Source of the DNA: Syntrophales bacterium
GTDB lineage: Bacteria; Desulfobacterota; Syntrophia; Syntrophales; UBA2210
DNA length: 64,000 bases
NCBI GenBank assembly: GCA_023230565.1
Contig: JALNXD010000005.1
Span: 1,169 to 65,168 of the forward strand
Direction of reading: 5' to 3'
A program made the translations under genes and the position numbers. Positions 1 to 64,000 of the stretch are shown in pieces. Each line of letters opens with the position of its first letter. Position 1 is the stretch's first letter. The notes beneath the pieces are model-generated. The model had not been told where the DNA came from, did no database searches, and saw only the letters and a program-made list of their open reading frames with translations.

Positions 1-154
1 ATGGGGGCTTACGCAAAGGATATTTTTTTTCTTGATGTGAATTGCTCATAGTTGCCATCGTGTTGCCTGAAGGGAAAATGTACGGTAATTTACCTGAAAT
101 CGACATTTAGCATAAAAAAACATTTCTGTACAGATGCCCATATCAGGAAGGACA

Positions 155-1453
155 TTATTGGAAAGTCTTTTTCCGGCTCGAAAGCAAAAGGATACAAATA
201 AAAGAAATAGCGAAAGAGATCAAAAACACAAGTATCAAGTGGCGATAGGCTTCAATACTGTAAACACCAGGGGTAAGACCGGAGAACCGGCTGAGGAGAT
301 ATCCTGTAAGCGGCTGATATAACGCAGCGCCAAAAAAGGCTGAAGGATTTGAAAGTCCCACTGCAGTACCCATGAGCCAGGGAGGAAAAAGGTCTTTGGT
401 TATAGTAAAGCATAGGGGGAGGGTCCCTCCGGCCGAAAGACCGAATATCAGAAAGAGAAAAGCCACAACAAAGGAATATGGTGTGAACTTCAGAAAAAAA
501 AGAATTGCCCATCCGGCAGTGCTTACACCCATGGCAGCTAAAAGAATAATCTTGCGATTTAAATTAAGACGGTCCGTAAATATTCCAAATACCGGTCCGC
601 CGACAGCAAAGCCAAATGGCAGCAGCATCAACATCCACCCTGCGCTAATTCGGCTGAATCCAAATACATCCATAAGATACGGTACTGCCCAAAGTCCTTG
701 AAATGAGAGAAAAGCACCGCCGGTAAAAAACATTGACAAGGTGATCATCCAGAAATCAAATGTGCCTAAAATGATTGCAAGCCTCTTGACGACAGTAGTG
801 TGTGCAGGCGCCTCCTGTTCGCCGGACGAACCTGAAAACTGGCCGACTGCAGCAACGGCAGACCATCCTTTTTCCCGAGGTGTATTTTTCACGTAAAGCC
901 AGCACGCACAGGCGAGAGCAAGGGAGAATACTCCCAGTATCAAAAAAGCTCCCCTCCATCCGAACAGCACAACCATATATGTAAGAGGGAGCGTCGCCGC
1001 AAGGCCGCCGATGCCTCCGATCGCTATCATTATTCCCGTGAGGCTGGCGAATTCGTTCGCACGGTACCAGTTGGAGAAAAGCTTCAGCGCGGGAATAAAA
1101 ACTCCCCCAACTCCTGCTCCCACAAGAGCTCTGCCGATTGTGGCGACCAGGGCATTTGGTGCCGTTCCAAAGATCAAGGCACCTAATGCCGCAATTAGTG
1201 AAAAAAGGAAAATGACTTTTCTGGATCCTGCTGTATCGGATAAATAACCCACTACCGGTTGAACTGCAGAATAAAGATAGAAGTAAGATGATGAGATTAT
1301 GCCAAGCATAACGGCATCGGCATTAAAGGAATTGGCGAGATCCTTGGTAATAACAGTTGGAGACACACGATGAAGGCAGACAAGGAAATACAGCGAGCCG
1401 ACAATCGCAAACTGAATCCACCGGTAGCGCGTAAAATCATGCATACATGTCAT
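155..1453 (-). CDS. MFS-family transporter
   Basis: 432-aa ORF, hydrophobic throughout with roughly 12 TM segments and an MFS-like TM2-TM3 loop (GYLSDTAGSRK). The substrate cannot be inferred. Confidence 0.8.
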   Translation of the reverse strand: MTCMHDFTRYRWIQFAIVGSLYFLVCLHRVSPTVITKDLANSFNADAVMLGIISSSYFYLYSAVQPVVGYLSDTAGSRKVIFLFSLIAALGALIFGTAPNALVATIGRALVGAGVGGVFIPALKLFSNWYRANEFASLTGIMIAIGGIGGLAATLPLTYMVVLFGWRGAFLILGVFSLALACACWLYVKNTPREKGWSAVAAVGQFSGSSGEQEAPAHTTVVKRLAIILGTFDFWMITLSMFFTGGAFLSFQGLWAVPYLMDVFGFSRISAGWMLMLLPFGFAVGGPVFGIFTDRLNLNRKIILLAAMGVSTAGWAILFFLKFTPYSFVVAFLFLIFGLSAGGTLPLCFTITKDLFPPWLMGTAVGLSNPSAFFGAALYQPLTGYLLSRFSGLTPGVYSIEAYRHLILVFLISFAISFICILLLSSRKKTFQ

Positions 1454-1576
1454 TCCCCCTCAGCTGTTATTTTCAGCATCCATTGAATGCCGGCATGAAA
1501 AAATTTTACAACAAGAAAAAAGTATCGCTTTCACCGGGATAAGGAGTTAATGAATCCTGGAAGTGCCGGGGAACCT

Positions 1577-3034
1577 TTATCCTGTAAGACATGGATGGCG
1601 GGCTGCTTCCGTTTCATCAAGACGGGATATCCGTCCTGCAGTGGGGGCCTGTCTCAAAAGATCCGGACTGTGTGCAGCTTCTTCTGCGATTGCTTTAAAA
1701 GCTTCAACAAAATTGTCTATCTCTTCTTTGGATTCCGTTTCAGTAGGCTCAATCATTATAGCCCCTGAAACTACAAGAGGAAAATAAATTGTAGGTGGAT
1801 GATATCCGTAATCAATTAATCGTTTTGCCATATCCAGGGTACTGATTTTATTTTTTTGCTGCAGTCGGTCGGTAAACACGCATTCATGCATACATGGACG
1901 ATCAAAAGGAAGATGAAGAACATCTTTGAGCTTCTCTTTTATGTAATTTGCGTTTAAAACTGCGAGCTGGCTGGCTTTTTTAAGATCGGAACCCATGGAA
2001 AGAATATAGCTCAATGCCTTCACCATGACGCTGAAATTTCCGTAAAACCCGTGAATCCTCCCGATTGAAAGAGGAAAGTCTTCAGAGAGAGCGAACTCGC
2101 CATTGTGTGTAATTATTCGCGGTACTGGAAGAAAAGAGGCAAGATTTTTCATTACACAGACCGGACCCGATCCCGGTCCTCCTCCTCCATGAGGAGTTGA
2201 AAATGTCTTGTGGAGATTAAGATGAAGAATATCAATTCCCAATGCTCCTACATCTGCAATTCCCATTATTGCATTCATATTGGCTCCGTCACCGTACACG
2301 AGACCCCCTTTCTCATGCACTGCTTCTGCAATCTTCAGGATATGCTCTTCAAAGAGGCCGAGAGTATTCGGATTTGTAATCATAATGCCGGCTGTTTCTT
2401 CATCCATTATTTCTGCGACAGTGTCGGCGCCGAGTATGCCGTCGGGACCCGAGGTAACCGGCACCGTTTTAAACCCGCATAATGCTGCGCTTGCGGGATT
2501 TGTGCCGTGTGCAGTATCGGGAATGATAATCTTTGTGCGATGCGAGCCATGAAATTTATGATATGCGTGCATGATCAGCATGCCTGTCAATTCTCCGTGC
2601 GCTCCCGCGGCAGGTTGAAGAGTTACAGCATCCATGCCTGTGATTTCCAGGAGAAATTCCTCAAGTTCGGCCATAACTTCAAGCGCGCCTTGAGAGAGTT
2701 CACAAGGCAGAAGGGGATGGGCGCCTGTAAATCCTTCAAGTTTCGCCTGTTTCTCATTTATCTTGGGATTATACTTCATTGTGCAGGAGCCAAGGGGATA
2801 CATACCGGTATCAACGCCGAAATTTAATTGAGATAATTTCGTAAAATGCCGAACGACATCTACTTCACTTACGTCCGGAAAATCGGGGCCCTGTCCAAGG
2901 AGGGCTTCATTGATAGGGGTATCCTCGACGTCACGTTTGGGGAGGGAAAAACCGGACCGGCCAACTCTGCCGCGATCCCATAAAAGAGGTTCCCGCGATA
3001 TTGATTCAGCAATTGATTTCTTTCCTTCATTCAT
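1577..3034 (-). CDS. gcvPB: glycine dehydrogenase (decarboxylating) subunit 2
   Basis: 485-aa ORF with the PLP-lysine region HLNLHKTFSTPHGGGGPG typical of GcvPB. It overlaps gcvPA by 1 nt and is the last gene in the gcvT-H-PA-PB order. Confidence 0.92.
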   Translation of the reverse strand: MNEGKKSIAESISREPLLWDRGRVGRSGFSLPKRDVEDTPINEALLGQGPDFPDVSEVDVVRHFTKLSQLNFGVDTGMYPLGSCTMKYNPKINEKQAKLEGFTGAHPLLPCELSQGALEVMAELEEFLLEITGMDAVTLQPAAGAHGELTGMLIMHAYHKFHGSHRTKIIIPDTAHGTNPASAALCGFKTVPVTSGPDGILGADTVAEIMDEETAGIMITNPNTLGLFEEHILKIAEAVHEKGGLVYGDGANMNAIMGIADVGALGIDILHLNLHKTFSTPHGGGGPGSGPVCVMKNLASFLPVPRIITHNGEFALSEDFPLSIGRIHGFYGNFSVMVKALSYILSMGSDLKKASQLAVLNANYIKEKLKDVLHLPFDRPCMHECVFTDRLQQKNKISTLDMAKRLIDYGYHPPTIYFPLVVSGAIMIEPTETESKEEIDNFVEAFKAIAEEAAHSPDLLRQAPTAGRISRLDETEAARHPCLTG

Positions 3035-4362
3035 TATGGTATCTCCTTTAAAAATGCATCCATTGACTCTTTTGATGACGTTTCGGTGACGCAGAAAAGA
3101 TAATGTTCAGTTAACTCGGGATAATATTTTGCCAGTGGAAGTCCTGCCACAATATGTTTTTTAAGCAGTTCGTCATATGTGTGTCTGAATCCATCGGGAC
3201 ATTTTACAACGAATTCATTAAAAGCCGGTGCGGCAAACGGGATATCATATCCCTTGTCCGTAAGCTTTTTCTTGAGATATTCACTTTTATCGTAATTTAT
3301 CTTGGCCAGATTCCTGAAACCTGTTTTACCTAGAGATGACATGTAAATAGTGGCGGCAAGGGCACAGAGACTGCTGTTTGTACAGATGTTTGAAGTCGCC
3401 CGTCCACGTCGAATATGCTGTTCTCTCGTGGCAAGAGTCAGCACAAAGCCCCGTCGGCCGTTTTTGTCTTTCGTTTTGCCTACAAGGCGGCCCGGCATAG
3501 AACGGACATACTTGCTTCTGGTTGTAAAAATTCCAAGGCCCGGGCCACCGAAGGATACAGGAATTCCAAGACTTTGGCCTTCTCCGCATACTATATCGGC
3601 GCCTTGTTCCCCCGGGGTTTTAAAAAGCCCGTATGCCAGCGGTTCAGTAAAAGACGAAATGAGCAAAGAATCGCCCTTGCGGCAGATTTCGGATAATTCT
3701 TCTATGTTTTCAATGCATCCGAAAAAATTGGGAGACTGGACTACAACGGCGGCGAGTTCTCTTTCTCCTGAGATAACGGAGAAATCTGTGCATCCCGATT
3801 CCAGCATGGGGATCTCGATTACTTCGCAGTCAGTAGGTTCAAGATACGTGTTCACTACATGGCGGTAATGGGGATGAATAAGTGTCGATATCGCGATTGT
3901 ATTTTTTTTGCTAATCCTCAGGGCCATGAGACAGGCCTCAGCGAGCGCTGTTGCCCCGTCATAGAGGGAAGCATTGGATAAATCCATTCCTGTGAGCATT
4001 GCTGCGAATGTCTGATATTCATAGATCGCTTGCAGCGTGCCCTGGCTCACTTCCGGCTGATAAGGCGTATACGAGGTGGCGAATTCTGAACGGCCGATCA
4101 GATAGCTGACTGTTTCGGGTATGAAATGATTATAGCTTCCTGCTCCGAGAAACACTGTATATTCCGTCGGAGACGCATTTGCCCCTGCTCTTGTTTTCAT
4201 GAGGCTGTCAAGTTCCCATTCGGTGAGCGCTCCGGGAAGAGCAAGCAGGTCCTTACGTTTGCAATTCTCGGGAATAACGGTAAAAAGGTCCTCTAAAGTT
4301 TCTTTTTTTACCGCATCGAGCATGACAGAGATATCATTTTCAGTGTGAGGCAGGTACCGCAT
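3034..4362 (-). CDS. gcvPA: glycine dehydrogenase (decarboxylating) subunit 1
   Basis: 442-aa ORF beginning MRYLPHTENDI... with the SYTPYQPEVSQGTLQ motif of P-protein alpha subunits. It lies directly downstream of gcvH. Confidence 0.92.
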   Translation of the reverse strand: MRYLPHTENDISVMLDAVKKETLEDLFTVIPENCKRKDLLALPGALTEWELDSLMKTRAGANASPTEYTVFLGAGSYNHFIPETVSYLIGRSEFATSYTPYQPEVSQGTLQAIYEYQTFAAMLTGMDLSNASLYDGATALAEACLMALRISKKNTIAISTLIHPHYRHVVNTYLEPTDCEVIEIPMLESGCTDFSVISGERELAAVVVQSPNFFGCIENIEELSEICRKGDSLLISSFTEPLAYGLFKTPGEQGADIVCGEGQSLGIPVSFGGPGLGIFTTRSKYVRSMPGRLVGKTKDKNGRRGFVLTLATREQHIRRGRATSNICTNSSLCALAATIYMSSLGKTGFRNLAKINYDKSEYLKKKLTDKGYDIPFAAPAFNEFVVKCPDGFRHTYDELLKKHIVAGLPLAKYYPELTEHYLFCVTETSSKESMDAFLKEIP

Positions 4363-4363
4363 T

Positions 4364-4768
4364 TCATTCGGATCCTTTCAGCATTGCAATATAAGCGTCC
4401 TTTTCCAGCAGGTCATCGAGTTCGTTTTCATCATCGGGCAGAACTTTTATTATCCATCCGTCATCATAAGGAGACTGGTTTATCAATTCAGGCGAATTCT
4501 CGAGATCGGAATTAATCTCGACGACTTTTCCTCCTACAGGCATATACATTTCCGAGACAGCTTTTACAGATTCAATGCTTCCGAATTCTTCACCTTTTTC
4601 ATATACATCATCGATATCAGGCAGTTCAACATATACGATATCTCCAAGCTGGTCCTGAGCGTAATCACTGACACCTATTGTGACAATCCCATCTTCCATT
4701 CGTGCCCATTCATGATCGTCTGCATACAAAACTTCTTCAGGTAAAATCAAATCATTGATTTCTTTCAT
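4364..4768 (-). CDS. gcvH: glycine cleavage system H protein
   Basis: 134-aa acidic ORF with the lipoyl-lysine motif (GSIESVKAVSEMY). Confidence 0.93.
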   Translation of the reverse strand: MKEINDLILPEEVLYADDHEWARMEDGIVTIGVSDYAQDQLGDIVYVELPDIDDVYEKGEEFGSIESVKAVSEMYMPVGGKVVEINSDLENSPELINQSPYDDGWIIKVLPDDENELDDLLEKDAYIAMLKGSE

Positions 4769-4993
4769 TTCATCTTCTCCTTACAATAATATTCTTCCGG
4801 ATTTTCCGGATAGTCGGATTGATTTTTCATCCGTCCATCCTTATTTGAAAGCGGCAACATTTTTCCAGGGGTAAAAAGAGCTCCCGTAACGGCCACCGTT
4901 TTTTCCTCAAGAAAGAATTCGCTCGCTGGCAGTGACTTTGCCTTCAGGAAATCCCGGCCAATGTAAGAAACTCTATATTTTGTTCTCCTGGTT

Positions 4994-6268
4994 TTAAAGA
5001 GTCAACATTTCTTTGACTGATTTCCGGGCGGTCCTGTAGGGACGCACATCTTCTGTAATCATTACTTTTATGGAGCGCTTGCCGTCCTTTAATTCCAGAA
5101 TCGTGCCGTATTCCTGAGGCTTGGTGAGTCTTACAAATCCACAGGATAACCCTTTCGCTCTGAATCCTTCAGGTTTATCCGGGCTTGCAATACTGTAAAT
5201 TTTTTCCTCATGGCGATCTATTGCCATATCCGTGACGCAGGTCGAAACAGTTCCGATGTCATTACCTGCCGAATCGAAGACATGTGAAGACCGGTCCGAT
5301 GAAATCTTGCGAAGGTCGAAACCGACGAATGCATATACGTATACCGAGTTTCGACTTTGTTGCAATGCTTCATCACCCATGAACGATTTCGTGAAACCTG
5401 TCTGAGATTCATCGAATGGCAGTGCATGATGCCAGGGATGGTTGATGAAAGGCCAGGGCCCTATATCTTGATGTGAAAGTGGAAGAACGGCGCCTGTTCG
5501 AAGCGAATCTCTCGCTGCAAGTCCGCAGCATAAGAGTCCTTTTTTTCTTCCTTCATTCACCAGTGTGTGCCATACATGAATAAGATGATCTGAATCCATG
5601 AAAAGCTCGAAACCGAATTCCCCCGTGTATCCGGTTCGTGAAACTAAAATAGGAGTATTATCTCTAAATCGTACTTCGCCTGTACGATGCGAATTACTGT
5701 CAAAAGTTCCCTTGAAACTGAAATAAGGCATGTGTGTGAAGATTGATTCAGGATCTGAAAGATGGGGCGCCAGAAATAATGCTGCATTCGGGCCTTGTAC
5801 GTCTATTTTACCGATTTTATCGGTTAAGTCTTGAATGTCCACTTCGGGATAGGATTTGGAACAGCGTTTAAGATGGGCTGAAATAATGCTGCCCATATTT
5901 GCATTCACAACAAGAGCGTACGTTTCATTTTCTATGAAATATACGATTGCATCATCCAATACTTCCCCTTTTTCGTTCAGAAAGGCGCCGTAGGCACATC
6001 TGCCTTCAACGAGAGGAGTTTTTTTCTTTCCGATGCAATGGTCGAGATCTTTTGTAAAGCAGAATTGCAATAGATCTCGCGAGTGTGCGCCCTTAACTGT
6101 GAGAAGTGCCATATGGCTTGTATCAAAGATTCCAGCATTATTAATCACTGAAAGATGTTCCTGCTTCGCTCCTGAAGGATACCACAGAGGCATATCATAC
6201 CCGCCAAAAGCCGCCATATTTGCCCCTTCAGAACGGTGCCACGAATTAAGAAGTGTTTTTTTGCTCAT
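4994..6268 (-). CDS. gcvT: aminomethyltransferase (glycine cleavage T protein), long form
   Basis: 424-aa ORF. The N-terminus (FGGYDMPLWY...AGIFDTSHM) aligns with GcvT family signatures, and AAGAGGAG lies upstream of the ATG. Confidence 0.85.
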   Translation of the reverse strand: MSKKTLLNSWHRSEGANMAAFGGYDMPLWYPSGAKQEHLSVINNAGIFDTSHMALLTVKGAHSRDLLQFCFTKDLDHCIGKKKTPLVEGRCAYGAFLNEKGEVLDDAIVYFIENETYALVVNANMGSIISAHLKRCSKSYPEVDIQDLTDKIGKIDVQGPNAALFLAPHLSDPESIFTHMPYFSFKGTFDSNSHRTGEVRFRDNTPILVSRTGYTGEFGFELFMDSDHLIHVWHTLVNEGRKKGLLCCGLAARDSLRTGAVLPLSHQDIGPWPFINHPWHHALPFDESQTGFTKSFMGDEALQQSRNSVYVYAFVGFDLRKISSDRSSHVFDSAGNDIGTVSTCVTDMAIDRHEEKIYSIASPDKPEGFRAKGLSCGFVRLTKPQEYGTILELKDGKRSIKVMITEDVRPYRTARKSVKEMLTL

Positions 6269-6295
6269 TTTGCTCCTCTTTTTAGAACTTGTATT

Positions 6296-6325
6296 TTTCT
6301 AGATGCTGGAATGATCAATTGTCAA
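6296..6325 (-). promoter_or_regulatory. candidate sigma70 promoter for the gcv operon
   Basis: On the minus strand, TTGACA (6325-6320) is followed after about 18 nt by TAGAAA, roughly 25 nt upstream of the gcvT RBS. Confidence 0.3.
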
Positions 6326-6542
6326 TACATTTTTAAATTTTTTTTTAAAAACTGACATGAGAAAAACAGCCGTAATAGTCTGTATGTGTCAGATTTAAAT
6401 ACTAAATAAATAAAAATGATATTTTTTGAGAGCCCTCATTTTCAAGTAACCCAAGGCACTGCGAGCATGCAGGGAATACATCTGAGCGAGAGGGAAAGGA
6501 TTCGACAGTTGATTGAGGCGTAACGCAGCAAGATTGTTGGCC

Positions 6543-8186
6543 TCAGGTGTTTTTCTTTAGCCCCCTTAAAATTGCCTTGGTAATAATGGTATCCTTGGGC
6601 GTATCGGAATCGTCTCTGCCCGGATAATCGAGATTAAAGTGAAGTCCGCGGCTTTCTTTCCTTGCACAGGAGCATTCTATTATAAGTTTCGCCACCATCG
6701 CCAAATTTCTTAATTCCAGAAGTTCTGAGGTAATTTTGAAGTTCCAGTAATATTCGTTTATTTCCTGCAGAATGATGTCTATTCTCCTTCTTGCTCTTTC
6801 AAGGCGTTTGTTTGATCTTACTATACCGACATAATTCCACATGCACATCCGTATTTCATCCCAGTTATTAGATACCACAATCGACTCGTCGCTTTCTGCC
6901 GCTCCCTTCGGGTCCCATGCGGGTATCTCGATAATTCCCTCTTGCGTTGATTCATACACCATTGAAATTCGAGTGTATATCCGATGAGCGAAAACGACAG
7001 CTTCGAGCAGAGAATTGCTTGCAAGACGGTTTGCCCCGTGCAACCCTGTGCAGGCGACTTCTCCACAGGCATAAAGGCGATCGACTTTGGTTTCTCCATG
7101 CTCATTTACTCTGACGCCGCCACATTGATAGTGCGCTGCCGGAACAACAGGTATCGGCTCTTCAGCCATATCGATGCCGAGTTCGATGCATTTCCGGTAA
7201 ATATGGGGAAAGCGGTTCTCGAGAAACCTGCGGTCGCGCCGGGTGATATCAAGGTACACACATTCATCTCCTGATTTTTTCAATTCAGTATCGATTGCCT
7301 TTGCCACCACATCTCTGGGAGCGAGACTTTTGAGGGGGTGGTATTTTTCCATGAAAGTGGCGCCGCTTTTTAATTTGAGGATACCCCCCTCGCCGCGGAC
7401 AGCTTCACTTATCAAAAAAGATCGTGCTTCCGGGTGATAAAGACATGTTGGATGGAATTGAATAAATTCCATATTCGAGATTTCCGCGCCGGCTCTGAAT
7501 GCCATTGCCACGCCATCTCCGGTTGCGATGTCAGGATTGGTAGTAATGAGATAGACCTTTCCTGAACCTCCTGTAGCCAGGACAATGAATCGTGCCCTGA
7601 ACGTGTGCACACAACCGTGCTCCACGTCAAAAACGTACGCACCGAGGCATCGATCTTGAATCTGGGGAACACCGGTCAATTTTGACAGGGTAATCAAATT
7701 GACGGCAAAGTGATTTTCATAAATCGATATATTGTTATTCTGTTCTGCTTTTTCAATAAGAGCTCTTTCAATTTCGCGCCCTGTAAGATCCGATGCATGA
7801 AGAACTCTTCTATGAGTATGGCCACCCTCTCTTCCTAAATCGTACAATGTTCCCTTATTGTTTTCAGCCCTCGTGAACATGACACCCCAGTCAATAAGTT
7901 CATCAATGCGTCCGGGGCCTTCGGTGACCACATATCTGACTATATTTTCATTGCACAGTCCTGCTCCCGATTCAAGCGTATCTCGAATGTGAGATTCAAA
8001 GCTATCTGTTTGAGCAGTAACAGAGGCGATTCCTCCCTGAGCATAATTTGTGCTTGATTCGACAGTAGCTTTTTTTGTCACTATTGAAACTTTGCCGAGA
8101 CCGGCTGCCTTTATCGAAAAAGCAAGCCCGGCAATCCCGCTTCCCAACACAAGAAAATCACTTTGTATTTCCATTCCAAGATCCAT
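6543..8186 (-). CDS. nadB: L-aspartate oxidase
   Basis: 547-aa ORF with an N-terminal FAD fold (VLGSGIAGL) and fumarate-reductase/succinate-dehydrogenase flavoprotein-like motifs (HYQCGGV, GANRLASNSLLE). Confidence 0.9.
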   Translation of the reverse strand: MDLGMEIQSDFLVLGSGIAGLAFSIKAAGLGKVSIVTKKATVESSTNYAQGGIASVTAQTDSFESHIRDTLESGAGLCNENIVRYVVTEGPGRIDELIDWGVMFTRAENNKGTLYDLGREGGHTHRRVLHASDLTGREIERALIEKAEQNNNISIYENHFAVNLITLSKLTGVPQIQDRCLGAYVFDVEHGCVHTFRARFIVLATGGSGKVYLITTNPDIATGDGVAMAFRAGAEISNMEFIQFHPTCLYHPEARSFLISEAVRGEGGILKLKSGATFMEKYHPLKSLAPRDVVAKAIDTELKKSGDECVYLDITRRDRRFLENRFPHIYRKCIELGIDMAEEPIPVVPAAHYQCGGVRVNEHGETKVDRLYACGEVACTGLHGANRLASNSLLEAVVFAHRIYTRISMVYESTQEGIIEIPAWDPKGAAESDESIVVSNNWDEIRMCMWNYVGIVRSNKRLERARRRIDIILQEINEYYWNFKITSELLELRNLAMVAKLIIECSCARKESRGLHFNLDYPGRDDSDTPKDTIITKAILRGLKKNT

Positions 8187-8292
8187 GTATTTACATATTT
8201 ACAAACGAAACGCTTTTTTATATATCACGTTTATTCTCTTTTTGGAGAGATTTTTTGGCGACTAAATCAAAAGAAAACGGATTTAATGAAAA

Positions 8293-9300
8293 ATGCTTGT
8301 ACTTGGAATAGAGTCATCATGCGATGAAACAGCGGCTTCTGTTGTATCTGACGGTGTTAAAATCCTGTCAAATGTAATCGCATCACAGGTCAATATTCAC
8401 AGCCGCTATGGCGGGGTTGTACCTGAAGTGGCTTCACGCCATCATATAGAAGCCATCATCCCTGTAATAGGAGAGGCGCTCAAAGGTGCCGGCGTTTCCA
8501 TCGGAGATATCGAAGGTATTGCTGTCACACGAGGCCCGGGGCTTATCGGATCGCTTCTCGTGGGAGTATCGGTTGCCAAATCTATTGCTTTTGCGCGTAA
8601 CCTTCCGTGTGTCGGTGTCAATCATATTGCGGGGCATATTGGAGCTCTTTTTCTCATTGAAAATGTTCCTGCGTTTCCCTTTGTGAGTCTCGTAGTGTCC
8701 GGAGGCCATACACATATTTACAAAGTTGATAATTACGACCGCTTCACGCTTCTCGGTCAGACGAGAGATGACGCAGCAGGAGAAGCCTTTGACAAAGCAG
8801 CCAAAATGATGAATCTTGGTTATCCCGGAGGAGTAATAATCGATACTATGGCAAAAAAGGGCGATCCGGGAAAAATTGATTTTCCGAGAGCTATGAAAAA
8901 AAGCACGGATTTCAGCTTCAGCGGATTGAAAACAGCGCTCTTAAATTATCTGAAAACACTGAACCATTTTCCCGGGCAAGAGGATATTTGCGATATTGCT
9001 GCATCGTTTCAAGATGCAATTGTGGATGTGCTGGTGGAAAAAACTTTAAGGGCGGCGGAAGAATCGTGTATTTCAAGAGTAGCTCTGTCCGGTGGCGTAG
9101 CATCAAACACTCGATTGCGTAAGGTTTTCATGGAAGAATCTGCAAAAAAGGGAATTGAACTATTTATTCCGCCTCCTCTATTATGTACAGATAATGCAGC
9201 AATGATAGCCGCAATAGGCAGTCAGTATCTTGAAAAGGGCATATCGGATGCGCTGGATATGAATGCAGTATCTCGTTGGCCTCTCGGTTCAGGTAGATAA
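8293..9300 (+). CDS. tsaD: tRNA N6-adenosine threonylcarbamoyltransferase
   Basis: 335-aa ORF starting MLVLGIESSCDETAASV with the HxxGH metal motif (NHIAGHI). This is the classic Kae1/TsaD pattern. Confidence 0.93.
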   Translation: MLVLGIESSCDETAASVVSDGVKILSNVIASQVNIHSRYGGVVPEVASRHHIEAIIPVIGEALKGAGVSIGDIEGIAVTRGPGLIGSLLVGVSVAKSIAFARNLPCVGVNHIAGHIGALFLIENVPAFPFVSLVVSGGHTHIYKVDNYDRFTLLGQTRDDAAGEAFDKAAKMMNLGYPGGVIIDTMAKKGDPGKIDFPRAMKKSTDFSFSGLKTALLNYLKTLNHFPGQEDICDIAASFQDAIVDVLVEKTLRAAEESCISRVALSGGVASNTRLRKVFMEESAKKGIELFIPPPLLCTDNAAMIAAIGSQYLEKGISDALDMNAVSRWPLGSGR

Positions 9301-9418
9301 CCATACCTTTTATACTATATAATTGCACCAATAATAAAAGACAGTGTTCTCATTGCAATGCAAGTCTTTTCATAGTGAAAATAGGCTATATCCAAACGGA
9401 TTAATATTTAAGGTAAAT

Positions 9419-10279
9419 ATGGCTCCGACACCGAAAGAAATACTCAAAAAATACGGCATAAGACCATTAAAGCGATTCGGGCAGTCTTTTCTTATAGACC
9501 GCAGGATAATTGAACGGATAGCAGCCAGTACTGATATTGGACCGGATGATACTGTAATCGAAATAGGTGCGGGAGCGGGTATAATGACTGCCGTACTGGC
9601 AGAACAAGCTTCACGCGTGATTGCCCTGGAGATCGATCCCCGAATGATAGAAGTACTGACAGAGGAATTGAAATTCTTTGATAATGTCACCATTTTGAAC
9701 ACAGATGTGCTTGACTGCGATTTTAAAGAAATGACGAAGGGGAAACCTGCAAGGCAGGTTAAACTTATCGGCAATATTCCTTATAATATATCTTCACAAA
9801 TACTGCTTCACTTGATCGAACATAGAAAGGCCTTATCAACGATCGTACTGATGTTCCAAAAGGAAATGGCGGACAGGATCATTGCGGCTCCAGGAACAAA
9901 AGAATACGGGATACTTTCGGTTTTAACTGCAATGTATACTCAGAATACGAAAGTAGCTTCAGTGCCAGCGGATTGTTTCTATCCAAGGCCCCGGGTGTCA
10001 TCGACGGTTTTAAAAATGAAAGTTCTAAAACAGCCTGCAATAATGGTGGATGATCCTCAAATGTTCCAATTACTTGTAAGAGCGGCTTTTTCAAAGAGAA
10101 GAAAAACACTTGAAAACAGTTTGAAAGACAATCCGTTTCTGCGCTTTGAAAAAAAGGAAGTATACAGTCTGGCGGAGGTGGCAGGAATAGATCCAATCAG
10201 GAGAGGGGAAACCTTAACTGTTGAGGAGTTTGGAAAATTAGCCAATTCTCTTTATAGATTAAGACAGATACCTTCGTGA
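9419..10279 (+). CDS. rsmA: 16S rRNA (adenine1518/1519-N6)-dimethyltransferase
   Basis: KsgA signatures (KRFGQSFLID, EIGAGAGIMT, GNIPYNISS). The start is trimmed to ATG 9419 (MAPTPKEILKKYG), because the 25-aa upstream extension of the ORF has no homology features. Confidence 0.9.
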   Translation: MAPTPKEILKKYGIRPLKRFGQSFLIDRRIIERIAASTDIGPDDTVIEIGAGAGIMTAVLAEQASRVIALEIDPRMIEVLTEELKFFDNVTILNTDVLDCDFKEMTKGKPARQVKLIGNIPYNISSQILLHLIEHRKALSTIVLMFQKEMADRIIAAPGTKEYGILSVLTAMYTQNTKVASVPADCFYPRPRVSSTVLKMKVLKQPAIMVDDPQMFQLLVRAAFSKRRKTLENSLKDNPFLRFEKKEVYSLAEVAGIDPIRRGETLTVEEFGKLANSLYRLRQIPS

Positions 10280-10349
10280 CATTTAAACCGATAATTACTT
10301 GCAGGCTTTAGGCTCTCATGTATTATGAAATCAGTGATTCATAAAACTC

Positions 10350-10502
10350 TTGACAGCAGTCCATTTATCTGTTTAACAGATCGCGAAAAAACCGCTTGGA
10401 TCCTTAAGAGGGACTGGGACGGCAGGCACGTGCTCGAAGTTGAAGACTGACAAAGCCTTTCCGTCCTTCAGGCGGGAGGCTTTTTTTTTGTGATAAAAGG
10501 AA
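10350..10502 (+). promoter_or_regulatory. panCD leader with terminator/antiterminator potential (possible pan-motif-like cis-regulator or small RNA)
   Basis: TTGACA lies at 10350-10355 with a weak -10 (TTAACA, 10373-10378). GGACGGCAGGC (10417-10427) can pair with GCCTTTCCGTCC (10455-10466), which is also the 5' arm of the terminator hairpin. Confidence 0.35.
10455..10489 (+). terminator. intrinsic terminator-like hairpin plus T9 tract, 13 nt upstream of the panC ATG
   Basis: GCCTTTC (10455-10461) pairs with GGGAGGC (10474-10480) and is followed by nine T (10481-10489). Confidence 0.55.
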
Positions 10503-11363
10503 ATGGAAATTTTTAAAAGCGCCAAAAAACTTCAGAGCCACTGTGAGTCGCTGAGACTTGGAGGAAAACGTATCTCTTTTGTGCCTACGATGGGCTATCT
10601 CCATGAGGGTCATTTGAATCTGATGCGAGAAGGCAAAAAATTCGGAGATTATCTCATAATAAGCATATTCGTAAATCCGGCTCAGTTCGGGCCACATGAA
10701 GATCTGGAAAAATATCCGAGGGATTTTGTCAGAGATGAGAAACTCGCTTCAACCGCAGGAGTGGATGCGATTTTTTATCCTGAAAACGAGGAGATGTATC
10801 CGCCGAATTACCAGACCTACGTAACGGTGGAAAAAGTGACACAAAATCTCTGCGGTCAGTCGAGACCGATACATTTCAGGGGTGTTGCAACAATTTGTGC
10901 AAAACTTTTCAATATCGTCAAGCCCCATACCGCGATATTTGGAAAGAAGGATTTTCAGCAGCTGGTGACGATACAGCGGATGGTAAACGACCTGAATATG
11001 GATCTTGCTGTTGTCGGTATCGATACGACAAGGGAAGACGACGGCCTTGCGATGAGTTCGCGAAATGCCTATCTGAAAAAAGACGAGCGCGAATCAGCGC
11101 TGAGTTTAAGCCGGTCTCTTATAAAGGGAAAAGAAATGTATGATGCCGGTGAAAGGAATGCAGGGGTAATTATAAAGAAATTGACTGAATTCATTGCTTC
11201 CCATACCAGTACAAAAATCGATTATGTAAAAATCTGTGATACTGAGAATTTGGAAGATATTGATATTTTAAGCAATAAATCCGTACTGGCATTAGCCGTG
11301 TGGGTGGGGTCAACTCGCCTGATAGATAATTATGTTTTTGGCGAGCCCCTAAATATAAAGTAA
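10503..11363 (+). CDS. panC: pantoate--beta-alanine ligase
   Basis: 286-aa ORF with PTMGYLHEGHLNLM (the HIGH-like motif of PanC) and an FGKKDFQQ motif. Confidence 0.93.
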   Translation: MEIFKSAKKLQSHCESLRLGGKRISFVPTMGYLHEGHLNLMREGKKFGDYLIISIFVNPAQFGPHEDLEKYPRDFVRDEKLASTAGVDAIFYPENEEMYPPNYQTYVTVEKVTQNLCGQSRPIHFRGVATICAKLFNIVKPHTAIFGKKDFQQLVTIQRMVNDLNMDLAVVGIDTTREDDGLAMSSRNAYLKKDERESALSLSRSLIKGKEMYDAGERNAGVIIKKLTEFIASHTSTKIDYVKICDTENLEDIDILSNKSVLALAVWVGSTRLIDNYVFGEPLNIK

Positions 11364-11379
11364 AGGATGGGTATGAAAA

Positions 11380-11736
11380 ATGCAGCGGAGCATGCTAAAA
11401 TCAAAACTTCATAGAGCAACCGTAACGGATGCGCAATTACATTATGAGGGTAGCGTCACTATCGATTTGGATTTGATGGAAGCAGCCGATATTCTTCCAT
11501 ATGAAGAAGTGGACATTTATAATGTTTCAAATGGGGAACGCTTTTCAACCTATGTGATCAAAGGAAAAAGAGGGTCGGGAGTAATTTGTCTGAACGGCGC
11601 TGCGGCGAGAAAAGCTGCAAAGGGAGATCTTGTTATAATTGCAAGCTATGTCATGGTTGATAACTCAGAGGCAAAAGACTGGTCTGTGAAATGTTTTTTA
11701 CTTGATGAGCACAATAAGATAAAAAGAAGGGCTTAG
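11380..11736 (+). CDS. panD: aspartate 1-decarboxylase (pyruvoyl-dependent)
   Basis: 118-aa ORF close to E. coli PanD ([22 protein letters not shown]) with the Gly-Ser self-processing site. Confidence 0.93.
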
Positions 11737-11771
11737 AGGGATATAGCGGGCTAACTAATTGCATCTAAACA

Positions 11772-11799
11772 GGGGTGACGGTTCAGTGCACCCCTTTTT
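11772..11799 (+). terminator. intrinsic terminator after panD
   Basis: GGGGTG...CACCCC stem followed by TTTTT. Confidence 0.7.
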
Positions 11800-11876
11800 C
11801 ATTTATTGAAATACCGATTGATTTCTGATATGAAAGCACGCGCGTACGGGATAGCAATGTAATTGCCGGTATATTA

Positions 11877-12527
11877 ATGAAAAATAAAATCAAAAAAATA
11901 TTCTTGACAGGGATAGTAGCGATTATTCCTATTGGTGTTACGGTTTACATTCTCATTTTCCTTGTGAGAGTAATGGGAAAACTTGTAAAAGTAATTCCTC
12001 CCAAATTCCATCCCGACCAATTATTTCCATTCCATATTCCCGGTCTGGATGTTGTTATTACGATTATTTTAATTTTCTTGATTGGGCTTGTTACAAAAAG
12101 CTATATTGGAAATAAACTGGTAGAGTGGGGTGAATTCTTCCTGGGCAAAATCCCGGTTGTAAGAACTATTTATACAGGTGTGAAAACACTCGTGGAAGCT
12201 ATATTTGGTGATAAAAGCCAAAGCTTCAAACGAGTTGTCATCATAGAGTATCCAAGAAAAGGTTTGTATTCGGTTGCATTTGTTACAGGAGTAAGTTCTG
12301 GTGAGATGCAGGAAAAAACGACTCAGCACTGCATAAATATTTTTCTTCCAACAACTCCGAATCCTACGTCAGGATTTTACTTGATGGTGCCTGAGACTGA
12401 TGTAATAGACCTCGATATGAGTGTAGATGAAGCATTCACTCTGATAATATCGGGAGGGGTCTTTACGCCTGAAAAATCGATGAGAGAAGAAAAGGCAAAG
12501 GAGATGATACATGCTGATAACATCTGA
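11877..12527 (+). CDS. DUF502-family membrane protein
   Basis: 216-aa ORF with two N-terminal TM helices and a layout typical of DUF502 proteins. Its end overlaps the metK start by 17 nt. Confidence 0.65.
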   Translation: MKNKIKKIFLTGIVAIIPIGVTVYILIFLVRVMGKLVKVIPPKFHPDQLFPFHIPGLDVVITIILIFLIGLVTKSYIGNKLVEWGEFFLGKIPVVRTIYTGVKTLVEAIFGDKSQSFKRVVIIEYPRKGLYSVAFVTGVSSGEMQEKTTQHCINIFLPTTPNPTSGFYLMVPETDVIDLDMSVDEAFTLIISGGVFTPEKSMREEKAKEMIHADNI

Positions 12528-13686
12528 AGCAGTAAAGGTAGGACATCCTGATATCGTTGCCGATACAATAGCTGCGCATATCATTGCAAAGATACTGGAT
12601 GAAGAACACAAAGTCGGAATGGATGTAAACACAATGCCTCATTGCGGACTCGAAGTATTTCTGGGGAAGGGATTTTGCATAGTAGGCGGTGAGGTATCAA
12701 CAAGAGTTTATATCGACATAGAAAAGTCATTGCGCCAGACAGTGCTTTCAATCGGCTACAATGATGCTGCAGTTGGTCTTAACGGCCATTCCATGGGTGT
12801 CTTCAATGCCATCATTCCGCAATCCCCTAACATTAATATGGGCACAAGGGCAGATCTCGGGAAATACAAGGAAATAGGAGCGGGAGACCAGGGAATCATG
12901 TATGGATTTGCCATTAATGAAACTCCTGAATTCATGCCTCTTCCTTTTGTTCTGGCGAATCGGATGATGAGGGCCTTTGAAGAATGTAATGATCCAATCT
13001 TTGCGCCGGATGGTAAAGGCCAAATTACCGTCGATTACGACGAAGAAGGAAAACCTGTGCGTGTAGCGAAGGTACTGATGTCCAATGCTATCGATTACAG
13101 GCATGTCGCAGAGAGCGGAGAAATAGAGAGCGCAGCACAAAAGATCGCCTTTGAGTGTCTCGCTGATTGGATAGACTCCAAGACTGAATTTATGTTCAAT
13201 CCAACAGGGGAATGGCAAGCGGTTCATTCATGCAGTGCCGCCGATTCCGGAGTTACAGGACGGAAACTTGTCTGTCAGCTTTACGGTGCCTTCCCGGGTG
13301 CCCAGCTGGGAGGAGGCGCAATTGTCAATAAAACACCGGAAAAAGTAGATTGTTCAGCCGTTTTCGGATCCCGTTATGCAGCAAAAAATATAGTTGCTGC
13401 GGGACTTGCCAGGAAGTGCTCCATTCAACTTGCATATGCAATTGGTATGGCGAAACCGATGTCTGTGTATGTGGACACGTTCGGAACCGGCATTATTCCC
13501 GATTGCAAAATTTCGGAAGCGGTAGAAAACGTTTTTGATTTTACACCGAAAGGAATGATTGAAAAATTCGATCTTCTCAATGGCGATATTTACCGCAAGA
13601 TTGTAAAAAATCTGTTTCTTGCTGAAGATTTTGCATGGGAGAAAATCGATATGGTCGATGTGCTGAAAAGAGAGGCTGGTATATAA
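12511..13686 (+). CDS. metK: S-adenosylmethionine synthetase (divergent)
   Basis: 391-aa ORF with the MetK motifs GHPD, GAGDQGIMYGFA, TGRK and YAAKNIVAAGLA. Several canonical motifs are altered (see findings). Confidence 0.85.
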   Translation: MLITSEAVKVGHPDIVADTIAAHIIAKILDEEHKVGMDVNTMPHCGLEVFLGKGFCIVGGEVSTRVYIDIEKSLRQTVLSIGYNDAAVGLNGHSMGVFNAIIPQSPNINMGTRADLGKYKEIGAGDQGIMYGFAINETPEFMPLPFVLANRMMRAFEECNDPIFAPDGKGQITVDYDEEGKPVRVAKVLMSNAIDYRHVAESGEIESAAQKIAFECLADWIDSKTEFMFNPTGEWQAVHSCSAADSGVTGRKLVCQLYGAFPGAQLGGGAIVNKTPEKVDCSAVFGSRYAAKNIVAAGLARKCSIQLAYAIGMAKPMSVYVDTFGTGIIPDCKISEAVENVFDFTPKGMIEKFDLLNGDIYRKIVKNLFLAEDFAWEKIDMVDVLKREAGI

Positions 13687-14943
<1,257 letters not shown>

Positions 14944-14969
14944 GAAGGAAGAATAGAATAAATTTATCG

Positions 14970-14994
14970 GGGGATACGAACAGTATCCCCTTTT
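14970..14994 (+). terminator. intrinsic terminator after ahcY
   Basis: GGGGATAC/GTATCCCC 8-bp stem with a 5-nt loop, followed by TTTT. It lies in a convergent gap with lptG. Confidence 0.7.
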
Positions 14995-15028
14995 ACGTAC
15001 GCCACATTCTCATGCCTGCGGTTTTGGG

Positions 15029-16111
15029 TCAGGTTCGTATTCGCATAAGCATTCCTATTGATAAAAGGCCAAAAATTATATTGGCAGCCCATGCGGAAAA
15101 AAATGGTGAAAGAGCGCCGGACCGCCCCAAAGAGATGCTGAATGCAAAAACAATCCAGTAGGAAAGGCCGATGATTACCCCAATCCCTATACTTTGAGCT
15201 ATGCCTCCGCTTCTTTCCGATCTGCAGGAAAAACATAGACCTAAAACCGCAAGAAATACACTCACAAGTGGAAAGGCTATTTTGCCATGCAAATCAGTAA
15301 GATAACGGGTAGCATCATACCCCTCTGCCTGAAGCTTTGCGATATATTCTTTAAGTTCTCCGAAACCCATTTCATCGGTATCTTTCTGCACGATCAGAAA
15401 ATCTGCCGGTTTTTCCGGTATATCGATCACAGATGATGTGATCTTATTGATTAAAGGGAAACCATCTTCCGGAAACGTGGTGATAAGAAGATTATGAAAT
15501 ATCCATTTCCCGTTTTTCCAATAAGCTTCTTTCGCGTCTATTCTTTTGACAAGATTCATATCATGATCTAGATAGCTTATTCGAATACCTCGCAAAATTC
15601 CTCTGACCGGATCGAATACTGCAATATTATAAATAGCTTTTTTCCCACGATACCATATTTCGTTTTGAGTAAATGTTCCCAGCTGTTGACGCTTTTGTAT
15701 CTCTATGAGTTTTATATGTTTTACTTTTTGATTTGAATGAGGAGTTGCCAATTCACTTACGAGAAACGAAAAGAAGGCAATTCCGACAGATGCAGCGATT
15801 ATCGATAAAGAAGACCGGTAGAGGCTGATTCCGTTTGCTTTCAATGCCGTCAATTCGCTGTTCTTCGAAAGAATACCGAATGTAACAAGAGAAGAAAGCA
15901 GGACGCTGATCGGTATCATTTGTGTAACAATAGTGGGAATGCTGAATATAAAATACGCTGCTATTTGCGAAAAAGTGGCTTTATTGCTTACAAACATCCG
16001 GATCCGCTCAAAAAAATCGACTATAAGATACAATGCCGCAAGCGATATTATTATAAGGCAGAAAGTTCGCAAAAATTCTTTTAATATATAGCGGTCAATT
16101 ACACTCATCAT
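15029..16111 (-). CDS. lptG: LPS export ABC transporter permease
   Basis: 360-aa YjgP/YjgQ-family ORF (MMSVIDRYILKEFL...). It is the second gene of an overlapping lptF-lptG pair. Confidence 0.8.
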   Translation of the reverse strand: MMSVIDRYILKEFLRTFCLIIISLAALYLIVDFFERIRMFVSNKATFSQIAAYFIFSIPTIVTQMIPISVLLSSLVTFGILSKNSELTALKANGISLYRSSLSIIAASVGIAFFSFLVSELATPHSNQKVKHIKLIEIQKRQQLGTFTQNEIWYRGKKAIYNIAVFDPVRGILRGIRISYLDHDMNLVKRIDAKEAYWKNGKWIFHNLLITTFPEDGFPLINKITSSVIDIPEKPADFLIVQKDTDEMGFGELKEYIAKLQAEGYDATRYLTDLHGKIAFPLVSVFLAVLGLCFSCRSERSGGIAQSIGIGVIIGLSYWIVFAFSISLGRSGALSPFFSAWAANIIFGLLSIGMLMRIRT

Positions 16112-17306
16112 TTACGTTTTTACAGGTCTTCTTGCCGGATTCTTTTTGCGCTCTCCTGTGTGTGATCGCACTAAGGATTTCTAGCGGCAACACGCTACGT
16201 TCTTTGGCAGCTGTGGTTAACAAATATATGCCGATTGCTCCCATTGCAAGAGGGGGTAACCATATACCCAGAAAAACCGGTATCTTTCCAGTTTCACCCA
16301 TGGCTTGCCCCCATAATTGAAGAGCATAATAGATTATGACAATGACAAGCCCCACTATGAAACCGCGTGATTTGGCTGTTCTGTTTTTTACTAATGAAAG
16401 AGGAAGTGCAAGAAGACCGAAGACCAGACAAGACAGCGGAAGAGTAAATTTTTTATGAAGTTCTATCCGGTACTCTCGTTTCTGTTTTTCATCGATATTA
16501 AGCCTTTTCGAATCCTGGAAGAGTTCTGTGAGTGTCATTTCTTTGCTGTCTTTTGGTTCTCCTTTTTTATTACCTTGAAACGTACTTGTCAAATTGAGGA
16601 ATACATCATAGGAACTGAAATCCATTTTTTTATAGGTTTTAAGATCAGTCCCCACCGTATGTGTGCTTCCATTTTCGAGACGAAGAATGACTCCAGCCAA
16701 TTGTGGATCCGTTATAAGATAGCCGCGTTTTGCTACTATTGTTGTCGGCTCGGCAGATAAACGGTTATCGGAGATAAAAAGTCCTTCCATACGAGTTCCG
16801 TCAACCGGTATTTTATCCGCATACAGGATTATGCCTTCAAAAGTATCATTGAATATCTTTTCCTTGATGCCGATTCCGGCGTTTTGTTTTGCCATATCGA
16901 TGAGAAAAAATTTGGTTGCGCTGTTTCCCAGGGGCGCTAAATAGATTCCCGTTACAGCAGTTGCGACAAAAGCAGCTACCGAGAAGACTGCTACAGGAGG
17001 TATAAGCTGGTAAAGGCTTATGCCTGCGGATTTCATTACGAGAATTTCATTGTCTCTTGAAAGTCTTCCCAAGCTTATAAGTATTGCAATGAGAAGGGAA
17101 ATGGGAATGGTAATTACAAAAAAAGAGGGCATGAGAAACAGTATAAGCTGCGCAATAGTAAAAACGCCTACACCCTTGTTGACCACGAGGTCCATAAGCT
17201 GCAGGAGCCTGCCCATGAGAAGGACAAACGTAAGGATCAGGAGAATCAAAAAAAACGGATACAAAATTTCCCTGAAAATATATTTAGTTAATAAACGGTT
17301 TTTCAT
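16095..17306 (-). CDS. lptF: LPS export ABC transporter permease
   Basis: YjgP/YjgQ family (MKNRLLTKYIFREILYPFF). The ORF extends to 17339, but the ATG at 17306 gives the family-typical N-terminus. The start is uncertain. Confidence 0.78.
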   Translation of the reverse strand: MKNRLLTKYIFREILYPFFLILLILTFVLLMGRLLQLMDLVVNKGVGVFTIAQLILFLMPSFFVITIPISLLIAILISLGRLSRDNEILVMKSAGISLYQLIPPVAVFSVAAFVATAVTGIYLAPLGNSATKFFLIDMAKQNAGIGIKEKIFNDTFEGIILYADKIPVDGTRMEGLFISDNRLSAEPTTIVAKRGYLITDPQLAGVILRLENGSTHTVGTDLKTYKKMDFSSYDVFLNLTSTFQGNKKGEPKDSKEMTLTELFQDSKRLNIDEKQKREYRIELHKKFTLPLSCLVFGLLALPLSLVKNRTAKSRGFIVGLVIVIIYYALQLWGQAMGETGKIPVFLGIWLPPLAMGAIGIYLLTTAAKERSVLPLEILSAITHRRAQKESGKKTCKNVNDECN

Positions 17307-17449
17307 TGTCTCTGCGATAAATACTGTTTTAAAGTCCATTAGTATATAACAGCAATTTGCCCGAGGTTCAATGTTTCTTAATTTGACCTTTCATTCTAAA
17401 TTTGCTAAATGCAGATGTTTCCAAAGTAAATATCTGAGAGGTTTTGCCC

Positions 17450-18103
17450 GTGATAGATCTTCATACCCATTCTTTGATGAGCGATGGTGAACTGATTCCG
17501 TCGGAACTTGTGAGAAGAGCGGTAATTGCAGGATATCGGGCAATTGCTATTACTGATCATGCCGACCATTCTAATTACGATTTCATTATTCCACGGGTAA
17601 TAAACGTATGCAGACGCCTGTCAAAATCCTGTAACATAGTCGCGATTCCGGGTGTTGAGCTGACCCATGTGCATCCCGGTGATATCCCGGACATCGCAAA
17701 AGAATCAAGATCTCTCGGAGCGAAAATCATTGTTGTACATGGTGAAACGATTGTTGAACCGGTGATTCCGGGAACAAACCGTGCCGCCCTTCACTCGGAT
17801 ATAGATATACTGGCCCATCCGGGATTTCTGAGTCGTGAAGACGCGGGACTTGCAGCAGAAAGAGGTATTCATATTGAAATTACTGCAAGGAGAGGGCACT
17901 GTCTTACAAATGGACATGTCGCCTCTGTAGCTAGAAAAAGTGGTGCACTCTTGCTGATAAATTCAGACAGTCATTCACCGGGGGATCTTGTGAGCAAAGA
18001 ATTTGCGAGGAAGATTGCTGCCGGTGCCGGTCTTGTGGATAAGGAAATCGCTGTTGCATTTAGGAATGCTGAAATATTAAGCGGCATAGCCGGTAAGTCA
18101 TGA
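17450..18103 (+). CDS. PHP-domain phosphoesterase (histidinol-phosphatase-like)
   Basis: IDLHTHSLMSDG and later HxH/D motifs indicate a PHP fold. GTG 17450 sits 8 nt after GAGAGG; the listed TTG 17444 is an alternative start. Confidence 0.7.
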   Translation: MIDLHTHSLMSDGELIPSELVRRAVIAGYRAIAITDHADHSNYDFIIPRVINVCRRLSKSCNIVAIPGVELTHVHPGDIPDIAKESRSLGAKIIVVHGETIVEPVIPGTNRAALHSDIDILAHPGFLSREDAGLAAERGIHIEITARRGHCLTNGHVASVARKSGALLLINSDSHSPGDLVSKEFARKIAAGAGLVDKEIAVAFRNAEILSGIAGKS

Positions 18104-18819
18104 AGGCTGTGTTTCTATCGGACGCCCATCTAATCCGTGAACGGGGCAAAAACTATTTAGATGTGCTTGACTTTTTGGACAGGAGTAAATGGGAGCTTTC
18201 TCATCTTTTTATAGTCGGTGATTTTTTTGATTTCTGGTTTTGTGATAGCGGCAATTTTTATCCTGAATTTGGCAAAATGATAGATAAACTTCTTGAATTA
18301 AAAAAAGCAGGCACTGCAGTCGCACTATTTGAAGGAAACCATGATTTTTTTATGACAGATTTTTTTGAAAGATACGGTATTCAAGTATTTCCTGATGATG
18401 CGGTTGTCGATCTGGAGGGGAAAAAATGCTTTATCTCACATGGCGACAGGATAGACACTTCCAACAAAGGATATCTTTTGTTGCGGCGCATCTTGAGGAG
18501 CTCTACTTTTTACAAAATTCAGAAAATTACGCCTTCTAATGTCTTATGGCGTATAGCGGCTGTCAGTTCGCGGACCAGCAAGAATTACTTCGCGAAACCT
18601 CCGGAAGGTCTCATAAAAAAAATGAGGAGTTTTGCGTTAAAAAAATTTGAAAAAAATATCGATGCTGTGATACTAGGTCACACCCACGAGGCTTTAATGG
18701 AAGAATATAGCATAAATGGGAGTTCCCGAATTTTCGTGTTATTAGGAGACTGGATCAATCGATATTCATATCTGAGCTACAAAAATGGGCAGTTTCAACT
18801 CATGAGATATAACGGATAG
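18100..18819 (+). CDS. lpxH: UDP-2,3-diacylglucosamine diphosphatase-like metallophosphoesterase
   Basis: 239-aa ORF with the motif series SDAHL / VGDFFDFW / GNHDF / HGD / GHTH arranged as in LpxH. It overlaps the upstream gene by 4 nt. Confidence 0.7.
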   Translation: MKAVFLSDAHLIRERGKNYLDVLDFLDRSKWELSHLFIVGDFFDFWFCDSGNFYPEFGKMIDKLLELKKAGTAVALFEGNHDFFMTDFFERYGIQVFPDDAVVDLEGKKCFISHGDRIDTSNKGYLLLRRILRSSTFYKIQKITPSNVLWRIAAVSSRTSKNYFAKPPEGLIKKMRSFALKKFEKNIDAVILGHTHEALMEEYSINGSSRIFVLLGDWINRYSYLSYKNGQFQLMRYNG

Positions 18820-18874
18820 CAGTATCCAAGAAATATATGTGCTGCTGCAAAGTACACAAATGGCAATTTGAATC

Positions 18875-19753
18875 ATGAATTTTGGCGGAATAGAGGCACT
18901 GTACAGTTCGTTTGATGACTGCGTTTTCGCAGTTCTTCCTGTTCCTTACGATCTGACCTCCACCTACCAGGCCGGCTCTCGTAAAGGTCCTTCTGCGATA
19001 TTGGAGGCGTCGGCGAATATGGAACTCTATGATGAGGAATTGAAAACAGAAACTTATCGGTCAGGTATCCACACCCTGATGCCTCTCGAAATAGATGCTC
19101 GAGGTCCCCGCGAAATGATCGACAGGGTGAAACGTGCAACGGCAGAGCTGCTGAAACATGATAAAGTTCCTGTTGTTCTTGGGGGAGAACACACTGTTAC
19201 AATCGGTGCGGTTGAAGCAATGAAGGAATTTTATCCGGGAATATCAGTACTTCATCTGGACGCACACGCCGATATGAGAGATTCGTATCAGCAGACACGC
19301 TACAGCCACGCATGCGTAGCGAGGAGGCTTCACGAGATATGTCCTGTCGTCCAGGCAGGGATCAGGAGTATGAGCAGTGAAGAAGCTCATTTCCTGGAAC
19401 TTGAGAATATATGCAGTATGTCCCCGGAAGAAATGACTTCTCCCGATGTGATAAAGATGATAATGGGGGAGCTTACGACAGAGATATATGTATCAGTGGA
19501 TCTGGATGTATTCGATCCTTCGGTTATGCCGTCAACAGGGACTCCGGAACCCGGGGGGGTGCAGTGGAAGGATGTGATACGCCTGATAAGAGAAGTTTCA
19601 AACCACCGGATAATACGTGGTTTTGATATAGTGGAGTTGTGCCCTATACCTGGATTTGCCGCCCCGGATTTTATGGCAGCAAAGCTCACATATCGTATGA
19701 TGGGATATGTCAATAATTATAAAATTATCAATAATAAGGAGATACGCAATTGA
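18875..19753 (+). CDS. speB: agmatinase
   Basis: 292-aa ureohydrolase-fold ORF ([29 protein letters not shown]). Confidence 0.85.
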
Positions 19754-20298
19754 ATCCATTTGTCCCCAAAAAAATGTTTTTTACTAAAGGGGTTGGTTAT
19801 CATAAAGAAGAACTTCATTCATTCGAATTGGCATTGAGAGACGCCGGAATCGAGAAATGCAATTTGGTCAATGTCTCAAGCATATTTCCACCGGGTTGCA
19901 AGGTGATATCACGCCAAAAAGGTTTGCAGGAGCTGCAGACAGGCGGTATTACATTTGTTGTAATGAGCAGATGTTCGAGCAATGAACCACGGCGGCTGAT
20001 TGCCGCATCGGTCGGATGTGCAATTCCGACAGACCGAAATGCCTATGGGTATATCAGTGAGCATCATGCCTTCGGACAAACACAAAAACAGGCAGGCGAT
20101 TACGCAGAAGATCTCGCTGCAGCAATGCTTGCTTCAACATTGGGCATAGATTTCGATATAGACGCAAGTTGGGATGAAAAAGAAGAAATTTTTAAAATAA
20201 GCGGTAAGATAGTAAGAACAATGGAAATGACGCAGTCGGCTATTGCAAAAAATGCAGGATATACTTCGGTAGTGGCTGCGGCAGTGTTTCTCTTTTAG
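19750..20298 (+). CDS. pdaD: pyruvoyl-dependent arginine decarboxylase
   Basis: 182-aa ORF with the PdaD N-terminus ([11 protein letters not shown]...[11 protein letters not shown]), including the Ser-Ser self-cleavage site. It overlaps speB by 4 nt. Confidence 0.88.
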
Positions 20299-20484
20299 CA
20301 TTGCTTAAATTGCGCGGAAACTGCAAATGCAATTGCATCAGCTGCTTTCTGCGGTAATATATGCAAGATAAATTATAATTCGGCCGGATACAGACACCAT
20401 CACCGATTCAGACATACTGACGCCAGTTTAACCTGACATCTTGCAGGCCGTGGCCAAGATGGAAACAGGGAAAAGGGTGCCGGT

Positions 20485-22725
20485 ATGTTTTTTTTTGATC
20501 GGTTTGGACAGGATTATTATCTTATTGCACCTCTTACAGGTTTTTTTGTTTTTGTCGTTCTTGCTATACTTGCCCTTCTTAGAGGAGGCAGAAGCCGCAC
20601 TAACAGGCTTTTTGCCGGAATCTGTATTCTCGGCGGATTGATCAATCTGGATGTGGCCATAATATCCGCGATCCCTGACGAGAGAGTCGCACTCGCTGTT
20701 GACAGATTAACCTATCTCTTTTTCGTTTTCAGTATCCCGATCTACATAAAATTCGTACATTCTTATCTCTCGATAAACCGCAGATGGATTGATCTGACGG
20801 CATATGCATCCAGTATTTTTCTGCTTATTTTCACACAAACAGATTTTTTCATCAGCGGTATCAATATTTATTCATGGGGTAGAATCGCAAGAGCGGGTCC
20901 TCTGTATTATATATTTGTTATGGCAGGATCTTTTGCAGTTATATACTGCCTTATCATCCTTTTCATTGCAGCGAAGAGGGCGAAGCGCAGCCAAAAACGA
21001 AACAGGATCAAATATGTAATTGCAGGGTTGGGTGCAAGTACTTTTCTTATACTTCTCAATGCCATTCCTGTCAGCGGCATGCCTTTCTACCCGCCCGGCA
21101 ATTTCAGCTTCATCCCCGCTATTGTGCTGGCCTTCGGTGTTCTGAAATACGATCTGCTCGATCTGGATTCAGTGATATGGAAGGGAGCCGTTTATGGGGC
21201 ACTAACAATAATAATGTCTGCAGTATATGTACTTATATTATATTTATTCAACCTCTGCTTTATAAAATTAACTTCAAATCACCCGTTTATTTTACCGCTC
21301 ATTTTATCTCTTATGATTGTTTTTCTTTTTGATCCTTTAAGAAGGGGAATTCAGAGCCTTTTTGACACCCTTTTTTTAAGAGGCAAATACGATTACCGAA
21401 ACACTCTGAAGCGGACAAGCGGAACTCTTACATCGATTCTGAAGATTGATGAGATTGCGGAATTCCTGCTCGAATCAACATATTCCGATCTCGGTGTGAG
21501 GAATGTATCTCTTTTGCTTATTAATGAAATCGAGATGAAACTTACATTGTTTCGTGCCAAAGGAGCACATTTCCCGAAAATCTCAATAGAACCTGCTCAC
21601 TATGTACATACGGTTACTGAGTATTTCAGGATTTTCAGTGATCCGGCAACGCGTGAACAGATAAGAGTCAAGAACACTGAATATTCTTTAAAAAAAAGAA
21701 TGATGTCCTTCTGTGACGAAACCGAATCTGCGCTTCTGGTTCCTCTGATTTTTAAAAATGCCTTGAAGGGTCTTCTGATGCTGGGAGAAAAGCGCTCCGG
21801 TGAACTATTTGTGCCGGAAGATATCGAACTGCTTTCCACCATTGCCAATCAGGCAGCCATAGCGATAGAAAATGCATCAAGCTATGAAAAAATCGAAAAA
21901 ATAAATGTAACTCTTGAAAAGAAGGTTGAAGAGAGAACTGCGGATCTCAGGGAAGTTCTCGTTCAGAAAGAAAGAACACAGAAGCAGTTAATAGTGTCAG
22001 AGAGCCTGGCCGCTATCGGTCAACTTGTTGCCGGTACGGCTCACGAGTTAAACAATCCCCTTGCCAGTGCGTCAAGTCTTATAGAATCAAGTTTGGAAAC
22101 TATTGCAGACGTTGCACCGAAGTACGAAAAGCATTCTGAGATAGTCGAGGACCTGAAATTTTCCCTGAATGAACTCAATAGGGCGGCACACATCGTGCGA
22201 AGCCTCTTGAGCCTTTCTCGTCAAACACATACGTATGTTGAATCTGTTGACGTAAACGAAGTTTTAGAAGATGCTCTTCGAGTTCTCAGAAATAAATATA
22301 AGCACCTTAATGTAAAAATAGAACGTAAATTTGATGAATCCTGCCCGGAGATTGAAGGAAATTTCGCCAACCTCGGGCAGGTGTTTATAAACATAATAAA
22401 GAATGCACTCCAGGCTCTGCCGGAATCCGGTGGTCGCATAGATCTGATCACCCGAAATGACGAATTCAATAAAACTGTTCAAATTAAATGCCGCGATAAC
22501 GGTTCGGGAATAGCGGACCATTATCAGCAAAAAATTTTCGAACCTTTTTTTACAACAAAAAATGTAGGTGACGGTACAGGTTTGGGACTTTACATTTCTC
22601 ATGAAATTATCAGGCGCCACAATGGTGCGATTCATATCTCGAGCAAAGAAGGAATCGGAACGGATGTTACCGTTGAATTGCCCATTGTTCAAGGAGAATG
22701 TCATGGTAGGTCTTCTGGTTGTTGA
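20485..22725 (+). CDS. membrane sensor histidine kinase (multi-TM N-domain, GAF-like region, HisKA, HATPase)
   Basis: 746-aa ORF. The first ~300 aa contain multiple hydrophobic helices. The H-box is AGTAHELNNPL, with N/G boxes (NIIKNALQA, DNGSGI, GTGLGL). Confidence 0.85.
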   Translation: MFFFDRFGQDYYLIAPLTGFFVFVVLAILALLRGGRSRTNRLFAGICILGGLINLDVAIISAIPDERVALAVDRLTYLFFVFSIPIYIKFVHSYLSINRRWIDLTAYASSIFLLIFTQTDFFISGINIYSWGRIARAGPLYYIFVMAGSFAVIYCLIILFIAAKRAKRSQKRNRIKYVIAGLGASTFLILLNAIPVSGMPFYPPGNFSFIPAIVLAFGVLKYDLLDLDSVIWKGAVYGALTIIMSAVYVLILYLFNLCFIKLTSNHPFILPLILSLMIVFLFDPLRRGIQSLFDTLFLRGKYDYRNTLKRTSGTLTSILKIDEIAEFLLESTYSDLGVRNVSLLLINEIEMKLTLFRAKGAHFPKISIEPAHYVHTVTEYFRIFSDPATREQIRVKNTEYSLKKRMMSFCDETESALLVPLIFKNALKGLLMLGEKRSGELFVPEDIELLSTIANQAAIAIENASSYEKIEKINVTLEKKVEERTADLREVLVQKERTQKQLIVSESLAAIGQLVAGTAHELNNPLASASSLIESSLETIADVAPKYEKHSEIVEDLKFSLNELNRAAHIVRSLLSLSRQTHTYVESVDVNEVLEDALRVLRNKYKHLNVKIERKFDESCPEIEGNFANLGQVFINIIKNALQALPESGGRIDLITRNDEFNKTVQIKCRDNGSGIADHYQQKIFEPFFTTKNVGDGTGLGLYISHEIIRRHNGAIHISSKEGIGTDVTVELPIVQGECHGRSSGC

Positions 22726-23716
22726 CGATGAAGAAGGGGTTCGCAAGTCGGTGAAAAAAGTTCTCGAACGAGAGGGATATACAATATTTCTTGCAGAGGA
22801 CGGCCGGCAGGCTATCAAGATTGTCAGTGAGAATCTTCTTTCCATCGAAACGGTAATATCAGATTACCGGATGCCCGGAATAGACGGACTGGAAACGCTT
22901 ATTGAGGTGGGGAAATTAAATCCTGAGATTACAAGAATAATGCTCACCGGCTACGCAACAATGGAAAGTGCAATTGAATCGGTAAATGCCGGTATAGACG
23001 GTTTCCTGACCAAACCGTTTTCGAATGTGGAACTGAGGGCAAAAGTGAGGGAATACATACTAAAGAAAAGACTGAAACAGTTCGTTTCCGAAAAGGTGCT
23101 GTTGGAATTGCAGAGTCGCAGTGAAAGGATAGAGCTTGTCCGAAAAGAAGTGAGTGTACTTTTCTGTGATATCAGGGGGTTTACGGACCTGTCCGAAAAG
23201 CTGGATACCGGGGAGCTTTCTGAAAGACTCAACACCGACTATTTCACTCCTGTCGATGCCGTAATCTGCGGCCATGACGGTATGCTGGACAAACACATCG
23301 GTGACGGCATTATGGCCATATTCGGAGCCCCTGCCGATTGTGGAAATTCGGCTGAAAAAGCAGTACACTGTGCACTGTCAATAGTTGAAACAATGTCACA
23401 CATAAACAAGCGTCTGGAACAGACTTCAGGGTACGTTATCGAGGTGGGGATCGGAATCAGTACGGGAGAAGTCATGGCCGGAATCTTCGGTTCATGCCGC
23501 AAACGGGAATATACGGTTTTTGGTCAGCCAGTAAATATTGCTGCCAGGCTCGAGACGATTGCAAAGGCACACCAAGTGCTTATATGTGAAACCACGTATC
23601 GAAGGCTTTATGAAAGTATTATCGTTGAAAAAAAAGAAAAAGCCCATCTTAAGGGAATCAGATCGAATCTTGGTGTTTACGAGGTTCTTGGAAAATATGC
23701 TTCTAAAACATCTTGA
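22703..23716 (+). CDS. response regulator with class III adenylate cyclase output domain
   Basis: The start is trimmed to ATG 22703, 6 nt after AAGGAG. The REC domain has LLVVDDEEG and ISDYRMPGIDG. The cyclase domain has VLFCDIRGFT, DKHIGDGIMAIFG and FGQPVNIAARLE. Confidence 0.85.
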   Translation: MVGLLVVDDEEGVRKSVKKVLEREGYTIFLAEDGRQAIKIVSENLLSIETVISDYRMPGIDGLETLIEVGKLNPEITRIMLTGYATMESAIESVNAGIDGFLTKPFSNVELRAKVREYILKKRLKQFVSEKVLLELQSRSERIELVRKEVSVLFCDIRGFTDLSEKLDTGELSERLNTDYFTPVDAVICGHDGMLDKHIGDGIMAIFGAPADCGNSAEKAVHCALSIVETMSHINKRLEQTSGYVIEVGIGISTGEVMAGIFGSCRKREYTVFGQPVNIAARLETIAKAHQVLICETTYRRLYESIIVEKKEKAHLKGIRSNLGVYEVLGKYASKTS

Positions 23717-23741
23717 CATAGGAGCTCGATTGATTTATGTT
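23713..23741 (+). promoter_or_regulatory. candidate sigma70 promoter for tRNA-fMet
   Basis: TTGACA (23713-23718), a 17-nt spacer, then TATGTT (23736-23741). It sits about 20 nt upstream of the tRNA 5' end. Confidence 0.45.
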
Positions 23742-23763
23742 CACACACTCTGAACGCAATTGA

Positions 23764-23840
<77 letters not shown>

Positions 23841-23849
23841 TAAAATCAA

Positions 23850-23887
23850 GGGGTTACGGAGATTGTTCTCCGTAGCCCCTTCCTTTT
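23850..23887 (+). terminator. intrinsic terminator after the tRNA
   Basis: 13-bp stem (GGGGTTACGGAGA / TCTCCGTAGCCCC) with a 4-nt loop, then TTCCTTTT. Confidence 0.7.
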
Positions 23888-23980
23888 GACAAAAATAGGA
23901 CAAAAAAAGCAAAATGGAAAAAATAAACCGGAATGTTATCAACATGATAGGTATCTATTCGTAATAATTGTAAATAATAC

Positions 23981-24008
23981 TTGACAGTAATACATTGCAT
24001 CTCATAAT
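23981..24008 (+). promoter_or_regulatory. candidate sigma70 promoter for the hybrid kinase
   Basis: TTGACA (23981-23986), a 16-nt spacer, then CATAAT (24003-24008). Confidence 0.4.
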
Positions 24009-24123
24009 CTATGCGTTCAAAATCACGTTGCGCTGTTCTTAGTTCCTCATCCACTGCTTGCGATCCGATGCTTCATTTTATTCGAAGAACATGTCATTAG
24101 TGTTCTTCGAGGGGGGAATTCAA

Positions 24124-25692
24124 GTGAAGAAATCTTCTCGAAATGTACGTCTAGTAAAGGATAAATTTTCAACAAAAGATCATACGAGTATATTGAATAT
24201 GATCGACGAGCCGTTTTGCATCGTTGAAATGATTTTTGATGAAAACGACAAGCCGATCGACAATTGTTTCCTCGAAGTGAATTCGGCCTTTGAAAGGCAA
24301 ACTGGACTTACCGATGTGGTCGGAAAGAGGATGAGTGAACTTGTGCCGACTCACGAGAACGAGTGGTTCGAGATTTTCGGTAAGGTCGCTTTGACGGGCA
24401 ATCCGATTCGCTTTCAGAGGGCTGCGAAAAATGTAAATCGATTCTATGATGTATACGCCTTCCGTGTAGGCCAGGTCGAGAAACGGCAGGTGGCGATTCT
24501 TTTCAATGATATAACACATCGAAAACACGCAGAGAAAGCAATCGTTTTGCGTCAAAATAAGCTTGAGCGCCTTGTAAAAGAGTGTACGGCCGAACTTGAA
24601 GAAAAGGCCACGCAACTTTCCCGGCTTTCCACTCAACTGACGCTGGCCGAACAGCGCGAACGCCGACGTCTTGCTGAGATTATTCATGATCACGTCCAAC
24701 AGCTTATCGTAAGTGCAAGGTTTCATGTAGAAGCTCTGGCAGAGCGGTTAAAAAATGGAAATGAAACAAATTGCAACAAGATCATCCATATATTGAGCGA
24801 TTGCGAAAAAATCATGCGTTCGCTGAATGCGCAACTCTCTCCCAATGTTCTGTATGAAAGAGGACTGAAAGCCGGAATGAGGTGGCTGGTACGCAACATG
24901 GCCGACATGTACAAGCTGCGCATAGATACTCATATAGATTCGAGTATATTGGTTGAGCGGGATGATGTGAAGGTGCTTTTGTTTGAATCCGTGCGCGAGA
25001 TCCTTTTCAATGCGGCTAAACATGCCGGTACATCATCTGTCAGCATAAAAATGGTCAAAGACGATAAAGAAAATGTTTGTATAACGATAAGCGATCAAGG
25101 GGTCGGATTTAATCCGAAGCATCTTTTTAAAAATACCAGAGACGATACACGTTTCGGTTTGTTAAGCATTCGAGAACGGTTGGAGATCATCGGAGGAAAA
25201 CTAAAAATCGAGAGCTCTCCCGGAAAAGGCTCGGCCTTCCATCTGATCGTTCCCATGAAAAACGTAGTGGACAATTTCGTTTCAGAAGGAGATAATTGTA
25301 ATATGACATTCGGAGGAGTTAACGTAATTAGAGTCTTTCTGGCAGACGACCACACTGTAATGAGAGAGGGCCTTTCGTCCCTCCTGGGGTGCCACTCTGA
25401 CATAAAGGTAATCGGGGAGGCTGAGAACGGCGAGGAAGCCGTTCAAAAGGTGAGGCAGCTTAAACCCGAAGTGGTGCTTATGGACATTAAAATGCCTCAA
25501 ATGGATGGAATCGAAGCGACCAGACTGATCCATTTGGAATTTCCGGACATAAAAATAATCGGGTTATCGATGTTCCATGAAGAAGAGCTTGTGAACGGCA
25601 TATTGAATGCGGGTGCTGTGGCGTTCGTAAATAAAAACGAACCTTCAAGCGTCCTCCTCAAAGCCATCAGGAATTCGATGGATCAAAGTTAA
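24124..25692 (+). CDS. hybrid sensor kinase: PAS, HisKA_3, HATPase and a C-terminal NarL-type receiver without HTH
   Basis: The H-box IHDHVQQL is the HisKA_3 type, and the ATPase region has DQGVGF and GKGSAF. The REC domain has VFLADDH and LMDIKMPQMDG. GTG 24124 follows GAGGGGGG; the ORF is open from 24058. Confidence 0.8.
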   Translation: MKKSSRNVRLVKDKFSTKDHTSILNMIDEPFCIVEMIFDENDKPIDNCFLEVNSAFERQTGLTDVVGKRMSELVPTHENEWFEIFGKVALTGNPIRFQRAAKNVNRFYDVYAFRVGQVEKRQVAILFNDITHRKHAEKAIVLRQNKLERLVKECTAELEEKATQLSRLSTQLTLAEQRERRRLAEIIHDHVQQLIVSARFHVEALAERLKNGNETNCNKIIHILSDCEKIMRSLNAQLSPNVLYERGLKAGMRWLVRNMADMYKLRIDTHIDSSILVERDDVKVLLFESVREILFNAAKHAGTSSVSIKMVKDDKENVCITISDQGVGFNPKHLFKNTRDDTRFGLLSIRERLEIIGGKLKIESSPGKGSAFHLIVPMKNVVDNFVSEGDNCNMTFGGVNVIRVFLADDHTVMREGLSSLLGCHSDIKVIGEAENGEEAVQKVRQLKPEVVLMDIKMPQMDGIEATRLIHLEFPDIKIIGLSMFHEEELVNGILNAGAVAFVNKNEPSSVLLKAIRNSMDQS

Positions 25693-25854
25693 CGTCTCGT
25701 CTTTTTTTAATAATTCCGAGCGTAGGTGTGTCTTTTTTATACAGTATCGGCTCTAATTAGGCGATGCGGCTTCCAGAACGAGGACATCCGGATCACCGGT
25801 TCCGGAGAGATCAGCTGGAGATGTATTGGAGGTGAGAAATTGATTAAACGTGGT

Positions 25855-25876
25855 GCCGGCGGCGAATCCCGCCGGC
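25855..25876. other. GC-rich hairpin in the convergent gap between the hybrid kinase and the GRE
   Basis: GCCGGCGG / CCGCCGGC 8-bp stem with a 6-nt loop. There is no clean U-tract on either strand. Confidence 0.4.
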
Positions 25877-25899
25877 ATAAAACAGAGATTTAATGTTAT

Positions 25900-28350
25900 T
25901 TACAGCCGGTGTTCATTTCTTGCTATTATCCCATCTTGCAGCGGCTTCATGAGACGGGTAAAATAGGCGCTGTATCCGGCAACCTTGACGACCAGATCCC
26001 GATAATTTTCAGGTTCCTGCTGTGCATTCTTCAAGGTCCGGGTATTTAACATGTTAAATTGCACTTGAAGAATATTTTGGTCCACAAAAGCCCTTATGAA
26101 ATCGTTAAAGCGCTTAAGTCCTCCCCGCTGCTGAAAGAAGGCGGGGTCAAATCTCATATTCAGAGTAACGCCTCCGAGCAGCTCAGCGTTATTGATTTTC
26201 CCCATACTGTTGAGCACTGCCGTAGGACCTTCGGTGTCGCAACCGGCACACGGCGACCAGGCATCTGAAAGCGGCGTGCCGTCGGTGCGTCCCGATGGCA
26301 GCGCGCCCACTACCCAGCCTCCGAACATATAATACTGAAGAGGTCCTCCCATCGGGACAGCAAAGCCGCCGCGCGTATTTTTCTGTTTTGATGCTTCTTC
26401 GGCAAACACATGGCTTACCCAGGCTACCTGCTCATCTGCCTCGTCTCTGTCATTTCCGAATTTCGGCATCTCTTTGAGTTTGCGATGCAGGGCTTCGTAG
26501 CCTTCAAAATTGGCTTCCAGAGCTTCACACAATTCTTTCATTGAAACCTTTTTCTCATCAAAGACAAGCTTTCGGATAGCAATAAGGGAGTCGCCTGCGT
26601 CAGTTGATCCGGCACCTACTATAAGAGGATTGAAATTGTAACGTGCCCCCCCTTCTTCACGAGATATACCATTGGCAATGCAATCCTCTATCAGGGCCGA
26701 TTCAAACGGTGTCGGAACAAGATCAGCCAGAGTTTTTTCCAGAATATTACTTGTTTCGGTGTAATTCTTGAGCATGAAGTCAAGCTGCTTACGATAGGCA
26801 TTCTTGAGGTCGTCGAATGTCGAGAACTTGGCAGGATCGCCTGTATCCAGCCCGATTTTCTTTTTGTAATGCCTGCTTGAGCCGTTGGTGAGTACGAGTT
26901 CTAAAATTGCTGCCAGATTCACATATCCACCGAAGCTGTATCCCGCATCCATACCTGAGATAACAGGTTCATAACATCCCACAGGTGTTGCCGTTCGCGC
27001 CAAAGCAAGTGTGACCGGAGGACCGCCCATCGAACCGCGCGCCAGCATCTGCGTCGTAAGGACATCGGCATTCAGATATACAGGATGGCCCATTCCCAGG
27101 GAGCACAATTCACCAGCCTTTTGGAGCAGTTTTTCAGACGTTCGTGCGTGGACAAGAAGACTCAGGTAGGGTTCAGCGAGGCGGACATGCTTCATCCCCT
27201 CAATTAGCATATAGGTGATCTCATTCGTACCGTCGCGACCATCCTCGCGGTATCCGCCCAGCGCTACATGGGTGGCACGGTTCACATGATTCAGTTTTAT
27301 GAGATAGCATTCAATCAGTTCCTGTGCATCTTCTTCAGTCAGTCCGTTTCGCTCTGTGTCATCGAGCAAATATTTGCAGAGATACTGATCGATTCTGCCC
27401 GGTGTCTGAGAAATAATTCGTGGTGCCTCCCAGCTGAGAATTGCCTGAGTAAGGCAGAGGGACTGCAGGGCTTCTTGAAACGTTTTGGCGGGATGAGCCG
27501 GAACTCTCTCGCATATTTCCGCTATTTTCAATAACTCATTTTTGCGCTTTGCATTTTTTTCCTTTACTGAAAGTTCCCTGGCCAGCCTTGCATACCTGCA
27601 GCCGATTTGTGAAGCAGCATCCATGGCAATAATCACCGCAGTGAGAAATTGCTTCTTGTTCTGATCTTTATCTTCAATTTTTGCCAGTGCGATTTCGGCA
27701 TCATTTTTTATTCCTAAAAATCCTTTTTCAAGTACTTTTCTGTAATTGACGGAATTATGACCATAGTGGTTTTCCGCTCCGAAAAACGGAGTGTAAATAA
27801 GCGATTGTTTCGGAGGAAACACAGCTCTATCAATAAATAGAAGTTCTTTAAGTCGATCCGGTACTTTTGAGTAGCTGTATCCCGTCTGGGTTCTGATCCA
27901 GTCGCCATTACCCCGCCAATAGGGGACTATTTCTTCAAGGAATTCCTTCTGATCACTCTCAGGGAAGTCTTTCAGCCCGTACTCCACAGTATCCATCAGC
28001 AGCGGGGCCAATCGCTTACCCGCTACTAATGCAGGGCAGTCCTCGGTAATGACATCCCTGCACAGGGGTCTGATGCCTGCGTGTCCGACGATCAATTCGT
28101 CTTCTCCAATAGTAATAGGCATCCCTTTTGAGATAGCGGCAAAAACTTTTGCCCGCCTGATTATCATTGGTTCACCTTCAGATTGAATCATCTCTCTGGT
28201 TTCGATTCTCAATCTATCTATAGATGCAGTCTGCTGAATTTCCAGATGGCGCTCTCTAAGGCGCTTTATTCTTGGCCGGACTTCCGTTGCCGCAGTGTTG
28301 TTACGGATGTTTCCCAAATCTTCTTTTCTGACAGATACCGGTATTGACAT
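25900..28350 (-). CDS. glycyl-radical enzyme, PFL2/dehydratase-like clade, substrate unknown
   Basis: 816-aa ORF with the C-terminal glycyl radical motif VVKVAGYSAYF (Gly792, codon 25977-25975) and the Cys loop PVGCYEP (Cys459, codon 26976-26974). The N-terminal RIKRLRER...IIRRAKVF...DELIVGH is typical of non-PFL GREs. Confidence 0.9.
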   Translation of the reverse strand: MSIPVSVRKEDLGNIRNNTAATEVRPRIKRLRERHLEIQQTASIDRLRIETREMIQSEGEPMIIRRAKVFAAISKGMPITIGEDELIVGHAGIRPLCRDVITEDCPALVAGKRLAPLLMDTVEYGLKDFPESDQKEFLEEIVPYWRGNGDWIRTQTGYSYSKVPDRLKELLFIDRAVFPPKQSLIYTPFFGAENHYGHNSVNYRKVLEKGFLGIKNDAEIALAKIEDKDQNKKQFLTAVIIAMDAASQIGCRYARLARELSVKEKNAKRKNELLKIAEICERVPAHPAKTFQEALQSLCLTQAILSWEAPRIISQTPGRIDQYLCKYLLDDTERNGLTEEDAQELIECYLIKLNHVNRATHVALGGYREDGRDGTNEITYMLIEGMKHVRLAEPYLSLLVHARTSEKLLQKAGELCSLGMGHPVYLNADVLTTQMLARGSMGGPPVTLALARTATPVGCYEPVISGMDAGYSFGGYVNLAAILELVLTNGSSRHYKKKIGLDTGDPAKFSTFDDLKNAYRKQLDFMLKNYTETSNILEKTLADLVPTPFESALIEDCIANGISREEGGARYNFNPLIVGAGSTDAGDSLIAIRKLVFDEKKVSMKELCEALEANFEGYEALHRKLKEMPKFGNDRDEADEQVAWVSHVFAEEASKQKNTRGGFAVPMGGPLQYYMFGGWVVGALPSGRTDGTPLSDAWSPCAGCDTEGPTAVLNSMGKINNAELLGGVTLNMRFDPAFFQQRGGLKRFNDFIRAFVDQNILQVQFNMLNTRTLKNAQQEPENYRDLVVKVAGYSAYFTRLMKPLQDGIIARNEHRL

Positions 28351-28409
28351 AAATCCTCCATCTTTTCATGTCGGCCGCATAATTTTGACGCAGCTTTTGA
28401 CGAAAGGAG

Positions 28410-28438
28410 AGGATAAAGGAGTGAAAGGCAGATGTCAA
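28410..28438 (-). promoter_or_regulatory. candidate sigma70 promoter for the GRE gene
   Basis: On the minus strand: TTGACA (28438-28433), a 17-nt spacer, then TATCCT (28415-28410). It lies about 60 nt upstream of the GRE ATG. Confidence 0.4.
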
Positions 28439-28616
28439 TGAAAACAGCGGAGGCAAGCTAATTTTTATATTTCAGAACTTTGTAAATTTTATCGGCTCTG
28501 GCTTCGAGGTGGGTAGATATCTGGTGAAAAGAATAAAAATGCAAATAGACACAGGGCATTTTAATCATGTACATCTGAGTGACATTCTATGAACATATAA
28601 TTCGGAAATTCTTCTT

Positions 28617-29792
28617 TTATCCCGGTATATATATTCTGAAGATCTGATCCGGCAAGATAATGGACATTTCCTCGGGAACGATTTTCTTGCCCCTGGAGTC
28701 TCTTATAAGGTGCACTGCTTCTGCGAACGGTATATCGTAGCGTTCCATGAGCTGCTTTCGGACAATTGTATAGAAATTATCGCCTTTTTTTACCCGATAC
28801 ACAAAATACGGGTTTTTCAGGCCAAACCGTTTTCTGGTCTCGGCTGCCACTGCCGGGTCTTTGACTGAGTAGGCATATTCCAATTCCAGAGCCCTTGTGA
28901 GGTCGTACACAACATTCCTGGTATACAGAACGGTTTCTTCTATAAAGGGAAATCCATCCCATGTTTTCGCACTGTTAAGCCCTGCGTTGTAGGCGGCGAT
29001 ACCACGCCACACATTCATTTCCACGGGGCCCCCAAAAACTCTCTGGCATTCAGTGATATCTCTCACTATATGTTTGACCCCTGCGGGTATGAGAAGCTCC
29101 GGGACAAATCTGGCATCGGTTTTTCCGCGTTCTTGTTCGCTCATGCTGTGGATCTTATCGACATAAGCTTTTTTGGCGGAACGCAGATTAGTAAACGCCT
29201 CCGACTTCTTTTCAGTCAGTTCCAGCAGTTCCGATCTGAGGGTATTTATCTTTTCGATGTTCTTTCCGCTTAGATTGCCGGTTCCGCATTCGGCCAGCCC
29301 GTACAATTGCGCCCGCTTCTCCGCAATTGCTGAGCGTAATTCTGAATAGGAGGATATGGATGAATTCAATTGCATAATCTCGTACGATTCGGCTACTGTC
29401 AGTCCGAATTCCCTTGCCGCAGGTTCCATCAGTTGCTGCAGCCCTACAGCGCCGGCCGAAGAGATCGCATCCCATTCGAAGTGTGACTCGTTCCAGATTT
29501 TCGCGACTTCCAACTCTATAAGGAATGGAATTTTCGACAGGTAATCGTTCTTGGGATCGGCGCATGCATCGACTATAAGATGAAAATAATGCTTCATATC
29601 CCTTGATGGAATCGCATCTATAATATGAGGATAGTCTTCCAGGCGCCTGCTCGGGGTTTTTGTAATTTTTTTAACAGAAGAACGGAAAGGAGTGGAGGCC
29701 TGCGACAGCCCGAATCCACCTGCAACTGTAAAGCCTGCTGCCGCCCCTAAAGCCTTTATGAATTGCCGTCTTTTATTGTCCTGTATTCTCAT
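28617..29792 (-). CDS. Tat-signal lytic transglycosylase (SLT domain) with C-terminal LysM-like module
   Basis: 391-aa ORF. The N-terminus NKRRQFIKALGAAAGF is a twin-arginine motif. The SLT catalytic region is ESHFEWDAISSAGAVGLQQLM, and the C-terminal YRVKKGDNFYTIVRKQ is LysM-like. Confidence 0.75.
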   Translation of the reverse strand: MRIQDNKRRQFIKALGAAAGFTVAGGFGLSQASTPFRSSVKKITKTPSRRLEDYPHIIDAIPSRDMKHYFHLIVDACADPKNDYLSKIPFLIELEVAKIWNESHFEWDAISSAGAVGLQQLMEPAAREFGLTVAESYEIMQLNSSISSYSELRSAIAEKRAQLYGLAECGTGNLSGKNIEKINTLRSELLELTEKKSEAFTNLRSAKKAYVDKIHSMSEQERGKTDARFVPELLIPAGVKHIVRDITECQRVFGGPVEMNVWRGIAAYNAGLNSAKTWDGFPFIEETVLYTRNVVYDLTRALELEYAYSVKDPAVAAETRKRFGLKNPYFVYRVKKGDNFYTIVRKQLMERYDIPFAEAVHLIRDSRGKKIVPEEMSIILPDQIFRIYIPG

Positions 29793-30159
29793 GATGTATC
29801 AACAAATAGATTCGTGTCGATTCTGTGTTTAAAAATAGCTCTGGCTGAATTTATCATCGCATTTTCCAATATGATTTACTATATCATGAAAAATCTGCTC
29901 GTGAAAATAAAACCTTTATTCGTATAATTATTACGGCCACATAAGAGCAGGCTGCAACGATGAAGAATTTGCTTTGGAAGAGGACTTCACCAAAATCCTC
30001 TTGACACTGCAGACTTTTCTCTTCATATACTCCCAGTGGAACTACTCTTGATTAAAAATTTAAAGGGAGATTATTGCCAACTGCATTCCTGTTGCACACT
30101 GATTTAATCCTCGCGATTGATAATAAATTTAAAAAAATAAATATTGAAAGGTTGTAATA

Positions 30160-31638
30160 ATGAATGGCAGCTGTAAAAAGTTAGATGCAATATTCCGTCC
30201 GCGTTCCGTCGCGCTTGTGGGTATAACGACGGCTAATCCTGAACATTGGACACGCGGTTTTCTCGAAGGGTATCTTAAGTTTGATTTTCCGGCCCATGGC
30301 AGATTGTACCTTGTAAACCCAAAAGGTGGAAAATTGGAAGGGTTGGAAGTCTACAAAAGCATTAAAGATATCCCAGACAGTCTGGATTTCGTGGTTGGTC
30401 TTGTGCCTTCAAAAAGTGCTCCACAGTTGATAAAGGATTCGGCAGCAAAAGGGGCCGGGTACATACACTTCTGCACAGCAGGATTCAGCGAAATAGACGA
30501 AGATGAGGGGAAAGAGCTGGAGTCCGAGTTACTGGAAACGGCGCGTAAATACAATGTGAGGATCATAGGCCCGAATTGTCTGGGGGTGTACTGCCCGAAA
30601 GCACGAATGTCATTTAGCGAGCTTTTCCCAAGAGAAAGCGGGAGGGTAGGTTTTATAAGCCAGAGCGGAGGAAATTCCAATTATCTGATACGTCAGTCAG
30701 CCCTTCGCGGCGTACGGTTCAGCAAAGTAATAAGCATAGGAAATGCAAGTGATCTTAATGAGAGTGATTTTCTGGAATATCTGGCTGAAGATCCTGAAAC
30801 GGAAGTTATCGCAATGTACCTTGAGGGTATTAAGAACAGCGACCGTTTTCGCAAGGCACTTGCATACGCAGCAAGAAAAAAATCAATCGTTCTTCTTAAA
30901 GGAGGCGCCACCTCCGCCGGAGCAAGAGCGGTAATGGGACATACGGCATCTATTGCAGGAAGCCGCAGTATTTGGCAAACTTTATGCCGGCAGTTGAATA
31001 TCATACAAGTAGAAAACCTTGATGAAATGGCCGACATGCTTGTCACGCTCAGTTTTCTGCCAGTGCCTGATGGCAGCCGGGTATTATTATTCGGAGGAGG
31101 AGGAGGTTCAAGCGTAATTATTGCGGACGAGTTCGAAAGAAGGGGTCTGACATTGCCCCAATTGCCGGATAAAGTAATTGCTGAGTTGCGCGAATTCAGC
31201 CAGGCTGCTGGAAACTTTTTCAATAATCCCATAGATTACTCCCAGAGCATGGAACCTGCCAATGTAAGAAGAGCACTCGATATACTTTCCCGCTGGGGTG
31301 ATTTTGATTTGATGGTTCACTTTCTGGTTCTTTCTCAGTCCACAAGGGCGGCGGATTTTCCCGGAGGTCCGTTGAAGCTCAGCCATATGCCTTATCCAAC
31401 GGCTGTGGTTGTCGCGATCAGCATTATTCCTGAAGAAACAGATAGAGTATATGAATATGTAAATTACTACGCCAATGAAGGCGTACCCGTCTATTTCTCA
31501 TATGCCAGCGCAGCCAATGCTATTAAAAAAGTAATATTACATTACCGTGGGCGCGAGTTGCACGAGAAGCGAACATCTGAACACCAGCATCGTCTGTACG
31601 GAGGGAATTCTGAAGTTGATCTCGGACTGTGCTCTTAA
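30160..31638 (+). CDS. CoA-binding / succinyl-CoA-synthetase-like protein (alpha-type portion of ADP-forming acyl-CoA synthetase)
   Basis: 492-aa ORF with a CoA-binding N-terminus (RPRSVALVGIT...VNPKGG...VYKSIKDIP), GPNCLG, ISQSGG, and a putative phosphohistidine loop MGHTASIAGS. Confidence 0.75.
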   Translation: MNGSCKKLDAIFRPRSVALVGITTANPEHWTRGFLEGYLKFDFPAHGRLYLVNPKGGKLEGLEVYKSIKDIPDSLDFVVGLVPSKSAPQLIKDSAAKGAGYIHFCTAGFSEIDEDEGKELESELLETARKYNVRIIGPNCLGVYCPKARMSFSELFPRESGRVGFISQSGGNSNYLIRQSALRGVRFSKVISIGNASDLNESDFLEYLAEDPETEVIAMYLEGIKNSDRFRKALAYAARKKSIVLLKGGATSAGARAVMGHTASIAGSRSIWQTLCRQLNIIQVENLDEMADMLVTLSFLPVPDGSRVLLFGGGGGSSVIIADEFERRGLTLPQLPDKVIAELREFSQAAGNFFNNPIDYSQSMEPANVRRALDILSRWGDFDLMVHFLVLSQSTRAADFPGGPLKLSHMPYPTAVVVAISIIPEETDRVYEYVNYYANEGVPVYFSYASAANAIKKVILHYRGRELHEKRTSEHQHRLYGGNSEVDLGLCS

Positions 31639-31677
31639 ATCTTCAAGTAACCTTTCTATCGATTGCTGCAGCATCAG

Positions 31678-31710
31678 CCGGAAGATCGAAGCGGAAAGCC
31701 GATCTTCCGG
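31678..31710 (+). other. perfect 11-bp hairpin downstream of the CoA-binding gene
   Basis: CCGGAAGATCG (31678-31688) pairs with CGATCTTCCGG (31700-31710). The loop contains a GC/GC mini-stem around GGAAA. There is no U-tract. Confidence 0.4.
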
Positions 31711-31891
31711 AATCATGGATACTTCCTATCCCGACTACGTCATGCTCCTCTATTTCAATGGAAAAAAATGATTTTAAATCTCATTTTTCTGAACTATCCA
31801 GGGCATTTCTTGACCGGGTAAGGGAATCCTGATATAGCGATGTCGATTTTAAAGGCAAAATTATAAAAATGTTGCAAAGGGAAAACTTTAC

Positions 31892-32809
31892 ATGGACTTC
31901 ATACGAGGGATGATAAGTAAAATAGAAAGATTTTCTGTTCATGATGGTCCAGGTATACGCACTCTGGTTGTGCTGAAAGGATGTCCGTTAAAATGCCTGT
32001 GGTGTTCATCACCTTATACACAAAACCCCGGGCAGGAACTTCTTTACGTCAAACGCAATTGCCAGGGCTGCGGGATTTGCATACCTTCATGCCCGCAAAA
32101 GGCGATTGCCATGGACGCTGACAATAAGTATGTGAAAACTGATCGCTCTGTCTGCACTGGTTGCGGGAATTGCGTCTCGGTATGCCCAAATGGAGCGCGT
32201 GAAATATCGGGGCGACATTATACCTCTGAAGAACTTCTTCATGAATTAGAAAAGGATGCCGTGTTTTTCAGGCGAAGCGGGGGCGGGGTTACTATTGGCG
32301 GAGGGGAACCGACAATGCAGGCCGAGTTTGTAAGGGACATTCTTTTTCGCTGCCGGAGGCTGCATATCCATACGGCTATGGAAACTTCAGGGTTCACCTC
32401 GTGGACGAAATTCTCGTCGATATTGGAACACCTTGATCTTTTATATATGGATATAAAACATATGGAAGAAAAGAAACACATTGAGATCACAGGAGTTTCA
32501 AACAGACTAATACTGCAAAACGCAAGGAACGCATCGGAGCACAATGAAATTATCCTGAGATTGCCGGTTATTCCGGGGTTAAACGATTCGGAAAAAAATA
32601 TTTTGAAAACTGCGTCATTTGCAAGGAGTCTCGGAAAAAACATTTTACGGCTGGAACTTCTCCCTTATCACCAGTTTGGTGAGCACGGATATGATGAACT
32701 GGAAAGAACTTATACGCTTGAAAAAATCAAAGAGCCGCCGGATGAGCATATGAAGCGGCTGCAAGAGATTGCCCGCACTGCCGATATTGAGGTTGCAGTA
32801 GGTGGATAG
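31892..32809 (+). CDS. glycyl-radical enzyme activating protein (radical SAM)
   Basis: 305-aa ORF with the CPLKCLWC radical-SAM cluster motif, two ferredoxin-like motifs (CQGCGICIPSCP, CTGCGNCVSVCP) and a GGEP SAM motif. Confidence 0.9.
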   Translation: MDFIRGMISKIERFSVHDGPGIRTLVVLKGCPLKCLWCSSPYTQNPGQELLYVKRNCQGCGICIPSCPQKAIAMDADNKYVKTDRSVCTGCGNCVSVCPNGAREISGRHYTSEELLHELEKDAVFFRRSGGGVTIGGGEPTMQAEFVRDILFRCRRLHIHTAMETSGFTSWTKFSSILEHLDLLYMDIKHMEEKKHIEITGVSNRLILQNARNASEHNEIILRLPVIPGLNDSEKNILKTASFARSLGKNILRLELLPYHQFGEHGYDELERTYTLEKIKEPPDEHMKRLQEIARTADIEVAVGG

Positions 32810-32848
32810 TGAATCTTTCGCATATTTATTCAGAAGCTTTTTGTGATT

Positions 32849-32886
32849 CAGGGGCATGAGCTTTGTCCGGCTCAGACCTGTTTTTT
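32849..32886 (+). terminator. possible intrinsic terminator after the activase
   Basis: Interrupted stem (CAGG..TGAGC...GCTCA..CCTG) followed by TTTTTT (32881-32886). Confidence 0.4.
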
Positions 32887-33009
32887 CAACCATGCATCAT
32901 TATGTGAAGCTGTCAAGATACATTCTCTGGCGGATGTTGGGAGGGACTCGGAGGCGTAGTCCGGAATGTATGAAACCTGACATGCAATTCATAGTAAAGG
33001 AGAAAAGCT

Positions 33010-34731
33010 TTGAATCTTGAATTACTGAAGCGCGAGTTGAATGAGGCTGGACCAAGTGTCGTTCATAAACTGTATGAATTTGGCCTTAAAAAACGCAATT
33101 TCAAATTTCTTTATTATGGAGAAGAAAATCAGTACTTGTCATATGGCGAGTTCAATGCTTTGACAAACAAAATCGCTAATTATCTGCAATCCGCGGGCAT
33201 TGAGAAAGGTGACAAGATATCTGTATACCTTTACCATCCTGTAGTGACCGCGCTCGTAATGTTTGGAATAATGAAAGCCGGCGCTGTTTTCAGCCCCATT
33301 AATTTCAACTATAAAGGAAGATTACTTTCATATCAGATCAATGACACGGAACCTAGAATGCTGATCACTGAGCAATCAAGAATTCCATTCATTAATGACA
33401 TAAAGTCGGACCTTCCGGCATTGAAAATTATTGTGAGAAAGCCCGCGCGCGAAGAGCATGATTATAAACAAGAAGATGACGCCCAGGAGTTGAATCCGAA
33501 ATTTGAAAAAATAGAATATGAGGATTTGTTTGGAGAAAGTGACGCAAATCTTGATACTGAAATAAACTATTGGGATGTGGCAAGCATCATATACACTTCT
33601 GGTACGACAGGTGCAGCAAAGGGAGTGGTGCAGTCTCACCGCTGGCTGTCATCATATATCTTTACAGCTCGAAGAATAACTCACGCAGATGAGATACATT
33701 ATAATGATCTCCCCATGTATCATATAGCGGGCGCTTTCGGCGCTCTGGCCCGTGTGATATGGACAGGCAGCAGTATCGCCCTGTGGGATAAATTCAGTCC
33801 GAAAGACTTCTGGAAGAGAATTGAAAAGAGCGGTTCGAGCACCGCAGCTCTCATGGATGTGATGATGCCGTGGCTGATGAACGCGGAGGAAACGCCGAAA
33901 GACAGGCATAATACCTTGAAATGGGTCAATATGCAGCCGATTCCGCAATATCATAATAAAATTGCAAGAAGGTTCGGTTTTGATATCGTGACAGTGGGAT
34001 ATGGATCAACGGAAACGGGAATCCCGATTGCCGGCATTATCGATGAGATGCCGGGCGAAGAGGGTACTCCTGAAGAATTTTATAAAGGATATCCGAAGGA
34101 GTACATGATTGAAAAATATGCTGAATGCGGATATCCGGTTTTAAAAGGGAGCGATGATATTAAAAAAGGATTCATGGGACGGGCATTTACGCTTCAACCG
34201 GCAATCATTAATGAAAAAGACGAAATTCTGGGGCCGGGGGAATATGGACAACTTGCATTCAGAAGTAAGCTGCCGTACTGCCTGCCATTCGAGTATTTCA
34301 AAAAACCTGAAGCGACTGTTGCGGCTTACAGGAATCTTTGGTTTCATACCGGTGACGCCTGTGTAAGAGATGAAAAAGACACCTATTATTTTATCGACAG
34401 AATGGGAAGCTTTATCAGAGTGAGGGGAGAGAATATCTCCTCTTACCAGATAGAAGATATTTTGAACAGCCATTCGTCAGTTGAAGTTGCCGCAGTATTT
34501 CCCATCCCTGCCGAAGTGGGCGAGGAGGATGATATAGCTGTATATGTGAAGGCAAAGACGGGATCAAATCTCAATGAAGAGAATCTGAGAATGTGGATTG
34601 CTTCGGAAATGCCTAAATTCATGTGGCCGAAATACATACGATTTATAGAAGAGCTGCCGCACACGGCCACAAATAAAATTGAAAAATATAAATTGAAAGA
34701 TATGATTCTCAAAGAATTGAAAAGATCGTAA
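33010..34731 (+). CDS. AMP-forming acyl-CoA ligase (ANL superfamily)
   Basis: 573-aa ORF with a TTG start 8 nt after AAGGAG, the AMP-binding motif IYTSGTTGAAKGV, and C-terminal HTGD...DR and TATNKIEK motifs. Confidence 0.85.
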   Translation: MNLELLKRELNEAGPSVVHKLYEFGLKKRNFKFLYYGEENQYLSYGEFNALTNKIANYLQSAGIEKGDKISVYLYHPVVTALVMFGIMKAGAVFSPINFNYKGRLLSYQINDTEPRMLITEQSRIPFINDIKSDLPALKIIVRKPAREEHDYKQEDDAQELNPKFEKIEYEDLFGESDANLDTEINYWDVASIIYTSGTTGAAKGVVQSHRWLSSYIFTARRITHADEIHYNDLPMYHIAGAFGALARVIWTGSSIALWDKFSPKDFWKRIEKSGSSTAALMDVMMPWLMNAEETPKDRHNTLKWVNMQPIPQYHNKIARRFGFDIVTVGYGSTETGIPIAGIIDEMPGEEGTPEEFYKGYPKEYMIEKYAECGYPVLKGSDDIKKGFMGRAFTLQPAIINEKDEILGPGEYGQLAFRSKLPYCLPFEYFKKPEATVAAYRNLWFHTGDACVRDEKDTYYFIDRMGSFIRVRGENISSYQIEDILNSHSSVEVAAVFPIPAEVGEEDDIAVYVKAKTGSNLNEENLRMWIASEMPKFMWPKYIRFIEELPHTATNKIEKYKLKDMILKELKRS

Positions 34732-34867
34732 TGCGCGAGGGCGAAAGATTGTATCTTTGCGAGGCCTCCTGAACTTCTTCAATGTTCATAATTGCGGGAG
34801 CTGCTCACAGGCCCGGTTATGGAGCCGGTCAGAAAATAATAAAGCGGGAAAACTTTCATGCTAAAAA

Positions 34868-34891
34868 GAGGAGCGGTGACAGCCGCTCCTC
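34868..34891. terminator. bidirectional terminator hairpin between the convergent CoA ligase genes
   Basis: 9-bp stem GAGGAGCGG / CCGCTCCTC flanked by an A-run upstream and TCTTT downstream. Confidence 0.6.
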
Positions 34892-34918
34892 TCTTTGCTT
34901 CCACATCGAGTGAACGTG

Positions 34919-36442
34919 TCATTGTACTTGTTTGACGAGCTCTCTTTTCAATACTTTACCGGAGGCATTTCGCGGAAGATTTTCCGTAAAAATGAACTTC
35001 CTCGGTATCTTGTATTTCGCCAGATTTTCCTTGCAGTACGCCAGAACTTCATCTTCAGACATTTGGCTTGCAGGTGTGAGAACGATGAAGGCATTTACGG
35101 TTTCACCCCATTTTTCATCAGGCGTTCCGACCACAGCTGCTTCGGCAATTTTCTGATTGAGAAGAAGCACTTCTTCAATTTCTCTGGGATATATGTTTTC
35201 ACCCCCGCTTATTATCATATCTATTTTGCGATCCACCAGGTATAAATAATGTTCATCATCCCAGCGACCCATATCTCCAGTGTGCAGCCAGCCATTCCGT
35301 ATCGTTTTGGCTGTCGCTTCCGGCTTGTTATAATAGGAACTGATGCATTGAGCGCTTGAAACCGCAACCTCACCAACTTCACCAGCCGGAACATCATTAT
35401 CATCATCGTCGACAAGCCTTATGTTTACACCAAATATAACCTGGCCGACACAATTTACTTTCCGACGCTGATCTGCATGCCGTAAATTGGTTATGGCGCC
35501 TGCTTCGGTAGAACCATAATATTCATTGAGATCGGCATTTGGAAATGAATGCAATATTTTCAGCTTTGTTGAATCCGGAAGAGGTGCGCCGACTGAAATA
35601 AGAACCCTTAATGATGACAGATCATAGTGATCTATTTCCGGATAGGTTGCGGCAGATTCCCACATTGTGGGAACCATGAACACAGTGGTGATTTTTTCTT
35701 TCTGAAAATTATCGAGTACTCCTTTAATGTCAAAATGTTTCATGATGACCACACTTCCGCCCATCAATAGGTGACTAACCGAAATATGAAGAGCAGCTGA
35801 GTGAAACGCCGGGCCCACACAAAGGAAAATATCAGCATAATTAAGCTTCCATTCAGTCAGCCCTGCCACAGTACTCGCATGCATTCTATTAGTGAACACG
35901 GCACCTTTGGGAAATCCTGTGGTGCCGGATGTGTAAATCAGGGATACCGGATCGTTTTCACGTATTGTATGGTGCGGCAGATCCTTGGAACTGTCAGCCA
36001 GAAAATTTTCATAATCGACTGCATAATCGGGACATTTTTTTTCAAATCCGACATGAATAAACAGTTTCACTTTATCAAGACTTGATTTGATACTTTCCAC
36101 GGCATCCTGAAAATCTTCCGTAAAAATGAAGGCAACAGTATCGGAATCATCAAGAATATAGATCAATTCTCTGCCGACAAGGCGGAAATTGATCGGTACC
36201 ATGACCGCTCCGATTTTGCAGCAAGCGACATATAATTCAAAAAAATGCTGGCAGTTATATGCCAGTATTGAAACTTTATCACCTTTCATCACGCCCTGTT
36301 TCAAAAGTGCGTTGGCAAGCTGATTTGTTCTGTCCCTCCACTGCATGTAGGTAAAACGCCGGCCCTCGAAGGTTAAGGCAATTTTATCGGGTTCGTTCCA
36401 TGCCATACGTTCCTGCTCTTGTCCTAAGCTCGTTAACTCCAT
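34919..36442 (-). CDS. AMP-forming acyl-CoA ligase (FadD/medium-chain-like)
   Basis: 507-aa ORF with IYTSGTTGFPKGAV, YGSTE, WLHTGDMG, DRKIDMIISGGENIYP and SGKVLKREL. Confidence 0.87.
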   Translation of the reverse strand: MELTSLGQEQERMAWNEPDKIALTFEGRRFTYMQWRDRTNQLANALLKQGVMKGDKVSILAYNCQHFFELYVACCKIGAVMVPINFRLVGRELIYILDDSDTVAFIFTEDFQDAVESIKSSLDKVKLFIHVGFEKKCPDYAVDYENFLADSSKDLPHHTIRENDPVSLIYTSGTTGFPKGAVFTNRMHASTVAGLTEWKLNYADIFLCVGPAFHSAALHISVSHLLMGGSVVIMKHFDIKGVLDNFQKEKITTVFMVPTMWESAATYPEIDHYDLSSLRVLISVGAPLPDSTKLKILHSFPNADLNEYYGSTEAGAITNLRHADQRRKVNCVGQVIFGVNIRLVDDDDNDVPAGEVGEVAVSSAQCISSYYNKPEATAKTIRNGWLHTGDMGRWDDEHYLYLVDRKIDMIISGGENIYPREIEEVLLLNQKIAEAAVVGTPDEKWGETVNAFIVLTPASQMSEDEVLAYCKENLAKYKIPRKFIFTENLPRNASGKVLKRELVKQVQ

Positions 36443-37095
36443 CCTTTATCTCCTTTTATGATTTGCAAAAAGACTTGTCGCGCAAGTCATTCAGTTTTTT
36501 CACGAATGCAGTTCGGATAATTGCAGTCTTGTAAAATAAATAATTCCACTGAAATATCAAATTTATACAATACAATCACCTGTCGAGGTTTTTCGGAGTC
36601 ATCCAACTTTATTTTACTCAAAGCAGGTTGTTCATGTCCGGTGTTGCAATTCCACTCTTCAGCAAATGATGCCAAACGGGTAAGGAACTATATGAAGAGG
36701 CTGACAGTTGTCAAGAAATTTAAATCTCACTCCGCCTCATGCCTGATGATCGTATAGGAGTTCAGGGGAGGCTTTTTCAAATTGGAAACCATGAATCATA
36801 ATGTGCTGTCCATATTTTAACTGTCATCTTGACAGGGAGTCTATTCGATGCTAATCGGGAACCTGCTTACACGCAATGAAATAATTACGAAATTGGATAT
36901 TTTCAGCGGCGGTTTTTTTATGAAACGGAAGGTCGCGTTCCAGTAATTATATGAGATGAGGTTTTTCAGAGGTTGATGGATTTGCTTCGTATCGATGTAC
37001 TTGCTCATGCGCTTCCCGTAACTCCCTCATGCGCATTTCACCATTATTTCAAATAGTTTTGAAAAAATTATATATGTAAAAAGGATCGTACCAAA

Positions 37096-38688
37096 ATGAT
37101 AAAGGATACAAGAAAAATACTATTATTTCTAATTTCATTTCTATTTCTTCTTATCTCGTGCCTGCCGTTTCATAGCGCATGGGGCGGGGAGGAGCTGCGA
37201 ATCGCAGACAGTGCAGGAGATTGGGGGTACCCCAATCCATTCAGACATTATCCAAGAGGCCCCGGGTATGTACGCATGAGTTTTATTTTTGATACACTGA
37301 TCTGGAAGAATAATAATGGCTTTATCCCCGCACTTGCTGAGTCTTGGAATTACAATCCTTCAGATATGACATTTACTTTTCATCTCAATTCAAACGCGAA
37401 GTGGCACGACGGAAAACCTGTCACGGGGGAAGATGTTGCTTTCACGGTGGAGTATTTCCGAACGCATCCATATCGCTTTATAAAAATAGCCGATATAGAA
37501 GACGTGCAACCGGAAGACGGCAACACTGTAGTATTCAGGCTTTCTACCCCGTATGCGCCTTTTTTATCGATAATAGGCGCGAGTATGCCTATATTGCCAA
37601 AGCATATCTGGGAAACTGTTGAAAAACCCGAGGTGTACGATGATCCCAAAGCATTTGTAGGCAGTGGCCCGTATCTTTTCGGAGATTTTGATAAGACAAA
37701 GGGGACTTACCTGTACCGGGCTTTTGTCGACTACTATCTCGGGTGTCCAAAAGTGGACAGACTGATTTATATACGTTCGGCCAACCCTCTGCTTTCTTTG
37801 ACTTCCGGAGAGGCCGATCTGGCCAACATACGGCCTGAAATGGCAAAACACCTGGCAAAGAAAGGTATGACGGTGATCAGCGACGAACATGGATGGGTTA
37901 AAAAGCTTATGGTAAATCATAAAAAGTGGCCTCTGAGTGAAACTCGATTTCGCAAAGCTCTTGCCTATGCCATAAATCAAAGCGAGATAATCGAAAAAAG
38001 CCACAGAGGATTTGCTTCACCTGCATCATACGGCTTGCTTTCAGTGGATCACGAAATGTACAACCCTGCTGTCCCGACATATCCCTATAATCCAGCCAAA
38101 AGTATTCAACTTTTAGAATCCCTCGGTTTTACAAAAAATCAATCAGGGATGTTTCAAAAAAACGGCAAAGAATTAAAGCTGGAACTGCTTTGTTCCACTA
38201 TCACTGCTGCCGGTGAAAACGTTGCTGACAGAGATGGAGAAGTAATAAAAAATCAGTTGCAACATATTGGAATTGAAATTGAACTCATTCACATGGAACG
38301 AACGACGGCAGATGTGCACATAAAAAAGTGGGATTTTGATCTGGCCCTTTCCGGACATGGAGGAATCACCGGAGATCCTGTTATCATGAACCAGATGATT
38401 TTATCCTCCTATGGAGGTGGATCCGTAAACAGCTCCCGATATGATGAAAATCGGCAATTGAATGAGATCCTGGAAAAATCAGTATCCGAAATGGATCATA
38501 AAAAAAGAACAGAGCTCGTGTATGAAGCCCAGATGATTTATGCGACTGAATTGCCTTCAATTGCATTGTACTACCCGCATGCCTTTTCCGCCTATAATCC
38601 GGAAAAGAGCGTACACTGGTTTTATACAAAGGGCGGTATGGCAACGGGAATACCTATTTCTCAAAATAAAACCGCATTGATACGATAG
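37096..38688 (+). CDS. ABC transporter substrate-binding protein, family 5 (peptide/nickel/opine type)
   Basis: 530-aa ORF with an N-terminal signal/anchor (ILLFLISFLFLLISC) and overall DppA/OppA-like SBP_bac_5 character (WHDGKPVTGEDVAFT). Confidence 0.85.
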   Translation: MIKDTRKILLFLISFLFLLISCLPFHSAWGGEELRIADSAGDWGYPNPFRHYPRGPGYVRMSFIFDTLIWKNNNGFIPALAESWNYNPSDMTFTFHLNSNAKWHDGKPVTGEDVAFTVEYFRTHPYRFIKIADIEDVQPEDGNTVVFRLSTPYAPFLSIIGASMPILPKHIWETVEKPEVYDDPKAFVGSGPYLFGDFDKTKGTYLYRAFVDYYLGCPKVDRLIYIRSANPLLSLTSGEADLANIRPEMAKHLAKKGMTVISDEHGWVKKLMVNHKKWPLSETRFRKALAYAINQSEIIEKSHRGFASPASYGLLSVDHEMYNPAVPTYPYNPAKSIQLLESLGFTKNQSGMFQKNGKELKLELLCSTITAAGENVADRDGEVIKNQLQHIGIEIELIHMERTTADVHIKKWDFDLALSGHGGITGDPVIMNQMILSSYGGGSVNSSRYDENRQLNEILEKSVSEMDHKKRTELVYEAQMIYATELPSIALYYPHAFSAYNPEKSVHWFYTKGGMATGIPISQNKTALIR

Positions 38689-38745
38689 CGGGAAGAGAAG
38701 TGTCCATTTGTATTGAAAAGAAACTGGCAAAATACATCAATAAAA

Positions 38746-39741
38746 ATGAAAATGGAAGGTAAGGAATTAAGAATAAAGACTTTTTTATCTCATAATACAC
38801 GCAGGATAATGACATATCTGATTGCAGCCTTTCTTCTCATTCTGCTTGGCTATTATCTTCCCCGCGTGCTGCCAGGCGATTATGTGACGGCAATGTATTC
38901 ACAGTCCCAGGCGATTATTACCGAGGAGGAGGAAGCCTGGTTGAAGGCCGAGTATGCAGATAAGGAGAGCTTCTGCGAATATATCATTGCTCTTGTGACG
39001 CTGGATTGGGGTTATTCTTTAGTTTTTTCGGAGCCTGTTTCAGATCTTATTTTTTCGGCGCTTCCCTGGACCTTGTTTCTGTTAGGGAGCGCTCATCTGC
39101 TTGCGATGATAATCGGATTTATTGCAGGCGTTGAAGCAGCGTGGAGGCGGGGTCCTCTCGAAAAGCTCTCTGTCGGGTTGATGACTTTTCTTGAAGGTGC
39201 TCCTGAAATTGCGACGGGCATTCTGCTGCTTTTTATTTTCGCTCTTGTGCTGGGATGGTTTCCCGCAGCCGGAGGAGAAACAGCATACGCCGGATATGGA
39301 ATGTTCAGATGGGGACTAGATGTTTTGTATCATACAATACTGCCCTTTATTACTCTTTTTTTCGCCTATTTGCCTGGTAATTTTCTTCTCGCAAGAGGCT
39401 CAATGATAGTTATCCTAAAATCGCCATTTTTGAAAACCGCCTATGCAAAAGGCCTCCCTTCATTAAGAGTGCGGTACGGTCATGGGGCGCGCAACGCTCT
39501 GTTGCCTGTTGTTACCCGTTTTGGTCTGAGGTTTTCATTCATGCTCACCGGGGCTTTAGTGGTCGAAACTATTTTTTCATATCCCGGTTTGGGCACCTTG
39601 CTTTTCAAATCGATCGCACTCAGGGATCTTCCTTTGATACAGGCTATTGTCCTGTTTTCCTCTTTGCTTGTTCTTACTGTCAACATAGCCCTTGAAATAT
39701 GCTACAGATTCCTGGATCCACGGGTGAGAAATGAAACATAA
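38746..39741 (+). CDS. ABC transporter permease (DppB/OppB-like)
   Basis: Multi-TM ORF with LPGD near the N-terminus and the EAA-like region TAYAKGLPSLRVRYGHGARNALLP. The start is uncertain (open from TTG 38713; ATGs at 38746 and 38752). Confidence 0.82.
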   Translation: MKMEGKELRIKTFLSHNTRRIMTYLIAAFLLILLGYYLPRVLPGDYVTAMYSQSQAIITEEEEAWLKAEYADKESFCEYIIALVTLDWGYSLVFSEPVSDLIFSALPWTLFLLGSAHLLAMIIGFIAGVEAAWRRGPLEKLSVGLMTFLEGAPEIATGILLLFIFALVLGWFPAAGGETAYAGYGMFRWGLDVLYHTILPFITLFFAYLPGNFLLARGSMIVILKSPFLKTAYAKGLPSLRVRYGHGARNALLPVVTRFGLRFSFMLTGALVVETIFSYPGLGTLLFKSIALRDLPLIQAIVLFSSLLVLTVNIALEICYRFLDPRVRNET

Positions 39742-40567
39742 TATCTTCAATGTGCTTATAATCAACAGGTGGTTCGTTTTTGGAATTATACTGGCCGTTC
39801 TTTTGGTTATCGTATTTACGGCAGGTGCCTGGTTTTCCCGGTATGATCCATATAATGCCTCATTCAGTCCGCTCAGTCCGCCATCAGCCCGGCACTGGCT
39901 AGGGGTAAACGATGGAGGCATGGATATATTTTCAGAGTTGATGTACGCAGTCAGAAATACAGTTTTGTTTGGGGTTCTTTCTGCTGCGGCCGCCCTTGCA
40001 CTCGGAATATTCGCAGGATTGACAGCTGCCTGGAAAGGTGGATTGACAGGAAATATTTTGATGCGGTTGTCCGAGGTCATAATGTCTGTTCCACCGGTAA
40101 TGATCATGATTATAGTCGCATCGTTTATGCGACCTTCTGCTGTTACGCTTGCCTTTACGCTTTCTCTTGTTTCCTGGCCTACGACAGCAAAAGCGATCCG
40201 GTCTCAGGCGCTCGCTTTGCGGGAAAGAATGCATGTAAGGGCCGCAAGAGATATGGGGGGGACCAGCAGCTATATAATAGTACGACATCTTTTACCGGAA
40301 TTATTCCCGCTGTATTTAATCGGTTTCATCGCCAAATTACGCATGGCGGTCTTCATGGAGGCATCTTTGGCGTTTCTGGGGCTTTTCGATCCTGCAAGAA
40401 AGTCAATCGGTTCAATGATTCGCTACGCGCTGCAGTATTATTATCTGGACGTATGGCTGAATTGGCTTATTCCGCCTGTTGTATGTTTCAGTCTGATCAT
40501 TATGAGCATTACGTTTCTCGCGATAAGTCTTGAGGAAGTATTTGATCCAAGGCTCAAGGAAATTTGA
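39731..40567 (+). CDS. ABC transporter permease (DppC/OppC-like)
   Basis: 278-aa multi-TM ORF with HWLGVNDGGMDIFS and the EAA-like AARDMGGTSSYIIVRHLLPE. It overlaps the upstream permease gene by 11 nt. Confidence 0.85.
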   Translation: MKHNIFNVLIINRWFVFGIILAVLLVIVFTAGAWFSRYDPYNASFSPLSPPSARHWLGVNDGGMDIFSELMYAVRNTVLFGVLSAAAALALGIFAGLTAAWKGGLTGNILMRLSEVIMSVPPVMIMIIVASFMRPSAVTLAFTLSLVSWPTTAKAIRSQALALRERMHVRAARDMGGTSSYIIVRHLLPELFPLYLIGFIAKLRMAVFMEASLAFLGLFDPARKSIGSMIRYALQYYYLDVWLNWLIPPVVCFSLIIMSITFLAISLEEVFDPRLKEI

Positions 40568-40568
40568 A

Positions 40569-42584
40569 ATGGTTGAAATAGAGAATTACTCTGCAGTTTA
40601 TCAAGACGGAAATCACTCTCTTCTGGCACTGGATAGAGTTACTTTTTCTTTAAATGAAGGGTATATTACAGTGCTTATAGGGGAATCCGGATCGGGAAAA
40701 ACAACGATGGCAAATGCAATAATGGGGCTTCTTCCAAAAAATACGGTCACCGAAGGCAGCATACGGCTGAACGGTGATGAACTTACGCACCTGGATGACG
40801 ATTCCTACCGCAAATTACGATGGCGTACAATGGCAATGGTATTTCAAAATAGTGCAGCTGTTCTCAATCCAGTGCAGCGTATCGTAAATCAGGTAGCAGA
40901 ACCCTTAATATACCATTTAGGTATCAAAAAAGAAGAAGCCCTTCAAATAACCGAAAAAAAACTTGCCCACATGTCTATTTCTTCAGATGAAATGTTTCGT
41001 TATCCTCATGAATTAAGCGGCGGCCAGATTCAGAGAACACTCTTTGCAATGGCACTTATTCTCAATCCACGGGTGCTGATCCTGGATGAACCGACTTCCG
41101 CTATGGATGCGGCTCTAAAAGCATTTATGATTTCTTTACTAAAAGAGCTTAAGTCGAAAGGAACGGCAATTCTGCTCATAACTCATGATCTTGATCTTGC
41201 GGTAAAAACGGCCGACGAGGCGATAATGTTGTATCTCGGCCAAATAATGGAGGTTCTGCCGGCTCGCGATCTTATGCAAACCCTCTTCCATCCTTGTACA
41301 GTTGCGATGTGCCGCTCTTTTCCGACAATGGATGCAGTAAGGGATCTGGGAGGTATGCGTGGTGACGCGTTTTATCGTTATACACATGTTCACAGGCTTA
41401 GCGACGGAAAAACGGAGCCGCATGTGCATATTGCTGCAGGAGCGGATAGAGAGGGCGGACATGCACCTATACTTGGATGTCTGTTCCGGCCTCGCTGCAC
41501 ACAAGCGGTGGAGGAATGCGGAAGAACATCAATTCAGCTTACTCAGGCCGGAACGCATAAAGTGCGGTGTGTGCGGGGGGGGATTGTCGATCTTCTTCAA
41601 TTGAAACAGATTAAAAAGGCGTACGGCAGGATTACGGCGGTCGATAATGCCAGTGTATCGCTTCGTGCAGGTGAGATTCTTACAATCGTAGGTGAAACAG
41701 GATCAGGAAAAACAACACTTGCGATGATAGCCGCCGGTGCCATTGAGCAAGACTCAGGGATGAGAACATTTAAAGATCGCACTATTGATGAATGGATTAA
41801 AAACGAGCGTTTCTCCTTTGCATCCGAAGTTGGGATTATCTATCAAAATCCGGCTGAATCGGTCAGCCATCGCTTTACTGTCTATGATATTGTGGCGGAA
41901 CCGCTGCATATTCAAAATAAGTCTTCAGGCGCAGCAGCCAGTAAAAAAAGAAGCGGGACACAAAATGAAGAAGAAAGAAAAAAAGTGCTCAATGCATTGA
42001 CTGATGTTCATCTGCCGGTTGAGCCCGATTTTCTCATGCGTCACCCTCATGAACTAAATATGGGCGCCATTCAGCGTTTATGCATTGCCCGTGCGTTAGT
42101 ACATGATCCCGTGCTTATCGTGGCCGATGAACCGACAAGCGCGCTGGATCCCAGTGTGCAGGCCAAAGTAATAAAATTACTTTTAAATCTTCAGATTGAA
42201 AAAGGATTGACCATTATTTTTGTAACCCATGACATCGGTGTTGCACGGAAGATAAGCGATCGCATATGTGTGATGCTCGCAGGACGGATAGTAGAAATTG
42301 GTCCTGCTTCAAAAATAATCAATGAACCCCGTCATCCGTATACGGAGCTTCTTATTGATAGTGCACGAGGAGAATTAATTCACTTTGAATCACCGAAAAG
42401 TGAGCAATCGGTAAGTCCGGACGGCTGCCCTTTTGCGAATAGATGCAGCCGGCGTGTTGGTAAATGTCTCGAGATGAATCCGCCGTGCAGTAATGTGCAA
42501 GGACAATCACATTTATTCTGGTGTTTCAATCCGGTAGTCCTTTTTTCATACGACAAAAAAATGAGAACTGACGGGGAGAAATAA
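40569..42584 (+). CDS. fused double ABC ATPase (DppD-DppF-like in one polypeptide)
   Basis: Start trimmed to ATG 40569, 1 nt after the upstream stop. It has two Walker A motifs (GESGSGKT, GETGSGKT), two signature motifs (LSGGQIQR and a degenerate LNMGAIQR) and two Cys-rich C-terminal oligopeptide-transporter-type tails. Confidence 0.85.
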   Translation: MVEIENYSAVYQDGNHSLLALDRVTFSLNEGYITVLIGESGSGKTTMANAIMGLLPKNTVTEGSIRLNGDELTHLDDDSYRKLRWRTMAMVFQNSAAVLNPVQRIVNQVAEPLIYHLGIKKEEALQITEKKLAHMSISSDEMFRYPHELSGGQIQRTLFAMALILNPRVLILDEPTSAMDAALKAFMISLLKELKSKGTAILLITHDLDLAVKTADEAIMLYLGQIMEVLPARDLMQTLFHPCTVAMCRSFPTMDAVRDLGGMRGDAFYRYTHVHRLSDGKTEPHVHIAAGADREGGHAPILGCLFRPRCTQAVEECGRTSIQLTQAGTHKVRCVRGGIVDLLQLKQIKKAYGRITAVDNASVSLRAGEILTIVGETGSGKTTLAMIAAGAIEQDSGMRTFKDRTIDEWIKNERFSFASEVGIIYQNPAESVSHRFTVYDIVAEPLHIQNKSSGAAASKKRSGTQNEEERKKVLNALTDVHLPVEPDFLMRHPHELNMGAIQRLCIARALVHDPVLIVADEPTSALDPSVQAKVIKLLLNLQIEKGLTIIFVTHDIGVARKISDRICVMLAGRIVEIGPASKIINEPRHPYTELLIDSARGELIHFESPKSEQSVSPDGCPFANRCSRRVGKCLEMNPPCSNVQGQSHLFWCFNPVVLFSYDKKMRTDGEK

Positions 42585-42806
42585 AAATCTTGTCAGGAAC
42601 TTGTAGTGTGCTACTGTCTGAAATAATTTTTTTGTAAAAAACTTCTTTATGCCCTAAGTAAAAAATGCATGAGCTTTTTCATCACTTACTTAAAGCCGGT
42701 TACACATTCTTTGTCATCGGGTACTGTCTTCGGTATCTGAAAATCAAGAATTTCTAGTAATTGAGGATAATATCTAAAGAAATGAAGGAATCAATAAAGG
42801 AATATC

Positions 42807-43448
42807 ATGCTATTTACTTGCCCTGAATGTGGTCGGATCAGCGATATCGGCCCAATAAAATTTAAAAAACCTCTGGTGCATGCTAAATGCAAGTATTGTG
42901 GTGCCGGAGAAATGCTTAAAATCGGGACAACATCCGACGGTTTCGAAAAGGATTTAATTTCTTATCAGGCATATTCCGATGAAAATTTGAATGCCACATA
43001 CGATTCTGAACGCATGGCAGAGGATGGCCCCATTTATGAAAATTATGGCGATGCGTCTTCAACAGCAGAAAATTCGAGGAGAAAGATTTTTAAAATTGCT
43101 GCCGTTTTTGCCGTGTTTGCGTTTATAGCAATGGCATTTCCTCATGCAGGAGAATTATTTTTCAGTTATAAAAGCGCGTCCGCCCTGAAAACGGCAAAAA
43201 TATTTGTCATCAAAAACCCCGAAATAGCGGCTCAGACAGGTGATAACAGAAGATTGAGACTGGTTCGCAGGAGATTCGTTCAATTAACCGACGAGAAAAA
43301 AAATGCACAATTTGGGTTCCGTGTCAAGGGAACAGCAGGAACAGCTGATGTTGTGGTCTATCTTGAAAACAAAGATGATTCATGGAAAATAATGTCGGCT
43401 TTTTATAAAGATGGTAAAGGAACGGTCCGCCGGCTTCCGGTAAAGTAA
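42807..43448 (+). CDS. hypothetical membrane protein with N-terminal MJ0042-type zinc ribbon
   Basis: 213-aa ORF with CPECG...CKYCG (CxxC-x24-CxxC), one central TM helix (IFKIAAVFAVFAFIAMAF) and a C-terminal soluble domain. Confidence 0.55.
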   Translation: MLFTCPECGRISDIGPIKFKKPLVHAKCKYCGAGEMLKIGTTSDGFEKDLISYQAYSDENLNATYDSERMAEDGPIYENYGDASSTAENSRRKIFKIAAVFAVFAFIAMAFPHAGELFFSYKSASALKTAKIFVIKNPEIAAQTGDNRRLRLVRRRFVQLTDEKKNAQFGFRVKGTAGTADVVVYLENKDDSWKIMSAFYKDGKGTVRRLPVK

Positions 43449-43525
43449 AAAAGAGAACATTACGAACAGATCAATTGCCCGCAAACATTCCGTTAGAGAA
43501 TCCTTTTCCGTTTCATCTCAGGTAA

Positions 43526-44194
43526 TTATAAGTACGCGAGTACATGATCCATGATTAAGCTGAAATTCCGTTGTACGTTATTACTGCCCGTAATTAGCTC
43601 CATATGACCTGGTAAAAGATATTCTGCATCGTAGTGCGACAGTCTGGTTATGCTCTCTTTTAGAAGACGGCTGTCTCCTCCGGGGAAATCCGTTCTGCCT
43701 ACGTTCTGGAAAAAAAGTACATCGCCCGAAAAAAGAGCTTTTTTCACGGGCCAGTAGAGAGCAAGAGATCCGGGTGAATGGCCCGGGACATGGACAACTT
43801 CAAAATTTTCACTGCCAAAAGTAACAGGTCCTTCTTTAAGCTGCATGTCTATAGTGATTTCGGGTGCACGGAGTCCGAACATATCATACATATTTTTACC
43901 TGTGGAATTGTAAAATTCCACTTCTTCCTTCAGCATGCATACCAGAACATTGTCCTTTCCGTTAAGGAGCTCCGATGCTTCAAAATGGTCCGGATGTGAA
44001 TGAGTATTGATAACTATACGAATGTCTTCCTGCGCGATTCCATCCTCTTCCATTCTTGCCAGAAGGTCCGGGAAAAAACATGAAAGGCCCGGGTCTATCA
44101 GAGCACCTGTACTCCCGCCGATATAATAACTGTTGCAATTGTTTTCAAAAGGATTTTTCCATTCATATGCGTAAAGATCTTTTGTTACCTTCAT
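43526..44194 (-). CDS. MBL-fold metallo-hydrolase
   Basis: 222-aa ORF with the THSHPDH metal motif and a downstream HVPGHSPG. Confidence 0.8.
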   Translation of the reverse strand: MKVTKDLYAYEWKNPFENNCNSYYIGGSTGALIDPGLSCFFPDLLARMEEDGIAQEDIRIVINTHSHPDHFEASELLNGKDNVLVCMLKEEVEFYNSTGKNMYDMFGLRAPEITIDMQLKEGPVTFGSENFEVVHVPGHSPGSLALYWPVKKALFSGDVLFFQNVGRTDFPGGDSRLLKESITRLSHYDAEYLLPGHMELITGSNNVQRNFSLIMDHVLAYL

Positions 44195-44217
44195 AATTGA
44201 TGCCTCATAAATGTATT

Positions 44218-45171
44218 TTAAGGAAAATAGCGAATAGGATTCTTGGGTCCGTTTTTATATCGTATTTCAAAATAAAGAAAATGAGACCCAGTTTTTTCAT
44301 CAAGGTTGGCAGTTGCAATACTGTCGCCTCTTAAGACCATATCCCCTGTTTTTACTTTTCTGGACTTCAGATTCGCATATATGCTCATGTAATCTTTTCT
44401 ATGTTTTATCATGACAGTATTTCCGTAATACTTGATAGCATCTGAATGAATGACTTTTCCGTCTTCAGACGCTTTCACAATGTTGTTTTTTTTCGAAACG
44501 ATGGTGATTCCATTTGAAACGGTTCCATCAGCCTGCCGTCCGAATTGAGTCGAAATATTTCCTTTAAGGGGCCATATAAATTCAAGTTTTCCTGTTCTGG
44601 CAGGAAGAGATTTCTCTTTCGGTTCTGCCACGCCTGTTGAAGCGGAAACGGGAGGGGGGAGTTTATTTTCTTTTTTTTCAGCTGATAGTGCGTTCTCCGA
44701 CGGTGAGTGAGTTTCTCCAATTCGAGAGGAGGCTTTTTCAGGCGTATCAAGACGTTCAATCTTGACTGTCTCGGCAAGGTTTTCCTCTTGAATTTCAGCA
44801 CCTGCCGAGCCTCGTGCAGCCTCAAGTTCATGCACCGGTTTCGGTTTTACTTCTTTCATTGAAGATTTTTTTGCTGCTTTAGAAAACTGGTCAGCAAGCG
44901 GGTCAGCCTCCGAGGCGGATGCAGACCGGACCTTTTTTGCTCCCGGTATAAAGAGGACAATATCGGAGTCTATCCTGTCGGGATCCCGGATTCTGTTGGC
45001 TGAGGCCAGTTCGTTTACCGGAATTTTGTATCTGTGGGCAATCTGTGAAAGGGTTTCACCTTCTTTCATCCGGTGGTATACACCTTTTACACCCCGTGGA
45101 GCGGCACAGGAAAAACAAAGAGACAGCAACACCATAAAACCGGAAAATAAATGTATTCGTTTCAGCACCAT
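44218..45171 (-). CDS. nlpD: LysM/M23 peptidase lipoprotein (NlpD-like)
   Basis: The start is trimmed to ATG 45171 (MVLKRIHLFSGFMVLLSLCFSC lipobox). The protein has a LysM module (YHRMKEGETLSQIAHRY), a low-complexity linker and a C-terminal M23-like domain. This start abuts the upstream stop. Confidence 0.8.
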   Translation of the reverse strand: MVLKRIHLFSGFMVLLSLCFSCAAPRGVKGVYHRMKEGETLSQIAHRYKIPVNELASANRIRDPDRIDSDIVLFIPGAKKVRSASASEADPLADQFSKAAKKSSMKEVKPKPVHELEAARGSAGAEIQEENLAETVKIERLDTPEKASSRIGETHSPSENALSAEKKENKLPPPVSASTGVAEPKEKSLPARTGKLEFIWPLKGNISTQFGRQADGTVSNGITIVSKKNNIVKASEDGKVIHSDAIKYYGNTVMIKHRKDYMSIYANLKSRKVKTGDMVLRGDSIATANLDEKTGSHFLYFEIRYKNGPKNPIRYFP

Positions 45172-45172
45172 T

Positions 45173-45754
45173 TTACACAATATATTTAATGAGTATAAAG
45201 CCTCCCGCAAGAAGGACAGTAAATAAAACAGTCAATAAATTAAAATATTTGTCTATAAATAAACGTATTCCTGCGCCGAAAAGATAGATGAACCACGCTA
45301 CGAGAAAAAAACGGGCGGTTCTGCTGATTGCTGATGCGGCCATGAATACAGAAAAATCTATCTGAAAAGCACCTCCGGCAATTGTAAAGATTTTATAGGG
45401 TATGGGAGTAAACCCTGCTATCATTACCGCCCAGGCGTTATATCGATTGTAAAGGTCGCCTATCGACGTATATTCTTCGGATAGCCCGTAGAAGTCGATT
45501 ATTCGAAATCCGGCGACTTCCATCAGCTGCAGCCCAATTAAATATCCCAATGCTCCTCCGGCGATCGAACCTGCAGAACAAACCAACGCATACCGGAAAG
45601 ATTTGGCCGGAATTGAAATCGCGAGCGTAATCAAGAGAACATCGGGAGGAACCGGGAAGAAACTTGATTCGGCAAATGCAAGAAAAAAAAGAGCCCACGT
45701 TCCGTATGGCGTTTCGGCCCAGTGCAGGACCCAGTCATACATTCTTTTGATCAT
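45173..45754 (-). CDS. YqaA/DedA-superfamily membrane protein
   Basis: 193-aa multi-TM ORF with the AFAESSFFPVPPDVLL motif typical of SNARE-associated/DedA-like proteins. Confidence 0.72.
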   Translation of the reverse strand: MIKRMYDWVLHWAETPYGTWALFFLAFAESSFFPVPPDVLLITLAISIPAKSFRYALVCSAGSIAGGALGYLIGLQLMEVAGFRIIDFYGLSEEYTSIGDLYNRYNAWAVMIAGFTPIPYKIFTIAGGAFQIDFSVFMAASAISRTARFFLVAWFIYLFGAGIRLFIDKYFNLLTVLFTVLLAGGFILIKYIV

Positions 45755-45763
45755 GGCGAAGCT

Positions 45764-46417
45764 TCAGCCTTTCCAGCCGTGTTCTCCGATTAGGTTTACA
45801 AAGCGGCAGCCCCCCAGGTTCTCCGACTTAGTGGTTTCGGGATTATCGGACAGACGAGTCAGTTTTATCAGTGTCTGCGAATTCCGGTCACCGATTGGTA
45901 TCACAAGGCGGCCTCCCGGTGCAAGCTGCTCTATAAAGGTTTTGGGAACTTGAGGTGCTCCTGCGGTTGTAATTATCGCATCAAAAGGGGCTTCATCCTT
46001 CCAGCCATACGTTCCGTCTGCAACTCGTATCAATACATTGAAATATTTTAACGAATCAAGTAATTTACGTGCTCTTGTGGCGAGTCCTGCGATCCTTTCG
46101 ACAGAAAACACCCTGTCGCAAAGCAGAGAAAGAACTGCTGTCTGGTATCCGGAACCGGTTCCGATTTCCAAAACCTTTTCATCGCCGCGCAGTTGGAGTG
46201 CCTCTGTCATACGCGCAACAATATAGGGCTGCGATATTGTTTGCCGTTCGCCAATCGGAAGCGGGTTGTCCGAATAAGCCTGACCGATAATTCCTTCATC
46301 TACAAACAAATGGCGTGGAACCGTTTCCATGGCCCTCAGGAGAGCTTCATCAGTGATACCTCGTGCTTTGATTTGATTTTCTATCATTTTAATCCGCTGG
46401 TTTTTATACCGATTCAT
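45764..46417 (-). CDS. pcm: protein-L-isoaspartate O-methyltransferase
   Basis: 217-aa ORF with [10 protein letters not shown], the SAM motif [13 protein letters not shown] and GGRLVIPIG. Confidence 0.9.
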
Positions 46418-46772
46418 CGCACCTCGAAAACTCCCCTTTTTTAGGCGGTATTTTATAAGTCTCTTCGACCCATGTATGTCTCCGGAATCCCATGGCCTCT
46501 CTGGTCACAATAAGATAATACTGCCTCAATTTGGCGTATTCCCTGGCCTCGTTAAAATTTGCAATTTCAGAGTTCAAATCATTGTAGAAAGATTCTTCTA
46601 CAGACATGTTTTTTTCGACAAGGCGGATGCATTCAATTTTTTTATTGATGGATCTTCCTAAACTATCGAGCCGCTCGAGGGCGTCGGACATTTTTCTGCC
46701 TGCCAGGGCAAGCACCTCAGCTCTTTCTCTTAAAATTTCTTCTTGTGTTTTTTCAAGCTTTTCTTCAGACAT
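46404..46772 (-). CDS. hypothetical coiled-coil protein
   Basis: A charged, helical ORF overlapping the pcm start by 14 nt. The start is taken at MSEEKLEKT (46772), and the ORF is open to 46847. I recognise no family. Confidence 0.4.
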
Positions 46773-46995
46773 TGTACGAAATTCGGTTCTCTGCAGCCTC
46801 TTGCGACGGAATACTCTCCGATTGAACTTTTCAGGAAAGATGCCCAAAGGTCGTCCGTCACTTTATTTTCCTAGGGATATACGCGACTATAATTAAAAAG
46901 TCCAGCCTTGAACAGAAAATTAAGTTAGTTTGACTTTCAATACGCGCTGTATTAGATATCAAAGTCAACGCGAATTGGTGAAGAGGATACGATCA

Positions 46996-48579
46996 ATGAC
47001 CGCAACAAAAACGAATGCCCTCTCACGTGCACTTAGTGCTGCCTACAAGAGAGGAGTGGATGACGAGATGCTGGAGCCGCTGGTGCTTTTAGATGAAAAA
47101 GGAAATCCTGAAGGACGCCTGCAAAGAGGTGATTCGGTAATTTTCTATAATATAAGGGGAGAGCGGGAAATTGAACTTACCAGAAGTCTCACGGAAAGGA
47201 ATTTTGGAGAATTTCCCGTTGAGCGGGATCTGGACCTGAATTTTGCCACGATGATAGAATATAAAAAGGGGCTACCGGTCGCTGTGGCATTCCCCCCCGA
47301 AGAATGCATTACCGATACACTGAGCTCAGTGATCGCAAGGGCGGGAAAGCTCCAGACGAAGATTACAGAAGCTGAAAAAGCCATTCATCTGGGATACTTT
47401 TTGAACGGTAAGCGTTCAGCTGCAGAGGCAGGAGAGGAACGGATTATCATTGCTACAAGAAAAGACGTTGTTCTTTTTGATGAAGCGCCGCGAATGTCGA
47501 TCGATGAAATCACGGAAAATGTGATTACCAAAATGCGGGATAAATCAAGGGACATACTTATTGTCAATTATCCTAACGTTGATGTAGTAGGGCATATAGA
47601 AAACAGAAACGCGGTTATTGATGCAGTAGAAGCAGTAGACGAAGCCCTTGGAATCGTTCTGGAGGAGGCGGAGAAGAACAATGTTATCTCTATAGTAACG
47701 GCAGATCATGGAACTGTCGAAAAATGGTATTATCCCGATGGAAAAATAGATACCGGACATACCGATTCGCCGGTTCCGTTCATTATCGTCTCAAAAGACG
47801 ATAATTTACGGCTTAGACGCAATGGAGAACTTTCTGACGTGGCTCCGTCGATACTGCATTTAATGGGGATTGACATACCGCCGGCTATGGCAGGTCATTC
47901 TCTCATTTGCGGCGATATCGAAGTAAAAAAAAGGGTGCTGCTTTTGATTTTGGATGGGTGGGGACTTGGAGAAAAGGGACGGAATAATTTAATCTACGAG
48001 GCAAAAACCCCTGTTATGGACCGTTTGATGAGCGTGTACCCGCATTCCATCCTGAAAGCCTCGGGCGAAGCCGTGGGGCTGCCTGAAAAAACCGTGGGAA
48101 ATTCGGAGGTTGGCCATCTTCATATAGGCGCGGGAAGAAGGATATATTCGGATCGGGTGAGGATAAACAGGGCAATCGCCGAAGGGTCGTTCATGAAAAT
48201 CGAGGCCTTGAACAAAGTCATGGACTCATCCATTCTAGAAGGCAGTGCACTGCACTTGATGGGAATTGTATCTTTTTTCAGTTCCCACGGGTCAGTCGAT
48301 CATTTGTGCGCACTTATGGAGATGGCAAAGAAGAAGGGGGTAAAAGAGCTCTATGTGCACGCAATGCTTGGAAGGCGCGGCGAAAGGCCTGAAAGCGGCG
48401 CACTTTATATAGAAAAAATCGAACAGCAGTGTCAGAAATTGGATCTTGGTTCCGTTGTTTCGGTAATAGGCAGATATTGGTCCATGGACAGAGAGGAAAA
48501 TTGGAACAGAATAGAAAAAACATACAGAATGCTCGTATATGGTGAGGGAACGGGTATTCCGGAAAGGGGCAGCCTGTGA
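46996..48579 (+). CDS. gpmI: 2,3-bisphosphoglycerate-independent phosphoglycerate mutase, circularly permuted domain order
   Basis: ATG 46996 follows AAGAGGA. Residues encoded by 46996-47907 align with the C-terminal ~290 aa of canonical iPGM (EAEKAIH..NYPNVDVVGH..TADHG..SDVAPSIL). Residues encoded from ~47926 align with the N-terminal ~225 aa (LLILDGWG..GNSEVGH..GRYWSMDRE). Confidence 0.8.
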   Translation: MTATKTNALSRALSAAYKRGVDDEMLEPLVLLDEKGNPEGRLQRGDSVIFYNIRGEREIELTRSLTERNFGEFPVERDLDLNFATMIEYKKGLPVAVAFPPEECITDTLSSVIARAGKLQTKITEAEKAIHLGYFLNGKRSAAEAGEERIIIATRKDVVLFDEAPRMSIDEITENVITKMRDKSRDILIVNYPNVDVVGHIENRNAVIDAVEAVDEALGIVLEEAEKNNVISIVTADHGTVEKWYYPDGKIDTGHTDSPVPFIIVSKDDNLRLRRNGELSDVAPSILHLMGIDIPPAMAGHSLICGDIEVKKRVLLLILDGWGLGEKGRNNLIYEAKTPVMDRLMSVYPHSILKASGEAVGLPEKTVGNSEVGHLHIGAGRRIYSDRVRINRAIAEGSFMKIEALNKVMDSSILEGSALHLMGIVSFFSSHGSVDHLCALMEMAKKKGVKELYVHAMLGRRGERPESGALYIEKIEQQCQKLDLGSVVSVIGRYWSMDREENWNRIEKTYRMLVYGEGTGIPERGSL

Positions 48580-49106
48580 AAGTAATGATAAATAGGTCTA
48601 CCGTGACCCTTATCGAAGGAGATATCACCAAAGAGGAAACCGATGCAATAGTAAATGCAGCGAACTCAGGTTTGAGGGGAGGAGGTGGAGTCGACGGGGC
48701 GATTCATCGTGCGGGGGGTCCTGCCATAATGGAAGAGTGCCGGCAAATTGGCCATTGTCAAACGGGTCACGCAGTGATTACTACAGGAGGAAAATTAAAA
48801 GCCAAATTTGTAATTCATACGGTAGGACCGGTATACATGGGTGGTGATAAAGGAGAAGCCGAGCTTCTTGCCTGTGCGTATCGTGAAAGCATGAAGATAG
48901 CTTCGAAAAAAAAATTGAAAAGTATTTCATTCCCCGCAATTAGTGCCGGAGTATACGGATACCCGCTGCATGAGGCGGCACGCATTGCCCTTTCTACAAT
49001 AATTTCATATCTGAAAGAATATAAAGACATTGAAAAAGTCAGGCTTGTCTTGTTTGATAAGAAGACCTATGACGGCTTTAAAGAAGAATTGAAGAAGCTC
49101 CTGTAA
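48576..49106 (+). CDS. macro-domain protein (O-acetyl-ADP-ribose deacetylase-like)
   Basis: 176-aa ORF with GDITKEETDAIVNAANSGLRGGGGVDGAIHRAGG and a SISFPAISAGVYGYP motif. GTG 48576 overlaps the upstream stop; ATG 48585 is an alternative start. Confidence 0.85.
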   Translation: MKVMINRSTVTLIEGDITKEETDAIVNAANSGLRGGGGVDGAIHRAGGPAIMEECRQIGHCQTGHAVITTGGKLKAKFVIHTVGPVYMGGDKGEAELLACAYRESMKIASKKKLKSISFPAISAGVYGYPLHEAARIALSTIISYLKEYKDIEKVRLVLFDKKTYDGFKEELKKLL

Positions 49107-49150
49107 TAACCTTTATCGAAATTTACCTGGAAAATCCAAAGGTCTGGAGA

Positions 49151-52100
49151 ATGGTGCGGTATCGAACAGGACTTCTCATTTTATGCGGTGCAATCTTCAT
49201 TGCCGCTTTTCTTTCAGCGGGGTTCTTTTTTTATTTCAATACACATCCGGAGCTGCTTGGAAGTATTGTTCAGCAAAACCTGAAAAGGCGTTTCGGAACA
49301 GAAGTAACAGTTGGAGAAGCGAAAGCATCAATTTATCCAATACCCCGGATTGAACTCACCAATGTAAAAATCGGTACGCCCGCCGACTACCACGTTGTTG
49401 CCAGGCGAATCCATGCAAGAATTTCATTGCGACATATTATTTTAGGGAAGATCAGGATAAACCGTCTCGATTTTTACAATCCAGTACTGCGTTATCGTTT
49501 GCACAAATGCAATGTGCGGGCGATGGCAGAGATAGACATTCCTCCTGTTGAAGTGAAGGGGGGAAAAGTGATTATAGAAAAGGAATCTGCTGTCATTGTT
49601 CTGGATGATATAGAAGGATCATTTAATTCGAATTCAGCCTTGTTTCATCTGCGGACAATGGGAGGCGAAGCAGCAGTAGAAGTTCATAACGGAATTACTT
49701 CATTGCAATGTGAAGTTTATTTGCGAGGCATCGGGATAGAGAATCTCGGTTTTGATCTAAAAGGTTTTGTGGATTTAACTTCTCAGTTCAAAATCGGTGT
49801 TTCGGAATCTTTTTTTACAGTCCATGTAAATGCGAGTGAATTGTCGCTTCCATGGCAGTCGGCAAAACTCGGCACTGTAAAGGGAGAAGTGCGGGCAAGC
49901 GGCAGTAAGGGCCGTTATAATTTTGAGCATATTTCCATAAAATCGGATTTTGCAGATATAACAGGAACGGGAAGCGTATCTGGTGTAAACGGTATCGGTT
50001 CGCTGTCAGAATCTCTTATTAACGTGAAATTCGGCTCCACAAAACTGGATTATGAAAAAATTGTCAGTCTTCTTCCTTTAGAAAGATTTCCTCACTGGTT
50101 GTCTCTTCTCTTGGATAGACAGATTCGCGGCGGCAATATCAGCGTTTCGAAAGCTGCCTACAGCGGCAAGCTGAACAATCTTTTCTCAAGAGAGTTTGCC
50201 AAAGGGTTTTCGGTGGCGGCCGTTCTGGATGGGTGCAGTTTCCAGGCCGGGTACGACGACAGTCATGTCGATAACATTAGCGGAGAGTGCGGTTTTCTAA
50301 GAGGAGACCTCTTTTTCCGAAATCTTACAGGTATTGCAGGCAATTCAAAAATAGAATCTGTCGACCTTGTGTTCCATGATATTACAGACAGAAAACTTGC
50401 GCTTTCCGTAGCTGTTGATCTGAACATGAAAATTGCCGACTTCTGTACAGCCTGGAAGGCTGTCATGGTCACACCGGAGTTGCATGGAATACTCGCTCCT
50501 GTTTCAAACATCAAAGCAGGAGAGATAGAGGGTGTTGTCGATATCTATTCAGATAGCTCGGTCCCGGAGCCGGTCAGAATAAAAGGAAGAGCGGGCATTT
50601 CAGAGGGTTCCTTTTGCTGGTCGGGGCGTGAAATAAAAAAATTGTACGCTGCAGCGCAAAAAGCAAATTTTAAGGATCCATTGAAAGTTGATGCAAGGGG
50701 CTTTTTAGACGGATATCAGGTGAATGAACTGAAATTGACAATTCCGAAGCTTCTGCAGAATAATGCCTATCAATACGATATGACTGCAATATTCCCCTGG
50801 ACGGAAAATATGCCCTTCGGCCTTGGGGAACATGCCGAAGTCAAGGTTATCGGAAGAGGTGATGGCCCCAGAACCGAAGGGGATATAAGAATTAAGGCGG
50901 ATCATGTGCGGGCAGGTGCGATGAGGTTCAGTCCGGTGAGAGACAATGTCAAAGGATCCGGTGAACTTGCAGCGGTGCTTTGGCCGGAATTGCACATTGC
51001 AATCCGCAATTTTTCGATACATTCAATTTCCGAAAAAATAGGCGTGGATGCTGTATTCACGGAAAAAAAGGGAGAATGCGAAATAAAGGGAACACTGGAT
51101 CTGTCGAAGCTGGGGATACAAGGCTCTGATTACCGGCTCGCAGGCGGATTAGTTGATATAGGCGTTCAGATGGAATGGGAAAGGAAGATAAATATCGCCG
51201 GTAATATCAATTGCCGTAATGCCTGTATTGCATACAACGGGGAACAGGTAACGCTCAATGGTCCTTTGACGGTGAAAGACACAGTCCTTTCGTCCCGGGA
51301 TTTCGAAATCAAACATAAAAACATGTCTGCGCGCCTGTCCGGTGAGCTGCTGTGTGAAGGTCCTCTCCTGTTTAAGGGAGAAGCAGATCTTGAAGGTGTA
51401 GATGTGAAGAAAGACAGTGGTGGCAGAGATTTGGTATTTCCTGCGGGCTTGAGTGCAGATTGTGCGGTTAATTTTAAAAACGCCCTAATTTATGGTGTCA
51501 CCATCGAAAACGCTCATGCACAGCTTAATGCTGATTGTGCAGGAATCCGCCTGTCAGGCATTCGTGCCGACCTTGAATCCGGTTTAATTGAAGGTTCGAT
51601 AAATATTTACAATACAGGGAAACCAGATATTAATCTCGCAATTCACCTATGTGATGTTGAAATTGATAAATGTATACCTGCTTGTCACTCAACGTCCGGT
51701 AAAATAGATGGCGTGGCTTCTCTGGATGGCCGCATATGGGGCAATACAGATTCATTGAATGGTGAATTATCATTTACGGCACGGGAAGGCCATATCAAGA
51801 AATATTCACTTCTTTCAAAGATATTTGCGGTTCTCAATCCTTACAAAATATTCAAGAGCGGAGAACTCGATCTTACCGGCAGCGGTTTCTCCTATAACAA
51901 GATTTCGTCTACATTCAAAATCAGGGAGGGCGTTGTTCATTTCGATGATTTTTTCTTTGACAGTGATTCTCTTCAAGCTTCATCAGCAGGACATTATGTA
52001 ATCACAGATAGATCAATCGATGCTGCTGTGATAGTGGAGCCTCTCGAAAGTGTGGATAAGCTTTTGGGGCTTATTCCTTTGGTTGGGTGGATTTTGACAG

Positions 52101-52300
52101 GCGAAAAAAATCGATTCATTGTTGTTGCTCTTACTGTCAAGGGTAATATAGAAAATCCTTCTGTTGATTTTGCTCCAGTCGATACTTTATCTGAACCGGT
52201 AACGGGAATACTTCTGAGAGTATTAAAACTGCCGCTGGATATAATAAAAAATTTCAAAAATATGATTCCTTCACTATCCGATAAAATTGCAGATAATTAA
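49151..52300 (+). CDS. AsmA-like / YhdP-like large envelope protein
   Basis: 1049-aa ORF with a single N-terminal TM anchor (LLILCGAIFIAAFLSAGFFFYF), a long beta-rich repetitive body and a C-terminal AsmA_2-like region. The assignment is by architecture only. Confidence 0.55.
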   Translation: MVRYRTGLLILCGAIFIAAFLSAGFFFYFNTHPELLGSIVQQNLKRRFGTEVTVGEAKASIYPIPRIELTNVKIGTPADYHVVARRIHARISLRHIILGKIRINRLDFYNPVLRYRLHKCNVRAMAEIDIPPVEVKGGKVIIEKESAVIVLDDIEGSFNSNSALFHLRTMGGEAAVEVHNGITSLQCEVYLRGIGIENLGFDLKGFVDLTSQFKIGVSESFFTVHVNASELSLPWQSAKLGTVKGEVRASGSKGRYNFEHISIKSDFADITGTGSVSGVNGIGSLSESLINVKFGSTKLDYEKIVSLLPLERFPHWLSLLLDRQIRGGNISVSKAAYSGKLNNLFSREFAKGFSVAAVLDGCSFQAGYDDSHVDNISGECGFLRGDLFFRNLTGIAGNSKIESVDLVFHDITDRKLALSVAVDLNMKIADFCTAWKAVMVTPELHGILAPVSNIKAGEIEGVVDIYSDSSVPEPVRIKGRAGISEGSFCWSGREIKKLYAAAQKANFKDPLKVDARGFLDGYQVNELKLTIPKLLQNNAYQYDMTAIFPWTENMPFGLGEHAEVKVIGRGDGPRTEGDIRIKADHVRAGAMRFSPVRDNVKGSGELAAVLWPELHIAIRNFSIHSISEKIGVDAVFTEKKGECEIKGTLDLSKLGIQGSDYRLAGGLVDIGVQMEWERKINIAGNINCRNACIAYNGEQVTLNGPLTVKDTVLSSRDFEIKHKNMSARLSGELLCEGPLLFKGEADLEGVDVKKDSGGRDLVFPAGLSADCAVNFKNALIYGVTIENAHAQLNADCAGIRLSGIRADLESGLIEGSINIYNTGKPDINLAIHLCDVEIDKCIPACHSTSGKIDGVASLDGRIWGNTDSLNGELSFTAREGHIKKYSLLSKIFAVLNPYKIFKSGELDLTGSGFSYNKISSTFKIREGVVHFDDFFFDSDSLQASSAGHYVITDRSIDAAVIVEPLESVDKLLGLIPLVGWILTGEKNRFIVVALTVKGNIENPSVDFAPVDTLSEPVTGILLRVLKLPLDIIKNFKNMIPSLSDKIADN

Positions 52301-52352
52301 CAGTTTATCAAAAAGATGAATTAAAAGCCCTTATAGTGAGGAACCAATTGTC

Positions 52353-52381
52353 TTGACTTCATTAATAGTTGCAGGTATGAT
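52353..52381 (+). promoter_or_regulatory. candidate sigma70 promoter for the carboxylase operon
   Basis: TTGACT (52353-52358), a 17-nt spacer, then TATGAT (52376-52381). Confidence 0.45.
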
Positions 52382-52424
52382 TCCGCACTTCAATTTCACC
52401 TGAAGCAAGAAGAGAATAGTATTT

Positions 52425-53879
52425 ATGCCTCGAGAAAAAATTAAAAAAGTGCTGGTAGCGAATAGGGGAGAAATAGCGCTCCGTGTTATTAGAACAGTGA
52501 AGGAGCTTGGGCTTGAAGCGGTTGCGGTCTATGAGAAACCGGATCGGGAATCGCTTTTTATCAGATTTGCGGATGAAGCGATTCTGATCGGCGACGGGCC
52601 GAGAAAAGACTATCTCGATATAGACCGGATTATCTGGGCGGCACGGGTAAGCGGCGCCGGAGCAATTCATCCCGGTTACGGTTTTCTCGCTGAAAACGCC
52701 GATTTTTCAGAAGCATGCGAGAAGGCGGGCATCATCTTTATCGGTCCCCCCCCGGAGGTCATACGAAATCTGGGTGATAAAGTAGTAGCTCGGAAAATAA
52801 TGGAAAAAGCCGGGCTCCCGTTTATTCCGGGTACGGGAGATCTTGCAGGCGGAAATGAAGGTATTTCGGAAGCGCTCGCTTTTGGGGAAAAATATGGGTA
52901 TCCGTTAATGTTAAAAGCATCTGCAGGAGGCGGCGGAAGAGGGATACGAAAGGTTGAAAATAAAAATCAATTGATAAATGAACTGCCCTATGCCCGTAAT
53001 GAAGCCTTATCCGCTTTTAATGACGGCAGAATTTATGCGGAAAAATGCATCATTGCGCCGCGCCACGTAGAAGTGCAGATTCTGGCCGATCAACATGGCA
53101 ATGTTTCTCATCTGGGTACTCGCGACTGTTCAATACAGAGGAGGCATCAGAAGCTCCTGGAAATTGCGCCTGCCGATTTACCTCAGGATGTACTGGAATC
53201 CATGTGCAGCGCAGCTGTAAAGGCAGCCAGGCAATCAGGGTATGTCAATGCAGGAACTGTTGAATTTCTCGTCGAACCTCACACAAACAATTTCTGGTTT
53301 ATGGAGATGAATACCAGGCTTCAGGTCGAACACACAGTGACTGAAGTTCTTACCGGAATAGATATAGTTCGGGAACAGATCGAAATTGCAGCTGGAGGGA
53401 ATCTTGATATTTCCAGCGTACGCTTTCACCTGCTGGGCAAGGCGATTCAGGTCAGGATAAACGCGGAAAATCCGAAAAGCAACTTTATGCCGGAGGGCGG
53501 GAAACTTGTTGAAGTATACCAATCTCCCGGGGGTCCCGGGATCAGACTTGATGGAATCGTCTATCAGGGATACAGGGTCCCTACGGAGTACGATTCGCTT
53601 TTGGTCAAGATGACGGTAAGAGGTTATAATTGGGAGCAAACTGTTCAGCGCCTGAAAAGAGCGCTTAAGGATTTTCTTATAGTCGGGCCGCAAACGACAA
53701 TCCCTTTCTATCTCGCGATTTGCGATGAACCTGATTTTAAAAAGGGGCTGTTCGATACATCATATATCGAAACGCATCAGCAGATATTCCAGTATCCCGA
53801 ATCAGCGAGGGAAGTGGCGAAACTGGCAAAACTAATAGCAGAGATTCACGCAAAAAAAATAAACCCCTATGCATATTGA
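52425..53879 (+). CDS. biotin carboxylase subunit (two-subunit pyruvate/2-oxoacid carboxylase type, or AccC)
   Basis: 484-aa ORF with KKVLVANRGEIALRVIR, the ATP-grasp GGGGRGIR and EMNTRLQVEHTVTE. Confidence 0.9.
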   Translation: MPREKIKKVLVANRGEIALRVIRTVKELGLEAVAVYEKPDRESLFIRFADEAILIGDGPRKDYLDIDRIIWAARVSGAGAIHPGYGFLAENADFSEACEKAGIIFIGPPPEVIRNLGDKVVARKIMEKAGLPFIPGTGDLAGGNEGISEALAFGEKYGYPLMLKASAGGGGRGIRKVENKNQLINELPYARNEALSAFNDGRIYAEKCIIAPRHVEVQILADQHGNVSHLGTRDCSIQRRHQKLLEIAPADLPQDVLESMCSAAVKAARQSGYVNAGTVEFLVEPHTNNFWFMEMNTRLQVEHTVTEVLTGIDIVREQIEIAAGGNLDISSVRFHLLGKAIQVRINAENPKSNFMPEGGKLVEVYQSPGGPGIRLDGIVYQGYRVPTEYDSLLVKMTVRGYNWEQTVQRLKRALKDFLIVGPQTTIPFYLAICDEPDFKKGLFDTSYIETHQQIFQYPESAREVAKLAKLIAEIHAKKINPYAY

Positions 53880-53917
53880 TTGGCACTATAGAAATTTAGG
53901 ATGAAAGATCGATCACA

Positions 53918-55861
53918 ATGGAGCAAAGTCAGCCTTTTGAAAGAATAACTCCTCTTGAATTGAAAGAACGGGGAGTGTCGGCCGTTCTTGAAAGAGTAAG
54001 GGGGGCGAATGGATATTTCGTTACAAATACGGAACGCGACCTTTCGCAATCGGACTACAAGAATAGAATTATGCCGCATACGCAGATTCTTGTTTCAAAA
54101 GAGCGAAATGCAGCCGGATATTTTTCTCTTGAAATTACGGGAGGGGCTTCCGTTCATGTTGATATGCTGCGCAAGCAAATAAATCCGCTCGAAAAGCTCG
54201 ATATTCTGAGTCATTATATGCCTGACACAATGTTTCAGACTTTGTGCAGAGGAGTTAATCTTTTTGGCTACAGACCATATCCGGAAAATGTCATCAGACT
54301 TACAGTTAGAAGTTTTGCACGTTATGTTCATGTGTGGCGGGTTTTCGACTTTCTGAATTATATCCCGAACATGATTTCGGTGTTCGAAGAAGTGAAAGCA
54401 GCCGGAGCGATTTTGGAACCGTCAATATGTTTTTCGACTGGTCCGGAGCATACGAATGAATTTTATGTTCATAAAGTAAGAGAAATTCTTGAGGTTACGG
54501 GACCTGACATAATTTTATGCATAAAAAACCATGGTGGGCTCGGCACTTCACAACGGATAGGTGATTTAGTGAAAGCAATTGCTGATGCCTATCCTGATCT
54601 GATCATCCATTATCACGGCCATAATACAGACGGCGACGATATCGGGAGAATTGTGGCGGCAGTGAGAAACGGCGCCAAAATAGTAGATGCAGGTGATCAT
54701 GCCTTTACTGGATTTTATGGCCCTCCGCCCATTCTGACTGTCATTGATACATTGCAGGAATATGGATGTCGAGCGGTCGGTCTGGACAGGGATAAAGTAG
54801 TCGAAACTTCAAATGTGCTAAGGCCTGAACGGGAGTATTACAAAGACTTCGAATCTCAGTTTTTCGGATTCGATCCGACTGTTCAGATTCATAAGCTGCC
54901 GGGAGGCGCCACGGGTTCAAGCTTTGAGCAGGCCGTCAAAGGTGATTTTTTAAACAGGATGCCGGAAATACTGCAACATGAACTTCCGCGGGTTCAGAAG
55001 GAATTGGGAAACTGGTGGAGTGTCACTCCGGGGTCGCAGATACTCTGGACGACGGCCATCAGTAATGTTCTCGAAAAGAAAAGATATAAGAAAGCGAATG
55101 ATGATTTAAAAAATCTTATGCTTGGACGCTATGGCGAGCTGCCTTTTTATTGGCCTTCAGATGAGATATACGAGGCGGTCTTCGGACCGGATTGGAAAAA
55201 AATAGTTGAAAATGAAAAGGGTTATCAGAAGATTGATGATATCGATATAGATATAGAGCGGCGGGTTTTGGAACACAGGCTTGGGAGGCCTGCTTCCGAT
55301 GATGAACTGGTGCTTTATTTGCAGCACCCGAATGATGCCGTCTCATTTTTCAAGTTTGAAGAAAATTTTGGAAAAACGTGGGTGCTGCCGCCGCGGATAT
55401 GGTTTAAAAAAGGCGGCTTCAATCTTGGAGAGAAATTTGATTTTGTAGACGCCTATGGAAAAAGCCACATTATCGAAATCGGACCGCAGAGAAAAACAAA
55501 ACAGGGGGATGCAGTAACATATCTTGTGATAGATCACCACCCCGAACCGATTCTCACGGAGCTGGATCCCGAGGCAGGCAGAGCGCAGCGACGCCTTACC
55601 TTGACAGCCAAAGAGATCGAAGAACTCGCCCAGTCAGGTGATATACGGTCGCCGCTTAAAGGAGTAGTTAACGAGATCCCCGTTTCCGAAGGGGATGAAG
55701 TAACGGCAGGGCAGATATTGATTGTTCTCGAGGCGATGAAGATGCTCAACAATCTTGTTTCTGAAGTAAGCGGAAAAGTAACAGAGGTCCTCGTTTCGCC
55801 GGGAGACGAAGTCGAAGTTGGTGACCCGCTTATTGCAGTGGAAAAGGGGAAAGATAAATAA
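53918..55861 (+). CDS. carboxyltransferase (DRE-TIM/5S-like) plus biotinyl carrier domain subunit, divergent
   Basis: 647-aa ORF. The C-terminal biotinyl domain has VLEAMKMLN. The N-terminal TIM-barrel CT domain has LCRGVNLFGY, CIKNHGGL and HYHGHNTDG, which align with PycB/OadA motifs. Confidence 0.78.
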   Translation: MEQSQPFERITPLELKERGVSAVLERVRGANGYFVTNTERDLSQSDYKNRIMPHTQILVSKERNAAGYFSLEITGGASVHVDMLRKQINPLEKLDILSHYMPDTMFQTLCRGVNLFGYRPYPENVIRLTVRSFARYVHVWRVFDFLNYIPNMISVFEEVKAAGAILEPSICFSTGPEHTNEFYVHKVREILEVTGPDIILCIKNHGGLGTSQRIGDLVKAIADAYPDLIIHYHGHNTDGDDIGRIVAAVRNGAKIVDAGDHAFTGFYGPPPILTVIDTLQEYGCRAVGLDRDKVVETSNVLRPEREYYKDFESQFFGFDPTVQIHKLPGGATGSSFEQAVKGDFLNRMPEILQHELPRVQKELGNWWSVTPGSQILWTTAISNVLEKKRYKKANDDLKNLMLGRYGELPFYWPSDEIYEAVFGPDWKKIVENEKGYQKIDDIDIDIERRVLEHRLGRPASDDELVLYLQHPNDAVSFFKFEENFGKTWVLPPRIWFKKGGFNLGEKFDFVDAYGKSHIIEIGPQRKTKQGDAVTYLVIDHHPEPILTELDPEAGRAQRRLTLTAKEIEELAQSGDIRSPLKGVVNEIPVSEGDEVTAGQILIVLEAMKMLNNLVSEVSGKVTEVLVSPGDEVEVGDPLIAVEKGKDK

Positions 55862-56156
55862 ATGCAAAGTTTGCCGGCACAGTTTCGCAAGACGACACAT
55901 GATCGAAACACAGGTCTGAGCCTCGCGAATTTCTAATGGACAAGTGACTAAAAAGCATTGTGTCAGCGTTACTTACTCTCACTTATATTGCTTATGTAGT
56001 GTCATGGGGAGCGTCCGGTAAGTTGAGTGTTGCCGGTATAAGGAGCTTTTAAGTGAAAGTCGCGAAAGTTTTCTTGACATTTTAACCGATTCTGATAACG
56101 TCTTCACACTTTGCGGATGATGATTGCCTGCGAATCATTTGACTGAAGGACTGGAG

Positions 56157-57065
56157 ATGAAAAAACCCCACTTTACCTTTATCATCATTCCACAGGGAGA
56201 AAAAGCTGCTCGTAAATTTATACTGCCGGCTTACGCAGTGAAACTGCTCTCCCTATTAGTTGTAATCGGATTGGCAACATTTTTCTTTTTATCTCAGGAT
56301 TTCATAAAGCACCGAAAAACCCGTGACAAACTTTCCAAGCTTGCATTCGTAAACAATTTACAGAAAAGACACATCGATCTTTTGGCCGGGAAGGTAGAGA
56401 CGGTCGAAAGAAAAATGATCGAGTTGAATAACTTTGACAGAAAAATACGAATTATGGCAAACTTGGAAAATTGTGAAAAAAATGATAATTTGGTAGGAAT
56501 TGGCGGATCAATTCCCGATGAATCAAAAACGAAAAGCAGGCTTTCTGAAATGGAGCAGGCCCTGATAAATGAGATACACAAAAATGTAGATCAACTGCTG
56601 GATGAGGCGTCAAGGCAGGAAGAAAGTTTCCAGGAACTGCTGCAATATTTGGAAAACCAGAAATCTATCCTTGCATCGACGCCATCCATTTGGCCTGCTA
56701 TAGGGTGGGTAACATCGGAGTTCGGGTATAGAGTGTCACCCTTCACAGAAAAGAGGGAATTTCACAAAGGGATTGACATCGCAACAAAGTTGGGCAAGGA
56801 AGTGGTTGCACCGGCTGATGGAGTAATTGCAAAAGTATCAGTTAAGGACAGAAATTTAGGAAATGTAATCTGGATTGAACATACAAAGGAATTATCGACC
56901 TGTTACGCTCACCTGCTGAAACCTTCGGTCAAAAAAGGCCAACAGGTAAAACGCGGCGATGTCATAGGGTATGTGGGAAATTCGGGACGGAGCACGGGTC
57001 CTCATCTCCACTATTCGGTAATGGAAAACGGAGTATACGTGAATCCTCGCCGCTATCTCTTTTAG
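56157..57065 (+). CDS. M23-family peptidase with coiled-coil region (EnvC-like)
   Basis: ATG 56157 follows AAGGA. The protein has an N-terminal TM segment, a coiled-coil middle, and a C-terminal LytM domain (HKGIDIA...GNSGRSTGPHLHY). Confidence 0.8.
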   Translation: MKKPHFTFIIIPQGEKAARKFILPAYAVKLLSLLVVIGLATFFFLSQDFIKHRKTRDKLSKLAFVNNLQKRHIDLLAGKVETVERKMIELNNFDRKIRIMANLENCEKNDNLVGIGGSIPDESKTKSRLSEMEQALINEIHKNVDQLLDEASRQEESFQELLQYLENQKSILASTPSIWPAIGWVTSEFGYRVSPFTEKREFHKGIDIATKLGKEVVAPADGVIAKVSVKDRNLGNVIWIEHTKELSTCYAHLLKPSVKKGQQVKRGDVIGYVGNSGRSTGPHLHYSVMENGVYVNPRRYLF

Positions 57066-57109
57066 CCCTTGCACCAATTCAGCCGCAGCAATGATATCAG
57101 ACACTTCAT

Positions 57110-57136
57110 CCCGGTAATATATTGCCGGGCTTTTTT
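57110..57136 (+). terminator. intrinsic terminator after the M23 peptidase gene
   Basis: CCCGGTA...TGCCGGG stem followed by CTTTTTT. Confidence 0.65.
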
Positions 57137-57147
57137 ATGAGGGAACT

Positions 57148-59670
57148 ATGCTGAATTTTATAGTCAAAAAAATAATTGGAAGCAAAAATGATCGTGAATT
57201 AAAGCGTTTATCTCATATAGTCGATGAAATAAATGTTCTTGAGCCATCTATACGAAGCCTGAACGATATGGAATTGCAGGCAAAAACCAATTATTTCAAG
57301 GACAAAATCGGCCAGGGTGCCGAATTAGAGGATATTGTGGCAGAAGCCTTTGCTGTAGTTCGAGAAGCGGCGAATCGGACGGTGGGCATGCGTCCTTTTG
57401 ACGTGCAGCTTCTCGGGGGGCTTGTTCTTCATGAAGGTAAAATTGCAGAGATGAAAACAGGTGAAGGAAAGACTTTGGCAGCCACATTACCTATTTATGT
57501 CAATGCACTTTCAGGTAAGGGAGTCCATGTAGTGACCGTAAATGACTATTTGGCAAAACGGGATGCGGAATGGATGGGTCCTGTATATCGTTATTTGGGA
57601 TTATCCGTGGGAACCGTTGTGCATGGACTGAGTGATGATGAACGGAGGGCGGCATACGGGTGCGACATAACTTACGGTACTAATAATGAATTCGGTTTTG
57701 ACTATTTGCGTGACAACATGAAATTCAGGATTGAAGATTATGTGCAGCGGGATTTCAATTACGCAATTGTAGACGAAGTAGACAGTATTCTTGTTGATGA
57801 AGCCAGAACACCTCTTATTATTTCAGGCCCGTCCGAGGAATCAACGGATAAATATTACAGGATCAATCAGGTGATTCCGCGTCTGAGGAAAGATGAACAT
57901 TTTTCGATAGATGAAAAAAGCAGAACCGTTGTCCTGACCGAAGCGGGAGTGGCACGTGTTGAAGAGTTATTGAAAGTTCAAAACCTCTATGAACCTAAAA
58001 ACATCGAAATTCTTCATCATGTGAACCAGGCCTTGAAGGCGCACACTCTTTTTAAACGGGACGTGGATTACCTTGTGAAAGAAGGCCAGGTCATTATTGT
58101 GGACGAGTTTACTGGAAGAGTAATGCCTGGCAGGCGTTACAGCGATGGTCTTCACCAGGCGCTGGAAGCAAAAGAAAAAGTAAAAATTGAGCAGGAAAAT
58201 CAAACACTGGCATCCGTCACTTTTCAGAATTATTTCAGGATGTATGAAAAACTGGCCGGTATGACAGGTACGGCGGATACCGAAGCTGCGGAGTTCCAGA
58301 AAATATACAATCTGGAAGTTATTGTAATTCCGACAAATATGCCCATGATCAGAATCGATTATCCTGATCTTATTTACAAAACACAAAAAGAGAAATTCAA
58401 TGCAGTGATTGACGAAATCAAGGAACTGAATGCTATCAGAAGGCCTGTGCTGGTAGGTACCATATCCATAGAAAAATCGGAACTTTTGAGCAAACAGCTT
58501 TCGAAACATGGCATAAAGCACAATGTGCTGAATGCGAAAAACCATGAGAAAGAAGCAGAAATTATCGCGCAGGCGGGGCAGCCCGGATCGGTTACTATAT
58601 CCACGAACATGGCTGGCCGCGGGACGGATATAAAACTTGGAGAAGGAATTGCTGAACTCGGCGGACTGCATATTCTGGGAACAGAACGGCATGAAAGCAG
58701 ACGTATCGATAATCAGCTCCGCGGACGATCAGGGCGGCAGGGCGATAAGGGATCATCACGCTTCTACCTTTCGCTGGAGGACGATCTCCTCAGAATATTC
58801 GGTGCTGACAGGATTTCGTCAGTTATGAACAGGATCGGTGTGGAAGAAGGGGAACCGATTGAACATAATCTAATATCACGGGCGATAGAAAATGCCCAAA
58901 AAAGAGTTGAAGGACAAAATTTCGATATAAGAAAACATCTGCTTGAATATGATGATGTGATGAACAGGCAGAGAGAGGTAATTTACAGGCAGAGAAGAGA
59001 AGTTCTTGCAGGAACTGACCTGTGGCAGACAGTAAATGACCTTCTGGAAGAAGTCACCGGTACGATTATAGAAGAATACATCGATGAAAGGATGCATCCT
59101 GATGAATGGGATCTCAATGCCCTGGACGAAATTGTGTTCAAACAGTTTTCACTTAAACTTAATTTTTCGGATCCGGGTCGCGATCCCCTGTCAAAGGAAG
59201 AAATCAGGGATAGTATAATTGAGGGTGTAAAGGATCTATTTGATAAAAAGGAAAAAGAATTCGGTAAGGATTTGATGGAATACATCGTAAGAGTCATTAT
59301 GCTTCAATCACTCGATTTCCATTGGAAAGATCACCTCCTGGCGATGGATCACCTTAAGGAAGGCATCGGGCTCCGCGGTTACGGCCAAAAAGATCCGAAG
59401 AGAGAATACCAGAGGGAAGGGTATGACTTATTTATGGAGATGGTCTATCGCATCAAAGAGGATACGCTTCAGAAACTCTGCCTGGTTCAAATAAGGCGTG
59501 ATGAAGAAGTGGCAGAAATTGAACAGAAGCAAAAACAAAATTATATAATGAGTCGCGGGGAGCAGGAGGCGGCTCCGCAGACGGTGCGCAGAAAAGAAAA
59601 AAAAGTGGGACGAAATGATCCCTGCCCATGCGGTAGTGGAAAAAAGTACAAACACTGCTGCGGAAGATAA
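57148..59670 (+). CDS. secA: preprotein translocase ATPase SecA
   Basis: 840-aa ORF with MKTGEGKTL (Walker A), the [23 protein letters not shown]-like motif and the C-terminal zinc motif [13 protein letters not shown]. Confidence 0.96.
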
Positions 59671-59718
59671 TATGTATAGTGCGAAGGCATTAAAGCATCT
59701 TTGTGGAGAGGATAAAGG

Positions 59719-60909
59719 ATGAAAGAAGAATTTCGAGTTCCCGGTTTTCGGGCGAATGGAATTGCGTGCGGAATAAAGGGCAACAAGAAAAAAGACCTTG
59801 CACTTATTGTTTCCGATATCCCGGCTGCGTGTGCCGCCGCCTTCACGACTAACAGTTTTAAAGCCGGCCCGGTTCTTCACACTATTCCCAAGATACAATC
59901 AGGTAAAGCGCAAGCCATTATCGCAAACAGTGGAAATGCGAATGCCGCCAACGGCCGAAAGGGAGAAAAAGATGCAGCGGCAATGGCGAAAGCAGCAGCC
60001 GACCAGTTAAATATCAAAGACGATTTAGTGCTTGTAGCCTCCACAGGGGTCATTGGGAAAAGATTGCCCATTGAAAAAATTGTTGCGTCCACAGGTGAAT
60101 TGGTTGCAGGATTGGATGTAGACGGGATTCCGAAAGCCGAAGAGGCTATTATGACTACCGATCGCTTTCCTAAAATAGAATATAGAAAACTTACTGTTGA
60201 TGATTCGGAAATCTGCATGTGCGGTATTGCCAAGGGAGCGGGGATGATCGAGCCTGATATGGCCACAATGCTTGCATTTATCATGACTGATGCTGCTGTT
60301 GACCCTCAGTGTCTGAAAACGGTTTTTTACGGATCACTCGAGTCCAGTTTCAATGCAATTACAGTGGACGGGTGTATGTCGACGAATGACACTGCAATAC
60401 TTCTTGCCAATGGATGCGCCGGAAACAAGATACTGACTGAATCGGCGCAGGGAACTTTAAAGTTTAAAGAAGCTCTTGCAGATATTATGGTTTCTCTGGC
60501 CAAAGCGATAGTGAAAGATGGCGAAGGGGCCACTAAAGTAATAGAAATAATAGTGAGCGGAGCCAGAACAAAACACGATGCGAAAAAATGTGCCTATGCG
60601 ATAGGGCGATCAAATCTGGTTAAGACGGCTTTTTACGGCAAAGACCCTAATTGGGGACGGATCATATCGGCAGTAGGAACAACCGGTGTACCTTTTTCCA
60701 TAGACAAAGTAGAGCTTCTGTTTGATGGCTATCCGCTATTTAAATGCTCAGCAGGAGTCGGGGGTAATGAAACTATGCTTGCCGGCATTATGGAGAAAGA
60801 AAAAATTACTGTTGAGGTAAAACTCGGAATGGGAAATTCCTGCTTCAGAGTTTTCGCTTCCGATCTTTCACACGATTATATAGATATAAATGCACTGTAC
60901 CACACATGA
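59719..60909 (+). CDS. argJ: bifunctional ornithine acetyltransferase / N-acetylglutamate synthase
   Basis: 396-aa ORF with FTTNSFKAGPV, KGAGMIEPDMATML (autoprocessing Thr) and a C-terminal INALYHT. Confidence 0.92.
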   Translation: MKEEFRVPGFRANGIACGIKGNKKKDLALIVSDIPAACAAAFTTNSFKAGPVLHTIPKIQSGKAQAIIANSGNANAANGRKGEKDAAAMAKAAADQLNIKDDLVLVASTGVIGKRLPIEKIVASTGELVAGLDVDGIPKAEEAIMTTDRFPKIEYRKLTVDDSEICMCGIAKGAGMIEPDMATMLAFIMTDAAVDPQCLKTVFYGSLESSFNAITVDGCMSTNDTAILLANGCAGNKILTESAQGTLKFKEALADIMVSLAKAIVKDGEGATKVIEIIVSGARTKHDAKKCAYAIGRSNLVKTAFYGKDPNWGRIISAVGTTGVPFSIDKVELLFDGYPLFKCSAGVGGNETMLAGIMEKEKITVEVKLGMGNSCFRVFASDLSHDYIDINALYHT

Positions 60910-61119
60910 GCAAATGACGCGAAGTGAAATGTTTTCCCAGATAAATTAAGGATATTGATTAATATTTTGTTGATTATTTGCTGCGTCTGTGGTAGTTCGT
61001 ACCACCGCGAAATATAAAAACACACACCCTTTCGAATCCCGCTGTTGCTTAAAAAAAGTTCCCGGGGTAGAAAAATCGAAATAAGGGTGGAGGCCGAAAC
61101 AGCGAAAGGAGAAAATAAA

Positions 61120-61956
61120 ATGGCCCATATTTCAATGAAAATGTTGCTCGAGTCGGGGGTCCATTTCGGACACCAGACCAACCGATGGAATCCGAAAATG
61201 AAACCATACATTTTCGGGGCAAGAAACGGAATTTACATTGTCGATCTTCAGCAGACAGTTCAGCTTTTCGAAATTGCCTACGAATTTATCGTCGAAAGAG
61301 TCGCTTCAGGAAAAACTGTTCTTTTCCTTGGGACAAAACGGCAGGCCCAGGAGTCGATTAAGTCGGAGGCCGAGCGGTGCGGCATGCCGTATGTAAACCA
61401 GCGATGGCTCGGTGGCATGCTGACAAACTTTGTAACTATCAAAAAGAGTATAGATCAGTTAAATAAATTTGATCAAATGTTTGAAGATGAAAGTGTAAAT
61501 TCATTCCCTAAAAAAGAAATAATGAAATTGCAAAAGCAGCGTGAGAAACTGCAGAAGGTGCTCGGCGGGATACGCTATATGGAAAAGCTGCCCGGTGCTC
61601 TTTTTGTGATAGATCCTAAACGGGAAGCGATAGGGATAAAAGAAGCTCACAAATTGGGGATTCCGATTATAGCTATAGTCGATACTAATTGCGATCCCGA
61701 CGATATAGATTATGTGATTCCGGGAAATGACGATGCTATTCGTGCAATAAAATTATTTTCATCTAAAATTGCAGATGCAGTAGAAGAAGGCCAAAAACTT
61801 TTCGAAGAACGCGTACAGGCGGAAAGTGATAAAGAGGAAAGCGAAGAAGAGCTGGATGTACCGGAAAGCGTGACAGAAAGGGATGAAGACGGCAATCAGG
61901 CAATCTACGCGACAGAAAGTGAAGACGCCGAGGATATTATAACCGAGGAGGTATAA
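61120..61956 (+). CDS. rpsB: 30S ribosomal protein S2
   Basis: The start is trimmed to ATG 61120, after AAAGGAG. The sequence begins [27 protein letters not shown] and ends in an acidic C-terminal tail. Confidence 0.95.
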
Positions 61957-61960
61957 TAAA

Positions 61961-62560
61961 TTGAGTATTCCAGCATCAAAAGTAAAGGAATTGAGAGACA
62001 AGACAAATGCCGGTATGATGGATTGCAAGGAAGCACTTCAGGCGGCACACGGAGATTTTGAAAAAGCTATAGAATATCTGAGAAAAAAAGGATTGTCGGC
62101 AGCAACAAAACGTTCTTCAAGAGCTGCAAAAGAAGGCACGGTAGCCTCCTACATTCATATGGATGGGAAGATAGGTATTCTTGTGGAAATAAATTGCGAA
62201 ACCGATTTTGTCGCAAAAACTGAAAATTTTCGTACTATGGCCCGTGATGTCGCTATGCAGATAGCAGCTACCAATCCCAAGTATGTGAAACCGGAAGAAA
62301 TACCCGAGAAGGAACTTGAAAGGGAAAAGGAAATATACAGAAGTCAGGCCCAGCAGGAAGGAAAGCCTGAAAAAATTATGGATAGGATAATAGAGGGGAA
62401 ACTGAAAAAATATTATGAAGAAGTGTGCCTTCTTGATCAGAAATTCATAAAAAATGGCGATATCACCGTACGCGATCTTGTTAATAGCATGATTGCAAAT
62501 TCGGGAGAGAATATTATAGTAAGACGATTTGCAAGGTTCCAGCTTGGAGAAGAGCTGTAG
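61961..62560 (+). CDS. tsf: elongation factor Ts (short form)
   Basis: 199-aa ORF with a TTG start and the UBA-like N-terminus VKELRDKTNAGMMDCKEAL. It lies directly after rpsB. Confidence 0.92.
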   Translation: MSIPASKVKELRDKTNAGMMDCKEALQAAHGDFEKAIEYLRKKGLSAATKRSSRAAKEGTVASYIHMDGKIGILVEINCETDFVAKTENFRTMARDVAMQIAATNPKYVKPEEIPEKELEREKEIYRSQAQQEGKPEKIMDRIIEGKLKKYYEEVCLLDQKFIKNGDITVRDLVNSMIANSGENIIVRRFARFQLGEEL

Positions 62561-62577
62561 ATAGTCTTTATTTTAAA

Positions 62578-62600
62578 AGGCCGGCGGAAAAAGCCGGCCT
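62578..62600 (+). other. GC-rich hairpin between tsf and pyrH
   Basis: AGGCCGGC / GCCGGCCT 8-bp stem with a 7-nt loop and no strong U-tract. It may be a partial terminator or a processing site. Confidence 0.4.
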
Positions 62601-62617
62601 GTCTTACATACGGTGCA

Positions 62618-63340
62618 ATGGAAGAAGCGGCATACAAGAGAGTGCTGTTAAAATTAAGCGGCGAATTTCTGCTCGGTTCAAAACCGTTCGGTATAGATAC
62701 GGATGTCCTGGGGTATATAGCCGATGAAATAAGAAGTATCATGGACATGGGTATCGAAATAGGGATTGTCATAGGAGGAGGGAACATATACCGGGGAGTA
62801 GAAGTGAGCAGCCGAGGCATCGACAGGGCATCGGCCGATAATATGGGAATGCTGGCAACTGTAATGAACAGTATTGCTATGGAGAGTTCATTTGAAAGAG
62901 TTGGCATACCTGTCAGGGTTCTATGCGCAGTAGAAATGAAAAGGGTCGTTGAATTCTTCATACGGGAAAAGGCCATCAAATACCTTGCTGATAAAAAAGT
63001 TGTCATATTTGCGGGAGGGACGGGGAATCCTTTTTTTACGACCGACACGGCGGCATCCCTGAGAGCTCTTGAAATTAAGGCGGATATAATTCTCAAAGCC
63101 ACGAAAGTAGATGGTGTCTACGATATGGATCCGGTGGTTCATAAAGATGCGGTGAAATTCAGGCGGATCAGTTATAATGAAGTACTTTCAAGAAATTTGC
63201 GAGTTATGGATGCAACGGCGATATCACTGTGCCGGGACAACAATCTTCCCGTGATCGTCTTCAATCTCGGGAAGGAAGGAAACATTAAAAACGCAGTATG
63301 CGGAAAAGACGTCGGAACAATCGTGGGAGCTGAACCATGA
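62618..63340 (+). CDS. pyrH: UMP kinase
   Basis: 240-aa ORF with KRVLLKLSGE, GGGNIYRG, AGGTGNPFFTTDTAA and KATKVDGVY. Confidence 0.94.
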   Translation: MEEAAYKRVLLKLSGEFLLGSKPFGIDTDVLGYIADEIRSIMDMGIEIGIVIGGGNIYRGVEVSSRGIDRASADNMGMLATVMNSIAMESSFERVGIPVRVLCAVEMKRVVEFFIREKAIKYLADKKVVIFAGGTGNPFFTTDTAASLRALEIKADIILKATKVDGVYDMDPVVHKDAVKFRRISYNEVLSRNLRVMDATAISLCRDNNLPVIVFNLGKEGNIKNAVCGKDVGTIVGAEP

Positions 63341-63894
63341 CGGAACTGATTTTTGATGAATTGAAAGAAAACATGCAAAGCCACCTGCAATTTTTTCAGA
63401 AGGCTTTAAGCAAAGTAAGGACGGGAAGAGCATCAATATCTCTTCTTGACGGAATAAAAGTTGATTATTACGGAGTGCAGACGCCGATTAACCAGGTAGC
63501 GACGCTTTCGGCTCCAGAAAGCCAGTTGATTGTAATCTCTCCCTGGGATAAGGGTGCATTGGGTAATATAGAGAAGGCCATACAGAAATCCGAACTGGGG
63601 CTGATGCCTTCCAATGACGGCAAAATCATAAGGATTAACATCCCGCCGCTTACGGAAGAGCGGCGAAAGGAACTGGTCAAGATTGTCAAAAAAATGGCCG
63701 AAGAATGTAAGATTCAAATAAGGAATACGAGGCGGGATGCCAATAATGAATTGAAGAAACTTAAAAATGACGGAGAAATATCAGAAGACAGTCTTCATAA
63801 TGATCAAGAAGAAGTTCAGAATATAACGGATGAATATATCAAGAAAACCGATGAAATACTGGAAGCAAAAGAAGCAGAAATAATGGAAATATAG
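63337..63894 (+). CDS. frr: ribosome recycling factor
   Basis: 185-aa ORF with RTGRASISLLDGIKVDYYG and PPLTEERRKELVK. It overlaps pyrH by 4 nt. Confidence 0.94.
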   Translation: MTELIFDELKENMQSHLQFFQKALSKVRTGRASISLLDGIKVDYYGVQTPINQVATLSAPESQLIVISPWDKGALGNIEKAIQKSELGLMPSNDGKIIRINIPPLTEERRKELVKIVKKMAEECKIQIRNTRRDANNELKKLKNDGEISEDSLHNDQEEVQNITDEYIKKTDEILEAKEAEIMEI

Positions 63895-63919
63895 AATTGG
63901 AATTGCAAGTTCAGAGACG

Positions 63920-63946
63920 GGGAACTTCGGTTCCCTTTTCTTTTTT
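63920..63946 (+). terminator. intrinsic terminator after frr
   Basis: GGGAAC-TTCG-GTTCCC hairpin followed by a TTTTCTTTTTT tract. Confidence 0.7.
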
Positions 63947-64000
63947 ATAAAAGGAAGATGCGTTACATTTCTGCAGCCCCTGAAACGATGGCGAAAGATA

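Follow-up and report, generated by a model that had tools for sequence, protein, structure and literature searches.

A glycyl radical enzyme of a separate clade, with its activase and a linked CoA ligase, in an uncultured Syntrophales bacterium

The genome of an uncultured, syntrophic Syntrophales bacterium encodes a glycyl radical enzyme (GRE) from a rare, scattered clade that moves between distant anaerobes together with an activase and one particular CoA ligase. We analysed a 64,000-nt stretch of this genome (the window), in which the block under study spans 24124-42584, and found every gene that a first-pass annotation had listed there. With moderate confidence, we propose that the core of the locus is a rearranged three-gene catabolic unit (GRE, activase and the ligase lig573), and that the GRE is a 1,2-eliminase whose substrate is a CoA-activated carboxylic acid bearing a hydroxyl or a halogen. 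The first-pass annotation had envisaged a longer pathway of import, radical transformation and CoA activation. Its uncharacterised GRE and the link to a CoA ligase stand, but the ties of an importer, a sensor kinase, a second ligase (lig507) and an ADP-forming synthetase subunit (ACD-alpha) are unsupported, which leaves a pathway with fewer members than first suggested. We regard the locus as a real lead toward a new anaerobic breakdown route.

A glycyl radical enzyme outside the characterised families

The genes of the proposed core, and a hairpin next to them, are:

25900..28350, minus strand: GRE, 816 aa (Pfam PFL-like, 1e-162; Gly_radical, 6e-26)
31892..32809, plus strand: radical SAM activase of the GRE, carrying ferredoxin-like cluster domains (TIGR02494)
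33010..34731, plus strand: AMP-forming CoA ligase lig573, 573 aa (Pfam AMP-binding and AMP-binding_C)
34867..34892, unstranded: strong hairpin between convergent ligase genes (stem of 11 pairs, 7 G-C), likely a bidirectional terminator

The GRE belongs to the PFL-like superfamily (PF02901, 543 bits; PF01228, 91.6 bits) and carries the glycine-radical motif VKVAGYSAYF, with Gly792. Its catalytic loop, GCYEP (Cys459-Tyr460-Glu461), places the single catalytic Cys in the Cys-x-Glu (CxE) arrangement of eliminases and isomerases, and Cys459 and Glu461 are invariant among 16 clade members. His198 aligns with His164 of the B12-independent glycerol dehydratase of Clostridium butyricum (GD) and with the corresponding His of the GRE propanediol dehydratases (PD) and of trans-4-hydroxy-L-proline dehydratase (HypD), as in C-O-cleaving dehydratases, while Ser314 is the equivalent of GD Ser282. 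According to a 2026 review of GREs, every eliminase and isomerase uses the CxE glutamate to bind the hydroxyl of its substrate, and in GD the departing hydroxyl receives its proton from His164.

Despite these shared residues, the enzyme fits none of the named families. It scores 527 on NCBIfam TIGR01774 (the PFL2-3 subfamily; cut-off 678), and its NCBIfam equivalog scores are at most half of every cut-off (bits/cut-off: HypD 503/1100; HpsG 480/1000; CutC 418/1050; HpfG 415/1000; PFL 396/1109; IAD 347/1100; HPAD 264/1150). Identity to GD, PD, HypD, PflD and YbiW is 31-35%. In the GRE tree it is the basal member of a separate, well-supported clade, which we call GRE1. The phylogenetic check suggested in the first-pass annotation thus agrees with its view that the GRE lies outside all characterised GREs and, as far as sequence can tell, this is an uncharacterised enzyme of an unstudied clade.

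The closest known systems are GD (1R8W/1R9D; 1r8w is the best PDB match) and PD (5I2A, 9RCO), with best matches of 5e-134 and 2e-123 and 35% identity. They share with the window GRE the fold, the Gly, Cys-x-Glu, His164 and Ser282 equivalents and a TIGR02494-type activase. However, in the alignment 15 residues are deleted from the loop that holds GD Tyr339 and HypD Phe340, GD Asp447 is replaced by Phe473 and GD Tyr640 by Gly669, and the middle CxE residue is Tyr rather than the Val of GD and PD. We take these four GD and HypD residues to be substrate-pocket positions, those of GD presumably holding the small diol or glycerol. With its pocket residues changed, its loop gone and an identity of 35%, the enzyme was rejected as a glycerol or propanediol dehydratase. 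Unlike GD and PD loci, the block lacks genes for a microcompartment, an aldehyde dehydrogenase or a 1,3-propanediol dehydrogenase, and its GRE is linked to a CoA ligase.

HypD (6VXC; related to HpyG/HpzG) gives the top equivalog score and shares the CxE and His residues. Nevertheless, identity is 33%, both the GRE and its activase (332 bits on the HypD-activase model; cut-off 425) fall far under the cut-offs, and proline-metabolism genes such as P5C reductase are absent. In sulfo-lyases (IslA/IseG/HpsG), an Arg-x3-Gln pair and a second Arg hold the sulfonate; judged by residue spacing, the His region of the window GRE, ENHYGHNS, shows neither an Arg nor a Gln where these would be expected.

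E. coli PflD and YbiW, which are 1,5-anhydrohexitol-6-phosphate isomerases, are likewise PFL2-type GREs with a CxE motif. Since this motif is common to isomerases, and since PflD branches close to GD and PD, so that the two chemistries interleave, the window GRE could be a ring-opening isomerase of the HplG, YbiW or PflD kind, cleaving a ring C-O or C-N bond beside the carbinol of a cyclic acid with no net elimination. We consider this quite improbable: PflD and YbiW share no more than 31-32% identity with the window GRE, their neighbours are PTS and aldolase genes rather than ligases, no sugar-phosphate, PTS or aldolase genes lie near the window GRE, and His198 matches the dehydratase general acid. 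PflD and YbiW act on larger, charged substrates and have no microcompartments.

Scarcely credible, in our judgement, is a role as a fumarate-adding X-succinate synthase that activates hydrocarbons. Homologues do occur in sediment Asgard and Desulfobacterota MAGs, and such roles have reportedly been proposed for PFL-like genes of Asgard and deltaproteobacterial MAGs. Against this, the GRE has the CxE eliminase motif, its PDB matches to BSS and MASS (1e-77 to 1e-81) are much weaker than those to dehydratases, and bbs-type beta-oxidation genes are absent. Small BSS-type subunits are also lacking, as first annotated; the gaps adjacent to the GRE contain no Cys-rich small ORF.

An activase and the ligase lig573 accompany the GRE1 clade

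Members of GRE1 come from Asgard archaeal, Syntrophales and Desulfobacteraceae MAGs; among 400 genomes sampled within the same phylum, no other one has a member. Related loci usually carry a tandem second GRE (GRE2), which is missing from the window; the Gly motif, CxE and the equivalents of GD His164 and Ser282 are kept in all GRE1 and GRE2 sequences. The gene order activase-GRE1(-GRE2)-ligase recurs in loci L001-L006, L011, L021, L022 and L102. In L021 and L102 it is reduced to a minimal conserved operon, in which a sigma-54 regulator adjoins activase-GRE1-GRE2-ligase-binding protein and other enzymes are absent. Two unrelated genes separate the GRE of the window from the activase/lig573 pair, and the two sides belong to divergent transcription units.

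The activase scores 337 bits on TIGR02494 (cut-off 174) and is 57-61% identical to the activases immediately upstream of GRE1 orthologues in L001-L006. It is encoded 3.5 kb from the GRE on the opposite strand, and is the predicted cognate activase of this enzyme.

Both ligases of the block pass the Pfam AMP-binding and AMP-binding_C thresholds and belong to the ANL superfamily. lig573 is distant from every solved ligase structure, and its identification as CaiC, following JGI names, was rejected (equivalog score 224 vs 651). Its best homologues are 67-68% identical, and the four closest database relatives with readable context are all GRE1-adjacent. These nearest relatives come from three other lineages, and the paralogues in its own genome are more distant (63, 59 and 51%). 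Of the 12 GRE1 loci examined, nine encode an AMP-forming ligase no more than 10 kb away. Sequence comparison thus places lig573 in a GRE1-linked subfamily and makes it the likeliest enzyme to share a pathway with the GRE.

Could this adjacency be coincidental? The GRE and activase might stand alone and serve a small neutral alcohol, with the ligases, ACD-alpha and importer being unrelated organic-acid uptake modules, which are abundant in this genome. AMP-ligase genes number more than 20 in this genome, so some ligase adjacency is expected by chance, and there are 16 ACD-alpha matches. On contig C2, a ligase pair again accompanies a family-5 importer in an operon that lacks a GRE, and the importer is conserved elsewhere without a GRE. 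Moreover, a search 10 kb to either side finds no ligase at three of the 12 GRE1 loci, and in the closest same-genus relative (G001:C1 and L023) the GRE is accompanied by a serine hydrolase and a nitroreductase, with no ligase or activase nearby. Yet chance would not readily account for the GRE1-adjacent ligases of other lineages being closer to lig573 than its own paralogues are, nor for the nine loci of 12. A small alcohol also sits poorly with the loss of the GD glycerol-binding positions, and there is no aldehyde or alcohol dehydrogenase present to handle a small aldehyde product. On balance, we think coincidence unlikely.

The block occupies a variable segment behind a tRNA gene

The flanking features and remaining genes are:

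23764..23840, plus strand: initiator-type tRNA-Met(CAT) (ARAGORN; Rfam tRNA, 62.8 bits)
24124..25692, plus strand: hybrid histidine kinase with C-terminal receiver (HATPase_c, 2e-13; Response_reg, 2.5e-25)
28617..29792, minus strand: SLT-domain protein (Pfam SLT, 1.9e-11)
30160..31638, plus strand: ADP-forming acyl-CoA synthetase alpha-type protein, ACD-alpha (CoA_binding_2 and Succ_CoA_lig)
34919..36442, minus strand: AMP-forming CoA ligase lig507, 507 aa, FadD/feruloyl-CoA-synthetase type (NF004837)
36443..37095, unstranded: non-coding divergent region between lig507 and importer, 653 bp, no credible ORF
37096..42584, plus strand: family-5 ABC importer operon (Pfam and NCBIfam)
37096-38688, plus strand: importer substrate-binding protein (SBP_bac_5)
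38713-39741 and 39731-40567, plus strand: importer permeases
40530-42584, plus strand: importer fused double ATPase
42807..43448, plus strand: 213-aa gene without Pfam/NCBIfam match, the final gene of the variable segment

The tRNA-Met shows initiator features in its sequence (C1/U72 mismatch; anticodon stem with three G-C pairs, GGG/CCC) and is the left edge of a lineage-specific segment. An orthologous tRNA-Met lies 3' of the same REC-cyclase gene in G001 (same genus) and G008 (same family). In G008 both flanks are collinear, with orthologues from 43526 onward, and about 33 kb of unrelated genes follow the tRNA; G001 retains the upstream flank alone. This synteny break bears out the accessory character first ascribed to the block, and is the sole sign of a tRNA-targeted genomic island, a candidate that we rejected: Pfam/NCBIfam found no integrase domain in the block, the tRNA-Met 3' end occurs once and so forms no direct repeat, and G+C (0.44-0.48 in the block vs 0.41-0.45 in the flanks) was not counted as a shift. 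Pfam and NCBIfam assignments likewise agree that the block lacks microcompartment shell, aldehyde dehydrogenase and sulfite reductase genes, and by Pfam the GRE-associated microcompartment (GRM) set (shell proteins, aldehyde dehydrogenase, phosphotransacylase) is absent from the block and its 10-kb flanks.

Within this segment, the importer, lig507, ACD-alpha, the kinase and the SLT protein lie close to the core, but none is a demonstrated member of the pathway. The neighbourhood comparison suggested at first pass finds the activase and a lig573-type ligase conserved with GRE1, but not the importer, ACD-alpha, lig507 or the kinase, so that the supposed tie between the GRE and CoA-thioester-forming enzymes holds for the lig573 type only. 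The kinase, annotated as a PAS/HisKA_3 hybrid, has clear HATPase_c and Response_reg domains, but HisKA_3 scores 21.4 bits (cut-off 24) and PAS was undetected by Pfam at E<=0.001. It has a 73% paralogue in an unrelated context on contig C18, and nothing ties it to the GRE. In the presumed Tat-exported SLT/LysM protein, we find the SLT domain and a twin-arginine-like motif (KRRQFIK, in the N-terminus MRIQDNKRRQFIKALGAAAG) but no LysM by Pfam. In G001:C1 and L023, orthologues of 59-60% identity are encoded 4-9 kb away from that of the GRE. Within this genus the SLT protein thus keeps company with the GRE as syntenic baggage, and it probably has no catalytic part in the pathway.

ACD-alpha (TIGR02717, 326 vs 567; PDB matches 2csu and 4xyl) does not keep its position next to the GRE in other loci. 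It has only alpha-type domains, with no fused or adjacent ATP-grasp beta, and was rejected as a functional ADP-forming holoenzyme. The genome holds 16 ACD-alpha paralogue matches against seven ATP-grasp_5 matches; no ATP-grasp beta partner occurs in the window, and none of the seven is on the same contig.

lig507 scores 520.8 bits on NF004837 (cut-off 476) and matches FadD5, FadD13 and feruloyl-CoA synthetase in the PDB at 1e-83 to 1e-88. A 73% paralogue leads an importer operon on contig C2, where the lig507 type, a family-5 importer and a lig573 paralogue form a separate sigma-54-controlled operon, with housekeeping genes between it and the nearest GRE. Thus, lig507 goes with the importer module, not with the GRE. 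The importer, first described as dedicated to this system, is itself an independent module: the whole operon is intact at 49-58% identity in G019 and G053, both without a GRE or adjacent ligases, and related GRE1 clusters have Peripla_BP_6 binding proteins instead. The reported 653-bp gap before the importer is present and has no Rfam match. The strongest sigma-70-like candidates in it lie at 36714-36687(-) and 37094-37067(-), and no sigma-54 promoter rose above chance.

A proposed elimination reaction and its substrate

The analysis establishes which genes are present, the catalytic motifs of the GRE, where its clade falls and that the GRE-activase-ligase linkage is conserved. The type of reaction, the nature of the substrate and the order in which ligation and elimination occur are our inferences. 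The activase would place the radical on Gly792, and Cys459 would become a thiyl radical that takes hydrogen from the substrate carbinol carbon. Glu461 would deprotonate the carbinol hydroxyl, and His198 would protonate the leaving group (OH, OR or halide) on the neighbouring carbon; its exit would leave a carbonyl product, in the dehydratase-type chemistry of a GRE 1,2-eliminase. The substrate would be a larger hydroxylated carboxylic acid, possibly halohydrin or diol-bearing, and not glycerol or propanediol. lig573 may convert either the substrate acid or the GRE product to a CoA thioester for further oxidation. The GRE pathways listed in the 2026 review include none with CoA ligases.

Elsewhere, the lig573 family sits in acyl-CoA-processing cassettes with enoyl-CoA hydratase, NMO and carboxyltransferase genes, and would thus feed CoA-ester pathways. 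lig573 is also of the ligase family found in the sigma-54(MimR_N)-ligase-Peripla_BP_6 acid-activation cassettes of Desulfobacterota, where its sister ligases keep the same regulator and binding-protein partners. The window lig573, unlike these, adjoins neither a sigma-54 regulator nor a BP_6 protein and has a family-5 importer nearby instead.

A more radical order of events is that the GRE takes as its own substrate the CoA thioester that lig573 makes, by radical elimination on a hydroxyacyl-CoA, which would make it the first GRE with an acyl-CoA substrate. The minimal operon of L021 and L102, with no further enzymes, is consistent with this, as are the sister ligases, behind which, at equivalent sites, come NMO enzymes and enoyl-CoA hydratases, both acting on CoA esters; in addition, the loop deletion, Gly669 and Phe473 may imply a much larger pocket. 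We nevertheless doubt it: we identified no CoA-binding feature in the GRE, no characterised eliminase or isomerase works on a thioester (2026 GRE review), and the gene content would fit just as well if ligation came second.

Hydrolases in related clusters speak for the proposed 1,2-elimination. Haloalkane-dehalogenase family and epoxide-hydrolase-like genes occur in the GRE1-GRE2 clusters of L002, L003, L004/L005 and L011, and would generate alcohols beside leaving groups. The former proteins score 450 and 303 bits on NF002043 (cut-off 265) and have HGEPxW and QDWGG motifs; the epoxide-hydrolase-like protein has HGWP and GHDWGG. The window contains no dehalogenase or epoxide-hydrolase gene; this genome's own pairs of these types are on contigs C9 and C3.

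Gene content of the block and placement of the GRE

Every gene named for this block in the first-pass annotation was recovered by ORF listing, ARAGORN, Pfam and NCBIfam, and the public gene calls concur. The window spans C5:1169-65168 of the source metagenome-assembled genome (MAG), which is 3.45 Mb in size and 98% complete.

24124-25692 (+), sensor kinase
25900-28350 (-), glycyl radical enzyme (GRE), 816 aa
28617-29792 (-), SLT protein
30160-31638 (+), alpha-type subunit of ADP-forming acyl-CoA synthetase (ACD-alpha)
31892-32809 (+), GRE activase
33010-34731 (+), AMP-forming CoA ligase, lig573
34919-36442 (-), AMP-forming CoA ligase, lig507
37096-42584 (+), family-5 ABC importer

The tRNA is of the initiator type, as read from initiator features of its sequence. 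The block contains no shell, aldehyde dehydrogenase or sulfite reductase genes, as had been reported, and we found no plausible small GRE subunit in it. Two domain descriptions stood only in part. The kinase gene is present, but with Pfam its HisKA_3 match falls under the cut-off and no PAS domain shows at E<=0.001. In the SLT protein, which starts with a twin-arginine-like signal (KRRQFIK), LysM likewise went undetected at this threshold.

The proposal that the GRE stands apart from characterised enzymes was borne out by profile scores, sequence identity and phylogeny. The protein passes both Pfam GRE domains and fails TIGR01774 (527 vs 678) and every NCBIfam equivalog. Its closest solved relatives are glycerol dehydratase (GD, 1r8w; 5e-134), diol dehydratase 5i2a, CutC, the microcompartment propanediol dehydratase (PD) 9rco and hydroxyproline dehydratase (HypD). 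With GD, PD and HypD sequences rebuilt from the alignment, termini missing, BLASTP identity was 35% to GD, 35% to PD, 33% to HypD, 32% to PflD and 31% to YbiW. In a tree of 72 rows (quick IQ-TREE, LG+G4, SH-aLRT support only), the window protein branches first within a clade of 13 rows (support 100), here called GRE1. Together with a group of multi-copy sediment paralogues, GRE1 makes up 22 rows, which are sister to a 10-row clade holding GRE2, the second GRE of tandem pairs, and a GRE on contig C2 of the source genome. The resulting 32-row superclade (support 100) leaves out all five characterised enzymes. PDB 9RCO, also 816 aa long, was set aside as the microcompartment PD; limonenylsuccinate synthase (PMC12583861) is an unrelated fumarate-adding enzyme.

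Database homologues reach at most 66% identity and belong to MAGs of Promethearchaeota/Lokiarchaeota, Desulfobacteraceae, 'Deltaproteobacteria' and Syntrophales. Among 37 same-family genomes searched, GRE1 occurs in two, the source genome and the same-genus genome G001, with two copies in each; it was absent from all 400 other genomes sampled across the phylum. The superfamily to which the window GRE belongs is known, and so, probably, is its class of reaction. Four features set it apart: a distinct clade, an altered pocket, a gene context undescribed for any GRE (2026 GRE review) and a scattered distribution that includes Asgard archaea.

Several further GRE loci came to light. On a marine sediment contig (LAZR01000216.1), five GRE paralogues of full length (51-55% identity to the window GRE) lie within 17 kb, with three proteins of 267-288 aa scattered among them, an unusual local amplification. 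The second GRE1 of the source genome (64%; C22:14902-21577) is paired with a GRE2 (838 aa), with a Peripla_BP_6 (BP_6) gene between them and four further BP_6 genes and a multihaem-type cytochrome c around them. No activase was found on this 48.8-kb contig. An orphan activase paralogue (C7:47988-52194), 44% identical to the window activase, has no GRE beside it. Its neighbours are a sigma-54 activator of 1047 aa, a Liv-type ABC system, a pair of BP_6 proteins, two ligases, of which one is a lig573 paralogue (59%), a member of the enolase superfamily and a carboxyltransferase. This orphan may act on the C22 GREs, which lack an activase on their own contig. The C2 GRE (C2:133649-138818) represents a third type, of 799 aa with a GCHEP loop and 43-47% identity to the window GRE, and is directly preceded by an activase of its own and a pair of short-chain dehydrogenases.

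GRE1 is linked to an activase and a CoA ligase

The larger picture drawn for this block was of a GRE with three CoA-activating proteins, a dedicated importer and a sensor. Its core, the linkage of GRE, activase and lig573, held up, while the importer, ACD-alpha, lig507 and kinase did not prove to belong to it. Related loci were compared by crude longest-ORF calls, BLAST-labelled to reference proteins, and by precomputed Pfam lists. The order activase, GRE1, GRE2 recurs in loci L001-L006, L011, L021, L022 and L102, where GRE2 (836 aa) is 45% identical to GRE1 and has complete catalytic residues. An AMP-forming ligase lies within 10 kb of GRE1 in 9 of 12 distinct loci, the exceptions being L001, the C22 copy of the source genome and G001:C1/L023. 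Other recurrent partners are a sigma-54 activator with MimR_N, a large BP_6 protein, encoded directly 3' of lig573-type ligases, DUF1330 proteins and alpha/beta hydrolases. In the window, GRE2 and all of these further partners (sigma-54 regulator, BP_6, DUF1330, hydrolases) are missing; its GRE1 runs opposite to the activase-lig573 pair, with the genes for SLT and ACD-alpha in between. The window's locus is a stripped-down, rearranged version of the cluster.

Literature searches for a link of glycyl radical enzymes to DUF1330 found nothing relevant, and the benzene 'Magic' cluster of ORM2 (PMC13101534), considered for comparison, contains no GRE. Between GRE1 and lig573 in the BIN3 cluster (L005:13137-14471) lies a 444-aa protein with no Pfam match and a weak N-terminal match to the Desulfovibrio-type outer-membrane porin family NF033939 (40 bits vs a cut-off of 250).

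The strongest evidence that GRE1 and lig573 may be functionally coupled, and move together, is the context of the ligase's relatives. Lig573 is remote from any solved ligase and sits in a very large family labelled carnitine-CoA ligase by JGI, an equivalog that it fails (224 vs 651). Its four best database relatives, P0124 (68%, BIN3 contig, L005), P0126 (67%, SURF_4 cluster, L003), P0127 (67%, L102) and a protein of L021 (67%), all adjoin GRE1; the source genome's own paralogues are more distant (63, 59 and 51%). At 65% identity the GRE1 link is lost and a sigma-54, ligase and BP_6 core is kept, followed by enoyl-CoA hydratase (ECH) and NMO pairs (L103) or a carboxyltransferase (L104). The L103 cassette lies at the genomic position that in L010 (G001:C2:843731-866175) is taken by the GRE cassette. 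Both loci share upstream genes, an SBP_bac_8 ABC system, an Fe-ADH and a xanthine/uracil permease, after which L010 continues with activase-GRE1-GRE2-ligase and L103 with sigma-54, lig572, BP_6, ECH, NMO, ECH, NMO. One cassette seems to have replaced another here, and the shared site therefore suggests that different cassettes are swapped in behind one front end for uptake and activation.

Neighbouring genes with no demonstrated tie to the GRE

The importer does not appear to be dedicated to the GRE: the four-gene operon is kept at 49-58% identity in two relatives without GRE1 (G019 and G053), with no adjacent ligase. On C2, a sigma-54 activator faces an operon of a lig507 counterpart (73%), a family-5 SBP, two permeases, two ATPases, a lig573 counterpart (63%), BP_6 and another ligase. 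This operon is parted from the C2 GRE by BipA, CofD and phosphoglucomutase genes, and its transporter proteins are merely 26-32% identical to those of the window importer. Lig507 itself is an ordinary FadD/feruloyl-CoA-synthetase-like ligase.

For ACD-alpha, a single case at L002 (43% identity, 5 kb from GRE2, beside a sirtuin) makes no pattern of partnership. The source genome has 16 ACD-alpha-type matches against 7 ATP-grasp_5 partners, none of the 7 on the window contig. The kinase has a 73% paralogue elsewhere (C18), whose context, at a contig end, is uninformative. The SLT gene accompanies a GRE in G001:C1 and L023 (59-60% and 64-65%), where the neighbours of the GRE are a serine hydrolase and a ferredoxin-nitroreductase and neither an activase nor a ligase is present; we read this company as local synteny.

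Active site and proposed chemistry

Active-site residues were compared by alignment to GD, PD and HypD and by alignment within the superclade. HypD numbering carries an offset of 20, checked against Cys434.

Active-site features of the window GRE
Glycyl radical site: Gly792, in VKVAGYSAYF
Thiyl loop: Cys459-Tyr460-Glu461 (GCYEP); GCNEP in GRE2, GCHEP in the C2 paralogue
Equivalent of GD His164: His198
Equivalent of GD Ser282: Ser314
Loop with GD Tyr339 and HypD Phe340: absent, 15-residue deletion at protein residues 355-362
Equivalent of GD Asp447: Phe473
Equivalent of GD Tyr640: Gly669

We take the pocket to be lined by GD Tyr339, Asp447 and Tyr640 and by HypD Phe340. The CxE glutamate forms a hydrogen bond to the hydroxyl of the substrate in every eliminase and isomerase, and in GD the leaving hydroxyl is protonated by His164 (2026 GRE review). 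We read the window GRE as having dehydratase-type catalytic machinery and a pocket of different shape and probably larger size.

The catalytic residues and the GRE-activase-ligase linkage are conserved, and from the former we infer the type of reaction. The activase would place a radical on Gly792, and the Cys459 thiyl radical would take a hydrogen from a carbinol carbon. Deprotonation of the hydroxyl by Glu461 would give a ketyl radical, from which a neighbouring OH, OR or halide would leave, aided by His198, before the product radical regains a hydrogen from Cys459. Lig573 would thioesterify the substrate or the product. The class of substrate, and whether ligation precedes or follows elimination, are conjecture.

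A lead on the substrate

The hydrolases of the SURF_4 and BIN3 clusters belong to the haloalkane-dehalogenase family (NF002043, 450 and 303 bits vs a cut-off of 265) and bear HGEPxW and QDWGG (Asp-Trp) signatures; that of L002 and L011 has epoxide-hydrolase-like HGWP and GHDWGG motifs. Enzymes of these types yield an alcohol beside a remaining halide or hydroxyl. This is what a GRE 1,2-eliminase needs, and it supports, without proving, a substrate class of carboxylic acids that bear hydroxyl or halogen groups. We found no link between GREs and haloalkane dehalogenases in the literature.

A more specific reading, which we regard as rather improbable, is that GRE1 (with GRE2 where present) provides the radical step in a route for carboxylic acids that carry a halogen, an epoxide or a vicinal diol, a route needing neither oxygen nor reductant. 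Dehalogenase or epoxide-hydrolase-type enzymes would produce a halohydrin or diol, the GRE would form a carbonyl by eliminating water or halide, possibly with the CoA thioester as its substrate, and the product would enter beta-oxidation. If true, GREs would gain a new class of substrate, possibly including the first acyl-CoA for any GRE, and anaerobic dehalogenation would gain a new logic.

The source genome carries two haloalkane-dehalogenase-type gene pairs (C9:6687-8950 and C3:80734-83012), 59-80% identical to genes of GRE1-GRE2 clusters elsewhere. The C9 pair adjoins a sigma-54 activator and a ligase, and the C3 pair lies near an ACD-alpha-like gene and CbbQ/VWA genes (84% and 53% to BIN3 genes 3' of GRE2). 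Components of the putative pathway therefore co-occur in this genome, though dispersed.

GREs perform chemistry otherwise beyond anaerobes and, to our knowledge, every newly assigned GRE clade so far has led to a new pathway (choline, hydroxyproline, sulfonates, anhydro-sugars). Whole clades remain unassigned, especially those reaching into archaea (2026 GRE review), and such clades are numerous. The GRE1 clade is common to Syntrophales, Desulfobacterota and Asgard archaea, and combines a remodelled, apparently enlarged pocket with a conserved CoA ligase partner and recurrent dehalogenase or epoxide-hydrolase-type genes. These properties yield a concrete, testable list of candidate substrates for a family of enzymes in the carbon cycling of sediments and digesters; a thioester or halohydrin substrate would extend what GREs are known to catalyse.

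The block fills a variable site beside tRNA-fMet

G008, a genome of the same family and another genus, keeps the order LptFG ... kinase, REC-cyclase, tRNA-Met, and its genes matching window 43526-48579 are collinear, but about 33 kb of unrelated genes intervene after tRNA-Met. In G001, too, the upstream flank stops at this tRNA-Met, and what comes after it is unrelated. The window segment 24058-43448 is therefore lineage-specific content at a variable site beside tRNA-fMet. We found no integrase in the block, no compositional shift across it and no repeat of the tRNA 3' end in a search for island scars; the block is a synteny break with no recognisable mobile island.

The tRNA was the sole Rfam match at E<=0.1. 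Sigma-54 promoter matches numbered 27 against 27.9 expected, none of them convincing in gaps, though sigma-54 activators flank related clusters. The G001 orthologue (72%; G001:C2:240206-241783) of the window's permuted phosphoglycerate mutase has one in-frame TAG inside its frame, which may be an assembly error in the MAG or a real disruption. At window 23841-24123, a hairpin (GGGGTTACGGAGATTGTTCTCCGTAGCCCC) and an A-rich 280-bp spacer stand 3' of tRNA-fMet; the spacer contains sigma-70-like sites close to consensus (TTGACA-16-CATAAT at 23981-24008) and leads up to the kinase gene.
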